Shown here one piece after another: positions 1 to 64,000 of a stretch of DNA of 64,000 nucleotides. Within the stretch, counting starts at the first letter, position 1; each line of letters starts with the position of its first letter. The DNA is from an uncultured Acidobacteriota bacterium (lineage in GTDB: Bacteria; Acidobacteriota; Thermoanaerobaculia; Multivoradales; DATKCC01). A model generated the notes under the pieces. That model was given only the letters and a program-made list of their open reading frames with translations. It searched no databases and was not told where the DNA came from. Made by a program: the position numbers and the translations under genes. Location of the stretch: NCBI GenBank assembly GCA_963741925.1, contig CAVUJU010000005.1, forward strand, positions 2,472,534 to 2,536,533. Direction: 5' to 3'.

Positions 1-2
1 AG

Positions 3-86
3 GCCGGCACGGAAGACCTGCGCCTGGCCATGATCCACTACCGGACACTCTTCGGGGAGTTGGTCGGAGAGCGAAACGCCGCCTGA
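3..86 (+). CDS. 3' end of a hypothetical protein entering from the left edge
   Basis: Open frame AGTEDLRLAMIHYRTLFGELVGERNAA ending in TGA at 84-86, with GC-rich third positions. Confidence 0.55.
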   Translation, partial: AGTEDLRLAMIHYRTLFGELVGERNAA

Positions 87-151
87 CGCAGGCCCGTGCC
101 GAGGTCCGTGCGCTTCTCGATGAGAGCACCGGGCTCGCTCGGAAGTCGTGA

Positions 152-188
152 TTGCATCAGGGCATCATTGTGGCTATTCTCTGATGCA
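152..188 (+). promoter_or_regulatory. sigma70-like vapBC promoter with overlapping inverted-repeat operator; probably leaderless
   Basis: TTGCAT(152-157)-17 bp-TATTCT(175-180), ATG at 188; inverted repeat TGCATCAG(153-160)/CTGATGCA(181-188). Confidence 0.65.
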
Positions 189-436
189 TGAGGACCACCG
201 TGACGCTCGACGATGACGTCGTCGCTCTGCTGGAGCAGCTTCGCAAGGAGAAGGACTACCGGTTCAAGGAGGCGGTGAATCTCGCCCTGCGCGAAGGGCT
301 CACACGCCTCCAGTCTCTGCGCGAGCCTCGCCGTTCCTACCGGACTCCGTCCGTCGATCTCGGGGCTGCGCGGTTTCCCGGCCTCGACGGCATCAGCGAG
401 GTGCTCGCGGTCGCCGAGGGCGAGGGATTCCATTGA
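188..436 (+). CDS. vapB: VapB-type ribbon-helix-helix antitoxin
   Basis: MRTTVTLDDDV RHH N-terminus, 82 aa, overlaps the PIN toxin start. Confidence 0.85.
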   Translation: MRTTVTLDDDVVALLEQLRKEKDYRFKEAVNLALREGLTRLQSLREPRRSYRTPSVDLGAARFPGLDGISEVLAVAEGEGFH

Positions 437-864
437 TCCTGGTCGACGCCAACCTGCTGCTCTACGCTCACATCCGCGGCTTCCCCGAGCATGAAGCCGC
501 TCGCAGTTGGTTGGACGGCCGGCTGAACGACGGACCCCGGGTTGGCCTTCCTTGGCCTTCTCTGCTCGCCTTTGTGCGCATCGCCTCGAACCCGCGGATT
601 TTCGAGAAACCGCTGAGCGTCGGGCGCGCCTGGGAGCAGGTCACGTCCTGGCTTGCCTTGGAGCCGGTGTGGATCCCGCTGCCGACGATCAAGCACGACC
701 AGGTGCTCGGCAAGCTTCTCGGCGGAGCCACTTTCGGCGCCAATCTGGTCCCTGACGCTCACCTCGCCGCGCTGGCCATCGAGCATGGCCTGACCCTATG
801 CAGCACCGACGGCGACTTTGCCCGGTCTTCCGGGCTGGCCTGGTCCAACCCACTGAGAGCGTAG
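433..864 (+). CDS. vapC: VapC PIN-domain ribonuclease toxin
   Basis: ILVDANLLLYA, DAHLAALAIEHG and STDGDF PIN motifs. Confidence 0.9.
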   Translation: MILVDANLLLYAHIRGFPEHEAARSWLDGRLNDGPRVGLPWPSLLAFVRIASNPRIFEKPLSVGRAWEQVTSWLALEPVWIPLPTIKHDQVLGKLLGGATFGANLVPDAHLAALAIEHGLTLCSTDGDFARSSGLAWSNPLRA

Positions 865-917
865 AGAAGGTCAGCCTTCAAGCCTCAGCGTGGTCACCGT
901 GGGGGCCGCTAGCTCCG

Positions 918-1050
918 CTAGTGGTCCGTCAACCTTCATTTGACAGAGGTATCCGGCGAGGATTTCGCGTCGCTGGCCAGGCGCTCCGACGCAGGCGTAG
1001 CGGGGCCCTACGTCGAGGAGGAGCAAAGCCGCCAGCGGCGGGAAGGACCG
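918..1050 (-). repeat. Truncated copy of the 160-bp MITE-like element (family C)
   Basis: CTAG+TGGTCCGTCAACCTTCATTTGAC and the following ~105 bp match the reverse complement of 36090-36222; second TIR absent. Confidence 0.8.
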
Positions 1051-1124
1051 CGCTGAGAGCGCCTTCGGTCGCGCCTTCGCCTTCATCGGTGCCGCGAGGC
1101 CGTGCGGACGAGTCGGGCAGCCCC

Positions 1125-1198
1125 GTGGTTTCTACCTAGCCACGGTCCCCTCCCGGGTGGTAAGTACTCTTCCGCTCGAGACAGCCGTCGTCTACTCT
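1125..1198 (+). promoter_or_regulatory. Shared-motif promoter 1, upstream of the PAS kinase
   Basis: GTGGTTTCTACC(1125-1136), GGTGGTAAGTACTC, TTCCGC(1170-1175)-17 bp-TACTCT(1193-1198). Confidence 0.55.
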
Positions 1199-1479
1199 GG
1201 ACTGGAGCCCGCGAGAGGTCGGCCTGCCATGAGGCCGATCGAGCTCGTCGCATCGACTCCGTGTCGGAAGCCCCAACCAGCCGAGTCCCAACAAGGCCGG
1301 TGTCGCGGCGGGCGGGGGCAACGTCGACGTGAAGGCCGCGGGGCTGGTGCGGGCAGGGGGGAAGGCCCGGGCCGGGCCATGCCGCATGGCGCCGGAGCGC
1401 CGAGCTGTTCTCGGGGCGGCGGCTGCCAGGCGGCAGGAAGGAGGCTCGACGCGTGTCGATAGCAACCGAACGCGGTGAG

Positions 1480-3796
1480 ATGACACCGCAGCCCAAGCCC
1501 TCGGTCCCGGGACAGGCTTGCGAGGCTGACCGTTCGCCGGGGCGACGCGAGCGGTATCTCCAGAAACTGATCGAGGGCGGATCCGACGTGTTTCTCGTGC
1601 TCGACCGCGAGGGGACCGTCCGCTTTCGCGGCTCGGGTGGCAAGCGCCTCACCGGTTGGGACGACGACGAGGTGGTCGCCCGGTCGCTGGCCGGCTTCCT
1701 GGCGCCGGATTGCCTGGTTGCCGCCAGGGAAGCACTCGATGAAATGTTGAGCCACCCGGACCGGGCCGTTCGGGCCGAGCTGCGCGTGAGACACAAAGAC
1801 GGCTCGTACGTGGACATGGAAGTTCGGGGAAGGAACCTGCTCGACGATCCGGACGTCGAGGGCGTCGTCGTCGCAGCTCACGACATCACCGAGCGGAAGC
1901 GCACGGAGGCGGCGCTCAGGGACTCCGAGGCGCGCTATCGGCGGCTCTTCGAGGCCGCCCAGGACGGCGTGCTCCTCGTCGACTCGGCGACCGCCGAGGT
2001 CTTCGACGTCAACCCGTTCCTGTGCGGTCTGTTGGGCATGTCGCGCGACCAGATCATGGGCCAGAAGATCTGGGAAGCTCGGCCCCTTCCGAGACGTGCC
2101 GGACTCCAAAGTCAACTTCCGGCAGTTGCAGCGCCTACAGTACATTCGCTACGAGGACCTGCCGCTCGAGACCTTCGATGGCCGCGAGATCGCCGTGGAG
2201 CTCGTCAGCAACGTGTACCAGGTGGGCGCCGAAGAGGTCATCCAGTGCAACATCCGCGACATCACGGAGCGCAAGAGGAGCTCCGAGGAGAACGCTCGAC
2301 TGATCCGGGCGATCGAACAGACCAGCGAGTCGATCGTCATGACCGACACCGAAGGCACCATCGTCTACGTGAACCCGGCCTTCGAGAGCGTCTCGGGCTG
2401 GACGCGCGAGGAGGCCCTGGGGCAGAACCCGCGGATTCTCAAGAGCGGCCGGCAGGACGACGCGTTCTATCGCAGGATGTGGGAGACCCTCGCTCGTGGG
2501 GCGGTCTGGACGGGTCGCCTGGTGAACCGCCGCAAGGACGGGACGGACTACGAGGAATCCGCGACCATCTCGCCGATACGCGACGCCGCCGGACAGATCG
2601 TCAACTACGTGGCGGCGCAGCGCGACGTCACCGTCGAGAGCGCGCTCGAGGAGCAGCTCCACCAGGCGCAGAAGATGGATACCGTCGGACGCCTCGCCGC
2701 CGGCGTCGCGCACGACTTCAACAACCTCCTGGGAGTCATTCTGGGCTACGGCGAGCTGGTGCGAGACGGCCTCTCGGCCGACGATCCGCTGCGTGAGGAC
2801 GTGGCGCATGTTCTCAAGGCCGCGGAGCGCGCGGCGCTCTCGACGCGGCAGCTTCTCGCTCTGGGCCGTATGCAGCCTCGTCAAGTCAGGATTCTCGACC
2901 TGAACACCGTGATCTCCGAGTCGACGAAGATCCTGTCGCGGCTGGTCGGCGAGAAGACCGAGCTCGAGATTCGGCTCCAACCGGCGCTGGGCAGCGTACA
3001 GGCGGACGCCGGCCAGATCGAGCAGGTCCTGCTGAACCTCGTCCTCAACGCCCGCGACGCCCTGCCGGAAGGCGGGCGAATCATCATCGAAACCCGCCGT
3101 GAAGAGCTGGATGGCGACGGCGCTTCGACCCAGGTGCTGATCCCGCCCGGTTCCTACGTCCTGCTGACGGTGACCGATACCGGCTCGGGAATGGACGCGG
3201 CGACCCAGGCCAAGATCTTCGAGCCTTTCTTCACCACCAAAGAGACCGGCAAGGGCACCGGGCTGGGCCTCTCGGTCGTCTACGGCATCGTGCATCAGAG
3301 TGGCGGCGAGATCGCGGTCCACAGCGAAGTCGGCGCCGGGACGACGTTCACGGTCTACCTCCCTCGCCTCGAGGACCCGGTCCTCGCGCCTGGAGACAGG
3401 GCGGAGCCGAGTCCGCAGGCGCACGGAGCCGAAACGGTTCTGCTGGTCGACGACGAAGCGTCGCTGCGCGAGCTGATCCGGAGGGTCCTGGAGGGCAACG
3501 GCTACTCGGTGCTCGTCGCCCGAGACGGGGAAGAAGCCGTGCGGCTCTCCAAGGCGCACGCCGGGGCCATCGACGTCTTGGTGACCGACGTGATCATGCC
3601 GGGAGTGAACGGCACCAAGCTCGCGGAGATCCTCGCCGCGGACCGCCCGGGGATGAAGGTCCTCTATGTCTCGGGCTACAGAGAAGAATCGATCGTGCGA
3701 CAAGGCCTCTTGGGGTCGGGCACGTCGTTCCTCAGCAAGCCGTTCGGGCTCGCTCTCCTGCTTCGTCAGGTCCGAGAGCTGCTGGACGAACGCTGA
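1480..3796 (+). CDS. Hybrid sensor histidine kinase (3 PAS, HisKA, HATPase, receiver), frameshifted at about 2076
   Basis: PAS domains in ORF 1453-2796 continue in ORF 2096-3796 (HDFNNLL, GTGLGL, LLVDDE, TDVIMP). Removing one base in TGGGAAGCTC restores IWELGPFRDVPDSK. Confidence 0.85.
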
Positions 3797-3865
3797 GGAG
3801 GGCTCCTTGGAGTCGTCGGCGAGGATCACTCGCTTGGAGATGCGCTCCTCGAAGGACCGTATTTC

Positions 3866-5071
3866 GTGAAGTCGCCCCGCCCACGCATTCTGACGATCAA
3901 CGGCGGATCGTCGAGCATCCGGTTCGCGCTCTACCACGTGGGCGAAGAGCTGGAGCGAGGGCTCCATGGAAAGATCGACCGCATCGGCTCGAGCGGGACG
4001 TGTCTGACGATCGACGACCCGACCGGGCGCTCACCCGACCGCCGCAGCCTCGCCGCCTCCGATCACGGGTCGGCGGCGAGCTTCCTGCTCGACTGGCTCG
4101 AAGAGCAGGATGGGCTCGCGCGGGTTCGCGCCGTGGGACATCGCGTGGTCCACGGGATGCGACACACCGCGCCCGCATGGGTCACCCGCGAGCTGCTGGA
4201 CGAGCTGCATCGCATCAGCCCGTACGATCCGGAGCATCTGCCGGGCGAGATCGAGCTGATCGAGGCCTTCCGCACGCGTCATCCGAAGCTTCCCCAGGTG
4301 GCCTGTTTCGACACCGCCTTTCACCGCACCATGCCACGAGTCGCCAAGCTGCTCGCCATCCCGCGGCGCTACGAGGCGCAGGGAATCCAGCGCTACGGCT
4401 TCCACGGCTTGTCCTACGCCTATCTGATGGGAGAGCTCGCCCGCCTCGGCGACCCGGCCGCGGCGACCGGGCGCGTGATCCTCGCCCATCTCGGAAACGG
4501 CGCGAGCCTGGCCGCCGTGCGCGACGGTGAGAGCGTCGACACCAGCATGGGCTTCACTCCGACGTCGGGCCTGGTGATGAGCACCCGCTCGGGCGATCTG
4601 GATCCCGGCCTGGCGCCGTATCTCGCGAGAACCGCTGAGATGTCCACGCGACAGTTCTACGCCATGGTCAACCACGAGTCCGGGCTGCTCGGGATCTCCG
4701 AGACCAGCTCCGACATGCGCGATCTGCTGGAGCGCGAAGCGCGGGACGTGCGGGCGGCCGAGGCCGTGGCGCTCTTCTGTTACCAGGCGAAGAAATGGAT
4801 CGGCTCCTTCGCCGCAGCGCTCGGTGGACTGGACGCGCTCGTCTTCGCGGGCGGCATCGGCGAGCACGCGCCCCTCGTCCGCGCGCGAATCTGCGATGGG
4901 CTGGGCTGGCTGGGCATCGAGCTCGACCCGAGGCGCAACGGAAACGATGCGCCGATCATCTCGTCGGATGCCGGCCGCGTCCGGGTGCGGGTCATCCCCA
5001 CCGACGAGGAGCTCATGATCGCGAGGTCCGTCGACCACCTCCTCGCGCTCGAACCCACCCGGAAAAGGTAG
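3866..5071 (+). CDS. ackA: Acetate/propionate kinase
   Basis: INGGSSSIRF, GHRVVHG, FDTAFH, RYGFHGLSY, HLGNGAS, TRSGDLDP, PTDEE motifs. Confidence 0.95.
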   Translation: MKSPRPRILTINGGSSSIRFALYHVGEELERGLHGKIDRIGSSGTCLTIDDPTGRSPDRRSLAASDHGSAASFLLDWLEEQDGLARVRAVGHRVVHGMRHTAPAWVTRELLDELHRISPYDPEHLPGEIELIEAFRTRHPKLPQVACFDTAFHRTMPRVAKLLAIPRRYEAQGIQRYGFHGLSYAYLMGELARLGDPAAATGRVILAHLGNGASLAAVRDGESVDTSMGFTPTSGLVMSTRSGDLDPGLAPYLARTAEMSTRQFYAMVNHESGLLGISETSSDMRDLLEREARDVRAAEAVALFCYQAKKWIGSFAAALGGLDALVFAGGIGEHAPLVRARICDGLGWLGIELDPRRNGNDAPIISSDAGRVRVRVIPTDEELMIARSVDHLLALEPTRKR

Positions 5072-5074
5072 ACC

Positions 5075-7444
5075 ATGACACCCGACACCCTCGCTCCGGA
5101 GCTGCTCCGCAGGATGGACGCCTACTGGCGAGCCGCCAACTATCTGTCGGTCGGCCAGATCTACCTGCGCGACAACCCGCTGCTCGAACGGCCGCTGGCG
5201 CTCTCGGACGTCAAGCACATGCTGCTCGGACACTGGGGCACGACCCCCGGGCAGAACTTCGTCTACGTGCACTTGAACCGGGTGATCAAGAAGTACGACC
5301 TCGACATGATCTACGTCTGCGGCCCCGGCCACGGTGGCCCGGCGGTCGTGGGCAACACGTACCTCGAGGGCACGTACAGCGAGGTCTATCCGGACATCAG
5401 CCAGGACGAGGCCGGTCTCAAGAGGCTGTTCACGCAGTTCTCGTTTCCAGGGGGGATCCCCAGCCACGCCTCGCCGGAGTGCCCGGGCTCGATCCACGAG
5501 GGCGGTGAGCTCGGCTACTCGCTCAGCCATGCCTTCGGCGCGGTGTTCGACAATCCCGGCCTGGTCGTCGCCTGCGTCGTCGGCGACGGCGAAGCCGAGA
5601 CCGGACCGCTCGCCACGGCGTGGCACTCCAACAAGTTCCTCGATCCCGTGACCGACGGCGCCGTGCTGCCCATCCTGCACCTCAACGGCTACAAGATCTC
5701 CAACCCGACGCTCCTCGCCCGCATCCCCCGCGAGGAGCTGGAGGAGTTGCTCCGCGGCTACGGCTGGACGCCCTACTTCGTCGCCGGGCACGAGCCCGAG
5801 CCGATGCACCAGGCGATGGCCGCGACGCTCGATGCGGCGGTGGAGCGGATCCAGGAGATCCAGCGCACCGCCCGCCTCCACGGCGACTCCGCGCGGCCGC
5901 GCTGGCCGATGATCGTGCTCGATTCACCCAAGGGCTGGACGGGGCCCCGGGTCGTCGACGGCGTGCGGATCGAAGGCACCTTCAGGGCGCACCAGATCCC
6001 CATCGCCGTGTCGCCCGCGGCGCCTCCCGAGCATCTCCAGATGCTGGAGGACTGGCTGCGCAGCTACCGGCCGGAGGAGCTCTTCGACGAGCAGGGCCGC
6101 TTGCGACCGGAGCTGGCCGAGCTGGCGCCCACGGGCGACCGGCGCATGGGGGCCAATCCGCACGCCAACGGCGGCATGCTGCTGCGCGACCTGCGGCTGC
6201 CGAACTTCCGCGACTTCGCGGTCGACGTGCCCGCACCCGGCGTGCGCGGCATCGGCGACACCCACGTGCTCGGCCGCTTCCTGCGCGATGTGGCGAAGCT
6301 GAACCGGGAGGAGCGGAACTTCCGGGTCTTCGGTCCCGATGAGACGCTCTCCAACGGGCTCGAAGCGATCTTCGAGGCGACGCCGCGCCAATGGGACGGC
6401 GCCACCGTGCCGAACGACGAGTTTCTCGCCCCCACCGGGCGCGTGCTCGACTCGATGCTCAGCGAGCACCAATGCGAGGGCTGGCTCGAGGGCTATCTGC
6501 TCACCGGGCGGCACGGGCTGTTCAATTGCTACGAGGCGTTCATCCACGTCATCGACTCGATGTTCAACCAGCACGCCAAGTGGTTGAAGGTCACCGACCA
6601 GCTGCCGTGGCGGCGCAAGATCGCCTCGCTGAACTACCTGCTGGCCTCGCACGTCTGGCGTCAGGATCACAACGGCTTCACCCACCAGGATCCCGGCTTC
6701 ATCGACCACGTGGTGAACAAGAAGGCCGACGTCGTGCGGGTCTATCTGCCGCCGGACGCCAACTGCCTGCTGTCGGTGATCGACCACTGCCTGCGCAGCC
6801 GCCAATACGTCAACGTCGTGGTCGCGGGCAAGCACCCGGCGCCGCAGTGGCTGACGATGGAGGCCGCCGTCGAGCACTGCACCCGGGGCATCGGCATCTG
6901 GCCGTGGGCCAGCAACGACCAGGCCGCCGCCCCCGACGTGGTCATGGCCTGCTGTGGCGACGTGCCCACGCTCGAGACCCTGGCCGCCGTCTCGATCCTG
7001 CGCCAGCATCTGCCCGAGCTCAGAATCCGCGTGGTCAACGTCGTCGACCTGATGAAGCTCGAGCCGCAAAGCGAGCACCCGCACGGTCTCTCCGACACGG
7101 ACTTCGACCAGCTCTTCACCCGGGACAGGCCGGTCATCTTCGCCTTCCACGCCTACCCGTGGCTGATCCACCGGCTGACCTACCGCCGCACCAATCACGA
7201 CAACATCCACGTCCGCGGCTACAAGGAAGAGGGCACCGTCACCACGCCCTTCGACATGACGGTGCGCAACGACCTGGACCGCTTTCATCTCGTGATGGAC
7301 ACCATCGACCGCCTGCCGCAGACCGGCGACCGGGGCGTCTACCTGAAGCAGGAGCTCGAGGGCAAGCTGATCCGGCACAAGCACTACATCGCCCAGCACG
7401 GCCAGGACATGCCGGAGGTCCGGGAGTGGCAATGGAAAGGATGA
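5075..7444 (+). CDS. xfp: Phosphoketolase (xylulose-5-P/fructose-6-P)
   Basis: [55 protein letters not shown]. Confidence 0.95.
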
Positions 7445-7476
7445 ACCGGGGGCGATGCCGCAGCCCGGTGCCGGAG

Positions 7477-7544
7477 GTGGAGTTCTACTCATCTGGCCCT
7501 GAGTAGAAACTGCGCTTTTCGGGGAACGATCGAGCAACTAACCT
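7477..7544 (+). promoter_or_regulatory. Shared-motif promoter 2, upstream of the desaturase
   Basis: GTGGAGTTCTACTC-11 bp-AGTAGAAACTGCGC, TTTTCG(7516-7521)-17 bp-TAACCT(7539-7544). Confidence 0.65.
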
Positions 7545-7609
7545 GAGTAACCGAGCGGGTGCCGAGAGAGCCTCGATGCCCCGCGGCCTCTCGGGCTCCG
7601 CGACGACCC

Positions 7610-8447
7610 ATGGACAACTCGACGCTCGATCTCAAGGCCTTCCGCGCGCGGCTCTCGCCCTATGCGCACCCGAGCACGCGGAGAGCGGTGGTACAGCTCA
7701 TCGACACCGCGCTGCCGTTCGTCCTCTTCTGGGCTCTGATGGTGAAGAGCTTGTCGGTGTCGTACGCCCTCACCCTGGCCTTGTCGGTGCCGACGGGCTT
7801 CCTGTTCATCCGCCTCTTCATCCTGCAGCACGACTGCGGCCACGGCTCGTTTTTCCGTTCGCGCACCGCCAATCACGTGGTGGGATCGCTGCTCGGGATC
7901 GTGACCCTGTTCCCGTATGGGTACTGGCGCCGCACGCACGCCATCCATCACGCCACCTCCGGCAACCTCGAGCGCCGCGAGCTGGGCGACGTCAAGACCT
8001 ACACCGTGCGCGAGTACAGGGCCTTCTCCCCGATCCACCGGTGGCTCTATGCCCTCTACCGCCATCCACTCGTGCTCCTCGGTTTCGGTCCGGCCTATCA
8101 GTTCGTCCTCAAGCACCGCTTCCCGTTCGACCTGCCGTGGTCGTGGAAGCGCGAGTGGGCGAGTGTGATGTGGACCAACGCCGGCATCGCCGTCGTCTTC
8201 GGCTCGCTGTCCTGGTGGCTGGGTTGGCGCGCGGTTCTCTTCGTGCACCTGCCGGTCGTTCTGGTCGCCGGTGCCGTCGGCGTCTTCCTCTTCTACGTCC
8301 AGCACCAGTTCGAGGACACCTACTGGGAGCACGACAAGCGTTGGGACTTCTATCGAGCCGCCGTCCGAGGCAGCTCCTTTCTCGACCTGCCGCAGCCGCT
8401 CCGCTGGCTGACCGGAAACATCGGTTTCCATCACGTCCATCACCTGG
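7610..8447 (+). pseudogene. Membrane fatty acid desaturase (Des-like), 5' part, interrupted by IS21
   Basis: His boxes HDCGH, HAIHH and HHVHH; the frame is cut by the IS left end and resumes at 11782. Confidence 0.9.
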
Positions 8448-8706
8448 TGTGAGCGGCGGTCAGAAACCGCGGGCATCTGGCGGTTGAGCGCGCAAATCCC
8501 TTGAGGTGAGGCAGCATCATCGTCGCGCGCGGGGGCGGGCGAGGCAGGGTGAGGGAATCGGGGGAGAATCGGGCGAGAGGGGAAACGCGGAGGACGGATG
8601 CGTCTGGGCAAGACCCCGTCCTCCGCTCACGGCCTGGAGCTGACGCTCCAAGCAGGGCGATCATCGCCGGTTTTGGCGCGGGAGTCCAGGCCCTGGAGGT
8701 CTGGCC

Positions 8707-9189
8707 CTGCATCCCGACTGCCGGCGCTTCCTGTGCGACCTGTGTGGCAAGGCGGTGTACGTGTGCTCCTGGTGTGATCGGGGGCATCGCTACTGCGGAC
8801 GAGCGTGCCGGCGGGCCGCCCGGCGACGGAGCCTGCGGGAGGCGGGGAAGCGCTTCCAGCAGACGCGCCGGGGGCGCCGGCGGCACGCGGCGCGCCAGGC
8901 CGCCTACCGGCTGCGCCAGGCCCTAGCGGCGAAGAAAGTGACGCATCAGGGTTGCCCACCGGCCTGGAGCGCTGGCAGCGTGGCGGCATGCGAGACCATC
9001 CTGATTCGCCCGCCGTCCGCTGTCGCCGACCGCCCCCTGGTGGTGGCCTCGGTCCCCTGTACCTTCTGTCGCCACCCGTGCCGGCCGGTGATCCGGCACG
9101 ACTTCCTGCGCTGCCGGCGCCGCAGAGGGAGGTCTGGTCGTGATCCCTCCCGATCTCGAAGCCGAGATTCGGCGCCTGGCTACGGTTGA
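8707..9189 (+). CDS. Cys-rich putative zinc-binding accessory protein of the IS21 element
   Basis: FLCDLC, VCSWCDRGHRYCGRAC and CTFC motifs; frame open upstream of GTG 8755 to a CTG at 8707 preceded by GGAGG; start uncertain. Confidence 0.65.
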   Translation: MHPDCRRFLCDLCGKAVYVCSWCDRGHRYCGRACRRAARRRSLREAGKRFQQTRRGRRRHAARQAAYRLRQALAAKKVTHQGCPPAWSAGSVAACETILIRPPSAVADRPLVVASVPCTFCRHPCRPVIRHDFLRCRRRRGRSGRDPSRSRSRDSAPGYG

Positions 9190-10639
9190 GGGCTGGCGGC
9201 GGGGCACGATCGCCCGCCATCTCGGCGTGCACCACGGCACGGTAGCCCGGGCGCTTACGCGCGCCGGCGCCGCGGAGGCTCCGGGGCCGCCCCCGAAGCG
9301 TCGGCCCTCGGCTCTCGACCCCTTCGTGCCCTGGTTGCGGGGGGTGCTCGAGCGCTACCCGGCGCTCGCGGCGAGCCAGCTTTACGAGATGGCCCGCGAG
9401 CGCGGTTACCGGGGCGGGCCGGACCACTTCCGCCATCGCATCGCCGAGCTCGGGCTTCGGCCTCGGCGGGCGCCGGAGGCCTTCTTGCGCCTGCGCACCT
9501 TGCCCGGCGAGCAGGCCCAGGTCGACTGGGCGGACTTCGGCCGGCGCGAGGTCCCCGGCGGCCACCGGCGCCTGTTCGCCTTCGTCATGGTGCTGTCGTT
9601 CTCCCGCATGCTCTTCGTACGGTTCTTCTATGACGCCCGGCTGCCGAGCTTCCTGGCCGGCCACGTCGAGGCCTTCCGCTTCTATGGCGGCGGAGCCCGC
9701 CTCTTGCTCTACGACAACCTGAAAAGCGCCGTGCTCGAGCGCGTGGGCCAAGGGATCCGCTTCCATCCCCGCCTGCTCGAGCTGGCCGACGCCTATGGCT
9801 ACGAGCCCCGGCCCGTGGCCCCGCGGCGGGGCAACGAGAAGGGCCGGGTCGAGCGGGCCATCCGCTACCTGCGCGGTGCCTTCTTCCCCCTGCGTCAGCA
9901 CCTGGAGCTCACGGCCCTCAACGCCGAGGCCGAGCGATGGTGCCGCACCACCGCCGCCACCCGTCCCTGGCCCGAGGACCGCAGGAGAACCGTCGAGCAG
10001 GCGTTCCACCAGGAGCGCCCGGCGCTCCTCGCCCTGCCCTCGGCCCCGTTTCCCGTGCACGAGCTCGTCGCGGTCCAGGTCCGCCGCACCCCCTACGTCG
10101 CCTTCGACGCCAACCGGTACTCGGTGCCCCACGACCGGATCGCCCGCACTCTGACCCTCACCGCCGACCTCGACGAGGTCCGCCTCTTCGACCGCCAGGA
10201 GCTCATCGCTACCCATCCTCGCTCGTGGGACAAGGGTCAGGTCGTCGAGGATCCGGCGCACCTCGACGAGCTCTGGCGCGCCAAGCGCAAGGCCCGCCTC
10301 CACCGGGGCCAGGACCGGCTGCTCCGGGCCGTCCCCCACGCCGAGGCGCTGCTCGTCGCTCTCGGCCAGCGCCAGCGCCACCTGGGCAGTGCCGTCGACC
10401 GCCTCCTGGGCCTCCTCGACGAGCACGGCCAGACCGAGCTCACCGTCGCCGTCACCGAGGCCCTGGCCGCCGGCACGCCCCACCCCGAGGCGGTCCGCCT
10501 CATCCTCGACCGCCGTCGCCACGCCCGCCGGCAGGCGCCCCCATTGCCCGTCGCCCTGCCCGACGACCCGCGGGTGCGCGACCTCGTCGTGCGCCCCCAC
10601 GACCTCGCCGACTACGACCCGGAGGACTCCGATGACTGA
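9140..10639 (+). CDS. istA: IS21 transposase
   Basis: N-terminal [35 protein letters not shown] and NRYSVP motifs. Confidence 0.95.
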
Positions 10640-11387
10640 CCTCGAACAGCAACTCCAAGCCCTGAAGCTCCCCGGCCTGCTCGCCCACCTCGACGAGATC
10701 CGCACCGAGCCCTGGCTTCCACGGCTCGTCGCCTGGGAGGAGGAGGAACGCGCCCGCCGCGGGCTCGAGCGACGCCTGCGCCAGGCCCGCCTCGGGGGCT
10801 TCAAGCCCCTGGCCGACTTCGACTGGTCCTGGCCCAAGAAGATCGATCGCGACCAGATCGAGGACCTCTTCCGCCTCGACTGGCTCGCCTCCGCCACCAA
10901 CGTCATCCTCGTCGGCCCCAACGGCGTCGGCAAGACCCTCATCGCCAAGAACCTCGCCCACCAGGCCGTCCTCGCCGGCGCCTCCGTGCTCAGCCTCACC
11001 GCCTCCGCGCTCCTCAACTCCCTCGCCGAACAGGCCACCTCCTACAGCCTCCAGAGAAAGCTTGGCCTCTTGTCCCGACCCCAGCTCTTGCACGTCGATG
11101 AGCTCGGATATTTGAGCTACGACACCCGCCACGCCGACCTGCTCTTCGAGGTCGTCTCCCGACGCTACCTCCAGCGGCCGATCCTGCTGACCACCAACAA
11201 GCCCTTTGCCGAGTGGAACGAGGTCTTCCCCAACGCAAGCTCCGTCGTCACCCTCGTCGACCGACTCGTCCACCGCTCCGAGCTCGTCGCCATCGACGGC
11301 GACTCCTACCGCCTCAAGGAGTCCAAGGAGCTCGCCCGACGACGCGCCCACGAGCGCGCCGAACGCCGCAAGAAGCCCAACCGATGA
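10632..11387 (+). CDS. istB: IS21 helper AAA+ ATPase
   Basis: GPNGVGKT Walker A, VDELGY Walker [20 protein letters not shown]. Confidence 0.95.
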
Positions 11388-11779
11388 GCGACCGCTCCGT
11401 CTACCTCGCCGCCGCCATCCGGCTCTATCTCGACCTGCCCGGCGCACCCCCCCGCGCCTCCCGCGCCGACTGGGCCGTCGCCGCCAACCTCTTCGCTCGC
11501 GCCGCCCCCTTGGGCACCCTCGCCCACGTCCTGCGCCTCGCCACCCTGAGGCGCCACCTCCGAGCTCCGGACTCCCCCCTCGAGCCCATCCACTCCCTCG
11601 CCTACTACCGGCGCGTACTCGACCACCTCACCCCCGACGCCCTCGACCCCGGATACATCCACTACATCGCACAGACCTATCAGCGCCTCTTCGGCTCCGG
11701 TACCGCCTCAGCCCGTCGCTCGCATGACCGGGCCGCGCTTTCTCACCGCCAGAATCCCGCGCTTTCCGACCGCCGCTAA
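11384..11779 (+). CDS. Hypothetical accessory protein inside IS21, downstream of istB
   Basis: ATGA overlap with the istB stop; 131 aa [20 protein letters not shown]...[10 protein letters not shown]; same C-rich codon style as istAB. Confidence 0.65.
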
Positions 11780-11781
11780 CA

Positions 11782-12001
11782 CCTGGTGAGCCGCATCCCC
11801 AACTACCGCCTGGCGCAGTGCTTCCGTGAGGTTCCCGAGCTGCAGCGCGTCACCCGTCTCACGCTCTGGCAGGGCCTGCGATGCCTCCGCCTCAAGCTGT
11901 GGGACGAAGAGACCCGGAGTCTCGTCGGCTTCGGCGCCGTGCGGGAAGGAAGCCACGAGGCCCGTGGCGCCCGAGACGCTTCAGGCGCCTCGTCGGTTTG
12001 A
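11782..12001 (+). pseudogene. Fatty acid desaturase, 3' remnant after IS21
   Basis: LVSRIPNYRLAQCF...LKLWDEE continues the HHVHHL frame and matches a typical Des C-terminus. Confidence 0.85.
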
Positions 12002-12017
12002 GGCGGAGCTTCGCTAG
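11959..12017 (-). repeat. Partial family A repeat
   Basis: Reverse complement reads CTAGCGAAGCTCCGCCTCAAACCGACGAGGCGCCTGAAGCGTCTC..., as at 36219. Confidence 0.8.
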
Positions 12018-12787
12018 GGCTTCGGCGGTTCCTTGTGGGCGTGGGCCTTCTGGAGCTGACCGTCACTCCAGCCCTGCCGGTGACAGGTCTTGCAGAAGGT
12101 CGCATCCGGCAGCACGAGTCCCGCCGCCTTCGCCTTCTCGACGTCCTTCATCACAGAGAGCGACTTGTACTCGCTGCCCGGACCGTGGCAACTCTCGCAA
12201 TCGAGCGGGGGGTGGCGCTTGGCGTGGGCGGTGTCGGACCACGAGGCGTACTGCAGCTTGTGACACACGCCGCACTTCGCGGCGCCGACCCGGGTCAGCC
12301 CGGGGCGGGTTGCTTCGACGGCGATTTCGCCACCCGGATCCACCACTCCGTTGGCTCCGGGCGCCGGTTGCGAGTCGGAGGTTTGCGGAGCGGCTGGCGG
12401 CTCGGCGGGAGCCGGCGGTGCGGCGAACGGTGGGGCCGTGCTCGGCGGAGACTTCGCGGCGGGGAGCTCGGGCACGGACGAAGTAGCTGGCGAAGAAGAA
12501 GTCGACTCCGGCAGCGCAGCGGGCGCGGTGCTCGGTTTCGCCTGCTGAGGCTCTGTCGTCGGCGTCGGACTCGCCTCCGGCGGTGACGAAGCTTCGACCG
12601 GCGGCGGCGAAGCCTCGGCCGGCGGCGCCGACGGTTGGGGCGCCGGTGTCGTCGAGGCGAGCGGTGACGCCGGCGCGGGCGCGGGAGCGGCCGCCTCGCG
12701 AGGGCTGCAGCCGACGGGCACCAGGAAGATCACCGCGAGCGCGGCGGCCAGGGCAACGGTGGCGACGTAGGGCGCTTCGGTCTTCAT
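12014..12787 (-). CDS. Exported triheme c-type cytochrome with Pro/Ala-rich linker
   Basis: Three CxxCH motifs (CGVCH, CESCH, CKTCH); hydrophobic N-terminus ending VGC, a possible lipobox. Confidence 0.8.
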   Translation of the reverse strand: MKTEAPYVATVALAAALAVIFLVPVGCSPREAAAPAPAPASPLASTTPAPQPSAPPAEASPPPVEASSPPEASPTPTTEPQQAKPSTAPAALPESTSSSPATSSVPELPAAKSPPSTAPPFAAPPAPAEPPAAPQTSDSQPAPGANGVVDPGGEIAVEATRPGLTRVGAAKCGVCHKLQYASWSDTAHAKRHPPLDCESCHGPGSEYKSLSVMKDVEKAKAAGLVLPDATFCKTCHRQGWSDGQLQKAHAHKEPPKP

Positions 12788-12960
12788 CGCTCTGCACCTC
12801 TCCAGTAGGGCTCCGTGGGGCGGCACCTCGACGCGGGCGCGCGGGAACCTGCCTCAGGGCCCGGGTTCTCGACGGTCGGGAAGCTCATTCGCAGGCAGCG
12901 ACCCGACGGTTCTTCATCCGAGGTCCTCCTGGGCAGCGAGGCCGCGATGAAACCCTGCAC

Positions 12961-13057
12961 AGCGTAGTCCTCGGAGGCGGCAGCCGGTAGCGCACTTTCT
13001 ACCCAAGCGGGAGAGGTAGAAAGCGCGCTACCCACGACGGGCTCCTGGGGCTACTTT
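12961..13057. promoter_or_regulatory. Back-to-back shared-motif promoters 3 (minus) and 4 (plus)
   Basis: Minus strand: GGTAGAAAGTGCGC TACCGG-17 bp-TACGCT(12966-12961). Plus strand: GGTAGAAAGCGCGC TACCCA-17 bp-TACTTT(13052-13057). Confidence 0.65.
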
Positions 13058-13063
13058 GGAGAC

Positions 13064-13240
13064 ACGCTCGGAGGAGACGACTCCGGAGCCCACGCGCATT
13101 CATTGGCCGCAGACCCGCAACGCCCTCCTCGTCTACCCGTTCCTTGTGCTCCTCCTCGATTCGGATGGGTCAGCTCGCAGTCGAAGAGGGCCATCCAGGC
13201 CCTCCTGCCATCAGGCGGCGGTCGAGCCGCCGCCGTCCCG
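13064..13240 (+). ncRNA. Candidate small RNA (speculative)
   Basis: Lies behind promoter 4 with no convincing gene; three CTCCT/CCTCCT tracts; ends in hairpin GGCGGCGG-TCGAG-CCGCCGCC. Confidence 0.3.
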
Positions 13241-13266
13241 GGGGGCCGGCAAGACGTCACGCCGTC

Positions 13267-14673
13267 TCATGAATCGTTCAGGCTGGGATCGTGCCAGCCG
13301 CCGTCCGCGGCGATGAGCGCGTCGGACTCCTCGGGGCCCCAGCTGCCGGGCGGGTACGGGCGGACCGGGGAATGGGTCTCGAGAACGGCGTCGACCGCGG
13401 CCCAGGCGGCCTCCACGGCGTCCTCGCGGGCGAAGAGCGCTCCGTCGCCCGCCATGGCGTCGCTCAACAGCCGCTCGTAGGGCGCCTCCTCTCCCGGCTG
13501 CTCGTCGAGCAAGTAGAGCTCTCCTTGCTCGCCGACGAACTCCTTGCCGGCGCTCTTGACGCGCGCGGCGAGCGCCACCGCCGAGTTGGGCGAGAGCCGG
13601 AAGCGCAGATAGTTGGCGCGACCGGTCGCCGGCGCGGAGTCGGCGAAGAGACGCTGCGGCGGCGCCTCGAGCTGAACCAGCACCTCGGCGGCCGTCTCGG
13701 GCAGCAGCTTGCCGGAGCGCAGGTACCAGGGCACCCCGTCCCAGCGCCACGAGTCGATGAACAGCCGCAGGGCGCAGAAGGTCTCGACGTCCGAGGTCGG
13801 CGCCACGTCCGGCTCCTCGCGGTAGCCGACGTACTGACCGCGGACCAGGTCGGCGGGCGCGAGCGCACGCATGGCCTCGAAGACCGCCGCCTTCTGCGCG
13901 TGCACGGCGCCGAAGCCCCGGTAGGCCGGCGGCTCCATGGCCAGCAGGGCGACGATCTGGAACAGGTGGTTCTGGACCACGTCGCGCAGACAGCCCGCCG
14001 TCTCGTAGAACGCCCCGCGGCCGTTCACCCCGAAATCCTCGGCGAGGGTCATCTGGACGCTGGCGACGTAGTTGCGGTTCCAGATCGGCTCCAGGAAGGA
14101 GTTGGCGAAGCGGAAGTAGAGGATGTTCATGATCGCTTCCTTGCCCAGGAAGTGATCGATGCGGAAGATCGCATCTTCCGGGAACACCGAGTGCGCGACC
14201 CGGTTGAGCTCGCGCGCGGAGGCCAGGTCGCGTCCGAACGGCTTCTCGACGATGACGCGCGCGGTCTCGGCGAGGCCGGCGGCGCCGAGCCCTCGGATCA
14301 CCGTCTCGAACAGCGACGGCGGGATGGCGAGGTAGTGTGCCGGGCGCCGGGAATCCCCCAGCGCCGCCTTGAGCGCCGTGAAGGTCCCGGAATCGTTGTA
14401 GTCGCCTTGCACGTACTGGAGCCGCGCGAGGAGATCGCGCAGGGCCGCCTGATCGTCGATCCGCCCCCCGTTCCGGATGCCGTCCGTGGCGCGTTCGCGC
14501 AGCCGCTCCAGGCTCCAGGGTGAGGAGGCGACGCCGACCACCGGGACGTCGAGCACGCCCCGCTTCGCCATGGCGTAGAGGGCCGGGAAGATCATCTTGT
14601 GGGCGAGGTCGCCCGTCACGCCGAAGAGCACCAGCGCGTCGGACGGCACCGGGCCGTCGGTGGAAGGTGTCAT
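13267..14673 (-). CDS. zwf: Glucose-6-phosphate 1-dehydrogenase
   Basis: [37 protein letters not shown]. Confidence 0.95.
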
Positions 14674-14681
14674 GTCAGCTC

Positions 14682-14978
14682 CCAGGGAAGCTCCGCCTCA
14701 AACCGACGAGGCGTCTTGAGTGTCTTGGGCTTTGCGAGTCGCTGGTCCCCCGCCCGCGTCGGTCGATCGAGCCTGCGCTCAGCAGAACGGCTTCTCCAGA
14801 ACGTTGGATTCATCGGATCACCCCCCTCACCCTCGATCCCTCTCCCACCCTCGCGGGGGGAGAGGGACGCCGATCCATCGGATCACCCCCCTCACCCTCG
14901 TTCCCTCTCCCACCCTCGCGGGGGGAGAGGGACGCCCCCTCCCGGCCTTGCTGCGCCTGAAAACTCGGCTCGTTCGTC
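14682..14978 (+). repeat. Family A repeat with two tandem hairpin units
   Basis: GAAGCTCCGCCTCAAACCGACGAGGCG head, two TCCCTCTCCC...GGGAGAGGGA hairpins, AAAACTCGGCTCGTTCGTC tail. Confidence 0.85.
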
Positions 14979-14988
14979 GCCGTCCCTG

Positions 14989-15692
14989 TCACGGCGCCTC
15001 CCGCCGCCTGCGCTCGGCCGGGGTCGCGCCGAGCATAGGCGCGAGGTCGCAGGTGACGAGATCCGCGATTCGCTCGACCGTCAGATCGGCCGCGGGGTAG
15101 GCGGCGACGTTCTCGGGATCGAGCGCATCGTGGCCCTGGCGCGGGAAGACGGTGGTCAACCGGTCGCCCCAGATCTCCTTCATCGCCGCGAGGATGCGCA
15201 GCTTGTCGTCCACCATGACGTAGTGCCGGGCCGGGAAGCGCTCGGCCACGGCCTCGAGCATCCGTTCTTTGTGAATGTAGATCAGCACGCGGCCCTCGAC
15301 GGCCGTCCACAGCCCCGAGCGCTGGATCTTGCGCGGCTGAAAGACGACGTCACCATCCGAGAGGATCACCGTCGAACCCAGGGCTCGGAGACGCCGGATG
15401 GCGTCGAGCGCGCCGGGATACAGGCGACGGGCGAACGGATAGTCGATCAGGAAGGACAACATCCGCAGCAATTCCGGATCGCTCGCCGCTCCGAGCCGGT
15501 AGCGCTGCAAGGCACCCAGGTAGTCCACGTACCCCAGCTCGCTGCGCAGCTCCTCGAGGATCGCACCGTACCGGTCCCGACTCGCGGCGCCGAACTCGCG
15601 GGCGAGATGGTCGCGGAGATCCTCCTGCACGCGGTCGTTGTCGAGCAGCGTATTGTCGCAGTCGAGGAGGACGACGACACGCTGCGGAGAGC

Positions 15693-15696
<4 letters not shown>
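14989..15696 (-). CDS. HAD-superfamily hydrolase
   Basis: [10 protein letters not shown] motif I, ILSDGD motif II, MVDDK motif IV. Confidence 0.9.
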
Positions 15697-17381
<1,685 letters not shown>

Positions 17382-17460
17382 GGCGCCTGGCCTCGCGCGA
17401 GGCGCGCAAACCTTCGCCCGGGGAGGGCGCCGGGCCGAGGCCGGGATCCGGCAGAGCCGG

Positions 17461-17541
17461 TTAGCGCCGTCGGCTTCTCCAGTAGAAGCCGCCACCGCCG
17501 AACAGCAGGATCAACACGATGATCACGAGGATGAGCGTCAC
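17461..17541 (-). CDS. 26-aa small membrane peptide (DUF3309-like stress peptide)
   Basis: AAAGGAGG RBS then GTG; [26 protein letters not shown]. Confidence 0.75.
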
Positions 17542-17566
17542 GATGCCTCCTTTCCAGTCCCACCCC

Positions 17567-17644
17567 AACTTACTTCCCCGAGACCCCGTTCGAAAAGCGC
17601 ACTTTCTACCCGGGAGCCCCGCCGCGTAACAGGTAGGAACTACC
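17567..17644 (-). promoter_or_regulatory. Shared-motif promoter 5, upstream of peptide-pgm-HAD-zwf
   Basis: Minus strand: GGTAGTTCCTACC-21 bp-GGTAGAAAGTGCGC TTTTCG-18 bp-TAAGTT. Confidence 0.7.
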
Positions 17645-17895
17645 CATTCGCGGTAGCGCCACGGGCGTCGTGGCGGTCGAGCCTCGGGAAGCTGGCGGAG
17701 CTTCACCGGTGTCCTGAGAGCTGGGAGTCCGGGGCCGCGCTACGAGTCGAGCTCGGTCTCTTCGGCGGGACGCGAAGAGACCGAGCCTGCTGTAGACTGC
17801 TGTCGGACCTACCGACATCACGCGACGCAGCGCCGGCAAAGAGACGCCAGCCCCTCGGCTGCGCCGCCAGCTCGGCCGCGAGTTGGAGAGAGACG

Positions 17896-19038
<1,143 letters not shown>

Positions 19039-19956
19039 GCGGCGTCCACCCCAGGCTGTCGACGAAGCGTACGATCTCACGTGCCACCGCGTCCGGCGCC
19101 TCGTGCTGCAGGAAGTGGCGGGCGCCGCGAATGACCTTGAAGGTCGCGCCGGGCAGGGTTGCGGCAAGCGCGCGCCCACCCGCCGCCGGAAAGATGACGT
19201 CCCGGTCGGAAAAGAGCACCAACGCAGGGATCGGCCAGCCTCGGAGGCGAGCGAAAAGCTCCCGCAGAAGCTCGTGCGAGGGGTGCGCCGGCGACGTCGG
19301 GATGAGTCGGGGGAAGGCGGCGATGGCGGCGCGGCTGGCGGCGGAGTCGTTCGCCGCGGCGTAGATGCGGCGACTCTCCGGATCGAGGCTGCCGCGGAGG
19401 CCGAGGCGCTGAAAGAGGCCCAGCCTGCGGATCACCACTCGGCGGAGCCGATCGGAGCGCACCACGGCAGCCAGCGGCAAGCGGTATCTCCAGGGCAACC
19501 GCATCACCGGCGAGGTCAGGGTGTTGAGCAGGACCAACCCTCGATAGCGCGCGCGATCGGCCAGCGCCGAGCCCAGGCCGATCGGGCCGCCCCAGTCGTG
19601 GCCGACCAGCACCAGGTCCTCGAGCCCGAGCTCCGCGACCAGGTCTCCGACGAGCTGCATGTGGGAGGCGAGCGAGTATGCGGACTCGGCCCGTGGCTTG
19701 TCCGACATGCCGAAGCCCAGGAGGTCGGGGGCGACACAGCGGTAGCCGGCCGGGAGGTGCTCCATGAGCCGGTGGTAGACATAGCCGCTGGTCAGGTTGC
19801 CGTGGATCAGGAGCAAGGTCGCGGCACTGCGCTCGCGCGCACTCGGCGAGCCTGGGACGGTGCTGTCGAAGTACGCGATGCGGTGACCGCCGAGCAGGAG
19901 CGACGAGTGGCGGGCGGCGAACCCTGCAGGATAGAGGCTCCCGCCCGTCGCCGGGC

Positions 19957-21294
19957 TCACGGCGAGGGGTAGATCGATGCGGTCTGTGCCGGAAGATCGG
20001 TCGCGTGGACGCGCCAGCCGGCGTTGGCGAGGGGCGGATGGGCGAGGTGCCGGACCCACCAGCCGCAAACCCGCGCCGCCGTGCCGCCGTGGACGATCGA
20101 CAGCCGCGCGACCCGTTTGATGTTCTCTGCGACGATCTGCTCGGCCGCCTTCTTGATGCGCCTCCGCGTCAGCCGGTCGGCGTCGCTGGCGATCATCCGG
20201 TCGAACAGCACGTGCGAGCGCAGAAGGGCGTGCACGTAGGCCTCGTACGCCGGGCCGAACCTGTCCGGCGACTCCAGCATGCGGGCGGCGATGGCGCCGG
20301 CCAACAGTGCGGTGCCCACGCCGGAGGAGGTCGGGAACCATACCTGGCCGAAGGAGGGTCCGGCGAGCAGCCAGTTGCCGCCATAGGCGCGCTCGTGCAT
20401 GAAGTAGCGATTGCGGACCGCGACTACCTCCGAGCGCTCGGGGAAGTGCTCGCGGAGGTCGAGGCCGCGGCGGGCGTAGGCGTCGGCGACCAGCTCGACC
20501 ACCGCCTCGTCGCCCGGTTCCTGGTCGCCGGCGTCCATGCTGATGCCCACCGACGCGTAGCCGCCGAGCGGGATGCACCAAGCGAAGCCGTCGATCCCGT
20601 CCCAGCGCCGATAGAGCCTCATCAGGCTCGTGCAGTGGCGCCAGCCGCCGCCGACCTCGCAGTCGCCCGGGCCGCCCCCGGGCTTGCGGTAATGGCGAAA
20701 GACGACCCGCTGCGGCTCGCCGAGCCACTGGATCGGCACCCCGACGCTGCGGGCGACGAGCCGCAGGTGGTTGGTGGCGTCGAAGACGTATCGTGGCCGT
20801 ACCACGGATCCATCCGAGAGGCACAGCTCCTCGATGCGATCCGAGGCCTGGTCGTAGCTCATCGATTCGACCCGCAGGTCGGCATGCGCGCACAAGGGGT
20901 GAGCGACCGTCCGCTCGAAGAGGGCGAGGTCGAAGCCGATCCGATCGACGTGGATGAACACGTCGCCGGCACGGAACCCGAGCATCCGGAGCCCGAGCGA
21001 GCGACTCGCCTTGTGCCGGAAGTCGCAGATCGCGGCGTAGCCGGCGGCGTAGACCGCGACGTAGCGCTTGAGGTGGTAGTACTCCGAGTACTCGGGGAAG
21101 AACTCGAGCAGCGCCACCGAGCCCGCCGGGTCGATCGACTCACCGAGCCGCGGCCTCGAGGTCGGGCGCGCCCCGAGCAGCACGTGCTCGACGCCGGCCT
21201 GCGAGAGGTAGTGACTGATCACCACCCCCGACAGCCCGCCACCGATGATGACCGGCTTGGTATCGAGCGACGGCAAGGGCCCGGCCTCTCTCAT
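19957..21294 (-). CDS. FAD-dependent oxidoreductase of the halogenase/geranylgeranyl reductase fold
   Basis: IIGGGLSG, PRLGES, VDRIGFD, FDAT, FAWCIP, TSSGV motifs. Confidence 0.8.
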   Translation of the reverse strand: MREAGPLPSLDTKPVIIGGGLSGVVISHYLSQAGVEHVLLGARPTSRPRLGESIDPAGSVALLEFFPEYSEYYHLKRYVAVYAAGYAAICDFRHKASRSLGLRMLGFRAGDVFIHVDRIGFDLALFERTVAHPLCAHADLRVESMSYDQASDRIEELCLSDGSVVRPRYVFDATNHLRLVARSVGVPIQWLGEPQRVVFRHYRKPGGGPGDCEVGGGWRHCTSLMRLYRRWDGIDGFAWCIPLGGYASVGISMDAGDQEPGDEAVVELVADAYARRGLDLREHFPERSEVVAVRNRYFMHERAYGGNWLLAGPSFGQVWFPTSSGVGTALLAGAIAARMLESPDRFGPAYEAYVHALLRSHVLFDRMIASDADRLTRRRIKKAAEQIVAENIKRVARLSIVHGGTAARVCGWWVRHLAHPPLANAGWRVHATDLPAQTASIYPSP

Positions 21295-21417
21295 CGCGGT
21301 TCGTGTCTCGGATCATAGCTCACCGGACTCGCGAGTCGCCCGCCCACTCCCAGACCGTTCGGCGGGCCGCGACGCGGAGGCGCGAGGGCTTCCCTCGAGG
21401 CGAGAGAGACCGACTCC

Positions 21418-21494
21418 GTAGAAATTACCGGCCCGGCGGCATCGCTTCCGGGTAGAAATTGCGCTTCACAAGGGGCCGCCACGAGCTCTAGGCT
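21418..21494 (+). promoter_or_regulatory. Shared-motif promoter 6, upstream of the CheBR kinase
   Basis: GTAGAAATTACC-21 bp-GGTAGAAATTGCGC TTCACA-18 bp-TAGGCT(21489-21494). Confidence 0.7.
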
Positions 21495-21572
21495 CCTAGT
21501 CGTCGCCTCATCCAATCGCTCACGCCGCAAGCCGTAGCCCGGTGAAGCACGCTCCGCGGCCGGTCTTCGCCG

Positions 21573-24500
21573 GTGGCCTCTCTCGACGAGCCGAACCTCA
21601 TGGCCCCCAATCCATCACGCCAACGGCCTCCGGCACCGGCACCTGCACCTGCACCTGCCGAAGGTACACCACCGACCCTGGTCGTCGGCGTCGGCGCCTC
21701 CGCCGGGGGGCTCGGTGCGTGCCAGGGGTTCCTCCAAGGGGCCCCGGCCGATCAGGGCCTGGCGTTCATCGTGGTCCTTCACCTGGCGCCCGCCGAGAAG
21801 AGCCACGTCGCCGCGATCCTGCAAAAGGCGACGGCCATGGAGGTCTCCCAGGTCACCGGCAACGAGCGCGTCGAGCCCGACCACGTCTACATCATCGCGC
21901 CCGCGACCTCGCTCGGGATCCGCGATGGCGCCTTGGTCGCCGGTCCGCCTGGGGAGCCTCACTACCTCGCCAGGCCCATCGACACGTTCTTCTCCGCGCT
22001 GGCTGCGGATCAGAGGAAGCGGGCGGTCGGCATCGTGCTCTCCGGAACCGGGAGCGACGGGGCCGCCGGCCTGGAGGCCATCCGCTCGGCCGGAGGGATG
22101 TGCCTGGTTCAGGACCCCGAGACGGCCGAGTACGACGGGATGCCGCGAAGCGCCATCGCAACGGGTGCCGCCGACGCGGTCGTGGCGCCGAGAGACATGG
22201 GGGAGCTCCTCCTGCGATACGCCGCCGCGCCCCGGGTGCGGCCCCGGGTCGGAGACCCCGCGCGGCGGGCCGGGGGCGAGACGGGCGAGGGGTGGCTTCC
22301 GGCGATCCTGGCGTTGCTCGGCGAACGCTACCGCGTCGACCTTCGCAACTACAAGACGGGGACTCTCGAGCGCCGGACCCAGCGGCGCATCGAGCTCAGG
22401 CACCTCGCCGGGTGGCAGGACTATCTCGCGTACTTGCGGACGGATCCGGAGGAGGTCGATGCGCTCTATCGCGACCTCCTGATCGGCGTCACGCGCTTCT
22501 TCCGCGATCCCGAGGAGTGGGAGGCCCTGACCCGAGAGATCGTGCCAGAGCTGGTCGAGAAGCGCCGCGACGCCACCGCGCTACGGGTCTGGTCGGCGGG
22601 CTGCGCCACCGGCGAGGAGGCCTACAGCCTGGCCATGGTGCTCCTCGAGCAGCTCGCGAGCTCGGCAAGCCGCCTCGACTTGCAGGTGTTCGCCTCCGAC
22701 GCGAGCGAGCGAGCGCTCGCTGTCGCACGGCAGGGGCGCTACCCCGCCACGATCGGAGAGTCCGTGTCCGCGGATCGCCTGCGACGGTTCTTCCGGCCCA
22801 CCGGCGAGGGCTTCGAGGTCGAGCGGCCGCTGCGCGAGGCGGTCACCTTCGCGGCCCACGACCTGCTCTCCGACCCACCGTTCGCCCACCTCGACCTGGT
22901 GAGCTGTCGCAACGTGCTCATCTATCTCGAGCCGGCCGCGCAGGAGAGGTTGCTCGAGCTGTTCCACTTCTCGCTTCAGCCTCAGGGCATCCTGTGGCTC
23001 GGCGCCGCCGAGACGGTCGGCGGGCGAAGCGACCTGTTCGAGGAGGTGGCTTCGGGCAAGCACCGGTTCTTCCGCCCCATCGGGGTCGCGGGGGCGCATC
23101 GCTACCGCCGGGCGCGCCGGGCGGCCGCGCTGGCTCCGGCGCAGCTCGTGCCCAAGAGCGGGGCACCGACCGAGGGACCGAAGATCACCCGCCTGATCGA
23201 AAAGGTGGTGCTCGACCGCTTCAGCTCGGCCTGCGTGGTGGTCGATCGGGGGCTCGAGATGCGCTACCTCTTCGGGCCGACGGCCGAGTATCTCAGGCAG
23301 CCGCAGGGCGCGACCAGATCGGACGTGCTCTCCTGGGTTCGGCCCGAGCTCTACGCCAAGGTGCGGGCCGGTCTCGCCGAGGCCATCGAGCACGAGCGGA
23401 AGGTGACGGCCACCGGCATTCTGCTGGAGCGGGGTACGGCGAGCGCCCGGGTCGAGATCGTCATCGAGCCGATCCCGGCCAACTCGCCTGCCGCCGGGCT
23501 CGTGCTCGTCGCCTTCCGGGACCGGCCGCGCGCGGGTGGGCTGGCCGCCGCGTCGGGTGGAGAGGGTGGGGAGGTCGCGGCGACCACCGCCCAGGTCCAG
23601 CAGGAGCTCGAGGAGACGAGGGAGGAGCTACGGACCGCGGTCGATCAGCTCAGGACCGCCACGGAAGAGCACGGTGCGAGGTACGAGGAGCTGCTCTCCC
23701 TCAACGAGGAGTTTCAGTCGAGCAACGAGGAGATCGAGGCGTCGAAGGAAGAGCTTCAGTCCCTGAACGAGGAGCTGACCACCATCAACCGGCAGCTCGA
23801 GGAGCGAAACGAGGAGCTGCGCTCACTCAGCTCGGACCTCAGCAACCTGTTGGTGAGCGCCGCCGTTCTGACCCTCTTCCTCGACCGCGAGCTCCGGATC
23901 CGCCGCTTCACTCCCGCGTGCGCCTCGGTCATGGCCATCGTCTCGGGCGACGTCGGTCGCTCGCTGCGCGACCTGAAGCTGAAAGTCCACGACGAGGGCC
24001 TGTTCACCGATGCGCTGCGCGTCCTGGGAGGGGAGCCCGCGCCGATCGAAGCGGAGGTGTCCACCGACGACGGTCGATGGTTCTCGAGGCGAGCTCTTCC
24101 CTACCGCACCGCCGACGGAGGCATCGACGGCGTCTGCCTGACGTTTCACGAGATCACGGCGCAGAAGCGAGCGACCGCCGCGAGCGAGGACGCCCGCCTC
24201 TATGCCGAAGCGATCATCCGGACCTCGCGCATGCCCCTGCTCGTGCTCGACGCGGATCACCGCCTGGTCTCGGCGAACGCGCAGTTCTATGCCACGTTCC
24301 AGGTCGAGGAGGAGGAGACGGAGAGCCGCCGGATCTACGAGCTCGGCAACGGACAATGGGACATCCCCAGACTGCGGGCTCTGTTGGAGGAGGTACTCCT
24401 CGAAGGCCGGGAGATCCGCGACTACGACGTGGATCACGTGTTCGAGAAGATCGGCTGGCGCAGCATGAGACTCAATGCCCAGGTGATGCCGCGCGACGGC

Positions 24501-25724
24501 CACTCGGACCTGGTGCTGGTATCGATCGAGGACGTGACCGACCTGCGCAAGGCCGAGATGGAAGCCGAGAGCCGGGCCGAGGAGCTGGCGCTGGGGGATC
24601 GACGCAAGAACGAGTTCCTCGCCATGCTCGGCCATGAGCTGCGCAATCCGTTGGCGGCGCTCACCCACGGGCTCGATCTCATGCGCCGGGCCGGCGGCGG
24701 CCCGACCGAGCCGGTCCGGACCATGATGGAGAGGCAGACCCGGCGCATGACCACCATGCTCGACCAGCTCCTCGACGTGGCGCGGGTGGTCTCCGGAAAG
24801 CTCGAGCTGGTGCGGGAGGCGGCGGACGTCGAGGCGGCGGCGCGGGCAGCGATCGAGAGCGTGACCCCGATGATCGAGGCGGCCCACCACGAGCTCACCG
24901 TGGACCTGCCGCGGCCGGGGAAGGTCGAGGTGCTGGGCGACGTGGTGCGCCTGGCGCAAGTGATCGAGAACCTGCTGGGCAACGCGGCGAAGTACACCGA
25001 GGACGGCGGCCGGATCTGGCTCACCGTGAGGTCGACGCAAGACGCGGTCGAGCTCTCGATTCGAGACACCGGCATCGGCATGGAGCCGGCGGTGCTCGCC
25101 CACGTCTTCCACCTGTTCACGCAGGCTCCAGGTAGCCTCGACCGGGCAAAAGGGGGCCTCGGGCTCGGGCTGCCGCTGGTCCGTAGCCTGATCGAGATGC
25201 ACGGCGGGAAGGTCGAAGCCTCGAGCGCCGGGCCGGGCGAGGGCACCGAGGTGGTGGTGACGTTGCCGCGGCTGCGCCGTGGTCGTCTCGCGACCACGGT
25301 CGATAAGCCCGTCGCTCCGGCTCCGGCCACGGCCCGCAGGATCCTGGTCGTCGACGACGAGGAAGACGTCGCCCGGTCGCTGGTCGAGCTCCTGACGCTC
25401 CAGGGCCACGAGGCCCGAGCGGCGTCCGACGGGCCCGGGGCCCTGGCGGCCGCGGCAGAGCTCGAGCCCGAGGTCGTGGTCCTCGACCTCGGGCTGCCCG
25501 GGATGGACGGCTACGAGCTGGGCCGGACGCTTCGCGAGATGCGCGGCGAGGGGTTGCTGCTCGTCGCCCTGACCGGCTACCAGGACGACAAGGCGCGCTT
25601 GAAGGAAGCCGGTTTCGACGGGCACCTGCTCAAGCCGACTCCGATCGAGAAGCTCTACGCCATGGTGGCCGAGCTCGACGGGAGAGATCGGGAAGCGGGA
25701 TCTCCCGGACCCTCTCCGCCGTAG
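21573..25724 (+). CDS. CheB-CheR-PAS-histidine kinase-receiver fusion
   Basis: GASAGG, VLHL and SGTGSDG (CheB); [13 protein letters not shown] and CRNVLIY (CheR); [10 protein letters not shown] coil; HELRNPL; VVDDE receiver. Start may be 21600. Confidence 0.92.
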
Positions 25725-25760
25725 AGAGCGCCCGGGAGCCCGCGCCCCGGCAGGGTCCGA

Positions 25761-27218
25761 TCAGGACGAGTGCGGAGGCTTCTTGTCGGCCTTCTTCGCG
25801 TCGCCCTTGGACTTGTCCACCTTCTCGGGCTTCGCGGCCTTCTTCGCCGGCGGCTTCGCAGCCTTCCTGGCCTGGTCCTCGGTCGCCTGCACCGCCTTGA
25901 CCTCGATCTGCTGTCGATTCCGCAGCTGCTGCTCGGCGCGCTGGTGCTCTTCCTGCTGCGCCTTCAGCTCGGCCGCCTGGCGCTGCGCCAACGCGTTGGC
26001 GTCGGCCTTGGACTGCTGCGCTCGCGCCAGCTCCTGGCGATGGCTCTGCTCGAGCGCTTTGAGCTGCTTCTGCTGGTTCTGCTCGAGCTTCTTCTGCTCG
26101 AGCTGGAACTGGCGCTCGTCGAGCTCGCGCGCCGGGGGCCTGACCCGCGGAGCCACCAGAATGGGGACCACGGCGTTGCCCTGGCGGGGCGGTGCCACCG
26201 CGGGCGGGCGGCCGGCCGCCGGGGCCGGCTCGTGGGACCGGCTCGGCTTGGGCTCCAACCTCGGCAGGCCGGCGTTGTTGCGCGGTGCCACACCCACCGA
26301 CTTCAGCCTGCTCTCCCCGGGCCGGTAGATGCTGATCACATCGCGTTGCACGCCCGTACGGCGAGGGTCGGGCGCGGTGACGACGCGCAGCCGCGGCGCC
26401 TTGCGGCCGATCGCCCGTTCGATGCGCTCGATCGGCACACCGTGGTTGACCACCCGGTTGTCGATCACCGTGTAGTTGGTGATGTTGGTGGTCTGGTGGA
26501 TGATCGTGATGTTGCGGGCCTCGGGCTCGATGTAGTCACCGATACGGGAATCGAGGAAGCGGCGCTCCTGGACGAAGGCGTAGCTGCGCGGTGCGATCCC
26601 GATGCTGAGGTTGAAGCCGCCGAGCCGGATACCGACCCCGACCTGGAAGCCGACCTCGGGCGGCAGGGGCGCCCAGCCGACGTACCCGTTGCCCTGCTGC
26701 CAGGACACCCAAGCCGGCCCCCAGTCGGTGCCGGGCACCCACAACCAGCCGATTTGCGGGTCCCAGGCCCAGCGGCCGTAGTGGTAGGTCGCCCAGCCGA
26801 ACGGCTCGTACGAGATCCAGGTCCAGCCGTAGTCGCTCTCGACCCAACGGCCGATGGAGTACGGGCGCCAGTTGGGGTACACGTTGCGCGGGAACCAGAC
26901 CCAGCCGTAGTAGGGATGCCGCACCCACTCGCCATAGGGAGAGAGCTCATCGTAGAAGAAGCCCACGTCGACGACCGGAGCCTGCCCGCGGTCGTAGCCG
27001 TACGGCGGCTGACGATCGTAGGGGTCGGAGGATTGGCCCCGGTACGGGTCGTATTGTCCCTGGCTGCCGGCGTAGGGGTCGGCCGGCTGGCGCCCGTAGG
27101 GATCGACCTGCCCCTGGCTGCCGGGCGAGCCACCGTATTGCCCTGTCTGGCCATACGCCATCGGGGTGGTCACCCCGACCAGCAGAGCCAGCACTGCGAT
27201 TCGAATCACGATCATCAC
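25761..27218 (-). CDS. Secreted Trp/Pro-rich protein (DUF6600-like) with coiled-coil C-terminus
   Basis: Signal peptide; FYDELSPYGEW, WRPY, GWATYHYGRW, WGPAWVSW, VGWAPLPP. Confidence 0.75.
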   Translation of the reverse strand: MMIVIRIAVLALLVGVTTPMAYGQTGQYGGSPGSQGQVDPYGRQPADPYAGSQGQYDPYRGQSSDPYDRQPPYGYDRGQAPVVDVGFFYDELSPYGEWVRHPYYGWVWFPRNVYPNWRPYSIGRWVESDYGWTWISYEPFGWATYHYGRWAWDPQIGWLWVPGTDWGPAWVSWQQGNGYVGWAPLPPEVGFQVGVGIRLGGFNLSIGIAPRSYAFVQERRFLDSRIGDYIEPEARNITIIHQTTNITNYTVIDNRVVNHGVPIERIERAIGRKAPRLRVVTAPDPRRTGVQRDVISIYRPGESRLKSVGVAPRNNAGLPRLEPKPSRSHEPAPAAGRPPAVAPPRQGNAVVPILVAPRVRPPARELDERQFQLEQKKLEQNQQKQLKALEQSHRQELARAQQSKADANALAQRQAAELKAQQEEHQRAEQQLRNRQQIEVKAVQATEDQARKAAKPPAKKAAKPEKVDKSKGDAKKADKKPPHSS

Positions 27219-27299
27219 GTTCCCCTTTGTCCAGTCTTGTCGCGAGAAAGGCTCGTCCCCAGGGCCGTGGCCCGAAGGCGTCTGGAGCCTTGACCTTCG

Positions 27300-27442
27300 A
27301 GGGTAGGCCTGCGGGCTCGGCGCGGAGAAGAGCACTTACTACCTGGAGGCCCGGATGCCCGGCGGCGTAGTTTCTACCCGAGTCGCGGCGCTGCCATTGG
27401 GTAGAAACTGCGCTTCACGGGAGCGCCCCGGGGCGCTAGATT
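27300..27442. promoter_or_regulatory. Divergent shared-motif promoters 7 (minus) and 8 (plus) around a central palindrome
   Basis: Central CGTAGTTTCTACC(27366-27378). Minus: GGTAGTAAGTGCTC TTCTCC-18 bp-TACCCT. Plus: GGTAGAAACTGCGC TTCACG-17 bp-TAGATT(27437-27442). Confidence 0.75.
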
Positions 27443-27508
27443 GTGCGATGGACCTGGGCGGACCACCGGTCCACGACACGGATCTTCGTCATCCGCAAAG
27501 GAGACACG

Positions 27509-27712
27509 ATGGCAAAGCAAGAGACGCGCGGCAAGGTGAAGAAGCTGAAGGGCAGGGTGAAGGAAGCCGCCGGTGTCATCACCGGGAACAAATCGCTGGA
27601 GCGGGAGGGCTCTCATCAACGAACCGCGGGCGCGGTCCAGGAGAGCCTCGGCAAGGCGGGGCGCAAGGTCGGCAAGGTTGTCGACAGCGTCGGCAAGGCG
27701 ATCGAGAAGTAG
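27509..27712 (+). CDS. CsbD family general stress protein
   Basis: AAAGGAG RBS; GKVKKLKGRVKEAAGVITGNKSLEREG. Confidence 0.85.
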   Translation: MAKQETRGKVKKLKGRVKEAAGVITGNKSLEREGSHQRTAGAVQESLGKAGRKVGKVVDSVGKAIEK

Positions 27713-27730
27713 GGGCGAGAGGAGCTTGCC

Positions 27731-28009
27731 ATGACCATGTCATTGTGGACCATCTTGCTGCTCATCGTGATCGCCGCGGTGTGCGGCGCCATCGGGAAGG
27801 CCATCGCGGGGGGCGCGCGCGGCGGGCTCATCGTCTCCACGGTCCTCGGCTTCATCGGCGCCCTCCTCGGGCCCTGGGTGGCCGGGAAGCTGGGTCTTCC
27901 AGAGCCCTTCATGGTCAACATCGGAGGGCATCCGTTCCCGGTCGTGTGGTCCATCATCGGCGCCGCCCTGTTCGTGGCGCTCCTTCACCTGTTCTCCCGC
28001 CGGAGGTAA
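27731..28009 (+). CDS. GlsB/YeaQ/YmgE (transglycosylase-associated) membrane protein
   Basis: Small hydrophobic protein with LGFIGALLG and SIIGAALF. Confidence 0.85.
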   Translation: MTMSLWTILLLIVIAAVCGAIGKAIAGGARGGLIVSTVLGFIGALLGPWVAGKLGLPEPFMVNIGGHPFPVVWSIIGAALFVALLHLFSRRR

Positions 28010-28013
28010 CGAA

Positions 28014-28217
28014 ATGTCGATCGCGAAAGTCTCTGAGATCAGTGCCACCTCGAGCAAGGGCTTCCAGGATGCCATCGAGCACGGGATCGCCCGGGCGAAC
28101 AAGACGCTGCGCAACGTGCAAAGTGCCTGGATCAAGGAGCAGCAGGTCCGGGTGACCAAGGGTGCCATCACGGAGTATCAGGTCAACATGATGGTCACCT
28201 TCATCATCGACGATTAA
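28014..28217 (+). CDS. Dodecin-domain protein
   Basis: EISATSSKGFQDAI...TLRNVQSAWIKEQ...YQVNMMVTF. Confidence 0.85.
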   Translation: MSIAKVSEISATSSKGFQDAIEHGIARANKTLRNVQSAWIKEQQVRVTKGAITEYQVNMMVTFIIDD

Positions 28218-28550
28218 GGGGCTCCGCCTCAGACCGACGAGGCGTCTTGGGCGTCTTGGGCTTGCTGAGCCGCGGGTCCCCCGCCCACGTCCGCCGATCG
28301 AGCCTGCGCTCGCCGGAACGGCTACTCCAGAACGTCGGATTCATCGGATCTCCCCCCTCACCCTCGATCCCTCTCCCACCCTCCGGGGGGAGAGGGACGC
28401 CACCTCCCGGTCTTGCCGCGTCCGAAAACTGGGCTCATTCGTCACGATTTCTGCCTGAGCAGACGACTGGAGAGGCTCCGCCTCAGACCGACGAGGCGCC
28501 TTGGGCGTCTGGGGCTTGGTGAGGCGCGGGTCCCCCGCCCACTTCGAGCG
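28214..28550 (+). repeat. One full plus one partial family A repeat
   Basis: GGCTCCGCCTCAGACCGACGAGGCG heads at about 28220 and 28474, hairpin, GTCACGATTT tail. Confidence 0.85.
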
Positions 28551-28558
28551 TCAGACCC

Positions 28559-29197
28559 CTACAGCAGGTCCTGCTCTTCGGCGTAGCTCACCAGCTCGAC
28601 CCTGCTCGAGAGGCCGAGCTTGCCCAGCAGGTTGGCGCGGTGATTCTCGATGGTGCGCACCGAGAGGCCGAGCAGCTCGGCGATCTGGCGGTTGGTGTTG
28701 CCCTTGGCGAGGAGGCGCAGGACGTCGAGCTCGCGGGGGGTCAGGTCGATCCCGCGCGCGCCGCGCCGGTGCTCCGTCGTCACGGGCTGGTGAAGGAGGG
28801 CGCGAGTCATCGACGGGTGCACGTAGATGTCGCCTTGACTCGCCGCGTGGATCGCCTGGAGGATCTCGGGCTCCTCGGCCCGCTTGATCACGTAGCCGGA
28901 CGCGCCCGCGCTGAGCGCCTCGTGCAGCAGGCCCTCGTCCTCGTGCATGGTGAGGAACAGCACCAGCAGCTCCGGATGCTCGTCCTTCAAGCGCTTCGCG
29001 GTCACGATGCCGTTGTCCGGAGGCATGGTGATGTCGAGCAGGACCAGGTCGGGGTGGAGCGTCCCGGCAAGGCGCAGCGCCTCCGCACCGTCTCCCGCCT
29101 CGCCGACGAGCTCGAGATCGGGATCGGCCTGGAGCAATGCCCGGAGGCCCGACCGGACAACGGCGTGGTCGTCAGCGATCAGGATGCGGATCGGCAC
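28559..29197 (-). CDS. NarL/LuxR-family response regulator
   Basis: IADDHAVVR and LLDITMP receiver; LTPRE...TNRQIA...TIENHRANLLGKL HTH. Confidence 0.93.
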   Translation of the reverse strand: MPIRILIADDHAVVRSGLRALLQADPDLELVGEAGDGAEALRLAGTLHPDLVLLDITMPPDNGIVTAKRLKDEHPELLVLFLTMHEDEGLLHEALSAGASGYVIKRAEEPEILQAIHAASQGDIYVHPSMTRALLHQPVTTEHRRGARGIDLTPRELDVLRLLAKGNTNRQIAELLGLSVRTIENHRANLLGKLGLSSRVELVSYAEEQDLL

Positions 29198-31325
29198 TCG
29201 CCACCTCCACCACGATCGTGGTCCCTGCCCCGGGCGCGCTCTCCACCGTCAAGGTGCCGCCCAGGGCCTCGGCCCGCTCCTTCATCCCGAGGAGACCGAG
29301 GTGATCCCCGCGCTGCGCCCGGTCCGGCTCGAACCCGACGCCGTCGTCCTCGACCATCACCATGACCCGGTCCCCGCGGTGCTCCGCCAAAACGTCGACC
29401 CGGGTCGCGCCGGCGTGGCGCACGACGTTGGTCATCGCCTCCTGGACCACCCGGTAGAGGGCCGTCTCCACCGCGGACGGGAGACGCTCGCTCGGGAAGC
29501 CACGCGCCTTGAACCGGACCGTGAGGCCGAGCTTGGACGCCGCCGACCGCGAGTACTGGCGCAGCGCCGCCACCAGCCCAACGTGATCGAGGCTCGCCGG
29601 TCTGAGGTCCGCGGCCAGCCGGTGCAGGCCGTCGATCACGGCGTCGGTCCTCTCCACGAGCTCCGCCACCCGTCCCTCGATGCTCCGACCCGCGTCGATC
29701 TCTCTCTCCAGCAGGCGGAGCCCATAGCGCAGCGATACCAGGGCCTGACCCGCCTCGTCGTGGAGCTCGCGAGCGACCAGGCGTCGCTCGCTCTCCTGCG
29801 CCTCGACGAGGCGGCGCGAGAGCGCCTGCATGCGCACGGTCGATGCCTGCATCTGCTCGAAGAGGACCGCGTTCTCGACCGCCACCGAGGCCTGGGACAA
29901 CATCGCCTCGGCCACCTTCACGTGCCCTTCGTTGAAGTAGCCGGGCTCGCGCTTGGAGAGCGACACCAACCCGGCGACATTGCCCCGCGCGAACAGCGGG
30001 ACCCCCAGCCAGCTCACCTCCGACGAGCGATCCGCCGGCAGGCTCCAGTCGGTGCGGGCGCGGATGTCCGGAATCAAGACCGCGCTGCCGGTCGTCAGGA
30101 TGGCTTGGATGATCGGGTGATCGCTCGCCTCGAAATGCGGTCGCTCCTCGGCCGGGAGGGGAACGACGCGCTCGCCGTCGAAGATCGCCCGGACCGACAC
30201 GCGCGACGCATCCTCGACCACCATGACGCGGGCGCGGTCGAAAGGGACCATCCGGAGGAGCCGATCGAGGAAGGTCGTCAGCACGGTCTCGCGGTCGAGG
30301 CTCCGGGTGAGCGCCACGGTCGCCTCCCGCAGCGCGTCCGCGACGTGTCGGGCGCGCTGCTCGGCCTCGTACGCGAGCCGGCGGTCGGTCACGTCCCGGG
30401 CGACGCTCAGAACGGACGGCACCCCGCCATCCGGCCCGGCCTCCGGAACCAGCCGGCAGTCGAAGTGCCGCGTCCCGTCCGGGCCGGGGAACGCGAGCTC
30501 GAGCCTCTCGGACTGTCCCGTCGCGAAGACTGTCCGCAGGGCTGCGTCCCACGCTTCGGTCGACTCCGGCGGCCACCCCATCTCCCGGTTCCTCTTGCCC
30601 ACGTAGTCCTGTGGAGAGCAGCCCGTGACCTGGCGGATGGCCGGGCTGACATAGAGGACTCGCAGATCAGGGCCGAAGCGCGCGACGACGTCGGGCAGGC
30701 TCTCGACCAGCGTCTCGAACGTCTCCTCGGCCTGGCGCAGTTGCGTAGCCCCCTCGCGCACCTCCCGTTCGAGGGCGGTGCGGTTCGTCTCGAGACCGTT
30801 GACGGTGCGGCTGCTGAGCATCGCCCCGGCGGCCATCTCGGCGAACACCTCGGCGAGCTGGGAGTCGGCCGCGGAGAACCCGCCGGGCTTGTCGATCAGG
30901 CCGAGGAGCCCGGCCACCTCGCCGGCGATGAGAATCGGCGCGAAGAGAGCGCTCCGCGGGGCCGAGGGACGGCCGGGAGCCGGCGTCTTCGCCTTGCGTT
31001 TCGACAAGTCGTTGGCGAAGACGGCCTGTCCGAGCTTCGCGGCGCGCTCGCTCAGGCGGCGAAGCGGCGCCGGCAGGGGAGCGGACGAGTCGAGATCGAG
31101 GTTGCCGGGATCGAGGAGGACGACCTCGATGCCCGTTCCGTCCTCCTCACACTCCGCGACGAGGCCGGCCTCGGCACCGAGGATCGTCTTGCACGCCTCC
31201 GCGATCGCCCTCGCCGCGTCGGCGAAGGCCCGGTTCTCGAGCACCGCGTGCGCGGCCGCCAGCAGCGCGGCGACCTCGCGGCTGCGGCTCGCCGTCCTCC
31301 CCTGCACTTCCGGTGACGTCCTCAT
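29172..31325 (-). CDS. GAF-PAS-GAF HisKA_3 sensor histidine kinase
   Basis: ARELHDEAGQ, QEAMTNVVRHA, DDGVGF, GLLGMKERA; overlaps the NarL-type regulator gene. Confidence 0.9.
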   Translation of the reverse strand: MRTSPEVQGRTASRSREVAALLAAAHAVLENRAFADAARAIAEACKTILGAEAGLVAECEEDGTGIEVVLLDPGNLDLDSSAPLPAPLRRLSERAAKLGQAVFANDLSKRKAKTPAPGRPSAPRSALFAPILIAGEVAGLLGLIDKPGGFSAADSQLAEVFAEMAAGAMLSSRTVNGLETNRTALEREVREGATQLRQAEETFETLVESLPDVVARFGPDLRVLYVSPAIRQVTGCSPQDYVGKRNREMGWPPESTEAWDAALRTVFATGQSERLELAFPGPDGTRHFDCRLVPEAGPDGGVPSVLSVARDVTDRRLAYEAEQRARHVADALREATVALTRSLDRETVLTTFLDRLLRMVPFDRARVMVVEDASRVSVRAIFDGERVVPLPAEERPHFEASDHPIIQAILTTGSAVLIPDIRARTDWSLPADRSSEVSWLGVPLFARGNVAGLVSLSKREPGYFNEGHVKVAEAMLSQASVAVENAVLFEQMQASTVRMQALSRRLVEAQESERRLVARELHDEAGQALVSLRYGLRLLEREIDAGRSIEGRVAELVERTDAVIDGLHRLAADLRPASLDHVGLVAALRQYSRSAASKLGLTVRFKARGFPSERLPSAVETALYRVVQEAMTNVVRHAGATRVDVLAEHRGDRVMVMVEDDGVGFEPDRAQRGDHLGLLGMKERAEALGGTLTVESAPGAGTTIVVEVASADPHPDR

Positions 31326-31654
31326 CGGTTCAGTCTCGCGTGGCGGCCGGCGAAGCGGAGGCCGTCGGCCGGCAGGCCCACCGTCGCTCGGCGGATGCAG
31401 AAACGAGGGGCCTGGCTGCGACTTCGTGAATCAAATGATACCAGCCTCGGGCGCGACGCAGGTTGCAGCGCATCCGCTCCGGCGGGTCGTGGTCAGGTTC
31501 GATGGCGCCATCGAATGCTCGATCCCGAGCTCGGAGCTGGCCCGCTGGCCGAGCTCGACTCGCGGCTGGGGGGAGCCACGAGCCCGCTCACCGAGACGGC
31601 CACCTGCCGCGCTCCGGCAGCGTCGACCTGCGGCTGCGCCTGAGTCCGATGCGG

Positions 31655-31744
31655 TCAAAACCAGCTCTCGATCTTGCTGCGCGACGGCACGCCGCCGGCA
31701 TGCACGACCTGCCCGTCGAGCACCACGCCGGGGGTCGACAGCAT
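31655..31744 (-). pseudogene. C-terminal remnant of a small thioredoxin-like redox protein
   Basis: MLSTPGVVLDGQVVHAGGVPSRSKIESWF resembles MTH895-like C-termini; CxxC N-terminal half missing. Confidence 0.65.
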
Positions 31745-31758
31745 TCGACCCACCCGAT

Positions 31759-32796
31759 TCAGAGCATGGCGTTGAACAGGTAGCCGACGAGCAGGATGCC
31801 GGCGGCGACGACCGCGACGAACGCGGCGATCAACCGCCACTTGAGGACCTTGCGCAGGATGACCATCTCGGGCAGCGAGAGCGCGATCAGGCTCATCATG
31901 AACGCGAGGACGGTGCCGAGCGCAGCACCTTTGGCGAGCAGCGCCTGGACGATCGGAATGACCCCGGCTGCATTCGAATACATGGGCACGCCGATCAGGA
32001 CGGCGAGGGGCACCGACCACCAGGCCGCCTTGCCCATGAAGCCGGCCATGAAGTTCTCCGGCACCCAGCCGTGGATCGCGGCGCCGATGGCGATCCCGGC
32101 CAGGATGTAGGGCCAGACTCTGCCGACGATCTCCCGCACGCTGGCAACGCCGGCCGCGATCCGTTCGCTCGAGGTGAGCACGGTGAGGTCTCGGGAGGCT
32201 TGCACGTGTGGCATGTTGCGCACCCAGTCCTCCAGGGACGGCTCCATCTTCAGGCGGCCGATTACCCATCCCGCGAGAATCGCGACCGCCAGGCCGAGAC
32301 CGAGATACAGAGTGGCGATCTTCCAGCCGAACATGCCGAAGAGCAGGGCGAGCGCGACTTCGTTGACCATCGGCGCCGAGATCAGGAAGGAGAACGTGAC
32401 TCCAAGAGGTACTCCGGCCTGGACGAAGCCGATGAAGAGGGGCACCGCCGAGCAGGAACAAAACGGCGTCACGATACCCAGCCCCGCCGCCATCACGTTG
32501 GCGACGCCCTCGGTGCGGCCGGCGAGCAACGCGCGGGTCCGTTCCGGCGTGAAGTAGGAATTGATCATTCCCATCGCGAAGACGACGCCGGTGAGGAGCA
32601 GGAGCACCTTGGGGGTGTCGTAGAAGAAGAACACCAGAGCGCTGCCGAGGTGGCTGGCGCGATCCACGGGCAGGGTCGCCACCAGGGCCTCCGAGGCGGG
32701 GCTCAGGAACCGATAGGTCGCGAACCACAGGACGGCCGCGAGCCCGAGGAAGGCGCGGGGATGCTGACGAGGCAACCGCAGGGTGAGCGTCGTCAT
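31759..32796 (-). CDS. arsP: ArsP/DUF318 family permease
   Basis: TPFCSCSAVP, FLISAPMVNE, GVPMYSN, ALSLPE. Confidence 0.85.
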   Translation of the reverse strand: MTTLTLRLPRQHPRAFLGLAAVLWFATYRFLSPASEALVATLPVDRASHLGSALVFFFYDTPKVLLLLTGVVFAMGMINSYFTPERTRALLAGRTEGVANVMAAGLGIVTPFCSCSAVPLFIGFVQAGVPLGVTFSFLISAPMVNEVALALLFGMFGWKIATLYLGLGLAVAILAGWVIGRLKMEPSLEDWVRNMPHVQASRDLTVLTSSERIAAGVASVREIVGRVWPYILAGIAIGAAIHGWVPENFMAGFMGKAAWWSVPLAVLIGVPMYSNAAGVIPIVQALLAKGAALGTVLAFMMSLIALSLPEMVILRKVLKWRLIAAFVAVVAAGILLVGYLFNAML

Positions 32797-32851
32797 CGTG
32801 CGGTCCTCTCGTGCCGTGCTCCGCTCCCGATCGCGGCGAGCGGCGACCTGT

Positions 32852-33934
32852 TCACGCTCGATCTCCAGTAGCCGGCGTCAGGCCCGCTGCCTCTGGGCCC
32901 CAAAGGCGCTGGAACCGCAACGAGACGTTGACCAGCCCGATGAGCACGGGCACTTCCACCAAGGGGCCAATGACCGCCGCCAGGGCCGCACCGCTCCCGA
33001 TGCCAAAAGTGGCCACGGCCACGGCGATGGCCAGCTCGAAGTTGTTGCTGGAAGAGGTAAAGCTCAGCGTGGCGGTCTGCGGGTACGAGGCCCCGACCTT
33101 CCTCGACAGCCAGAAGCTGACGAAGAACATCACCACGAAGTAGATCAGCAGGGGGATCGCGATGCGGAGGACGTCGAAGGGCAGCTTCACGATCATCTCG
33201 CCCTTGAGCGAGAACATCACCACGATGGTGAAGAGCAGCGCGATGAGCGTGATGGGACTGATCTTCGGGATGAAGCTCGTGTGGTACCACTCCTTGCTCT
33301 TCAGCTTGATGAGCGAGAACCGCGTGAGCGCCCCGGCGATGAAGGGGATGCCAAGGTAGATGAAGACGCTCTTGGCGATCTCGCCGATGGTGATGTCGAT
33401 GGCTACACCCTCGAGGCCGAACCAGGTGGGCAGGACGGTGATGAAGAGGTAGGCGTAGAGCGAGTAGAAGAGCACCTGGAAGATGGAGTTGAGAGCCACG
33501 AGGCCGGCGCAGTACTCGGTGTCGCCCTTCGCCAGCTCGTTCCACACGATGACCATGGCGATGCAGCGAGCCAGGCCGATCAGGATCAGGCCGACCATGT
33601 ACTCCGGCTCGTCGCGCAGGAGCAGGACCGCCAGGGCGAACATCAGGATCGGGCCGATGACCCAGTTCTGGACCAGCGACAGCGCGAGCACCCTGGTGTT
33701 CCGGAAGACCTGGCCCAGCTCTTCGTAGCGCACCTTGGCGAGTGGTGGGTACATCATCAGGATGAGCCCGATCGCGATCGGAATGGAGGTCGTCCCGACG
33801 TTGAATTGGTCGATGAACGGGACGACGCCCGGAATCAGGTACCCGCCGCCGACCCCCACGGCCATGGCGACAAAGATCCAGAGCGTGAGATATCGGTCGA
33901 GGAAGGAGAGTCTTGCGGCGACGTGCTCGCTCAT
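32852..33934 (-). CDS. acr3: ACR3-family arsenite efflux transporter
   Basis: [45 protein letters not shown]. Confidence 0.95.
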
Positions 33935-33946
33935 CTGGTTCTCGTC

Positions 33947-34510
33947 CTAGTGAAGGTCCGTCTCAAACTGACTGCGTCCGAAAACTCGGCTCGTTCGTCA
34001 CGATTCTGGCCTGATCAGACATCTAGACCAGGAGCCCGAGGGCCAGGAACCAGCCGTACCCAGGACCTGAGCTGGACAGGTCTCGCGCGGAGGCGCAGAG
34101 GCGCAGAGGCGCGGCCCTGGAGTCGACCCGAGCTCGGCGACACCTCGGAGGGGCCCCGAGTCGTAGACGCTCCACCGAATGCAGCAGGCCCAGCCGTCCT
34201 CCTCTGCGTCTTTGCGCCTCTGCGCGAGAATAGGACGCGTATCCCGCGAGCCTGGCGAAGCTCCGCCTCAAACCGACGAGGCGCCTGAAGCGTCTCCGGC
34301 GCCACGGGCCGCTGGTCCCCCGCCCACGCCGGTCGATCGAGCCTACGCTCACCGGAACGGCTTCTCCAGACCGGTCGATTCATCGGATCTCCCCCCTCAC
34401 CCTCGATCCCTCTCCCACCCTCGCGGGGGGAGAGGGACGCCCCCTCCCGGGCTTGCCACGTCCGAAAACTCGGCTCATTCGTCACGATTTGGCCCAGGGT
34501 AGACATCTAG
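33947..34510 (+). repeat. CTAG-bounded mosaic: deleted A, then B, then A
   Basis: CTAG at 33947, 34023 and 34507; B unit (about 34027-34251) nearly identical to 36737-36961. Confidence 0.85.
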
Positions 34511-34525
34511 TCACTCGTCTCTTCT

Positions 34526-34972
34526 TCAGCGGATTTCCTGGTAGACGGCTGTGCGGCGTCGGGTCGAACGGGTTCGCACGCCCAGCGCCTCGAGGTCGAG
34601 GTCGGCGGCGCACAGGGTCGCGACCGGCACCCGGCGCAGGCGTGCGACGACGTCGCGGTCGGACTTCACGGTCGCATCGGCTGCCAGCAGGTCGAGAAGC
34701 GGCGGGAGCAGCGCCGCGCCGGCCCCGTCGTCTCGCAACCGATAGAAGACGAGCTTCCCCTCTTTGCGCTCGGCGACGAGGCCGCCCCGAGAGAGCACCG
34801 AGAGGTGCTGCGAGACGGTCGAGGGCGCGAGTGCCAGGATGGCGGTCATCTGACAGACGCAGAGCTCGCCGCCCGCGAGCATCGCCAGCAGTCGCAGGCG
34901 TCCCGGATGCGCGAGGCCTTTGGCCAGCTCGACGAGGTCGTCCAGGCCGGTATCGGGTCGTCGGTTCGTCAT
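34526..34972 (-). CDS. arsR: ArsR/SmtB family metalloregulator
   Basis: KGLAHPGRLRLL, ELCVCQM, STVSQHL, GKLVFYRL. Confidence 0.9.
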   Translation of the reverse strand: MTNRRPDTGLDDLVELAKGLAHPGRLRLLAMLAGGELCVCQMTAILALAPSTVSQHLSVLSRGGLVAERKEGKLVFYRLRDDGAGAALLPPLLDLLAADATVKSDRDVVARLRRVPVATLCAADLDLEALGVRTRSTRRRTAVYQEIR

Positions 34973-34993
34973 GTCACGAATTATAGTCGTGAC
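34973..34993 (-). promoter_or_regulatory. Probable ArsR operator enclosing a consensus -10; leaderless arsR
   Basis: Perfect 7-7-7 palindrome GTCACGA-ATTATAG-TCGTGAC; minus-strand TATAAT lies 7 nt before ATG 34972. Confidence 0.75.
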
Positions 34994-35205
34994 GCTCCGC
35001 CGGTCGCCACCCGAACGGGTGGGATTCGGCATTCTTGCGGGCGCCGGGGCGTCGTCTCCGATGGAGCGTGACGACCTCGATCAGCGCGTTCGAGCTGCCG
35101 AGCGGTGCCCGAGCTCCAGAACGAGTGTGACGAGAGCAGATGAGCCACGGAGGCGTCCGCCGGAGATGGCGACGGCCGCACCGCTGTGCTAGCTTCCGCG
35201 CCGAG

Positions 35206-35823
35206 ATGACGGAGAAGCTCCTCGGCGCGCTCGCCGCCCTCATCACCGGCACCATCCTGCGGCTGGGCTACGGCGGCGTGGTCCTGTTGATGGCCGTCGA
35301 GAGCGCCTGCATCCCCCTGCCCTCGGAGATCATCATGCCCTTCTCGGGCTACCTGGTGGCGACCGGCCAGCTGGTGCTGTGGGCGGTGGCGGTGGCGGGG
35401 GGGCTGGGGTGCGTGCTCGGCTCGGTGGTGGCCTACTACGCCGGCGCCTGGGGCGGCCGGCCGCTGGTGGCCCGCTACGGGCGATACCTCCTGATCTCCC
35501 CGCACGACCTCGACCTCGCCGACCGCTGGTTCCAACGCCACGGCGACATCACCGTCTTCGTCGGGCGGCTGCTGCCGGTGGTGCGCACCTTCATCGCGTT
35601 TCCCGCCGGCGTCAGCCGCATGGCGATGGGGCGCTTCCTCGTCTACACGTTCGCGGGCTCGGTGATCTGGTGCTGGGTGCTGGCCTGGATCGGCCTGAAG
35701 CTGGGCGAGCACTGGCACACGCTCGGCGTCTACTTCCACCGCTTCGACACGGTGATCGGCATCCTTCTGCTCCTGGCGGCGGCCTGGTACGTGCGCCGCC
35801 ACCTGCGCCACCTGGCCCGCTGA
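35206..35823 (+). CDS. DedA family membrane protein
   Basis: ESACIPLPSEIIMPFSG, GRLLPVVRTFIAFPAG. Confidence 0.92.
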   Translation: MTEKLLGALAALITGTILRLGYGGVVLLMAVESACIPLPSEIIMPFSGYLVATGQLVLWAVAVAGGLGCVLGSVVAYYAGAWGGRPLVARYGRYLLISPHDLDLADRWFQRHGDITVFVGRLLPVVRTFIAFPAGVSRMAMGRFLVYTFAGSVIWCWVLAWIGLKLGEHWHTLGVYFHRFDTVIGILLLLAAAWYVRRHLRHLAR

Positions 35824-36054
35824 GGCTGACGGAGCGCCGGCGGCGCGGGCCACCCGCAGGCGCGGTGGACGACGGCGCCGCCCCAGCAAGGCGCGCGACC
35901 GAGGCAACCCCGGAGGTCTGTCGCAGGGAGCGCAACGCCGCTGGGGTGGAGGCCGCGGCGCCCGCCTGCGGCCGTAGCTCTGCCACGGAGTACCAAGGGC
36001 CCGCCGGACACGCCGTGGAAGCTCGTTGCTCGTCACCGAGACGGGCGGATCATC

Positions 36055-36222
36055 CTAGTGGTCCGTCAACCTTCAATTGACGGGCCCCGACGGTCCTTCA
36101 CGCCGCTGGCGGCGTGGCTCCTCCTCGACGTAGGCCCCGCTACGCCTGCGTCGGAGCGCCTGGCCAGCGACGCGAAATCCTCGCCGGATACCTCTGTCAA
36201 ATGAAGATTGACGGACCACTAG
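36055..36222. mobile_element. MITE-like element (family C), 160 bp plus flanking CTAG
   Basis: 23-bp TIRs TGGTCCGTCAACCTTCAATTGAC and (reverse complement) TGGTCCGTCAATCTTCATTTGAC, each abutting CTAG; no transposase. Confidence 0.8.
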
Positions 36223-37600
36223 CGAAGCTCCGCCTCAAACCGACGAGGCGCCTGAAGCGTCTCCGGCGCCACGGGCCGATGGTCCCCCGCCCACGCCGAG
36301 CGATCACGGCTGCGCTCCTCGGAACGGCGACTCCAGACCGCTGGATTCATCGGATGCCCCCCGCAACCCCTCGATCCCCTTCCCACCCCACGGGGGGGAA
36401 GGGGACGGTTGACCGGATGCCCCCCGCAACCCCTCGATCCCCTTCCCACCCCACGGGGGGGGGGAAGGGGACGGTTGACCGGATGCCCCCCGCATCCCCT
36501 CGATCCCCTTCCCACCCCACGGGGGGGAAGGGGACGGTTGACCGGATGTCCCCCGCATCCCCTCGATCCCCTTCCCACCCCACGGGGGGGAAGGGGACGA
36601 TCGACCGGATCCCCCCCCGCATCCCCTCGATCCCCTTCCCACCCCACGGGGGGGAAGGGGACGCCCCCTCCCTCTCGGTCTGTTGCTCGAGGAGCTCGGC
36701 TCGTTCGTCACGATTCTGGCCTGATCAGACATCTAGACTAGGAGCCCGAGGGCCAGGAACCAGCCGTACCCAGGACCTGAGCTGGACAGGTCTCGCGCGG
36801 AGGCGCAGAGGCGCAGAGACGCGCCCCTGGAGTCGACCCGATTTCGGCGACACCTCGGAGGGGCCCCGAGTCGTAGACGCTCCACCGAATGCAACAGGCC
36901 CAGCCGTCCTCCTCTGCGTCTTTGCGCCTCTGCGCGAGAACACGACTTGTATCCCGCGAGCCTGGCGAAGCTCCGCCGCAAACCGAGGAGGCGCCTGAAG
37001 CGTCTCCGGCGCCACGGGCCGCTGGTCCCCCGCCCACGCCGAGCGATCACGGCTGCGCTCCTCGGAACGGCGACTCCAGACCGCTGGATTCCTCGGATGC
37101 CCCCCGCATCCCCTCGATCCCCTTCCCACGGGGGGGGAAAGGGGACGATCGACCGGATGCCCCCCGCAACCCCTCGATCCCCTTCCCACCCCACGGGGGG
37201 GAAGGGGACGGTTGACCGGATGCCCCCCGCAACCCCTCGATCCCCTTCCCACCCCACGGGGGGGAAGGGGACGCCCCCTCCCCGTATCGCTGCGCCGAAA
37301 AACTCGGCTCGTTCGTCACGATTCTGGCCTGATCAGACATCTAGTGAGGCTCCGCCTCAAACCGACGAGGCGTCTTGAGCGCCTTGGGCTTGCTGAGTCG
37401 CAGGTCCCCCTCCCACGCCGACCGATCACGGCTGCGCTCCTCGGAACGGCGACTCCAGACCGCCAGATTCCTCGGATGCCCCCCGCAACTCCTCGATCCC
37501 CTTCCAACCCCACCGGGGGGAAGGGGACGCCCCCTCCCGGTCTTGCGGCGGCTCGAGTCTCGGCTCGAACGTCATGATTTCGCTCCGATCAGACTTCTCG
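36219..37600 (+). repeat. Mosaic repeat cluster A-B-A-A containing 63-bp tandem arrays
   Basis: A heads at 36219, 36962 and 37341; B at 36737-36961; five tandem units at 36351-36663 and three at 37094-37273. Confidence 0.9.
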
Positions 37601-37706
37601 TGCGAGCTCCGAGATGGCTCCCTGCCACGCGTCTCACGAGGAGCGACGTTCACGAGTTGGGGAGCGGGTGGAAGATCGGGCGGCTTGATCCGCGTCCTCC
37701 TTCCAT

Positions 37707-40103
37707 GTGGACTTGCGACGCGCTCCGGCGCTGGTTCCGGCGGCGGGCTGTCTCCTGGGCACCTGGCTGGGCGGGGCGGCGATCTTCCTGCCGCCGGGGG
37801 CGGTGGTGGCTCTCGGCCTCCTGGGCGTCGGCTGGGGTCGCCGGGCGGGCCCGGTGGTGGCCGCCCTCGCCCTGGGGCTCCTGAGCGGACATCTCCGCCT
37901 CGCCCCGGCCCCCGGCGCCTGGCTGCCGGACCCCGACCGGCCGGTCGCCGCGCGGCTCGTGGTGGTGGGCCACGGCCGCCGCCTCGGCGGCACCTGGTCG
38001 GCGCCGGTGGAGATCGAGCGCCTCTCCCAGGGGCGCCGGGTCCGGACCCGGCGGCTCCGGGCCTATCTCCGCCTGCCGCGGCCGACCCGTGGGGACGGGG
38101 GGCTGCCGGCCTTCGGCGCCCGCCTGCGGGTCCGCGGCTACCTCTCCCGCCCCGCCCTCCTGGGCAACGATCCGCCGATGCCCGCCGGGCCGTGGCGGCT
38201 TCGGGTCAAGAGCCTGCGCCTGGTGACGACCATCGGCCGGCCGGGACCCCTCCACCGCCTGGCGGGGTGGCTCCGGCGCCGGACCGAAGCGGCGCTCGCG
38301 GTCTCCGCTCCGCGCGGTGGGCTCGGACTGCCGCTCGCCCGGGCGCTGGTGCTGGGCGATTCGAGCACCGTGCCGGGGCGCGTCCTCCGGGGCCTCCGGC
38401 GCCTCGGTCTGGCCCACCTCCTGTCGGTCTCCGGCCTCCACGTCGGCCTGGTCGCCGGGATCGCTCTGCTCTTCGCCGGCCTGCTGCCGGACGCGATCCC
38501 CGGGCGCACCGCGGTGCGGCGTGCCGCGGCCCTGGCGGCGGTCCTCGTCTACCTCCTGGCCGTCGGGCCCCGTCCGTCGCTGGTCCGCGCTTCGGTCATG
38601 GTGGTCCTCGTGGTCCTGGCGCTCGTCGCCCGGCGCCCGCCGAGCGTCGCCAACGCCCTCGCCCTCGCCGCGGCCTTGATCGCCCTGGTCCGCCCGGGAT
38701 CGGTGGCGGACCTCGGGTTTCGCCTCACGGTCGGAGCCACCGCCGGCCTGGTCCTCCTCGGGCCCCACCTGGTCCGGAGCTGGCAGGACGCCGGCGAGGG
38801 GCCGGCGTCGCCCACGCCGGGGAACACCGGCGGCCGGGGCGCTCGCGGCGGCGTCCGCCGGTCGCTCCTTCACGCCCTCGCCGCCAGCGCCGGGGCCCAG
38901 ATCGGGACCCTCCCGTGGGCCGTGCCCGCCTTCTGCCTGGTGAGCCCGGCGGCGCCGGTCCTCAACCTGGTGGCGGTCCCCTGGGCCGGCGTGGTCCTGA
39001 CGGCGGCGTTTGCCTGGGTGGGGCTGGCGGCCGCGAGCCCCGGACTGGGGAGGGCCGCCTTACCTGTGCTCGATCTGCTGGCCGCTCCCTTCGCATGGCC
39101 CGCGGCCGTCCCTCCCAGCCCCTGGACCAGCCTGCCCCTCGCCCTCGGGCCGTGGGGCGGGGCCCTCCTGGGAGCGGCGCTCTTCGCGGCTCTGCGCAAG
39201 CCGCGCCCGGGTCTCGCGCTGCTCGCCGCGGGCCTCGCGTGGGCGGTGCTCGCCGGCGCCGGGGTCCCCGCCGGCGGCGGCGGAGCCGTCCCGGAGGCCG
39301 TGATGATCGACGTCGGCCAGGGGGACTCGATCCTGCTCCGGGACGGGGACAGGGCGGCCCTGGTCGATGGTGGCGGCTGGCGCTCCGGCGACCTCGGCGG
39401 ACGGGTGCTGGTGCCGGTCCTCGCCCACCTCGGGCTGCGGCGGCTCGAGCGGGTGATCCTGACCCATCCGGACCGGGACCACTGCGGCGGCCTGGTGGAA
39501 GTGGCCGGCTACCTGGCGGTGGGGGAGGTCCTGACCGGCCCGGGCTGGCGCCGGGCGCCCTGCGCCCGCCGGCTCGCCGGCCTGCCGGGCGTCGAGCACC
39601 GGGTGGTCGCCGCCGGCGACCACCTCGAGGTCGGCCGCTGGCGCCTCCGGGTGCTGCACCCGCGGCGGGGCCGCGCCGGCCGCCCCGGGACGGGGGACAA
39701 CGACGCCTCGCTGGTGGTGGCGGCCGAGGTCTTCGGCCGTCGCCTGCTCTTGACCGGCGACGTCGAGGCGCCGGCCGAGGCGGAGCTGGTGGCCGAGGAG
39801 GGGAGGGGTGGAGGACTGGTCTCCGGCGTCTTGAAGGTCGCGCATCACGGCAGCCGCACCTCGACCACCGAGCGGTTCCTGGCGGCGGTCGCCCCTCGCC
39901 TGGCGCTGATCTCGGCGGGGCGCCGGAACCCCTACGGGCACCCCGCCGAGGAGGTGCTCGAGCGGCTCCGCCGCCACCGCGTCCAGGTGCTCCGGACCGA
40001 CCGCGACGGCATGATCGTGCTCCGGGTACCGGCCCCCGGCCGCCTCCACCTCCACCTGCCGGGACCTTCCTGGCGGGCCTCGCGCGATAACCTCGCCGAA
40101 TGA
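37707..40103 (+). CDS. comEC: DNA internalization competence protein ComEC/Rec2
   Basis: HLLSVSGLHVG competence domain; DVGQGDS, THPDRDH, KVAHHGS, NPYGHP metallo-beta-lactamase motifs. Confidence 0.92.
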   Translation: MDLRRAPALVPAAGCLLGTWLGGAAIFLPPGAVVALGLLGVGWGRRAGPVVAALALGLLSGHLRLAPAPGAWLPDPDRPVAARLVVVGHGRRLGGTWSAPVEIERLSQGRRVRTRRLRAYLRLPRPTRGDGGLPAFGARLRVRGYLSRPALLGNDPPMPAGPWRLRVKSLRLVTTIGRPGPLHRLAGWLRRRTEAALAVSAPRGGLGLPLARALVLGDSSTVPGRVLRGLRRLGLAHLLSVSGLHVGLVAGIALLFAGLLPDAIPGRTAVRRAAALAAVLVYLLAVGPRPSLVRASVMVVLVVLALVARRPPSVANALALAAALIALVRPGSVADLGFRLTVGATAGLVLLGPHLVRSWQDAGEGPASPTPGNTGGRGARGGVRRSLLHALAASAGAQIGTLPWAVPAFCLVSPAAPVLNLVAVPWAGVVLTAAFAWVGLAAASPGLGRAALPVLDLLAAPFAWPAAVPPSPWTSLPLALGPWGGALLGAALFAALRKPRPGLALLAAGLAWAVLAGAGVPAGGGGAVPEAVMIDVGQGDSILLRDGDRAALVDGGGWRSGDLGGRVLVPVLAHLGLRRLERVILTHPDRDHCGGLVEVAGYLAVGEVLTGPGWRRAPCARRLAGLPGVEHRVVAAGDHLEVGRWRLRVLHPRRGRAGRPGTGDNDASLVVAAEVFGRRLLLTGDVEAPAEAELVAEEGRGGGLVSGVLKVAHHGSRTSTTERFLAAVAPRLALISAGRRNPYGHPAEEVLERLRRHRVQVLRTDRDGMIVLRVPAPGRLHLHLPGPSWRASRDNLAE

Positions 40104-41026
40104 CGCGCCCGGCGGCCCCTCCGCCCCTGGTGGCCATCCTCGGGCCGACGGCGACCGGCAAGAGCGCCCTCGCCCTCGACCTCGCGGAGCGGCTCGGGGG
40201 CGAGGTGATCAACGCCGACGCCCTCCAGGTCTACCGCGGCTTCGACATCGGCACGGCCAAGCCGACCCCGGAGGAGCGCCGGCGGGTGCGCCACCACCTG
40301 GTGGACGTCCTCGAGCCCACCGAGCGGTACTCGGCGGGCGAGTTCGCCCGGCGGGCCCGCCGGGCGATCACGGAGATCCGCGGGCGCGGCGGCCGGCCGA
40401 TCGTGGTCGGGGGGAGCGGCCTCTACCTGCGGGCCCTGCTCGAGGGGATCAGCCCGGTGCCGCCCGGCGATCCCGAGGTGCGCGCGGCGCTCCGCCGGCG
40501 CCTCGGAGCCGAGGGCCTGGAGAGCCTCTACCGCGAGCTCGGCGAGGTCGACCCCGCCACGGCCGGGCGCCTCGCTCCGGGGGACACGCAGCGCGTGCTG
40601 CGCGCCCTCGAGGTGGCCGCGGTGAGCGGCACCCCTCTCTCCGAGTGGATCGCCCGGCGGCCCTATGGCGAGGAGCGCCTGGCCGCGGTCCGCCTTGGAT
40701 TGACGCTCCCGCGCACCGTACTGTACGATGCCATCGCACGCCGGGTGGGCCGCATGGTGGAGGGCGGTTGGGTCGAAGAAGTGGCACGCCTGCTCTCCCG
40801 AGGCCTGTCGCGTTCAGCCCCGGCGTTTCAGGCCATCGGCTATCGTGAGATGGCGCGCCACGTGACCGGCGCATGGAGCCTGGAACGCGCCGTGGACGAG
40901 ACGGTCCGGGCGACCCGCCGTTACGCCAAGCGCCAGTTGACCTGGTTCCGGAAGGAACCCGACATCGTCTGGCTCGACGCCCGGGATGACGAGCGCCTGT
41001 CGAGGCGTGTCGTCGAGCTCTGTTGA
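40100..41026 (+). CDS. miaA: tRNA dimethylallyltransferase
   Basis: GPTATGKS, DALQVY, GTAKP, VGGSGLY, YAKRQLTWF. Confidence 0.96.
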   Translation: MTRPAAPPPLVAILGPTATGKSALALDLAERLGGEVINADALQVYRGFDIGTAKPTPEERRRVRHHLVDVLEPTERYSAGEFARRARRAITEIRGRGGRPIVVGGSGLYLRALLEGISPVPPGDPEVRAALRRRLGAEGLESLYRELGEVDPATAGRLAPGDTQRVLRALEVAAVSGTPLSEWIARRPYGEERLAAVRLGLTLPRTVLYDAIARRVGRMVEGGWVEEVARLLSRGLSRSAPAFQAIGYREMARHVTGAWSLERAVDETVRATRRYAKRQLTWFRKEPDIVWLDARDDERLSRRVVELC

Positions 41027-41065
41027 CTCTGTCTGAGATCTCGTGAGGAGCCTCTGGGGGGACCG

Positions 41066-41293
41066 ATGGGCAAGCACAACATCAACATCCAGGACGGCTT
41101 CCTCTTTCAGAACCTGAAAGAGGGGCAGACGATGTACGTCGAGCTCGTCACCGGCAAGAGCCTGGTCGGCAAGCTCAAGCGGTTCGACCGCTTTGCGGTG
41201 GTCATCGAAGCGGAGGGAAAGGAGATCCTGGTTTACAAGCATGCCATCTCGACGATCACCACCTCCAACCCCTCAGAGAGCCCAGGCAGCTAG
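41066..41293 (+). CDS. hfq: RNA chaperone Hfq
   Basis: NIQDGFL...FDRF...LVYKHAISTI; directly after miaA. Confidence 0.92.
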   Translation: MGKHNINIQDGFLFQNLKEGQTMYVELVTGKSLVGKLKRFDRFAVVIEAEGKEILVYKHAISTITTSNPSESPGS

Positions 41294-41354
41294 CTTCCTC
41301 AGACCCCCAGATCACCGTGGCAGAGGAGCCTGGACGGCAGGAGCCCGCGGTCGC

Positions 41355-42734
41355 GTGAGCCTGCCGCGCAGGCTCCTGGTACCCGTCGTCCTCCTGAGCT
41401 GCGCGCTGTCGCTGGTCGCCGGGTGCACCTCGGCCGGCCGGCCGGAGAGCCCGGAGGCTCAGCCCGGAGAGGCCGCGACGGTGGGGGTCCCCGCAGCCGA
41501 GCGCCCCTACGTGGTGGACCCCCTGGAGGGCTATCCCCTGGTGCCGGCTCCCGCCCCCGCCGACGAGGTCCGGCGAGCCTTCCGCGCCCTCGCCCTCGAC
41601 GGCGGCACGGCGCCGGCCAGGGCGGCCGCGGAGCAGGTGCTCGCCGCCGATCCCGGCTTCCATCCGGCGCAGGTCCTCGAGGCCCAGGCGTCCTATCTCG
41701 AGGGGGACGCGGCCGCCGCCCTCCAGCGTCTCCAGCCGGTGATCCAGGAGCTGCCCGCCTACACGGCGGCGGAGCTCCTGGCGGGCCGGAGCGCCGAGGA
41801 CCTGGGGGAGGTCCCCCGGGCCTACACCGCCTTCCGCGCCGTCGCCGACCGCTCCTCGGTGGCCGCCGAGCGCGCCGGCGCGCTCGAGGCGCGCGCGATC
41901 GAGATCGTCGGCAACCGCTTCGACGACGCCCTCGCCCGCGGCCGGCTCGACGAGGCGGCCGGCCACCTGGGCCGTCTCGAGCAGTGGGCCCCGGACGCGA
42001 CTGCGACCCTCGAGGGTGCCCGCAAGCTGGCCGCCGCCCAGGGCGATCAGACGGCGGAGCTCGCCGCGGTGAAGAAGCTCCAGGAGGCGGGCGTGGACCG
42101 GCTCGATCTCGAGACGCGGCGGGCGGAGCTGGAGCTCCGGGTGGGCGACCCCTCCGAAGGGTTGCAGCGCTTCCAGCGCCTCGCCCGGGAGCACCCGGCG
42201 GACCCCGAGATCCAGGACGAGCTGGAGCGGGCGAAGTTCCGCTGGCGCCTGACCCTCCTGCCGCCCCAGGTCCAGGCGATCCCGCCCGAGACGGTGCTGA
42301 CCCGCGCCGACTTCGCGACGCTCGTCAACTGGCTGATCCCGGCGGTGCGCTCGGTCCGCGGGCAGGGGGGCGGCCGGATCGCCACCGACATCCTCGACCA
42401 CCCGCGGCGCGAGGAGATCGCCCGGGTGGTCAACCTGGGGTTGATGGAGGTGGACCCGACCCTCCACGCCTTCCATCCCGACCGGCCGATCGTGCGCTCG
42501 CAGGCCCTGGCCGCGCTGCTCCGCACCGTCCAGACCCTCGGCGGGCGGGCGGCGTGCCTCAGCTCGACCCCGCTCGGTCCACGCCCCACCGACGACGAGG
42601 TCTGCCTGGCGGCGGCCCGGTGCGGGATCGCGCCGTCGCCCGCGGACTGCCTGCCCGGCGCCACCCTGTCCGGTAGCGAGGCCCTGGAGATGCTTCGCCA
42701 CACCCTCGAACTGCTCTCGTCCAGCACACCTTGA
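41355..42734 (+). CDS. TPR-repeat lipoprotein with SLH-like C-terminus
   Basis: Lipobox VAGC, helical repeats, LGLM...FHPDRPIVRSQ motif. Confidence 0.7.
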   Translation: MSLPRRLLVPVVLLSCALSLVAGCTSAGRPESPEAQPGEAATVGVPAAERPYVVDPLEGYPLVPAPAPADEVRRAFRALALDGGTAPARAAAEQVLAADPGFHPAQVLEAQASYLEGDAAAALQRLQPVIQELPAYTAAELLAGRSAEDLGEVPRAYTAFRAVADRSSVAAERAGALEARAIEIVGNRFDDALARGRLDEAAGHLGRLEQWAPDATATLEGARKLAAAQGDQTAELAAVKKLQEAGVDRLDLETRRAELELRVGDPSEGLQRFQRLAREHPADPEIQDELERAKFRWRLTLLPPQVQAIPPETVLTRADFATLVNWLIPAVRSVRGQGGGRIATDILDHPRREEIARVVNLGLMEVDPTLHAFHPDRPIVRSQALAALLRTVQTLGGRAACLSSTPLGPRPTDDEVCLAAARCGIAPSPADCLPGATLSGSEALEMLRHTLELLSSSTP

Positions 42735-43309
42735 CCTTCCCGAACCTCCTCTCGATCCTGCGCATGGGGCTCGTGCCCCTGTTCATCATCGCGCTGGTCG
42801 GGAACGAGCCGCTGCGGGCGCTCCTGCTGTTCCTGATCGCCGGCGTCACCGACGGTCTCGACGGCTTCATCGCACGCTTCTACGCTCAGCAGTCCCACCT
42901 CGGGACCTTCCTCGACCCCATGGCCGACAAGCTGCTGCTCACCTCGGCCTACGTCATGCTGGCGATCCCGCCGGCCGGCGGCGGGTTCTCCATTCCGGTC
43001 TGGGTCTCGATCCTGGTGATCGCCCGCGACGTCCTCATCGTCGTCGTGGCGCTGGTGCTCTTCCTCGCCCTGGACGTGACCCGCTTCCTGCCGGCCGTCA
43101 TCGGCAAGATCACCACGGGGGTGCAGGTGGTGACCGTGCTCCTGGCGCTCCTCGCGCGCATCTCGCCCGCCTTCGAGGTGGCGGCCCTGGCCGCGGTCTT
43201 CCTCACCGCCGGGCTGACCGTGGCCTCCGGCTTCTACTACATCTATCGGGCGAGCCGGATGCCCGAGGGCCGCGCGCAGGGGCCTCCGCCCGACTCCGCG
43301 GCGGGGTAG
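42731..43309 (+). CDS. CDP-alcohol phosphatidyltransferase (PgsA-like)
   Basis: PNLLSILR; TDGLDGFIAR...GTFLDPMADK signature. Confidence 0.92.
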   Translation: MTFPNLLSILRMGLVPLFIIALVGNEPLRALLLFLIAGVTDGLDGFIARFYAQQSHLGTFLDPMADKLLLTSAYVMLAIPPAGGGFSIPVWVSILVIARDVLIVVVALVLFLALDVTRFLPAVIGKITTGVQVVTVLLALLARISPAFEVAALAAVFLTAGLTVASGFYYIYRASRMPEGRAQGPPPDSAAG

Positions 43310-43319
43310 GATGGCGCCC

Positions 43320-46754
<3,435 letters not shown>

Positions 46755-46834
46755 CCGGATCCCCCCGCACCACGGGGTGGATGGGGGGCGTGGTGGAGTC
46801 CCGACCCCGTGGGTCCGGGTAGACTGCTCCCGGC

Positions 46835-49547
46835 ATGGAGATCGTCACCACCCACCTGGGCGCCGACTTCGACGCCACGTGCGCCGTGCTCATGGCGCGC
46901 AAGCTCCACCCCGAGGCCGGGATCTTCTTCCCCGGCTCGAAGGAGGAGTCGGTTCGCCGTTTGCTCGAGGGGCCGTTCGGCAAGGAGCTCCCGTTCACCG
47001 AGCTCCGGCCCAAGGAGGTGGATCCGGCGCGCATCACCCGACTGGTGCTCTGCGACGTCGTCCAGCGCGACCGGATCGGCGTGGTCGCCGAGTGGCTCGC
47101 CGCCAACCCCGCCATCGAGCTCTGGGCCTACGACCACCACGCGCCCTCCGAGAGCGACCTGACGATCGCCGGCGGCCGGGTCGACCCGGAGGCGGGGTCC
47201 ACCTGCACCCTGCTGGCCGAGCTCCTGGACGAGGCGGGCTACGCCCCGGCGCCGGTCGAGGCCACCCTCCTCCTGCTGGGCATCTACGAGGACACCGGAT
47301 CGCTCGCTTACTCCGGCACCGGTCCCCGCGACCTGCGGGCGGCGGCGGGCCTCCTCGAGCGCGGGGCGGACCTCTCCGTCGTCCGGCGCCACGCCCTGCA
47401 GCGTCTCGATCCCAGCCGCTTCGACATCCTCCACCGCATGACCGAGGCCCTCGAGGTCGACCGGGTCCGCGGGCACCGCGTGGGCTTCGTGGCCCTGGAG
47501 CTCGGCGACTACGTCGACGAGCTGGCGCCGCTGGTCAACCGCTGCCTCGAGATCTTCGATCTCCCGCTCCTCTTCGCCCTGTTTGGCGAGGGCGACCGGG
47601 TGACGGTGATCGCCCGGGGCGACCAGCCCGGGGTCGACCTCGGCCGCCTGCTCGAGGCGTTCGCCGGCGGCGGCGGGCACGCGACCGCCGCCTCGGCGCG
47701 CCTCAAGGAGGTCACACCCCTCGAGGCCCGCGAGGCGCTCCGCGCCTTTCTCGAGCGGAGCCTGCCGCCCTCGGCGCGGGCCGCGGACCTCATGGTCACC
47801 GGCTTCTTCACCCTCGAGCCGGGCCGCACCGTCGCCGACGCCAAGGAGGCGCTCGTCGAGCGCCGGATCAACGCCGCGCCGGTCGTCGACCCGGACGGCC
47901 GGGCGATCGGCGTGGTCACGCGCCAGACCCTGGACGGCGCCATCCAGCACGGCCTGGGCGAGCGGCCGGTCGAGGCGGTCGCCGACCGCGACCTGGCGTG
48001 GGTCGCCCCGGACGAGCCCGCCGACGAGGTCGGGGAGCGCATGCTCCGGCGCCACCCCCGCCTGGTGCTGGTGGGAGATCCCGAGAGCGGCCGGGCGGCG
48101 GGTCTCGTGACCCGCATGCAGGTGCTTCGCCACCTTCACGGCCGCCTGCGCGAGGCGGGGAGCGGGGTCGAGCGCCGCCTCGCCCACCTGCCCGAGGAGC
48201 GGGCTTCGGTGGGGAAGCTTGCGCCGGCGGCTGGCGCCGCCGGTCTTCGCGCGGATCGAGACGATCGCCGAGGTCTCCCGCCGCCACGGGATCCCGGTCT
48301 ACCTGGTGGGGGGCATCGTCCGGGACCTGCTCCTCGAGCGGGAGAACCGGGACCTCGACCTGGTGGTGGAAGGGGACGGCCCCTACTTCGCCCGCTTCCT
48401 GGCCGCGGAGCTCGGCGGGCGGGTGCGCGTGCACGAGGCCTTCCTGACCGCCGTCGTGGTCGATCGGGAGGGCTTCCACGTCGACGTCGCCACGGCCCGG
48501 AGCGAGTTCTACCGGGCCCCGGCGGCGCTGCCCGAGGTCCAGACCTCGCCCGTGCGCCAGGACCTCTACCGCCGCGACTTCACCATCAACACCCTCGCCG
48601 TGCGCCTGGGGCCGGAGCCCTCGCCGGAGCTGATCGACTACTTCGGCGGCCGCCGCGACCTCGAGAACCGGCTGCTGCGGGTGCTCCACAGCCTGTCGTT
48701 CATCGACGACCCGACGCGGGTCCTGCGGGCGGTGCGCCTGGAGCTCCGGCTGGGCTTCGAGATCACCCCCGAGACCCTGCACCTGGTGGAGGTGGCCCTG
48801 GCCGAAGGGGTCTTCGACCGGCTCTCGGGCAGCCGGCTGCGCGAGGAGCTGGTCCTGCTGCTCGACGACCCGGCGCTCGCCGCCCGCGGCCTCGAGCGCC
48901 TCGAGGGCCTGGGCGTCCTGGCCGCCCTCCATCCGGCGCTCCGGCTCCGGGAGGGGGACCGGGAGCGGCTCCGGCGCGTGGTGGCGGCCTGGAACTGGTA
49001 CGTGGTCGAAGGCCTCGACGAGCCGCGCGCCGCGCTCTGGCGGCTGGTGCTCCTGGCGCTCATCCAGCCCGGCGGGGAGGCGGAGGAAGCGGCCGCCGCC
49101 GGCGCCGAGGCCCTCGCCGAGCGGCTCATGCTCGCGGGCGACGACCGGGCCCTCCTGGTGGGAGCGGCGGACCGGCTGGCCCGGGCGCGGGCCCTCCTCG
49201 CCGAGCCGGCGGTGGCCCCCCATCGAGTCGCCAGGAGCCTCGAGCAGCTCGCCGGCGAGGAGGTCCTCCTCCTGGTGGCCTCGGCGGAGGAACCGGTCCG
49301 CGGCTGGGCCCGCCGCTACCTGACCGAGCTTCGGCGCCTCACCCTGACCGTCCGGGGGCGCGACCTGGTGGCGCGCGGCGTCGCTCCCGGGCCGCTCGTG
49401 GGCAAGGCCCTGGCCGCGGTGCGCGACGCCCGCCTCGACGGCGAGATCGGCCCCGAGGAAGAGCTCCGCCTGGCGCTCGACGTCGTCCGCCGGGAGGGGC
49501 CGCCGGAGCCGGCGATGGCCGCCCCGGCGGGGGAGGGCGGGCGATGA
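46835..49547 (+). CDS. DHH/DHHA1-CBS-tRNA nucleotidyltransferase fusion (CCA/A-adding type), frameshifted at about 48218
   Basis: ADFDA, DHH, GGGH and a CBS pair in the first frame; VGGIVRDLL, DLDL, RRDFTIN, DDPTR in the frame starting 48219. Confidence 0.88.
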
Positions 49548-50383
49548 GGCGGCCCGGCGTGCTGGTCCTGATCCTCCTCCTGGCCGGCCCGCTCACCGGT
49601 CCGATCTGCGGCCAGGAGCCCTCGGACCGTCCCCCGCCACCGGCCCCTTCCGGGCGGACCGGTCCGCCGCTGCCGTTGCCGGCCTCCTCGTGGTCGTCGT
49701 CCGATCCCCGCTCCCAGATCCTGCTGCGCCTCGACTGCGCGAGCCGGATCGACCGGCACGAGGTGACCCTGTTCGGCAACGGCACGGTGCGGCTGCGCAA
49801 GGGGCCGCGGGGCCGCGAGGTGATGCACCTCGGCGAGGTGGGTCCGGACGAGCTCGCCGCGACCCTCGACGAGCTTCGGGCGGACAACCTCTCGGACGTC
49901 GAGCCCGACCCTCTGACCGTCGAAGGCGACTGGGTGGAGAGCTGCCTGCTGGAGCTCGACCTGCCCGAGGCCCCGGCGCCCGATCCGGCGGGGGAGCGCG
50001 GCAGGCCCTCCATGGAAAGCGCCCCGGCTTCGCCCGGGGAAGGCTCCGGTGGCCACTCGCCCCTCGATCGCCGTTTCGGCCGCTACTCGAGCCTGCCCCT
50101 CGCCCTCTCCCGGGTGGTCCAGGTCGCCGACCGGCTCGCCCAGGTGGCCGAGAAGGAGCTTCCGCCCGGTCTCCCGCCCGGCTACGAGCCGGCGCGGGGA
50201 GACGTCCTCGAGCGGACGGACGGGGCCCACTTCCAGGTGGTCGGCTTCACCTCGGACGGCAAGGGCGTGGAGCTCGAAGGGGTGGACAACCCGCTCACCG
50301 TCTACGTCGCCTCCGGCGATCTCGCCCGGACGTTCGTGGGCGTCGTCACCCGGGCTTCGCGGTTCGGCGAGGGCCCGCCGTGA
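49544..50383 (+). CDS. Hypothetical exported protein
   Basis: ATGA coupling with a GGAG RBS; signal-like MRRPGVLVLILLLAG; coupled to rsmD. Confidence 0.7.
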   Translation: MRRPGVLVLILLLAGPLTGPICGQEPSDRPPPPAPSGRTGPPLPLPASSWSSSDPRSQILLRLDCASRIDRHEVTLFGNGTVRLRKGPRGREVMHLGEVGPDELAATLDELRADNLSDVEPDPLTVEGDWVESCLLELDLPEAPAPDPAGERGRPSMESAPASPGEGSGGHSPLDRRFGRYSSLPLALSRVVQVADRLAQVAEKELPPGLPPGYEPARGDVLERTDGAHFQVVGFTSDGKGVELEGVDNPLTVYVASGDLARTFVGVVTRASRFGEGPP

Positions 50384-50946
50384 GCCAGGGGCCGGGCCGG
50401 GTGCGGGCGACGGGCGGGGCCCACCGGGGCCGGTGGCTCGCCGTCCCGCCCGGCGCGCGCCCCACCGAGGGCCGGGTGCGGGAGGCCCTCTTCTCCATCT
50501 GGCGCGAGCCGCTGGAGCGGGGAGCGAGGCTCCTGGACCTCTTCGCCGGCAGCGGCGTGGTCGGGATCGAGGCGGCGGGGCGGGGCGCCCTCCGGGTGGT
50601 CTGCGTCGACGCCGATCGGCGCGCCGTCCCGCTCCTCCAGAGCAACCGTGACCGCCTCGCCGAGGCGCTGGTCGAGATCCGGCGCCTCGACCTGCCGGCG
50701 GGGCTCCGGGAGCTCGCCGGCCGGGGCGAAGGGCCCTTCGATCTGGTGTTCGCCGACCCTCCGTACCGGTTCCCGGGCTACGGGCGGCTCCTCGAAGGGG
50801 TGGCCCCACTCCTCGCGGAGCACGGCGAGGTGGCGATCGAGCACTCGGCCCGGGCCGCGCTCCCCGCCGAGGCCGGTGGCCTGATCCGGGTCGACCAGCG
50901 ACGCTACGGCGAGAGCGCGCTCTCCTTCTACCGCCGGCTGCCCTGA
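50380..50946 (+). CDS. rsmD: 16S rRNA m2G966 methyltransferase
   Basis: RPTEGRVREALF, LDLFAGSG, FADPPY, RRYGES. Confidence 0.92.
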   Translation: MSQGPGRVRATGGAHRGRWLAVPPGARPTEGRVREALFSIWREPLERGARLLDLFAGSGVVGIEAAGRGALRVVCVDADRRAVPLLQSNRDRLAEALVEIRRLDLPAGLRELAGRGEGPFDLVFADPPYRFPGYGRLLEGVAPLLAEHGEVAIEHSARAALPAEAGGLIRVDQRRYGESALSFYRRLP

Positions 50947-52967
50947 GCGCCCCCGGCGGAGCCCCGGTCGAGCGCGGCGAGCCGGGCCTCGATCTCGCCG
51001 GGCGAGGCGGCGCTCGCCGCGCCCACCCGCAGGTAGCGCAGCGCCTCGTCCCGCCGCTCCTGGGCCAGGAGGGCGTCGGCGAGGCGCAGGTAGGCGCCGG
51101 TGCGGGTCGGATCGATCTCCAGGGCGCGGCGGAGGGCGTCCGCCGCTTGCCCGGGGCGGCGAAGCGCCAGCTCGGCGGCGCCGAGGGCGTCCCACGCCAC
51201 CGCCCGGTTCGGCGCCAGCGCGGTGGCGCGCCGCAGCCAGGGGACCGCCGCCTCCGGGCGCCCCTCGCCCAGGAGGACCCGGCCCAGGCCGGCCAGCGGG
51301 TCGGGGCGGTCCGGGTGGTCGGCGACCAGCGCCCGCAGGACCGCCTCCGCCGCCGCCGGCTTCCCCTCGCCGGCGAGGGCCGCCGCCAGCCGCTCCCGGG
51401 CCAGAGGATCGTCGGGCGCTCGGGCCAGGACGCGCCGGAGGCTCGCTTCGGCGGCCGTCCAGCGCTCGAGCCGGAGCTCCCCGCGGGCGAGCGTGAGCCA
51501 GGCCTCGTCCGCGTCCGGCGCGACGGCGTCCAGGCTCGATTCCAGGTAGTCGACGGCCCCGGCCACCGCGACCCCGTCGCGGACCGCCGCCAGGGCCCGG
51601 TAGAGCGCTCCCAGGCGGCCGGCGGGGGCGTGCTCCGGGTCGGCGAGCACCAGGCCGGCGAGGTCCGGGTCCCGCTCCTCGCGCGGCGCGACGAGGGCAG
51701 CGAGGTCCGCGGGCGGCCGCTGGATCCGGTGGTCGGTCATCAGCGCGTGGACCACGTCCTCGGCCCGCCGCCGGGGCATGTGGCAGGCGACGCAGTCGGT
51801 GGCGGCGAGCTCTTGGGTCGGCGCGCCGGACGGAGCCGCCCGTTCGACGGCGGGATGCGCGGCGAGGTCCCCCGCGTGACAGCCGAGGCAGACCTTCCGG
51901 TAGTGGGCCGCCCGCTCGGTTGCCGGCACCTTCCGGTGCGGGTCGTGGCAGGTGAGGCACGAGAGCTCGCCGCCGCTCGCCTGGAAGCACCGGCTCTGCT
52001 CCAGCCGGTACGCCTGGTGGTCGATCTCGAAGCGGTCCCCCGGCCGGCGCCCCACCTCCCGGACGTCCATGCGCACCCGGTAGTCGGCCAGGGCCTCGCC
52101 GGGGCGGAAGGAGAAGTCGGCGCGCCCGAGCCGGCGCACCCCGGGGATCGCCACCGACGGGAGCATGTGGCACTGGTAGCAGACGTCGTCGCGCAGCCGC
52201 GGAGAGAGGCGGGCCGGGTTCACGATCGCCTCCCGGACCATCCCGGAGGTGGCCTCCGGGGAGAGGGCCAGGTGGACGTGGTCCGCCCCCGGCCCGTGGC
52301 AGCGCTGGCAGCCGATGCCCTCGGGCAGGGCGGCGGGGAAGCTCTGCGGGGCGCCCGGCGCGTCGGCCCCCGCCGGGAGATCCGGGTAGGCGTCGTGGCA
52401 GAACAGGCACTCGCGGCGGACGAGGCGGGTGACGCCGGAGTGGTCCGGCCGGTCGTAGCCCGGGGCCATGGCCCACCCTCCCCGGCCCCCGTCCTCCTGC
52501 GAGTACCAGGCGAGGGGGAGCTGGAAGAGCTCGCCCGCGGGTGTGCGGTAGAGGTAGACGCGGGAGTGATTGCCCGAGCCCAGGATGGCCTCGATCGGCT
52601 GCTCGAAGACGTTGACCTCGCGGCCGGCGGCGTCGAGCTGCCAGCGCCGGAAGAGGAGGCCTCCCCCCCGCCGGGTGATCCGGTACCAGCGCTTCGACGG
52701 AGCGTGGTGGGTGGCCGGGGCGTCGAAGTCCTCGATCAGCCGCCCCTCGCGCACCGCCGTCGCCACGCTCACGAAGGAGCGGCTCATCGCCACCGCGCGG
52801 AACGACTCCGCCTCGCCCCGGTGGCAGAGCGCGCACTCCCGGTCGGCGACGTAACCGGCCGCCGGAGGGCCGCTCGGAACCGGCCGGACGGCGGGGGGAG
52901 GCGGCGCGGACGGCGCTGCGGCGAGCGCCAGCCACGCGGCGAAGAAGACGACGAATCGGATCGGCAT
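50928..52967 (-). CDS. Exported multiheme (7 CxxCH) cytochrome c with C-terminal TPRs
   Basis: CALCH, CLFCH, CQRCH, CYQCH, CLTCH, CLGCH, CVACH; signal peptide; TPR repeats. Confidence 0.85.
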   Translation of the reverse strand: MPIRFVVFFAAWLALAAAPSAPPPPAVRPVPSGPPAAGYVADRECALCHRGEAESFRAVAMSRSFVSVATAVREGRLIEDFDAPATHHAPSKRWYRITRRGGGLLFRRWQLDAAGREVNVFEQPIEAILGSGNHSRVYLYRTPAGELFQLPLAWYSQEDGGRGGWAMAPGYDRPDHSGVTRLVRRECLFCHDAYPDLPAGADAPGAPQSFPAALPEGIGCQRCHGPGADHVHLALSPEATSGMVREAIVNPARLSPRLRDDVCYQCHMLPSVAIPGVRRLGRADFSFRPGEALADYRVRMDVREVGRRPGDRFEIDHQAYRLEQSRCFQASGGELSCLTCHDPHRKVPATERAAHYRKVCLGCHAGDLAAHPAVERAAPSGAPTQELAATDCVACHMPRRRAEDVVHALMTDHRIQRPPADLAALVAPREERDPDLAGLVLADPEHAPAGRLGALYRALAAVRDGVAVAGAVDYLESSLDAVAPDADEAWLTLARGELRLERWTAAEASLRRVLARAPDDPLARERLAAALAGEGKPAAAEAVLRALVADHPDRPDPLAGLGRVLLGEGRPEAAVPWLRRATALAPNRAVAWDALGAAELALRRPGQAADALRRALEIDPTRTGAYLRLADALLAQERRDEALRYLRVGAASAASPGEIEARLAALDRGSAGGAQGSRR

Positions 52968-53001
52968 CGGTCGGCCCCGATGCTACCGCGGGCCGGCCGC
53001 C

Positions 53002-53634
53002 TCACACCTCGAGGAAGTACGCGAGCTCCTCGAGGTTGATCCGCAGGTCGACGTCCTTCAAGGGCACGCCGGGGACCGGGCGCACGCGGACCGGGGAGAA
53101 GTTGATCACCCCGCGGATCCCCGCCGCCACCAGGGCGTCGTAGTTCTCCTGGGCGGCCTCGGCGGGCACGCACAGGACGCCGATCTCGGCCCACGACTCG
53201 CGCACCGTCTCCGCCAGCTCCGCGGTCGAGCGGATGACGAAAGTCCCGATCCGGGTGCCGACCTTCGCCGGGTCCCGGTCGACGCCGGCGACCACGTGGA
53301 AGGCCCCGGAGTTGAAGCCGAGGTAGCAGGCCAGCGCGCTCCCCAGGTTGCCCATGCCCACGATCACCAGGCGGTGGCGCCGGTCGAGGCCGAGAAGCTC
53401 CGACAGGTGCTCGATCAGGCGGTCGACCTCGTAGCCCACGCCGCGGATGCCGAAGCCGCCGAAGTGGGCGAGATCCTTGCGGATCTGGGCCGCCGAGAGG
53501 TGGAAGCGGCGGGCGAGCATCTGGGAGGAGACCCGCTCGACGCCCTCCTCCTGGAGACGCCGGAGGCAGCGGAGATAGAACGACAGGCGGTTGAGGGTGA
53601 GCGGGGAGACCGCCGCGGGCTCACGCTCGGGCAC
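53002..53634 (-). CDS. rex: Redox-sensing transcriptional repressor Rex
   Basis: RLSFYLR, QIRKDLAHFGGFGIRGVGY, VGMGNLG, INFSP. Confidence 0.93.
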   Translation of the reverse strand: MPEREPAAVSPLTLNRLSFYLRCLRRLQEEGVERVSSQMLARRFHLSAAQIRKDLAHFGGFGIRGVGYEVDRLIEHLSELLGLDRRHRLVIVGMGNLGSALACYLGFNSGAFHVVAGVDRDPAKVGTRIGTFVIRSTAELAETVRESWAEIGVLCVPAEAAQENYDALVAAGIRGVINFSPVRVRPVPGVPLKDVDLRINLEELAYFLEV

Positions 53635-53636
53635 GG

Positions 53637-55073
53637 CTAGAACCAGCCCATGAGCCAGGCGGGGAAGATGCCCAGCGCCAGGGTGCCGAGGGCGGCCAGC
53701 ACCGCCGCGGTCCGGCCCCAGCCGTCGATCAGCAGGCCGGCGGGCGCCCGGACCTCCTCCTTCATGTAGAGCGTGTAGACCACCCGCAGGTAGTAGTAGA
53801 CGCCCACCAGCGAGGTCGCCACGCCGACCAGGGCGAGCCAGGTCTGGCCGTGGCGCACGGCGTGGAGGAAGACCAGGTACTTGCCCAGGAAGCCCAGGGT
53901 CGGCGGGATGCCGCCCAGCGACAGCATGCACACGGTCAGGCAGAGGCCGAGCAGCGGGAAGCGGTAGCCCCAGCCGGAGAGCTCGGAGATCAGGTGCTGC
54001 TCGCCGGCCCGGGAGTAGAGCATGGCGATCACCGCGAAGGCGCCGGCGTTCATCAGGGCGTAGGCCGCCAGGTAGACGAGCACCGGCGTCCATGAGCTGT
54101 CGGTGCCCGCAGCGCCGAGGTCGAGGCCGGCCAGCGGGATCAGCAGGTAGCCCATGTGGCCGACGCCCGAGTACGCGAGCATGCGCTTGATGTCCTTCTG
54201 GACCAGCGCCAGGAGATTGCCGGTGACCATGGAGAGGACCGCCAGCGTGGCCACGATCGCCGGCCAGTTCGCCCCCAGCAGATGCGGGAAGACGGTGTGC
54301 AGCACCCGGATCAGGACGAAGGCGCTCGCCGCCTTGGGCGCCACCGAGAGGAAGCCCACGTAGGGCGACGGGGCTCCCTGGTACGTGTCGGGCGCCCAGG
54401 CGTGGAAGGGGGCGACGCTCATCTTGAAGCCGAAGCCGGCGATCAGCAGGACGACGCCGATCGCCCCGACCGCCGGCGAGGCGGCCGCCGGCAGCCCGGA
54501 GGCAAACGCCCGGCCGATCCCGGGGAAGAAGGTGGTGCCCGTGGCGCCGTAGACCAGGGCGATGCCGTAGAGCACGAAGGCGCTGGCGAAGGCCCCCATG
54601 AGGAAGTACTTGAGGGCCGCCTCCGAGCCCACCACCACCTTCCGGTTGAAGGCCGCCAGCGCGTAGAGGCAGAGCGACAGGAGCTCGAGGGAGACGAAGA
54701 CGGTCAGCAGCTCGGTCGCTCGGAGCATCAGGAGCATGCCGGTGACCGCCCAGAGCATCAGGGCGTGGTACTCGCCCGAGAGGATCCGCTCCCGCAGCAG
54801 GTAGCTCTGGGAGGCCAGCAGCGCCAGGACGGCGGTGGCGAGGACGATCGTCGAGCCGAGCCCGGTCAGGGGCGTGGACTCGATCAGGCCGCCGAACGAC
54901 GAGCCCGCGGGCAGGCCCCAGACGAACCAGCCGGCGAGGACGACGGCGAGCACCGAGAGGCCGGTGAAGGCCCGCCGCAGACCCGGGGTGAAGGCTTCGA
55001 GCAGCAGGATCAGCGAGCCCGCCGCGGCGAGGGTGATCTCGGGGGCGAGGGTCGCCAGGTCGGGGGCGTTCAT
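53637..55073 (-). CDS. nuoN: NADH-quinone oxidoreductase subunit N
   Basis: EAALKYF, FKMSVAPFHAWAPDTYQGAP, KRMLAYS, GIPPTLGFLGK. Confidence 0.95.
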   Translation of the reverse strand: MNAPDLATLAPEITLAAAGSLILLLEAFTPGLRRAFTGLSVLAVVLAGWFVWGLPAGSSFGGLIESTPLTGLGSTIVLATAVLALLASQSYLLRERILSGEYHALMLWAVTGMLLMLRATELLTVFVSLELLSLCLYALAAFNRKVVVGSEAALKYFLMGAFASAFVLYGIALVYGATGTTFFPGIGRAFASGLPAAASPAVGAIGVVLLIAGFGFKMSVAPFHAWAPDTYQGAPSPYVGFLSVAPKAASAFVLIRVLHTVFPHLLGANWPAIVATLAVLSMVTGNLLALVQKDIKRMLAYSGVGHMGYLLIPLAGLDLGAAGTDSSWTPVLVYLAAYALMNAGAFAVIAMLYSRAGEQHLISELSGWGYRFPLLGLCLTVCMLSLGGIPPTLGFLGKYLVFLHAVRHGQTWLALVGVATSLVGVYYYLRVVYTLYMKEEVRAPAGLLIDGWGRTAAVLAALGTLALGIFPAWLMGWF

Positions 55074-56661
55074 CGGGTCACCTCCGGGGCCGCCGCGAGC
55101 CGGTCGCCCGATGCCGTCGTCACGAGCCGCGCCTCCTCGGGGGGCGGGCTCGCGACCCGCTCCTGGTAGCGCGCCAGGGTCTGCTCGAGGGCCGGCCGGC
55201 TCGGCTCGATGAAGGTCTTGGGCGCCACGCCGATCCAGAGCATGAAGACCGCGAGCGGCACCAGGGTGACGATCTCGCGGACCGAGAGGTCCGGGACCGT
55301 GCGGTTCTCCTCCCGGGTCACCGGCCCCCAGATGGTGCGGGCGATCATCTTCAGCAGGTAGACGGCGGCGAGCACCACGCCGAACGTGGCGAGGATCACC
55401 GGCCAGCCCAGGGTCCGGAAGCTGCCGACCAGGATCAGGAACTCGCCGACGAAGCCGTTCAGGGCCGGCAGGCCGACCGAGGCGAGCGACGAGAAGACCA
55501 GGAAGAAGGCGAAGAAGGGCATGGCCTTGGCGAGGCCGCCCAGCTCGTCGAAGCGCTTCGTGTGGCGCCGCTCGTAGACCATCCCCACCAGCAGGAAGAG
55601 GGCGCCGGTCGAGATCCCGTGGTTGACCATCTGGAGGAGCGAGCCCTGCCACGCGATGGCGTCGAAGGCGAGGAGGCCGAGCATCACGAAGGCCAGGTGG
55701 GCGACCGAGGAGTAGGCGACCAGCTTCTTCATGTCCTCCTGCACCCAGGCGACCAGGGCGCCGTAGAGGATGCCCACGACGGCCAGGGTGAGGAGCAGCG
55801 GCTGGGCGCGCTGGGCGGCGTGGGGGAAGAGCGGCAGGGCGAAGCGCAGGAAGCCGTAGGTGCCGAGCTTGAGGAGCACTCCGGCGAGGATCACCGAGCC
55901 GCCGGTCGGGGCCTCGACGTGGGCGTCGGGCAGCCAGGTGTGGAGCGGCACCATGGGCACCTTGATGGCGAAGGCCAGGGCGAAGGCCGCGAACAGCCAG
56001 ATCTGGGTGCCCAGCGGCAGCGAGAGCTGGAGCAGGTCGCTGTAGGCGAAGCTCCAGGTGCCGGTCACCCGGGCGTAGGTCCCACCCATGAAGAGCAGGG
56101 CGACCAGCATCAGCAGGCTCCCCACCATCGTGTAGAGGAAGAACTTGACCGCCGCGTAGATCCGCCGCTCGCCGCCCCAGATGCCGATGATCAGGTACAT
56201 GGGCACCAGGGAGATCTCGAAGAAGACGTAGAAGAGGAAGAGGTCGAAGGCCAGGAAGGTGCCGAGGACCCCGGTGGTCAGGAGCAGGAGCGATGCGGCG
56301 TAACCCGGCCAGTGGCGCGGGATGCCGCGCCAGGTACCGAGCACCACGATGGGCAGGAGCAGGCAGGAGAGGAGGACGAGGGGCATGGAGATGCCGTCGG
56401 CCACCAGGTGATAGGAGATCCCGTAGGCGGCGATCCACCGATAGACGCCGTCCGTCGCCTGCTCGAAGTGCCCGCCCGAGACGTGGCTCGCCGCGTACCG
56501 AACGGCGAAGACCAGCTCGGCCAGCGACACGATCAGGGTGTAGAGCTTGGTGAACCGCTCGTCGTCCCGCCGCACGAGCAGCAGCGGCAGCGCCGCCACG
56601 GTCGGGAAGAAGACCAGCCGGGTGAGGGTGTTGCCGAACAGAAGCGCGAGGAACGTGGCCA

Positions 56662-56662
<1 letters not shown>
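55070..56662 (-). CDS. nuoM: NADH-quinone oxidoreductase subunit M
   Basis: KFFLYT, KVPMVPLHTWLPDAHVEAP, KKLVAYSS, NGFVGEF. Confidence 0.95.
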
Positions 56663-58599
<1,937 letters not shown>

Positions 58600-58603
58600 G
58601 GCC

Positions 58604-58909
58604 TCACCACCGCATCAGGTTGACCCGGTCGACGTCGATCGTCCGCCGGTGCCGGTAGAGGGCGATGAACAGGGCCAGGCCGACCGCCGCCTCGGCCGCG
58701 GCGACCGCGAGCACGAAGAGGACCACGATCTGCCCGGTCCGATCCCCCAGCAGGCGCGAGAAGCCGACCAGCGTCAGGTTGACCGAGTTGAGCATGAGCT
58801 CGATGGACAAGAAGATGGTGATCCCGTTGCGGCGGGTCAAGGCACCCGCCGTGCCGATGGCGAACATGGCGGCCGCCAGCATCAGGTACCAGGAGACGGG
58901 AACGCTCAT
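58604..58909 (-). CDS. nuoK: NADH-quinone oxidoreductase subunit K
   Basis: SIELMLNSVNL, VAAAEAAVGLA. Confidence 0.95.
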   Translation of the reverse strand: MSVPVSWYLMLAAAMFAIGTAGALTRRNGITIFLSIELMLNSVNLTLVGFSRLLGDRTGQIVVLFVLAVAAAEAAVGLALFIALYRHRRTIDVDRVNLMRW

Positions 58910-59451
58910 CGCGGGCCCTCCGGGGTCTCGTCGCCGCCGGGTCCGGTGGTCGGCTCGGGGCGCTTGGCCAGGATGTAGGCGGCGATCACCGCCACCAGCA
59001 GCAGGAGCCCGACGATCTCGAACGGCAGGAGGAAGCGGTCGAAGAGCTCCGCCGCCAGGCCGCGGAGCGCCACGAAGCGCTCGTCGAGGGGCCCCGCCGA
59101 GCTCCCCGCCACCCCGCGCCAGACGGTGCCGCCGGCCAGCAGGGCGAAGGCGAGCGTCCCGAGGATCGCGAACAGGCGCTGGCCGCCTCCTCCCTGCTCG
59201 GGGCGCGCTTCCCGCGAGACGTTGAGCAACATGACCACGAACAGGAACAGCACGACGATGGCGCCGGTGTAGATCAGCACCTGGAGGGTGCCGATGAACG
59301 GCGCGCCGAGGAGGACGAAGAGGACCGCCGTCGAGGCCAGGGTGAGGACCAGGCTCAGGGTCGACTTCACCGGGTCGCGGTGGAGGACGACCACCAGGGC
59401 CGAGCCCAGGGCGAAGAGGGCGAAGAGGAGAAAGATTGCCAACTCCATCAT
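58906..59451 (-). CDS. nuoJ: NADH-quinone oxidoreductase subunit J
   Basis: QVLIYTGAIVVLFLFVVMLL, LPFEIVGLLLL. Confidence 0.93.
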   Translation of the reverse strand: MMELAIFLLFALFALGSALVVVLHRDPVKSTLSLVLTLASTAVLFVLLGAPFIGTLQVLIYTGAIVVLFLFVVMLLNVSREARPEQGGGGQRLFAILGTLAFALLAGGTVWRGVAGSSAGPLDERFVALRGLAAELFDRFLLPFEIVGLLLLVAVIAAYILAKRPEPTTGPGGDETPEGPR

Positions 59452-60470
59452 AGCCACCCCGCGAGGCTCGCCGAAGCGACCCAGATCAGGTTGAGGATGG
59501 CGAGCGGCAGGAGCACCTTCCAACCGATGGCCATGAGCTGGTCGTAGCGGAAGCGGGGAAAGCTCCACCGCACCCAGACGAAGAAGAAGAGGAAGAGCAG
59601 GATCTTGACCAGCAGCACCACCGCCCCGATCACCACGCCGAGGATCCCCAGGGCCGCGAGATCGACCCCCGGCAGGTGCCAGCCGCCCAGGAACAGGGTG
59701 GCGGCGAGCGCCGAGAGGATGGTCATGCTGGCGTACTCCGCCATGAAGAAGGCGGCGAAGCGCATGGCGCTGTACTCGGTGTGGTAGCCGGCCACCAGCT
59801 CCGACTCGGCCTCCGGCAGGTCGAAGGGCAGGCGGTTGGTCTCGGCGAAGGCGGCGATCACGAAGACCAGGAAGCCCACGCACTGGGGAATGGCGTTCCA
59901 GACGTGCGCGATCTGGTAGCTGACCACGTCGTCGAGCCGGAAGGAGCCCACCGGCAGCAGGACCGCCACCACGCTCAGGGTGAGCGCCAGCTCGTAGCTG
60001 ATCATCTGCGCCGAGGCGCGGATCGAGCCCAGCAGCGAGAACTTGTTGTTCGAGGCGTAGCCCGCCATCACCAGGGAGTAGACCCCGAGGCTCGCGATCG
60101 CCAGGAACAGGAGCACCCCGGTGTCGACGTCGGCGACCATCATGGGGACCCGCTGGCCGGCGATCTCGATCGTCGGGCCGAGCGGGATGACCACGAAGGT
60201 GGAGAAGCCCGGGATCAACGCCAGGATCGGCGCCATCAGGTAGAGGACGCGGTCGGCATCCCGCGGCAGGACGTCCTCCTTGAAGATGAACTTCAGCGCG
60301 TCGGCCAGGGGCTGGAGCAGGCCCAGGGGGCCCAGGCGGTTCGGTCCGGGCCGGTCCTGCATCAGGGCGCCGCCCCGCCGCTCCACCCAGACCATGACCG
60401 GCACGACGGTCAGCAGGAGGACCAGGAAGGCCGCCAGCTTGGCGAGCATGGCCACGGTTTGGACGCTCAC
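59448..60470 (-). CDS. nuoH: NADH-quinone oxidoreductase subunit H
   Basis: QDRPGPNR, QPLADALK, AETNRLPFDLPEAESELVAG, PRFRYDQLM. Confidence 0.96.
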   Translation of the reverse strand: MSVQTVAMLAKLAAFLVLLLTVVPVMVWVERRGGALMQDRPGPNRLGPLGLLQPLADALKFIFKEDVLPRDADRVLYLMAPILALIPGFSTFVVIPLGPTIEIAGQRVPMMVADVDTGVLLFLAIASLGVYSLVMAGYASNNKFSLLGSIRASAQMISYELALTLSVVAVLLPVGSFRLDDVVSYQIAHVWNAIPQCVGFLVFVIAAFAETNRLPFDLPEAESELVAGYHTEYSAMRFAAFFMAEYASMTILSALAATLFLGGWHLPGVDLAALGILGVVIGAVVLLVKILLFLFFFVWVRWSFPRFRYDQLMAIGWKVLLPLAILNLIWVASASLAGWL

Positions 60471-60525
60471 GTGCGGCTCCTCGAAGATGGATTCGGTTCG
60501 GTCGGTCGGCGTGGGAGTCGAGCGA

Positions 60526-62160
60526 TCAGCCCTCGAGGGCCGGCTCGGGCGTCTCCCTCGGCGCCTCGATGGGCGTACCCGTAGCCGGCAGCTCGTCGAA
60601 GGCGAGGCCCGCGAGGGGGCCGCCCTCCGACGCCAGGCGGTCGAAGACCTCGGCGGCGCTCATCTGGTCGCTCCAGCGGGCGTCGAAGCGCGAGAGCAGG
60701 TCGCCCAGGGCCTCGATCGCGGGTCGCGCCTGGCCGGGGGCCGGGAACGCCCGCTCGAAGCGCTGGAGACGCCAGGCGACGTTGACGAACGTGCCGCTCG
60801 TCTCGGCGTGATTGGCCGTCGGCAGGGCCACGTCGGCGGCCTTGGCGAGGGGCGTGTCGGCCCAGCCCAGGACCACCAGGAACTTCGCCCGGCGCAGGCG
60901 CTCGACCCTCGCCGGATCGTGGGCGGCGGCGCCGAAGTCGCTGTCGGCCACCACCAGCACCGCGCAGCGCTCCGCGCCGTCGCCCGCGACCAGCTCGGCG
61001 GCGCTCATCCCGCCCTCGCGCGCCGCGAGGCCGGCGAGCTCGGCGCCGCGGCGGTTGGGCCCGGCCTCGGTGCCGGAGATGCCGCCGTGGGTGTTGGGGA
61101 TGGACCGCTGCGGCCCCTCGTCCACCCAGACGTCCCGGTGCGGCGAACCGACGTGATCGGCGACCTGAGCCAGCAGGTAGGCGGCCTCGGTCGAGAGGTT
61201 CGCCGAGCCCAGGAAGGCGACGGCGCCGCCGGTCGAGCGCGAGGTCAGGGCGTGGTGCACGGCGTCCAGGGCGGCCGCCCAGGTCGCCGGCTCGGCGGCC
61301 TCGCCGGCGCCGATCCGGGGCGCATCGAGGCGGGGCAGCCGGCCGTAGCGCTCGTGGGTCGAGCGGCCGTAGTCGCACATCCAGTAGTCGTTGACCTCGG
61401 GATTGAAGCGCGGCTTGTAGCGCCGGATCGCCCCCCGGCGGTGCTCGAGGGTGACGTTGCAGCCGACCTCGCAGCCGGTGCACAGCGACGGCTTCTTGTC
61501 CAGGTACCAGACCCGCTCGGCGAAGCGGAAGCGGGTCGAGGTGAGCGCGCCCACCGGGCAGATGTCGACCACGTTGCCGGCCAGCGGGTCGTCGAGCTCC
61601 GCACCCGGAAAGGTGCCGATCTCGGTCCTGGCGCCCCGGTTGAAGAAGCCGAGCGAGCCGGTGCCCGAGATCTCGCGGGTGAAGCGCACGCAGCGGGTGC
61701 ACTGGATGCACCGGTTCATGTTGAGGAGCACGCTCGGCCCGAGCGGGATCCGCTCCCGGCCCGGGTAGGTGCGCTTCTCCTCGTAGCGGAAGCGGGAGAA
61801 GGACTGGCCGTGCTCGAAGGCGTAGTCCTGGAGGCCGCACTCACCGGCCTGGTCGCAGATCGAGCAGTCGAGCGGGTGGTTGATGAGGAGGAACTCCATC
61901 ATCGCCCGCTGGGCCTCCTCGACCTCCGGCACGTCGGTGCGGATCTCCATGCCGTCCTTCTGCACGGTGACCGAGCAGCCGGCCTGGAGCTTCGGGTGGC
62001 CGTCGACCTGGACCAGGCACATCCGGCACTGGCCGACCACCGAGAGCCGCGGGTGGTAGCAGTAGTGGGGGATCTGCACCCCCACCCGCTTCGCGGCCTC
62101 GATGACGTTGGTTCCGGCCTCGACCTCGACGGTCCGGCCGTTGATCGTGACGCTGGGCAT
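60526..62160 (-). CDS. nuoG: NADH-quinone oxidoreductase subunit G (compact, 544 aa)
   Basis: CYHP...CRMC, HPLDCSICDQAGEC, CIQCTRC, CPVGAL, CTGCEVGC Fe-S motifs. Confidence 0.92.
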   Translation of the reverse strand: MPSVTINGRTVEVEAGTNVIEAAKRVGVQIPHYCYHPRLSVVGQCRMCLVQVDGHPKLQAGCSVTVQKDGMEIRTDVPEVEEAQRAMMEFLLINHPLDCSICDQAGECGLQDYAFEHGQSFSRFRYEEKRTYPGRERIPLGPSVLLNMNRCIQCTRCVRFTREISGTGSLGFFNRGARTEIGTFPGAELDDPLAGNVVDICPVGALTSTRFRFAERVWYLDKKPSLCTGCEVGCNVTLEHRRGAIRRYKPRFNPEVNDYWMCDYGRSTHERYGRLPRLDAPRIGAGEAAEPATWAAALDAVHHALTSRSTGGAVAFLGSANLSTEAAYLLAQVADHVGSPHRDVWVDEGPQRSIPNTHGGISGTEAGPNRRGAELAGLAAREGGMSAAELVAGDGAERCAVLVVADSDFGAAAHDPARVERLRRAKFLVVLGWADTPLAKAADVALPTANHAETSGTFVNVAWRLQRFERAFPAPGQARPAIEALGDLLSRFDARWSDQMSAAEVFDRLASEGGPLAGLAFDELPATGTPIEAPRETPEPALEG

Positions 62161-62163
62161 CGC

Positions 62164-62421
62164 CTAGAGAAGCTCCGCCGCAACCCGACGAGGCAAGTTG
62201 AGCGCCCCAGGCTTCGAGCACCGGACGGCCCCCGCCCACGTCGAGCGGTGGAGCCCGCGTTCACCGGATCGGCTACTCCAAGACGCTGGGTTCATCGGAT
62301 GCCCCCCGCAACCCCTCGATCCCCTTCCCACCCCACGGGGGGGAAGGGGACGGCCCCTCCCGCTCTCGTGGATCTGCTGAAAACTGGGCTCGTTCGTCAT
62401 GATTTCGCTCGTGGTAGACGA

Positions 62422-62425
<4 letters not shown>
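62164..62425 (+). repeat. Family A element inserted between nuoF and nuoG, flanked by duplicated CTAG
   Basis: CTAG at 62164-62167 and 62422-62425, the latter giving the nuoF stop; A head, hairpin and tail all present. Confidence 0.85.
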
Positions 62426-63735
<1,310 letters not shown>

Positions 63736-63737
63736 GG

Positions 63738-64000
63738 CTAGTCGAGCTCCTCGAGGATCTCCCGGACCCGCTCGGGGGTCAGGTTCTCCTCGTAGTGGTC
63801 GTCGAGCATCATCATCGGCGCCGTGTCGCAGGAGCCGAGGCACTCGAAGTGGGTGTAGGAGCACCGGCCGTCGGGGGTCACCTCGTCCTCGCCCACGCCC
63901 AGCTCGCGGCCGAGCCGCGCCAGGATCTCCTCGGCGCCGCGGAGCTGGCAAGGGAGGTTGGTGCACACCCGCAGGCGGTGGCGTCCCACCGGGCTCTGGT
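63738..64000 (-). CDS. nuoE: NADH-quinone oxidoreductase subunit E (5' part outside the window)
   Basis: VCTNLPC and ECLGSCDTAP 2Fe-2S motifs. Confidence 0.9.
   Translation of the reverse strand, partial: QSPVGRHRLRVCTNLPCQLRGAEEILARLGRELGVGEDEVTPDGRCSYTHFECLGSCDTAPMMMLDDHYEENLTPERVREILEELD

Follow-up and report, generated by a model that had tools for sequence, protein, structure and literature searches.

Do the promoters of one design scattered along this DNA of an uncultured soil-type acidobacterium form a single regulon, and which protein would control it? The stretch analysed (64,000 nucleotides, the window) carries eight boxes, and the coordinates and strands proposed for them in the original prediction are all confirmed. 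The sequence GGTAGWAANTGCKC has 12 matches in the window at no more than two mismatches, with 1.26 expected; the named check of the motif against shuffled controls thus shows enrichment, and none of 100 shuffles reaches 12. At all eight boxes a TAnnnT occurs 37-38 bp past the box start, and the eight -10 hexamers listed earlier are all found, 23 or 24 bp beyond the box end. The weak -35-like hexamer claimed to follow the box directly begins with TT in six of the eight and with TA in two. The shared design of activator box, weak -35 and TAnnnT is upheld. The elements are as follows.

1124..1136 (+): distal palindrome-like site CGTGGTTTCTACC, PAS-kinase promoter, 32 bp ahead of the box; two mismatches to GGTAGNNNCTACC
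1156..1169 (+): proximal box GGTGGTAAGTACTC, PAS-kinase promoter
1193..1198 (+): -10-like TACTCT, PAS-kinase promoter, +37 from the box start
7478..7490 (+): distal-like site TGGAGTTCTACTC, desaturase promoter, 24 bp ahead of the box; read by eye
7502..7515 (+): proximal box AGTAGAAACTGCGC, desaturase promoter
7539..7544 (+): -10-like TAACCT, desaturase promoter
12961..12966 (-): -10-like TACGCT, cytochrome promoter
12990..13003 (-): proximal box GGTAGAAAGTGCGC, cytochrome promoter; also the distal site for 13015(+)
13015..13028 (+): box GGTAGAAAGCGCGC, distal site of the cytochrome promoter, possible orphan promoter
13052..13057 (+): -10-like TACTTT, orphan site
17567..17572 (-): -10-like TAAGTT, pgm promoter, +38
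17597..17610 (-): proximal box GGTAGAAAGTGCGC, pgm promoter
17632..17644 (.): perfect distal palindrome GGTAG-N3-CTACC, pgm promoter region
21417..21429 (+): distal site CGTAGAAATTACC, CheB-CheR kinase promoter
21451..21464 (+): proximal box GGTAGAAATTGCGC, CheB-CheR kinase promoter
21489..21494 (+): -10-like TAGGCT, CheB-CheR kinase promoter, +38
27300..27305 (-): -10-like TACCCT, DUF6600 promoter
27330..27343 (-): proximal box GGTAGTAAGTGCTC, DUF6600 promoter
27366..27378 (.): central site GGTAGAAACTACG (minus strand), distal for both promoters, 35 and 34 bp from the flanking boxes
27400..27413 (+): proximal box GGTAGAAACTGCGC, csbD promoter
27437..27442 (+): -10-like TAGATT, csbD promoter

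The PAS-kinase box is the weakest of the set (two mismatches, matrix score 26.4). Among the four extra matches to GGTAGWAANTGCKC, that at 27365-27378(-) is the distal site common to both promoters at 27.3 kb; those at 21207, 44039 and 48500 have two mismatches each and lie inside ORFs, without the architecture. The second half of the window, said to lack the box, indeed holds nothing with this architecture. In 12000-31900 no promoter was found that agrees with the consensus at 9 of 12 positions.

The eight promoters are all real, but the genome total is 11. Three lie outside the window: C5:2461697 and C5:2471866 just upstream and C5:1722985 far away. The 11 sites score 23.9-36.3 with the box matrix, the next best match scoring 20.5, and ten of them have TAnnnT at +37/+38. 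Ten of the promoters fall inside one 38-kb island (C5:2461697-2499946), which the window covers only partly; the regulon is essentially this island plus one outlying gene. Islands of this type, bearing the same box, turn up with a patchy distribution in two or more classes of Acidobacteriota.

The upstream palindrome is also present, although its spacing is more regular than the 11, 19 or 21-22 bp first described: a site like GGTAG-N3-CTACC begins 32-35 bp ahead of the box at five of the eight window promoters and at 8/11 genome-wide. The desaturase promoter and the 13003/13015 pair have it 10 bp closer, beginning 24 bp ahead. The desaturase spacing recurs in a G005 homologue; the 13003(-) and 13015(+) boxes are each the distal site of the other, and in relative G001 the 13015 homologue is without its -10. 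The perfect copy at 17632..17644 is one of only two in the genome. Distal and proximal centres are 34 bp apart, which does not correspond to an integral number of helical turns; this counts against the model proposed below.

As an independent test, a box-only matrix spanning just -5..+22 of the box was run over 15 other genomes and returned 80 sites. TAnnnT stands at +37/+38 in 73 of them, with only two other occurrences across offsets 30-45; the GGTAG-N3-CTACC palindrome begins at -36..-32 in 47/80, and 15 divergent pairs lie 21-23 bp apart. Where an ORF was called (64 sites), a start codon follows the predicted transcription start by 20-27 nt in 21 cases. Of 300 genomes in the order, 39 contain the composite GGTAGWAANTRCKC-N23-24-TANNNT, and none contains its reversed control (0/300).

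The genes behind the boxes in the window are listed below.

1453..3796 (+): PAS-PAS-HisKA-HATPase-REC hybrid kinase
3866-5071 and 5075-7444 (+): ackA and the phosphoketolase gene xfp
7610..8452 (+): fatty-acid desaturase
12014..12826 (-): small multihaem c-type cytochrome; start codon uncertain
13267..17381 (-): pgm (15693-17381), HAD hydrolase (14989-15696), zwf (13267-14649)
21573..25724 (+): CheB-CheR-PAS-HisKA-HATPase-REC hybrid kinase
25761..27194 (-): DUF6600 protein; start uncertain, because the frame is open up to 27335
27509..28217 (+): csbD, glsB/Transgly_assoc (27731-28009), dodecin (28014-28217)

The PAS-PAS hybrid kinase is a single frame in relatives and is broken here by a 1-nt insertion near 2075; ackA and xfp are probably co-transcribed with it, since the gaps are short. 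The longest csbD ORF begins at 27443, directly beside the -10; translation more likely begins at the ATG at 27509, and the 67-aa product then has the length found in relatives. No ORF was found downstream of the 13015(+) box. The genes behind the boxes are of envelope and stress types: CsbD, BON/OsmY-like, GlsB, dodecin, DUF5670, DUF6600, ice-binding-like, desaturase, cyclic-glucan synthase, xfp-ackA, pgm-zwf and hybrid kinases. This content bears out the stress character ascribed to the downstream genes.

As to the controlling protein, a two-component pair lies beside the csbD operon.

28559..29197 (-): NarL/FixJ-family response regulator (REC and GerE HTH), proposed box-binding activator
29172..31307 (-): putative cognate soluble sensor kinase (PAS, GAF, HisKA_3, HATPase_c), overlapping the regulator gene

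This regulator was the candidate named at the outset, and both adjacency and co-occurrence back it. Orthologs of at least 67% identity occur in 47 of the 300 genomes of the order, and a box lies within 1.5 kb of the ortholog at 20 of 30 ortholog loci. Regulator and motif occur together in 30 genomes, the motif only in nine, the regulator only in 17 and neither in 244. In three of the nine, the ortholog next to the sites is fragmented or frameshifted; in the other six the ortholog was not found, these assemblies being 76-97% complete and, in five cases, in 320-1,050 contigs (G005 is in 10). The listed sites of G005 and G087 are within about 3.3 kb of contig starts. Absences of the regulator are soft, because no more than 7-10 candidate matches to the regulator were scored per genome in the large searches. 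The 17 genomes with an ortholog and no strict composite site mostly have distant orthologs (67-78% identity), and one of them, G038, has a diverged box beside the regulator gene.

In an even draw of 401 Acidobacteriota genomes, at least two composite sites occur in seven of the eight genomes with an ortholog versus 0/393 without; two of the 393 have a single composite match, and the control gives four single matches. Orthologs from another class, at 55-56% identity, adjoin the same architecture (170 bp off in G600, 2 kb in G378). In the recognition helix, orthologs down to 55% identity preserve S-[VIM]-R-T-x-E-[NS]-H-R-A-N, from which two within-genus paralogs depart. Since the regulator gene travels with the box across many related genomes, it probably activates these promoters jointly.

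The linkage could be mere co-inheritance of the island, and the kinase, DUF6600 and CsbD genes also co-occur with the motif. Only its DNA-binding domain singles the regulator out among them. The regulator-kinase pair is likewise the only DNA-binding gene in all six further annotated islands (five families), and it flanks the island of G000; sigma-54 activator genes are present in three of the six and a sigma-70 region-4 protein in one (G149). Autoregulation often ties a regulator to its motif; in this genome no box precedes the kinase-regulator operon, hence there is no sign of such control.

On balance we lean towards a cluster-linked two-component regulon, read from the sequence, in which the phosphorylated 28559-29197 regulator would activate the box promoters with help from the distal site. 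The soluble PAS/GAF-HisKA_3 kinase would perceive the signal and phosphorylate the NarL-family regulator, whose dimers would occupy units of 13-14 bp, GGTAG-A/T-AA-n-T-A/G-C. The palindromic copy, GGTAG-N3-CTACC, which fits the unit well, would be centred near -77 (one helical turn closer at two promoters), and an imperfect copy, GGTAGWAAnTGCKC, at about -49 to -36, abutting the weak -35 (TTCnCG), with the TAnnnT -10 coming 17-18 bp after it. The proximal dimer, steadied by the distal one, may then recruit housekeeping-type RNA polymerase (class II-like activation). Compact divergent pairs would have sites in common, each box serving one gene as proximal site and its neighbour as distal site. 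The predicted output comprises envelope, osmotic, cold and general-stress proteins, carbon-rerouting enzymes and two hybrid kinases, which possibly feed back on signalling.

The box could instead be a real activator site bound by another protein, of the island or from elsewhere, the NarL-type regulator being a passenger or a parallel regulator. The boxless regulator operon, the six motif-bearing genomes in which no ortholog was found, the sigma-54 activators in three of six islands and island ORFs without a family (176 aa after C5:2471866; about 110 and 212 aa in relatives) would fit; we nevertheless consider this unlikely, as no alternative DNA-binding family is present throughout the annotated islands, the family-less ORFs are not conserved across families and in the phylum sample it is the regulator whose distribution follows the motif. 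Sigma-54 promoters have the spacing GG-N10-GC; the box has GG-N8-GC, and hence is unlike one. A dedicated alternative sigma factor might use the conserved block directly as its promoter, with no separate activator; this is suggested by the strictly spaced, promoter-like elements, by the sigma control of general-stress genes such as csbD in other phyla and by the region-4 protein of G149. We regard it as very unlikely: the most conserved block, GGTAGAAA, precedes the -10 by 29 bp, a distance too great for a -35 element; the TAnnnT -10 itself is ordinary, and the islands have no sigma gene in common (one of six has one, G000 none). Palindromic distal copies, inverted orientations and divergent site-sharing suit a dimeric DNA-binding protein.

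It is also conceivable that the regulator binds the box and mainly represses, or has a dual role, occluding the -35 region until the signal comes; the proximal site abuts or overlaps that region, a position used by many repressors. The box-to--10 register is, however, constant within 1 bp in 73/80 independent sites, and the -35 hexamers are uniformly poor, with only TT conserved. Activator-dependent promoters typically show both features; an operator does not depend on so constant a register. DevR promoters, the analogues studied best, are activated. We therefore find repression quite doubtful and infer activation. Finally, the likeness might come from recent duplication or a small promoter-bearing mobile repeat, without common regulation. 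The genome does have an unrelated dispersed intergenic repeat in 123 copies, and insertions (an IS21 element, a PIN pair, a cfa block) have reshaped the island. This origin is extremely improbable, because only the box, distal site, TT and -10 are conserved while the 23-24 bp spacer and flanks differ everywhere, no extended flank homology between sites was seen, and across two classes the sites are retained both at orthologous genes and at genes that are not orthologous.

The preferred reading, an activating two-component regulon, has one of its closest known counterparts in DevR/DosR-DevS/DosT of Mycobacterium tuberculosis, which likewise pairs a NarL-subfamily regulator with a GAF-domain kinase of HisKA_3 core and has stress-survival targets partly clustered near the regulator. 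The Dev box is a 20-bp, GGGAC-N4-GTCCC-based element; the unit here is the 13-bp GGTAG-N3-CTACC, with site centres 34 bp apart. PMC3029386 states that DevR needs at least two closely packed sites, the start-proximal one overlapping -35, and that cooperative occupancy is required for induction; the layout predicted here, with at least two sites per promoter and one at -35, is similar. DevR (E 9e-34) matches the regulator no better than NarL (1e-36) or VraR does, and against the PDB the kinase GAF domains gave no DosS/DosT GAF match at E <=1e-5, only ATPase domains being matched. Phylum and gene content differ too, no hspX, USP or nitroreductase genes being seen here.

The regulator shares the REC plus GerE helix-turn-helix family with NarL, BvgA and EvgA, and falls under every NCBIfam equivalog cut-off (best MctR, 170 bits versus 300; NarL, 153 versus 250). 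NarL/FixJ-family activators bind as dimers on inverted short repeats, and BvgA at fha and ptx uses a high-affinity upstream site with weaker sites reaching -35. Their T-rich half-sites (TTTCCTA for BvgA, TTCYTACA for EvgA) loosely resemble TTTCTACC; half-site orientation and spacing are unlike the NarL 7-2-7 arrangement and the EvgA box. In the aligned recognition helix E-N-H-R-A stands here for K-V-H-V-K in NarL, at the positions of the NarL base contacts.

Gene content overlaps strongly with the sigma-B (Bacillus), RpoS (E. coli) and EcfG/PhyR (Alphaproteobacteria) regulons: CsbD, BON/OsmY-like, GlsB/YeaQ (Transgly_assoc), DUF892 (YciE/F-like), dodecin, membrane and osmoprotection functions. 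Promoters for alternative sigma factors define those regulons, whereas here an ordinary TAnnnT -10 goes with an upstream putative protein-binding box tied to a two-component regulator and, unlike general stress regulons, the set is confined in this genome to one island and one gene. The proposed regulon is undescribed; the kind of system is already known.

The regulon considered here is real and well conserved. In the window, the pattern GGTAGWAANTGCKC is matched 12 times with at most two mismatches; dinucleotide-preserving shuffles give a mean of 1.26, and none of 100 shuffles reaches 12. All eight boxes (proximal regulator sites, GGTAGWAAnTGCKC) of the original prediction are found at their positions and on their strands, and its eight -10 hexamers are also present, each being TAnnnT exactly 23 or 24 bp past the box end. 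The hexamer right after the box starts with TT at six of these eight sites and with TA at two. An extra match, 27365-27378(-), falls in the same intergenic region as two of the eight boxes. The extra matches at 21207, 44039 and 48500 have two mismatches each and lie inside long ORFs without promoter features. No site with the architecture is found in the second half of the window.

The genome (G000; 5.94 Mb, 71.8% G+C, five contigs) contains 14 boxes at up to one mismatch: 10 in C5:2461697-2499946 on the contig of the window, which itself occupies C5:2472534-2536533, one at C5:1722985, and three isolated ones, for which neither TAnnnT nor the upstream element was found. A box matrix was built on the 11 promoter-type sites, which score 23.9-36.3, and the next best genome position scores 20.5; since the matrix was trained on those same sites, the gap shows only the absence of further members. 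The regulon in this genome is one 38-kb island, beginning 10.8 kb upstream of the window, and one distant gene. TAnnnT occurs at +37 or +38 from the box start in 10 of the 11 sites. At the site C5:2471866 its position is taken by GAAGAT, which two relatives also have at their homologous sites. The following genes are preceded by box promoters in G000:

BON (OsmY-like) protein and ADH_N_2 oxidoreductase, possibly continuing to a 2,699-aa cyclic beta-1,2-glucan synthase-like protein
176-aa protein without family assignment
PAS-PAS-HisKA-REC hybrid kinase (box 1156), then ackA and xfp
fatty-acid desaturase
small multihaem cytochrome
pgm, HAD hydrolase, zwf
CheB-CheR-PAS-HisKA-REC hybrid kinase
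DUF6600 protein
csbD, glsB, dodecin
secreted ice-binding-like protein, far from the island (site C5:1722985)

The architecture was checked in the islands of 15 other genomes, the genus of the window excluded, using a matrix that spans only box positions -5 to +22 and is thus blind to the -10 and the distal site. This box-only matrix finds 80 sites. TAnnnT stands at +37 in 59 of them and at +38 in 14, i.e., in 73 of 80, and offsets 30-45 otherwise show only two occurrences. A palindrome (at most two mismatches in ten) begins at -36 to -32 in 47 of the 80. The consensus consists of G.a.TTTCTACC (-33 to -22), CGGGTAGaAAGTGCtCTTCCCGG (-2 to +20) and CTAg.TT (+36 to +42); the stretches separating these blocks are not conserved. 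Among the 64 sites where an ORF could be called, 21 have the first start codon 20-27 nt past the predicted transcription start; a second group is found at 53-92 nt. There are also 15 divergent box pairs with a start-to-start spacing of 21-23 bp, so that each box occupies the expected distal position of the other.

The distal site is related to the box itself. In G000 a GGTAG-N3-CTACC-like 13-mer begins 32-35 bp before the box at 8 of the 11 promoters; the genome has only two perfect copies of GGTAG-N3-CTACC, both being distal sites of box promoters. The box is an imperfect version of this unit (GGTAG-AAA-nTGCG versus GGTAG-AAA-CTACC). At the desaturase promoter and in the pair 13003/13015 the second site is 24 bp away rather than 34, one helical turn nearer. 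In the intergenic region at 27.3 kb three sites follow one another, and that in the middle (27366-27378) is distal for both the DUF6600 and the csbD promoters. A transcript from the orphan 13015(+) would run for about 200 nt toward the 3' end of the convergent zwf (13029-13266), and no plausible ORF was found downstream of it; its -10 is kept in the relative G002 and lost in the relative G001. For want of this ORF and of the -10 in G001, we take the main role of 13015(+) to be that of a distal site for the cytochrome promoter; it might also yield a small or antisense RNA, or be an inactive promoter.

First genes at the 64 sites of the 15 other genomes were assigned to Pfam families as follows: CsbD 11, DUF6600 10, BON 8, DUF5670 6, OMP beta-barrel 4, ice-binding-like 3, class A penicillin-binding protein 3, CheB or CheB-CheR kinase 2, aldehyde dehydrogenase 2 and subtilase 2; DUF892, GlsB, phospholipase A1, desaturase, NdvB-like and ADH_N_2 oxidoreductase occur once each, and the remainder belong to no family. 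No recognisable DNA-binding protein was found among the genes after the boxes. Judging by the families, the target set is of envelope, osmotic, cold and general-stress type; content typical of the general stress response is present (CsbD, BON/OsmY, GlsB/YeaQ and YciE/F-like small proteins). The longest csbD ORF begins at 27443, directly after the -10; the ATG at 27509 gives a 67-aa protein and a leader of about 59 nt, both as in relatives.

Some details of the locus can be given here. Two congeneric relatives have the PAS-PAS-HisKA-REC kinase in one uninterrupted frame; in G000 one extra A near 2070-2080 (GGGAAGCTC versus GGG-AGCTC) yields the ORFs 1453-2796 and 2096-3796, which is either a frameshift or an assembly error. 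The glucan synthase-like gene (GT2 and GH94) occupies C5:2463771-2471870 (8771-16870 of locus L001), upstream of the window and after the BON-oxidoreductase pair; its homologue in the genome G222 has a box of its own. An IS21-type pair (integrase/Mu-transposase-like istA and the istB ATPase; 9227-11387) stands between the desaturase and cytochrome genes and is missing there in G001. Between the 176-aa gene and the PAS kinase stands a PIN-domain (VapC-like) ORF preceded by a small ORF (188-864), an insertion missing in both G001 and G002. Genes for a cyclopropane-fatty-acid synthase (cfa), an alpha/beta hydrolase and an FAD protein (17896-21294) separate the pgm and CheB-CheR-kinase promoters, which in G001 stand about 210 bp from each other as a compact divergent pair; G002 has a cfa remnant only. 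No box with a -10 directed at cfa was found. The genome also has a dispersed intergenic repeat, unrelated to the box: 123 matches to its first 26 nt were counted at up to three mismatches, and window copies are at 28220, 28474, 12010(-), 14689, 34259, 36226 and 37348. The interval from dodecin to the regulator gene is filled by two copies; at C5:1.722 Mb, similar copies stand on either side of the ice-binding-like gene.

The candidate regulator is well supported. The 212-aa product of 28559-29197(-) contains a Response_reg domain (7.8e-27) and a GerE domain (5.6e-20), i.e., the receiver and helix-turn-helix of the NarL/FixJ family, and its gene overlaps that of a soluble PAS/GAF-HisKA_3 kinase, 29172-31307(-). 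The best PDB matches of the regulator are NarL, VraR and DevR. No named equivalog (NarL, MctR, MadR, UvrY, EvgA and others) was assigned, all 73 NCBIfam hits being under the curated cut-off (the best is MctR, 170.2 bits versus 300). The recognition-helix stretch is the same across nine aligned orthologs and differs in two paralogs at 39-40% identity. Besides the regulator gene, no gene in or next to the G000 island encodes a DNA-binding domain, and the regulator-kinase pair is present in all six further annotated islands (five families); other candidates in these six are sigma-54 activators in three and a sigma-70 region-4 protein in one. We found no sign of autoregulation: within 450 bp upstream, the kinase gene has neither a box nor a GGTAG.

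The original prediction named this gene as the nearest candidate, which is borne out by its adjacency to the boxes and by their co-occurrence across the order and the phylum. Of 300 genomes of the order, 39 contain the composite pattern GGTAGWAANTRCKC-N23-24-TANNNT, each having 1-8 hits that are mostly clustered on one contig; the reversed pattern, used as a control, occurs in none. Regulator orthologs (at least 67% identity) are present in 47 of the 300 genomes and in 10 of 12 families. The full-architecture box was found in 20 of 30 ortholog loci within 1.5-kb flanks, nearly always just past the 3' end of the regulator gene; the background at this threshold is two false hits in the 5.9 Mb of G000. 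In 27 of the 30 genomes of these loci a site lies within about 6 kb on the same contig. Cross-tabulation of the order, made by hand, gives 30 genomes with both, 9 with the motif only, 17 with the regulator only and 244 with neither, counts that overstate independence since the genomes are mutually related and that come, as in the phylum search, from only 7-10 candidate regulators scored per genome.

The nine motif-only genomes were searched again with full scoring. The ortholog is in two contig-end pieces in G082, is split by a frameshift beside its sites in G062, and is partial beside the site in G148. It was not found in the other six, which are 76-97% complete, five of them being in 320-1,050 contigs and G005 in 10; the listed sites of G005 and of G087 are at most about 3.3 kb from contig starts. 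Most of the 17 ortholog-bearing genomes without a strict composite hit hold more distant orthologs, and one of the 17, G038, has a diverged box adjoining the gene.

Across 401 genomes sampled evenly from the phylum, at least two composite hits are observed in seven: G000, G016, two that belong to other orders of the class, and three that share one family in another class. The ortholog (E 1e-58 or better) is found in eight of the 401; seven of these are exactly the seven with at least two sites, and none of the other 393 has at least two. In the three genomes of the other class the orthologs are 55-56% identical; the distance from gene to site is 170 bp in G600 and 2 kb in G378, and in G447 the two are on different contigs. 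The eighth genome, G317, belongs to the same family as these three and has the ortholog with no strict composite hit. Single composite hits occur in two genomes of the sample, and the control pattern gives four single hits. The two, in G441 and G633, are rejected as real sites; both lack the distal element, lie in genomes of 40-52% GC and are put down to chance.

The relation of regulator identity to taxonomy is loose: orthologs from other families reach 83-85%, and that of G009, from the same family, 77% (loci L059-L113, L146-L151). In the regulator tree G071 (family f10) pairs with G117 (family f5) at an SH-aLRT of 99. These identities and this pair hint at possible transfer of the island. 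In the same tree the families cluster beyond chance, with 14 label changes versus 22.6 in shuffles. Mobility of the island cannot be claimed, because this quick tree is mostly unresolved, with 19 of 33 inner branches open.

As to the mechanism, the box centre is 31 bp before the start of the -10. If TAnnnT spans -12 to -7 (the transcription start being predicted), the box covers -49 to -36 and is centred near -43, as in class II activation, with a centre near -77 for the usual distal site. The -35 adjoins the box and keeps only TT. No sigma-70 promoter matching 9 of the 12 consensus positions was found in 12000-31900, which fits weak promoters but gives no positions for them. The register fixed within 1 bp, the poor -35 and the better-matched upstream palindrome point to an activator contacting RNA polymerase. 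We presume that a regulator dimer on the box adjoining the -35 would contact RNA polymerase and that a second dimer on the upstream palindrome would assist it. The original prediction of activator-driven sigma70-type promoters thus agrees with the box near -43, the poor -35 and TAnnnT at +37 or +38 in 10 of 11 and 73 of 80 sites.

We consider it probable, on sequence grounds, that this regulator acts at the box, as an activator and with this geometry. Linkage by itself cannot tell the regulator from other island genes of the same distribution, and a different protein might bind the box; this is unlikely, and the G000 island offers no other gene with a DNA-binding domain. That this regulator represses is quite unlikely; the fixed register and the weakness of the promoters point to activation. 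A dedicated sigma factor reading the conserved block is a distinctly poor candidate: a sigma-like gene is present in one of six annotated islands, that of the region-4 protein, but not in that of G000, and from the conserved GGTAGAAA block to the -10 there are 29 bp, not 16-18 bp, as an alternative or ECF sigma would have it. An ECF-sigma promoter is rejected on this spacing. The sigma-54 (-24/-12) consensus has GG and GC exactly 10 bp apart; a sigma-54 promoter is rejected, as GG and TGC of the box are 8 bp apart at all sites and TAnnnT 23-24 bp downstream would have no place in it. That the sites are a repeat without function is hardly credible: the spacer sequence is different at every site, so the sites are not repeat copies.

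The probable reading, with the regulator as an activator at the box, allows a broader suggestion, which we make tentatively and regard as rather doubtful in its entirety. In Thermoanaerobaculia, and in one or more further acidobacterial classes, a functional equivalent of the general stress response may be under a two-component activator of NarL type, in place of an alternative sigma factor. The activator and its target promoters would reside on a compact, patchy and possibly transferable island, bidirectional promoters would share sites, and the encoded hybrid kinases, one of them CheB-CheR-fused, could rewire the input of the regulon.

Acidobacteriota are abundant soil bacteria, and we know of no experimentally defined regulons for them. 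The regulon is apparently undescribed so far: a text search of the open-access literature found, among the articles listed, no account of the box or of such a regulon in Acidobacteriota. CsbD, the BON domain and a response regulator come together in one paper, which concerns AlgU of Azotobacter. Passages of PMC10693628 mention Acidobacteria only as a soil phylum. The promoter grammar (box, spacing and -10), a named candidate regulator and a conserved target list would together be the first for stress control in an uncultured acidobacterial lineage. Poorly known proteins (DUF6600, DUF5670, CsbD, BON and ice-binding-like) become tied to one response, and the regulon could be used as a marker of stress states in soil metatranscriptomes. 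No principle is overturned, since the proposed mechanism is a familiar one.

A comparison with DevR, a member of the NarL subfamily, is natural. According to an excerpt of PMC3029386, DevR promoters have at least two closely packed sites, the start-proximal one overlaps the -35, and cooperative occupancy is needed for induction. The promoters considered here resemble this description in having the proximal site at the -35 and a distal site at 8 of 11 G000 and 47 of 80 other promoters; however, DevR is no nearer to the regulator than NarL or VraR is. With DevS/DosT, whose tandem GAF domains bind haem, the kinase has the layout of GAF and HisKA_3 in common, although its sequence match to their PDB chains is confined to the ATPase domain (E 2e-8 and 4e-8), and a sequence search found no GAF-domain PDB chain matching it at 1e-5 or better. 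The Dev box is a 20-bp palindrome; the conserved unit here, GGTAG-N3-CTACC or GGTAGWAAnTGCKC, differs from the Dev box, and the motif is likewise unlike the NarL heptamer arrangement. The general stress regulons of other phyla are similar in gene content but are under alternative sigma factors.
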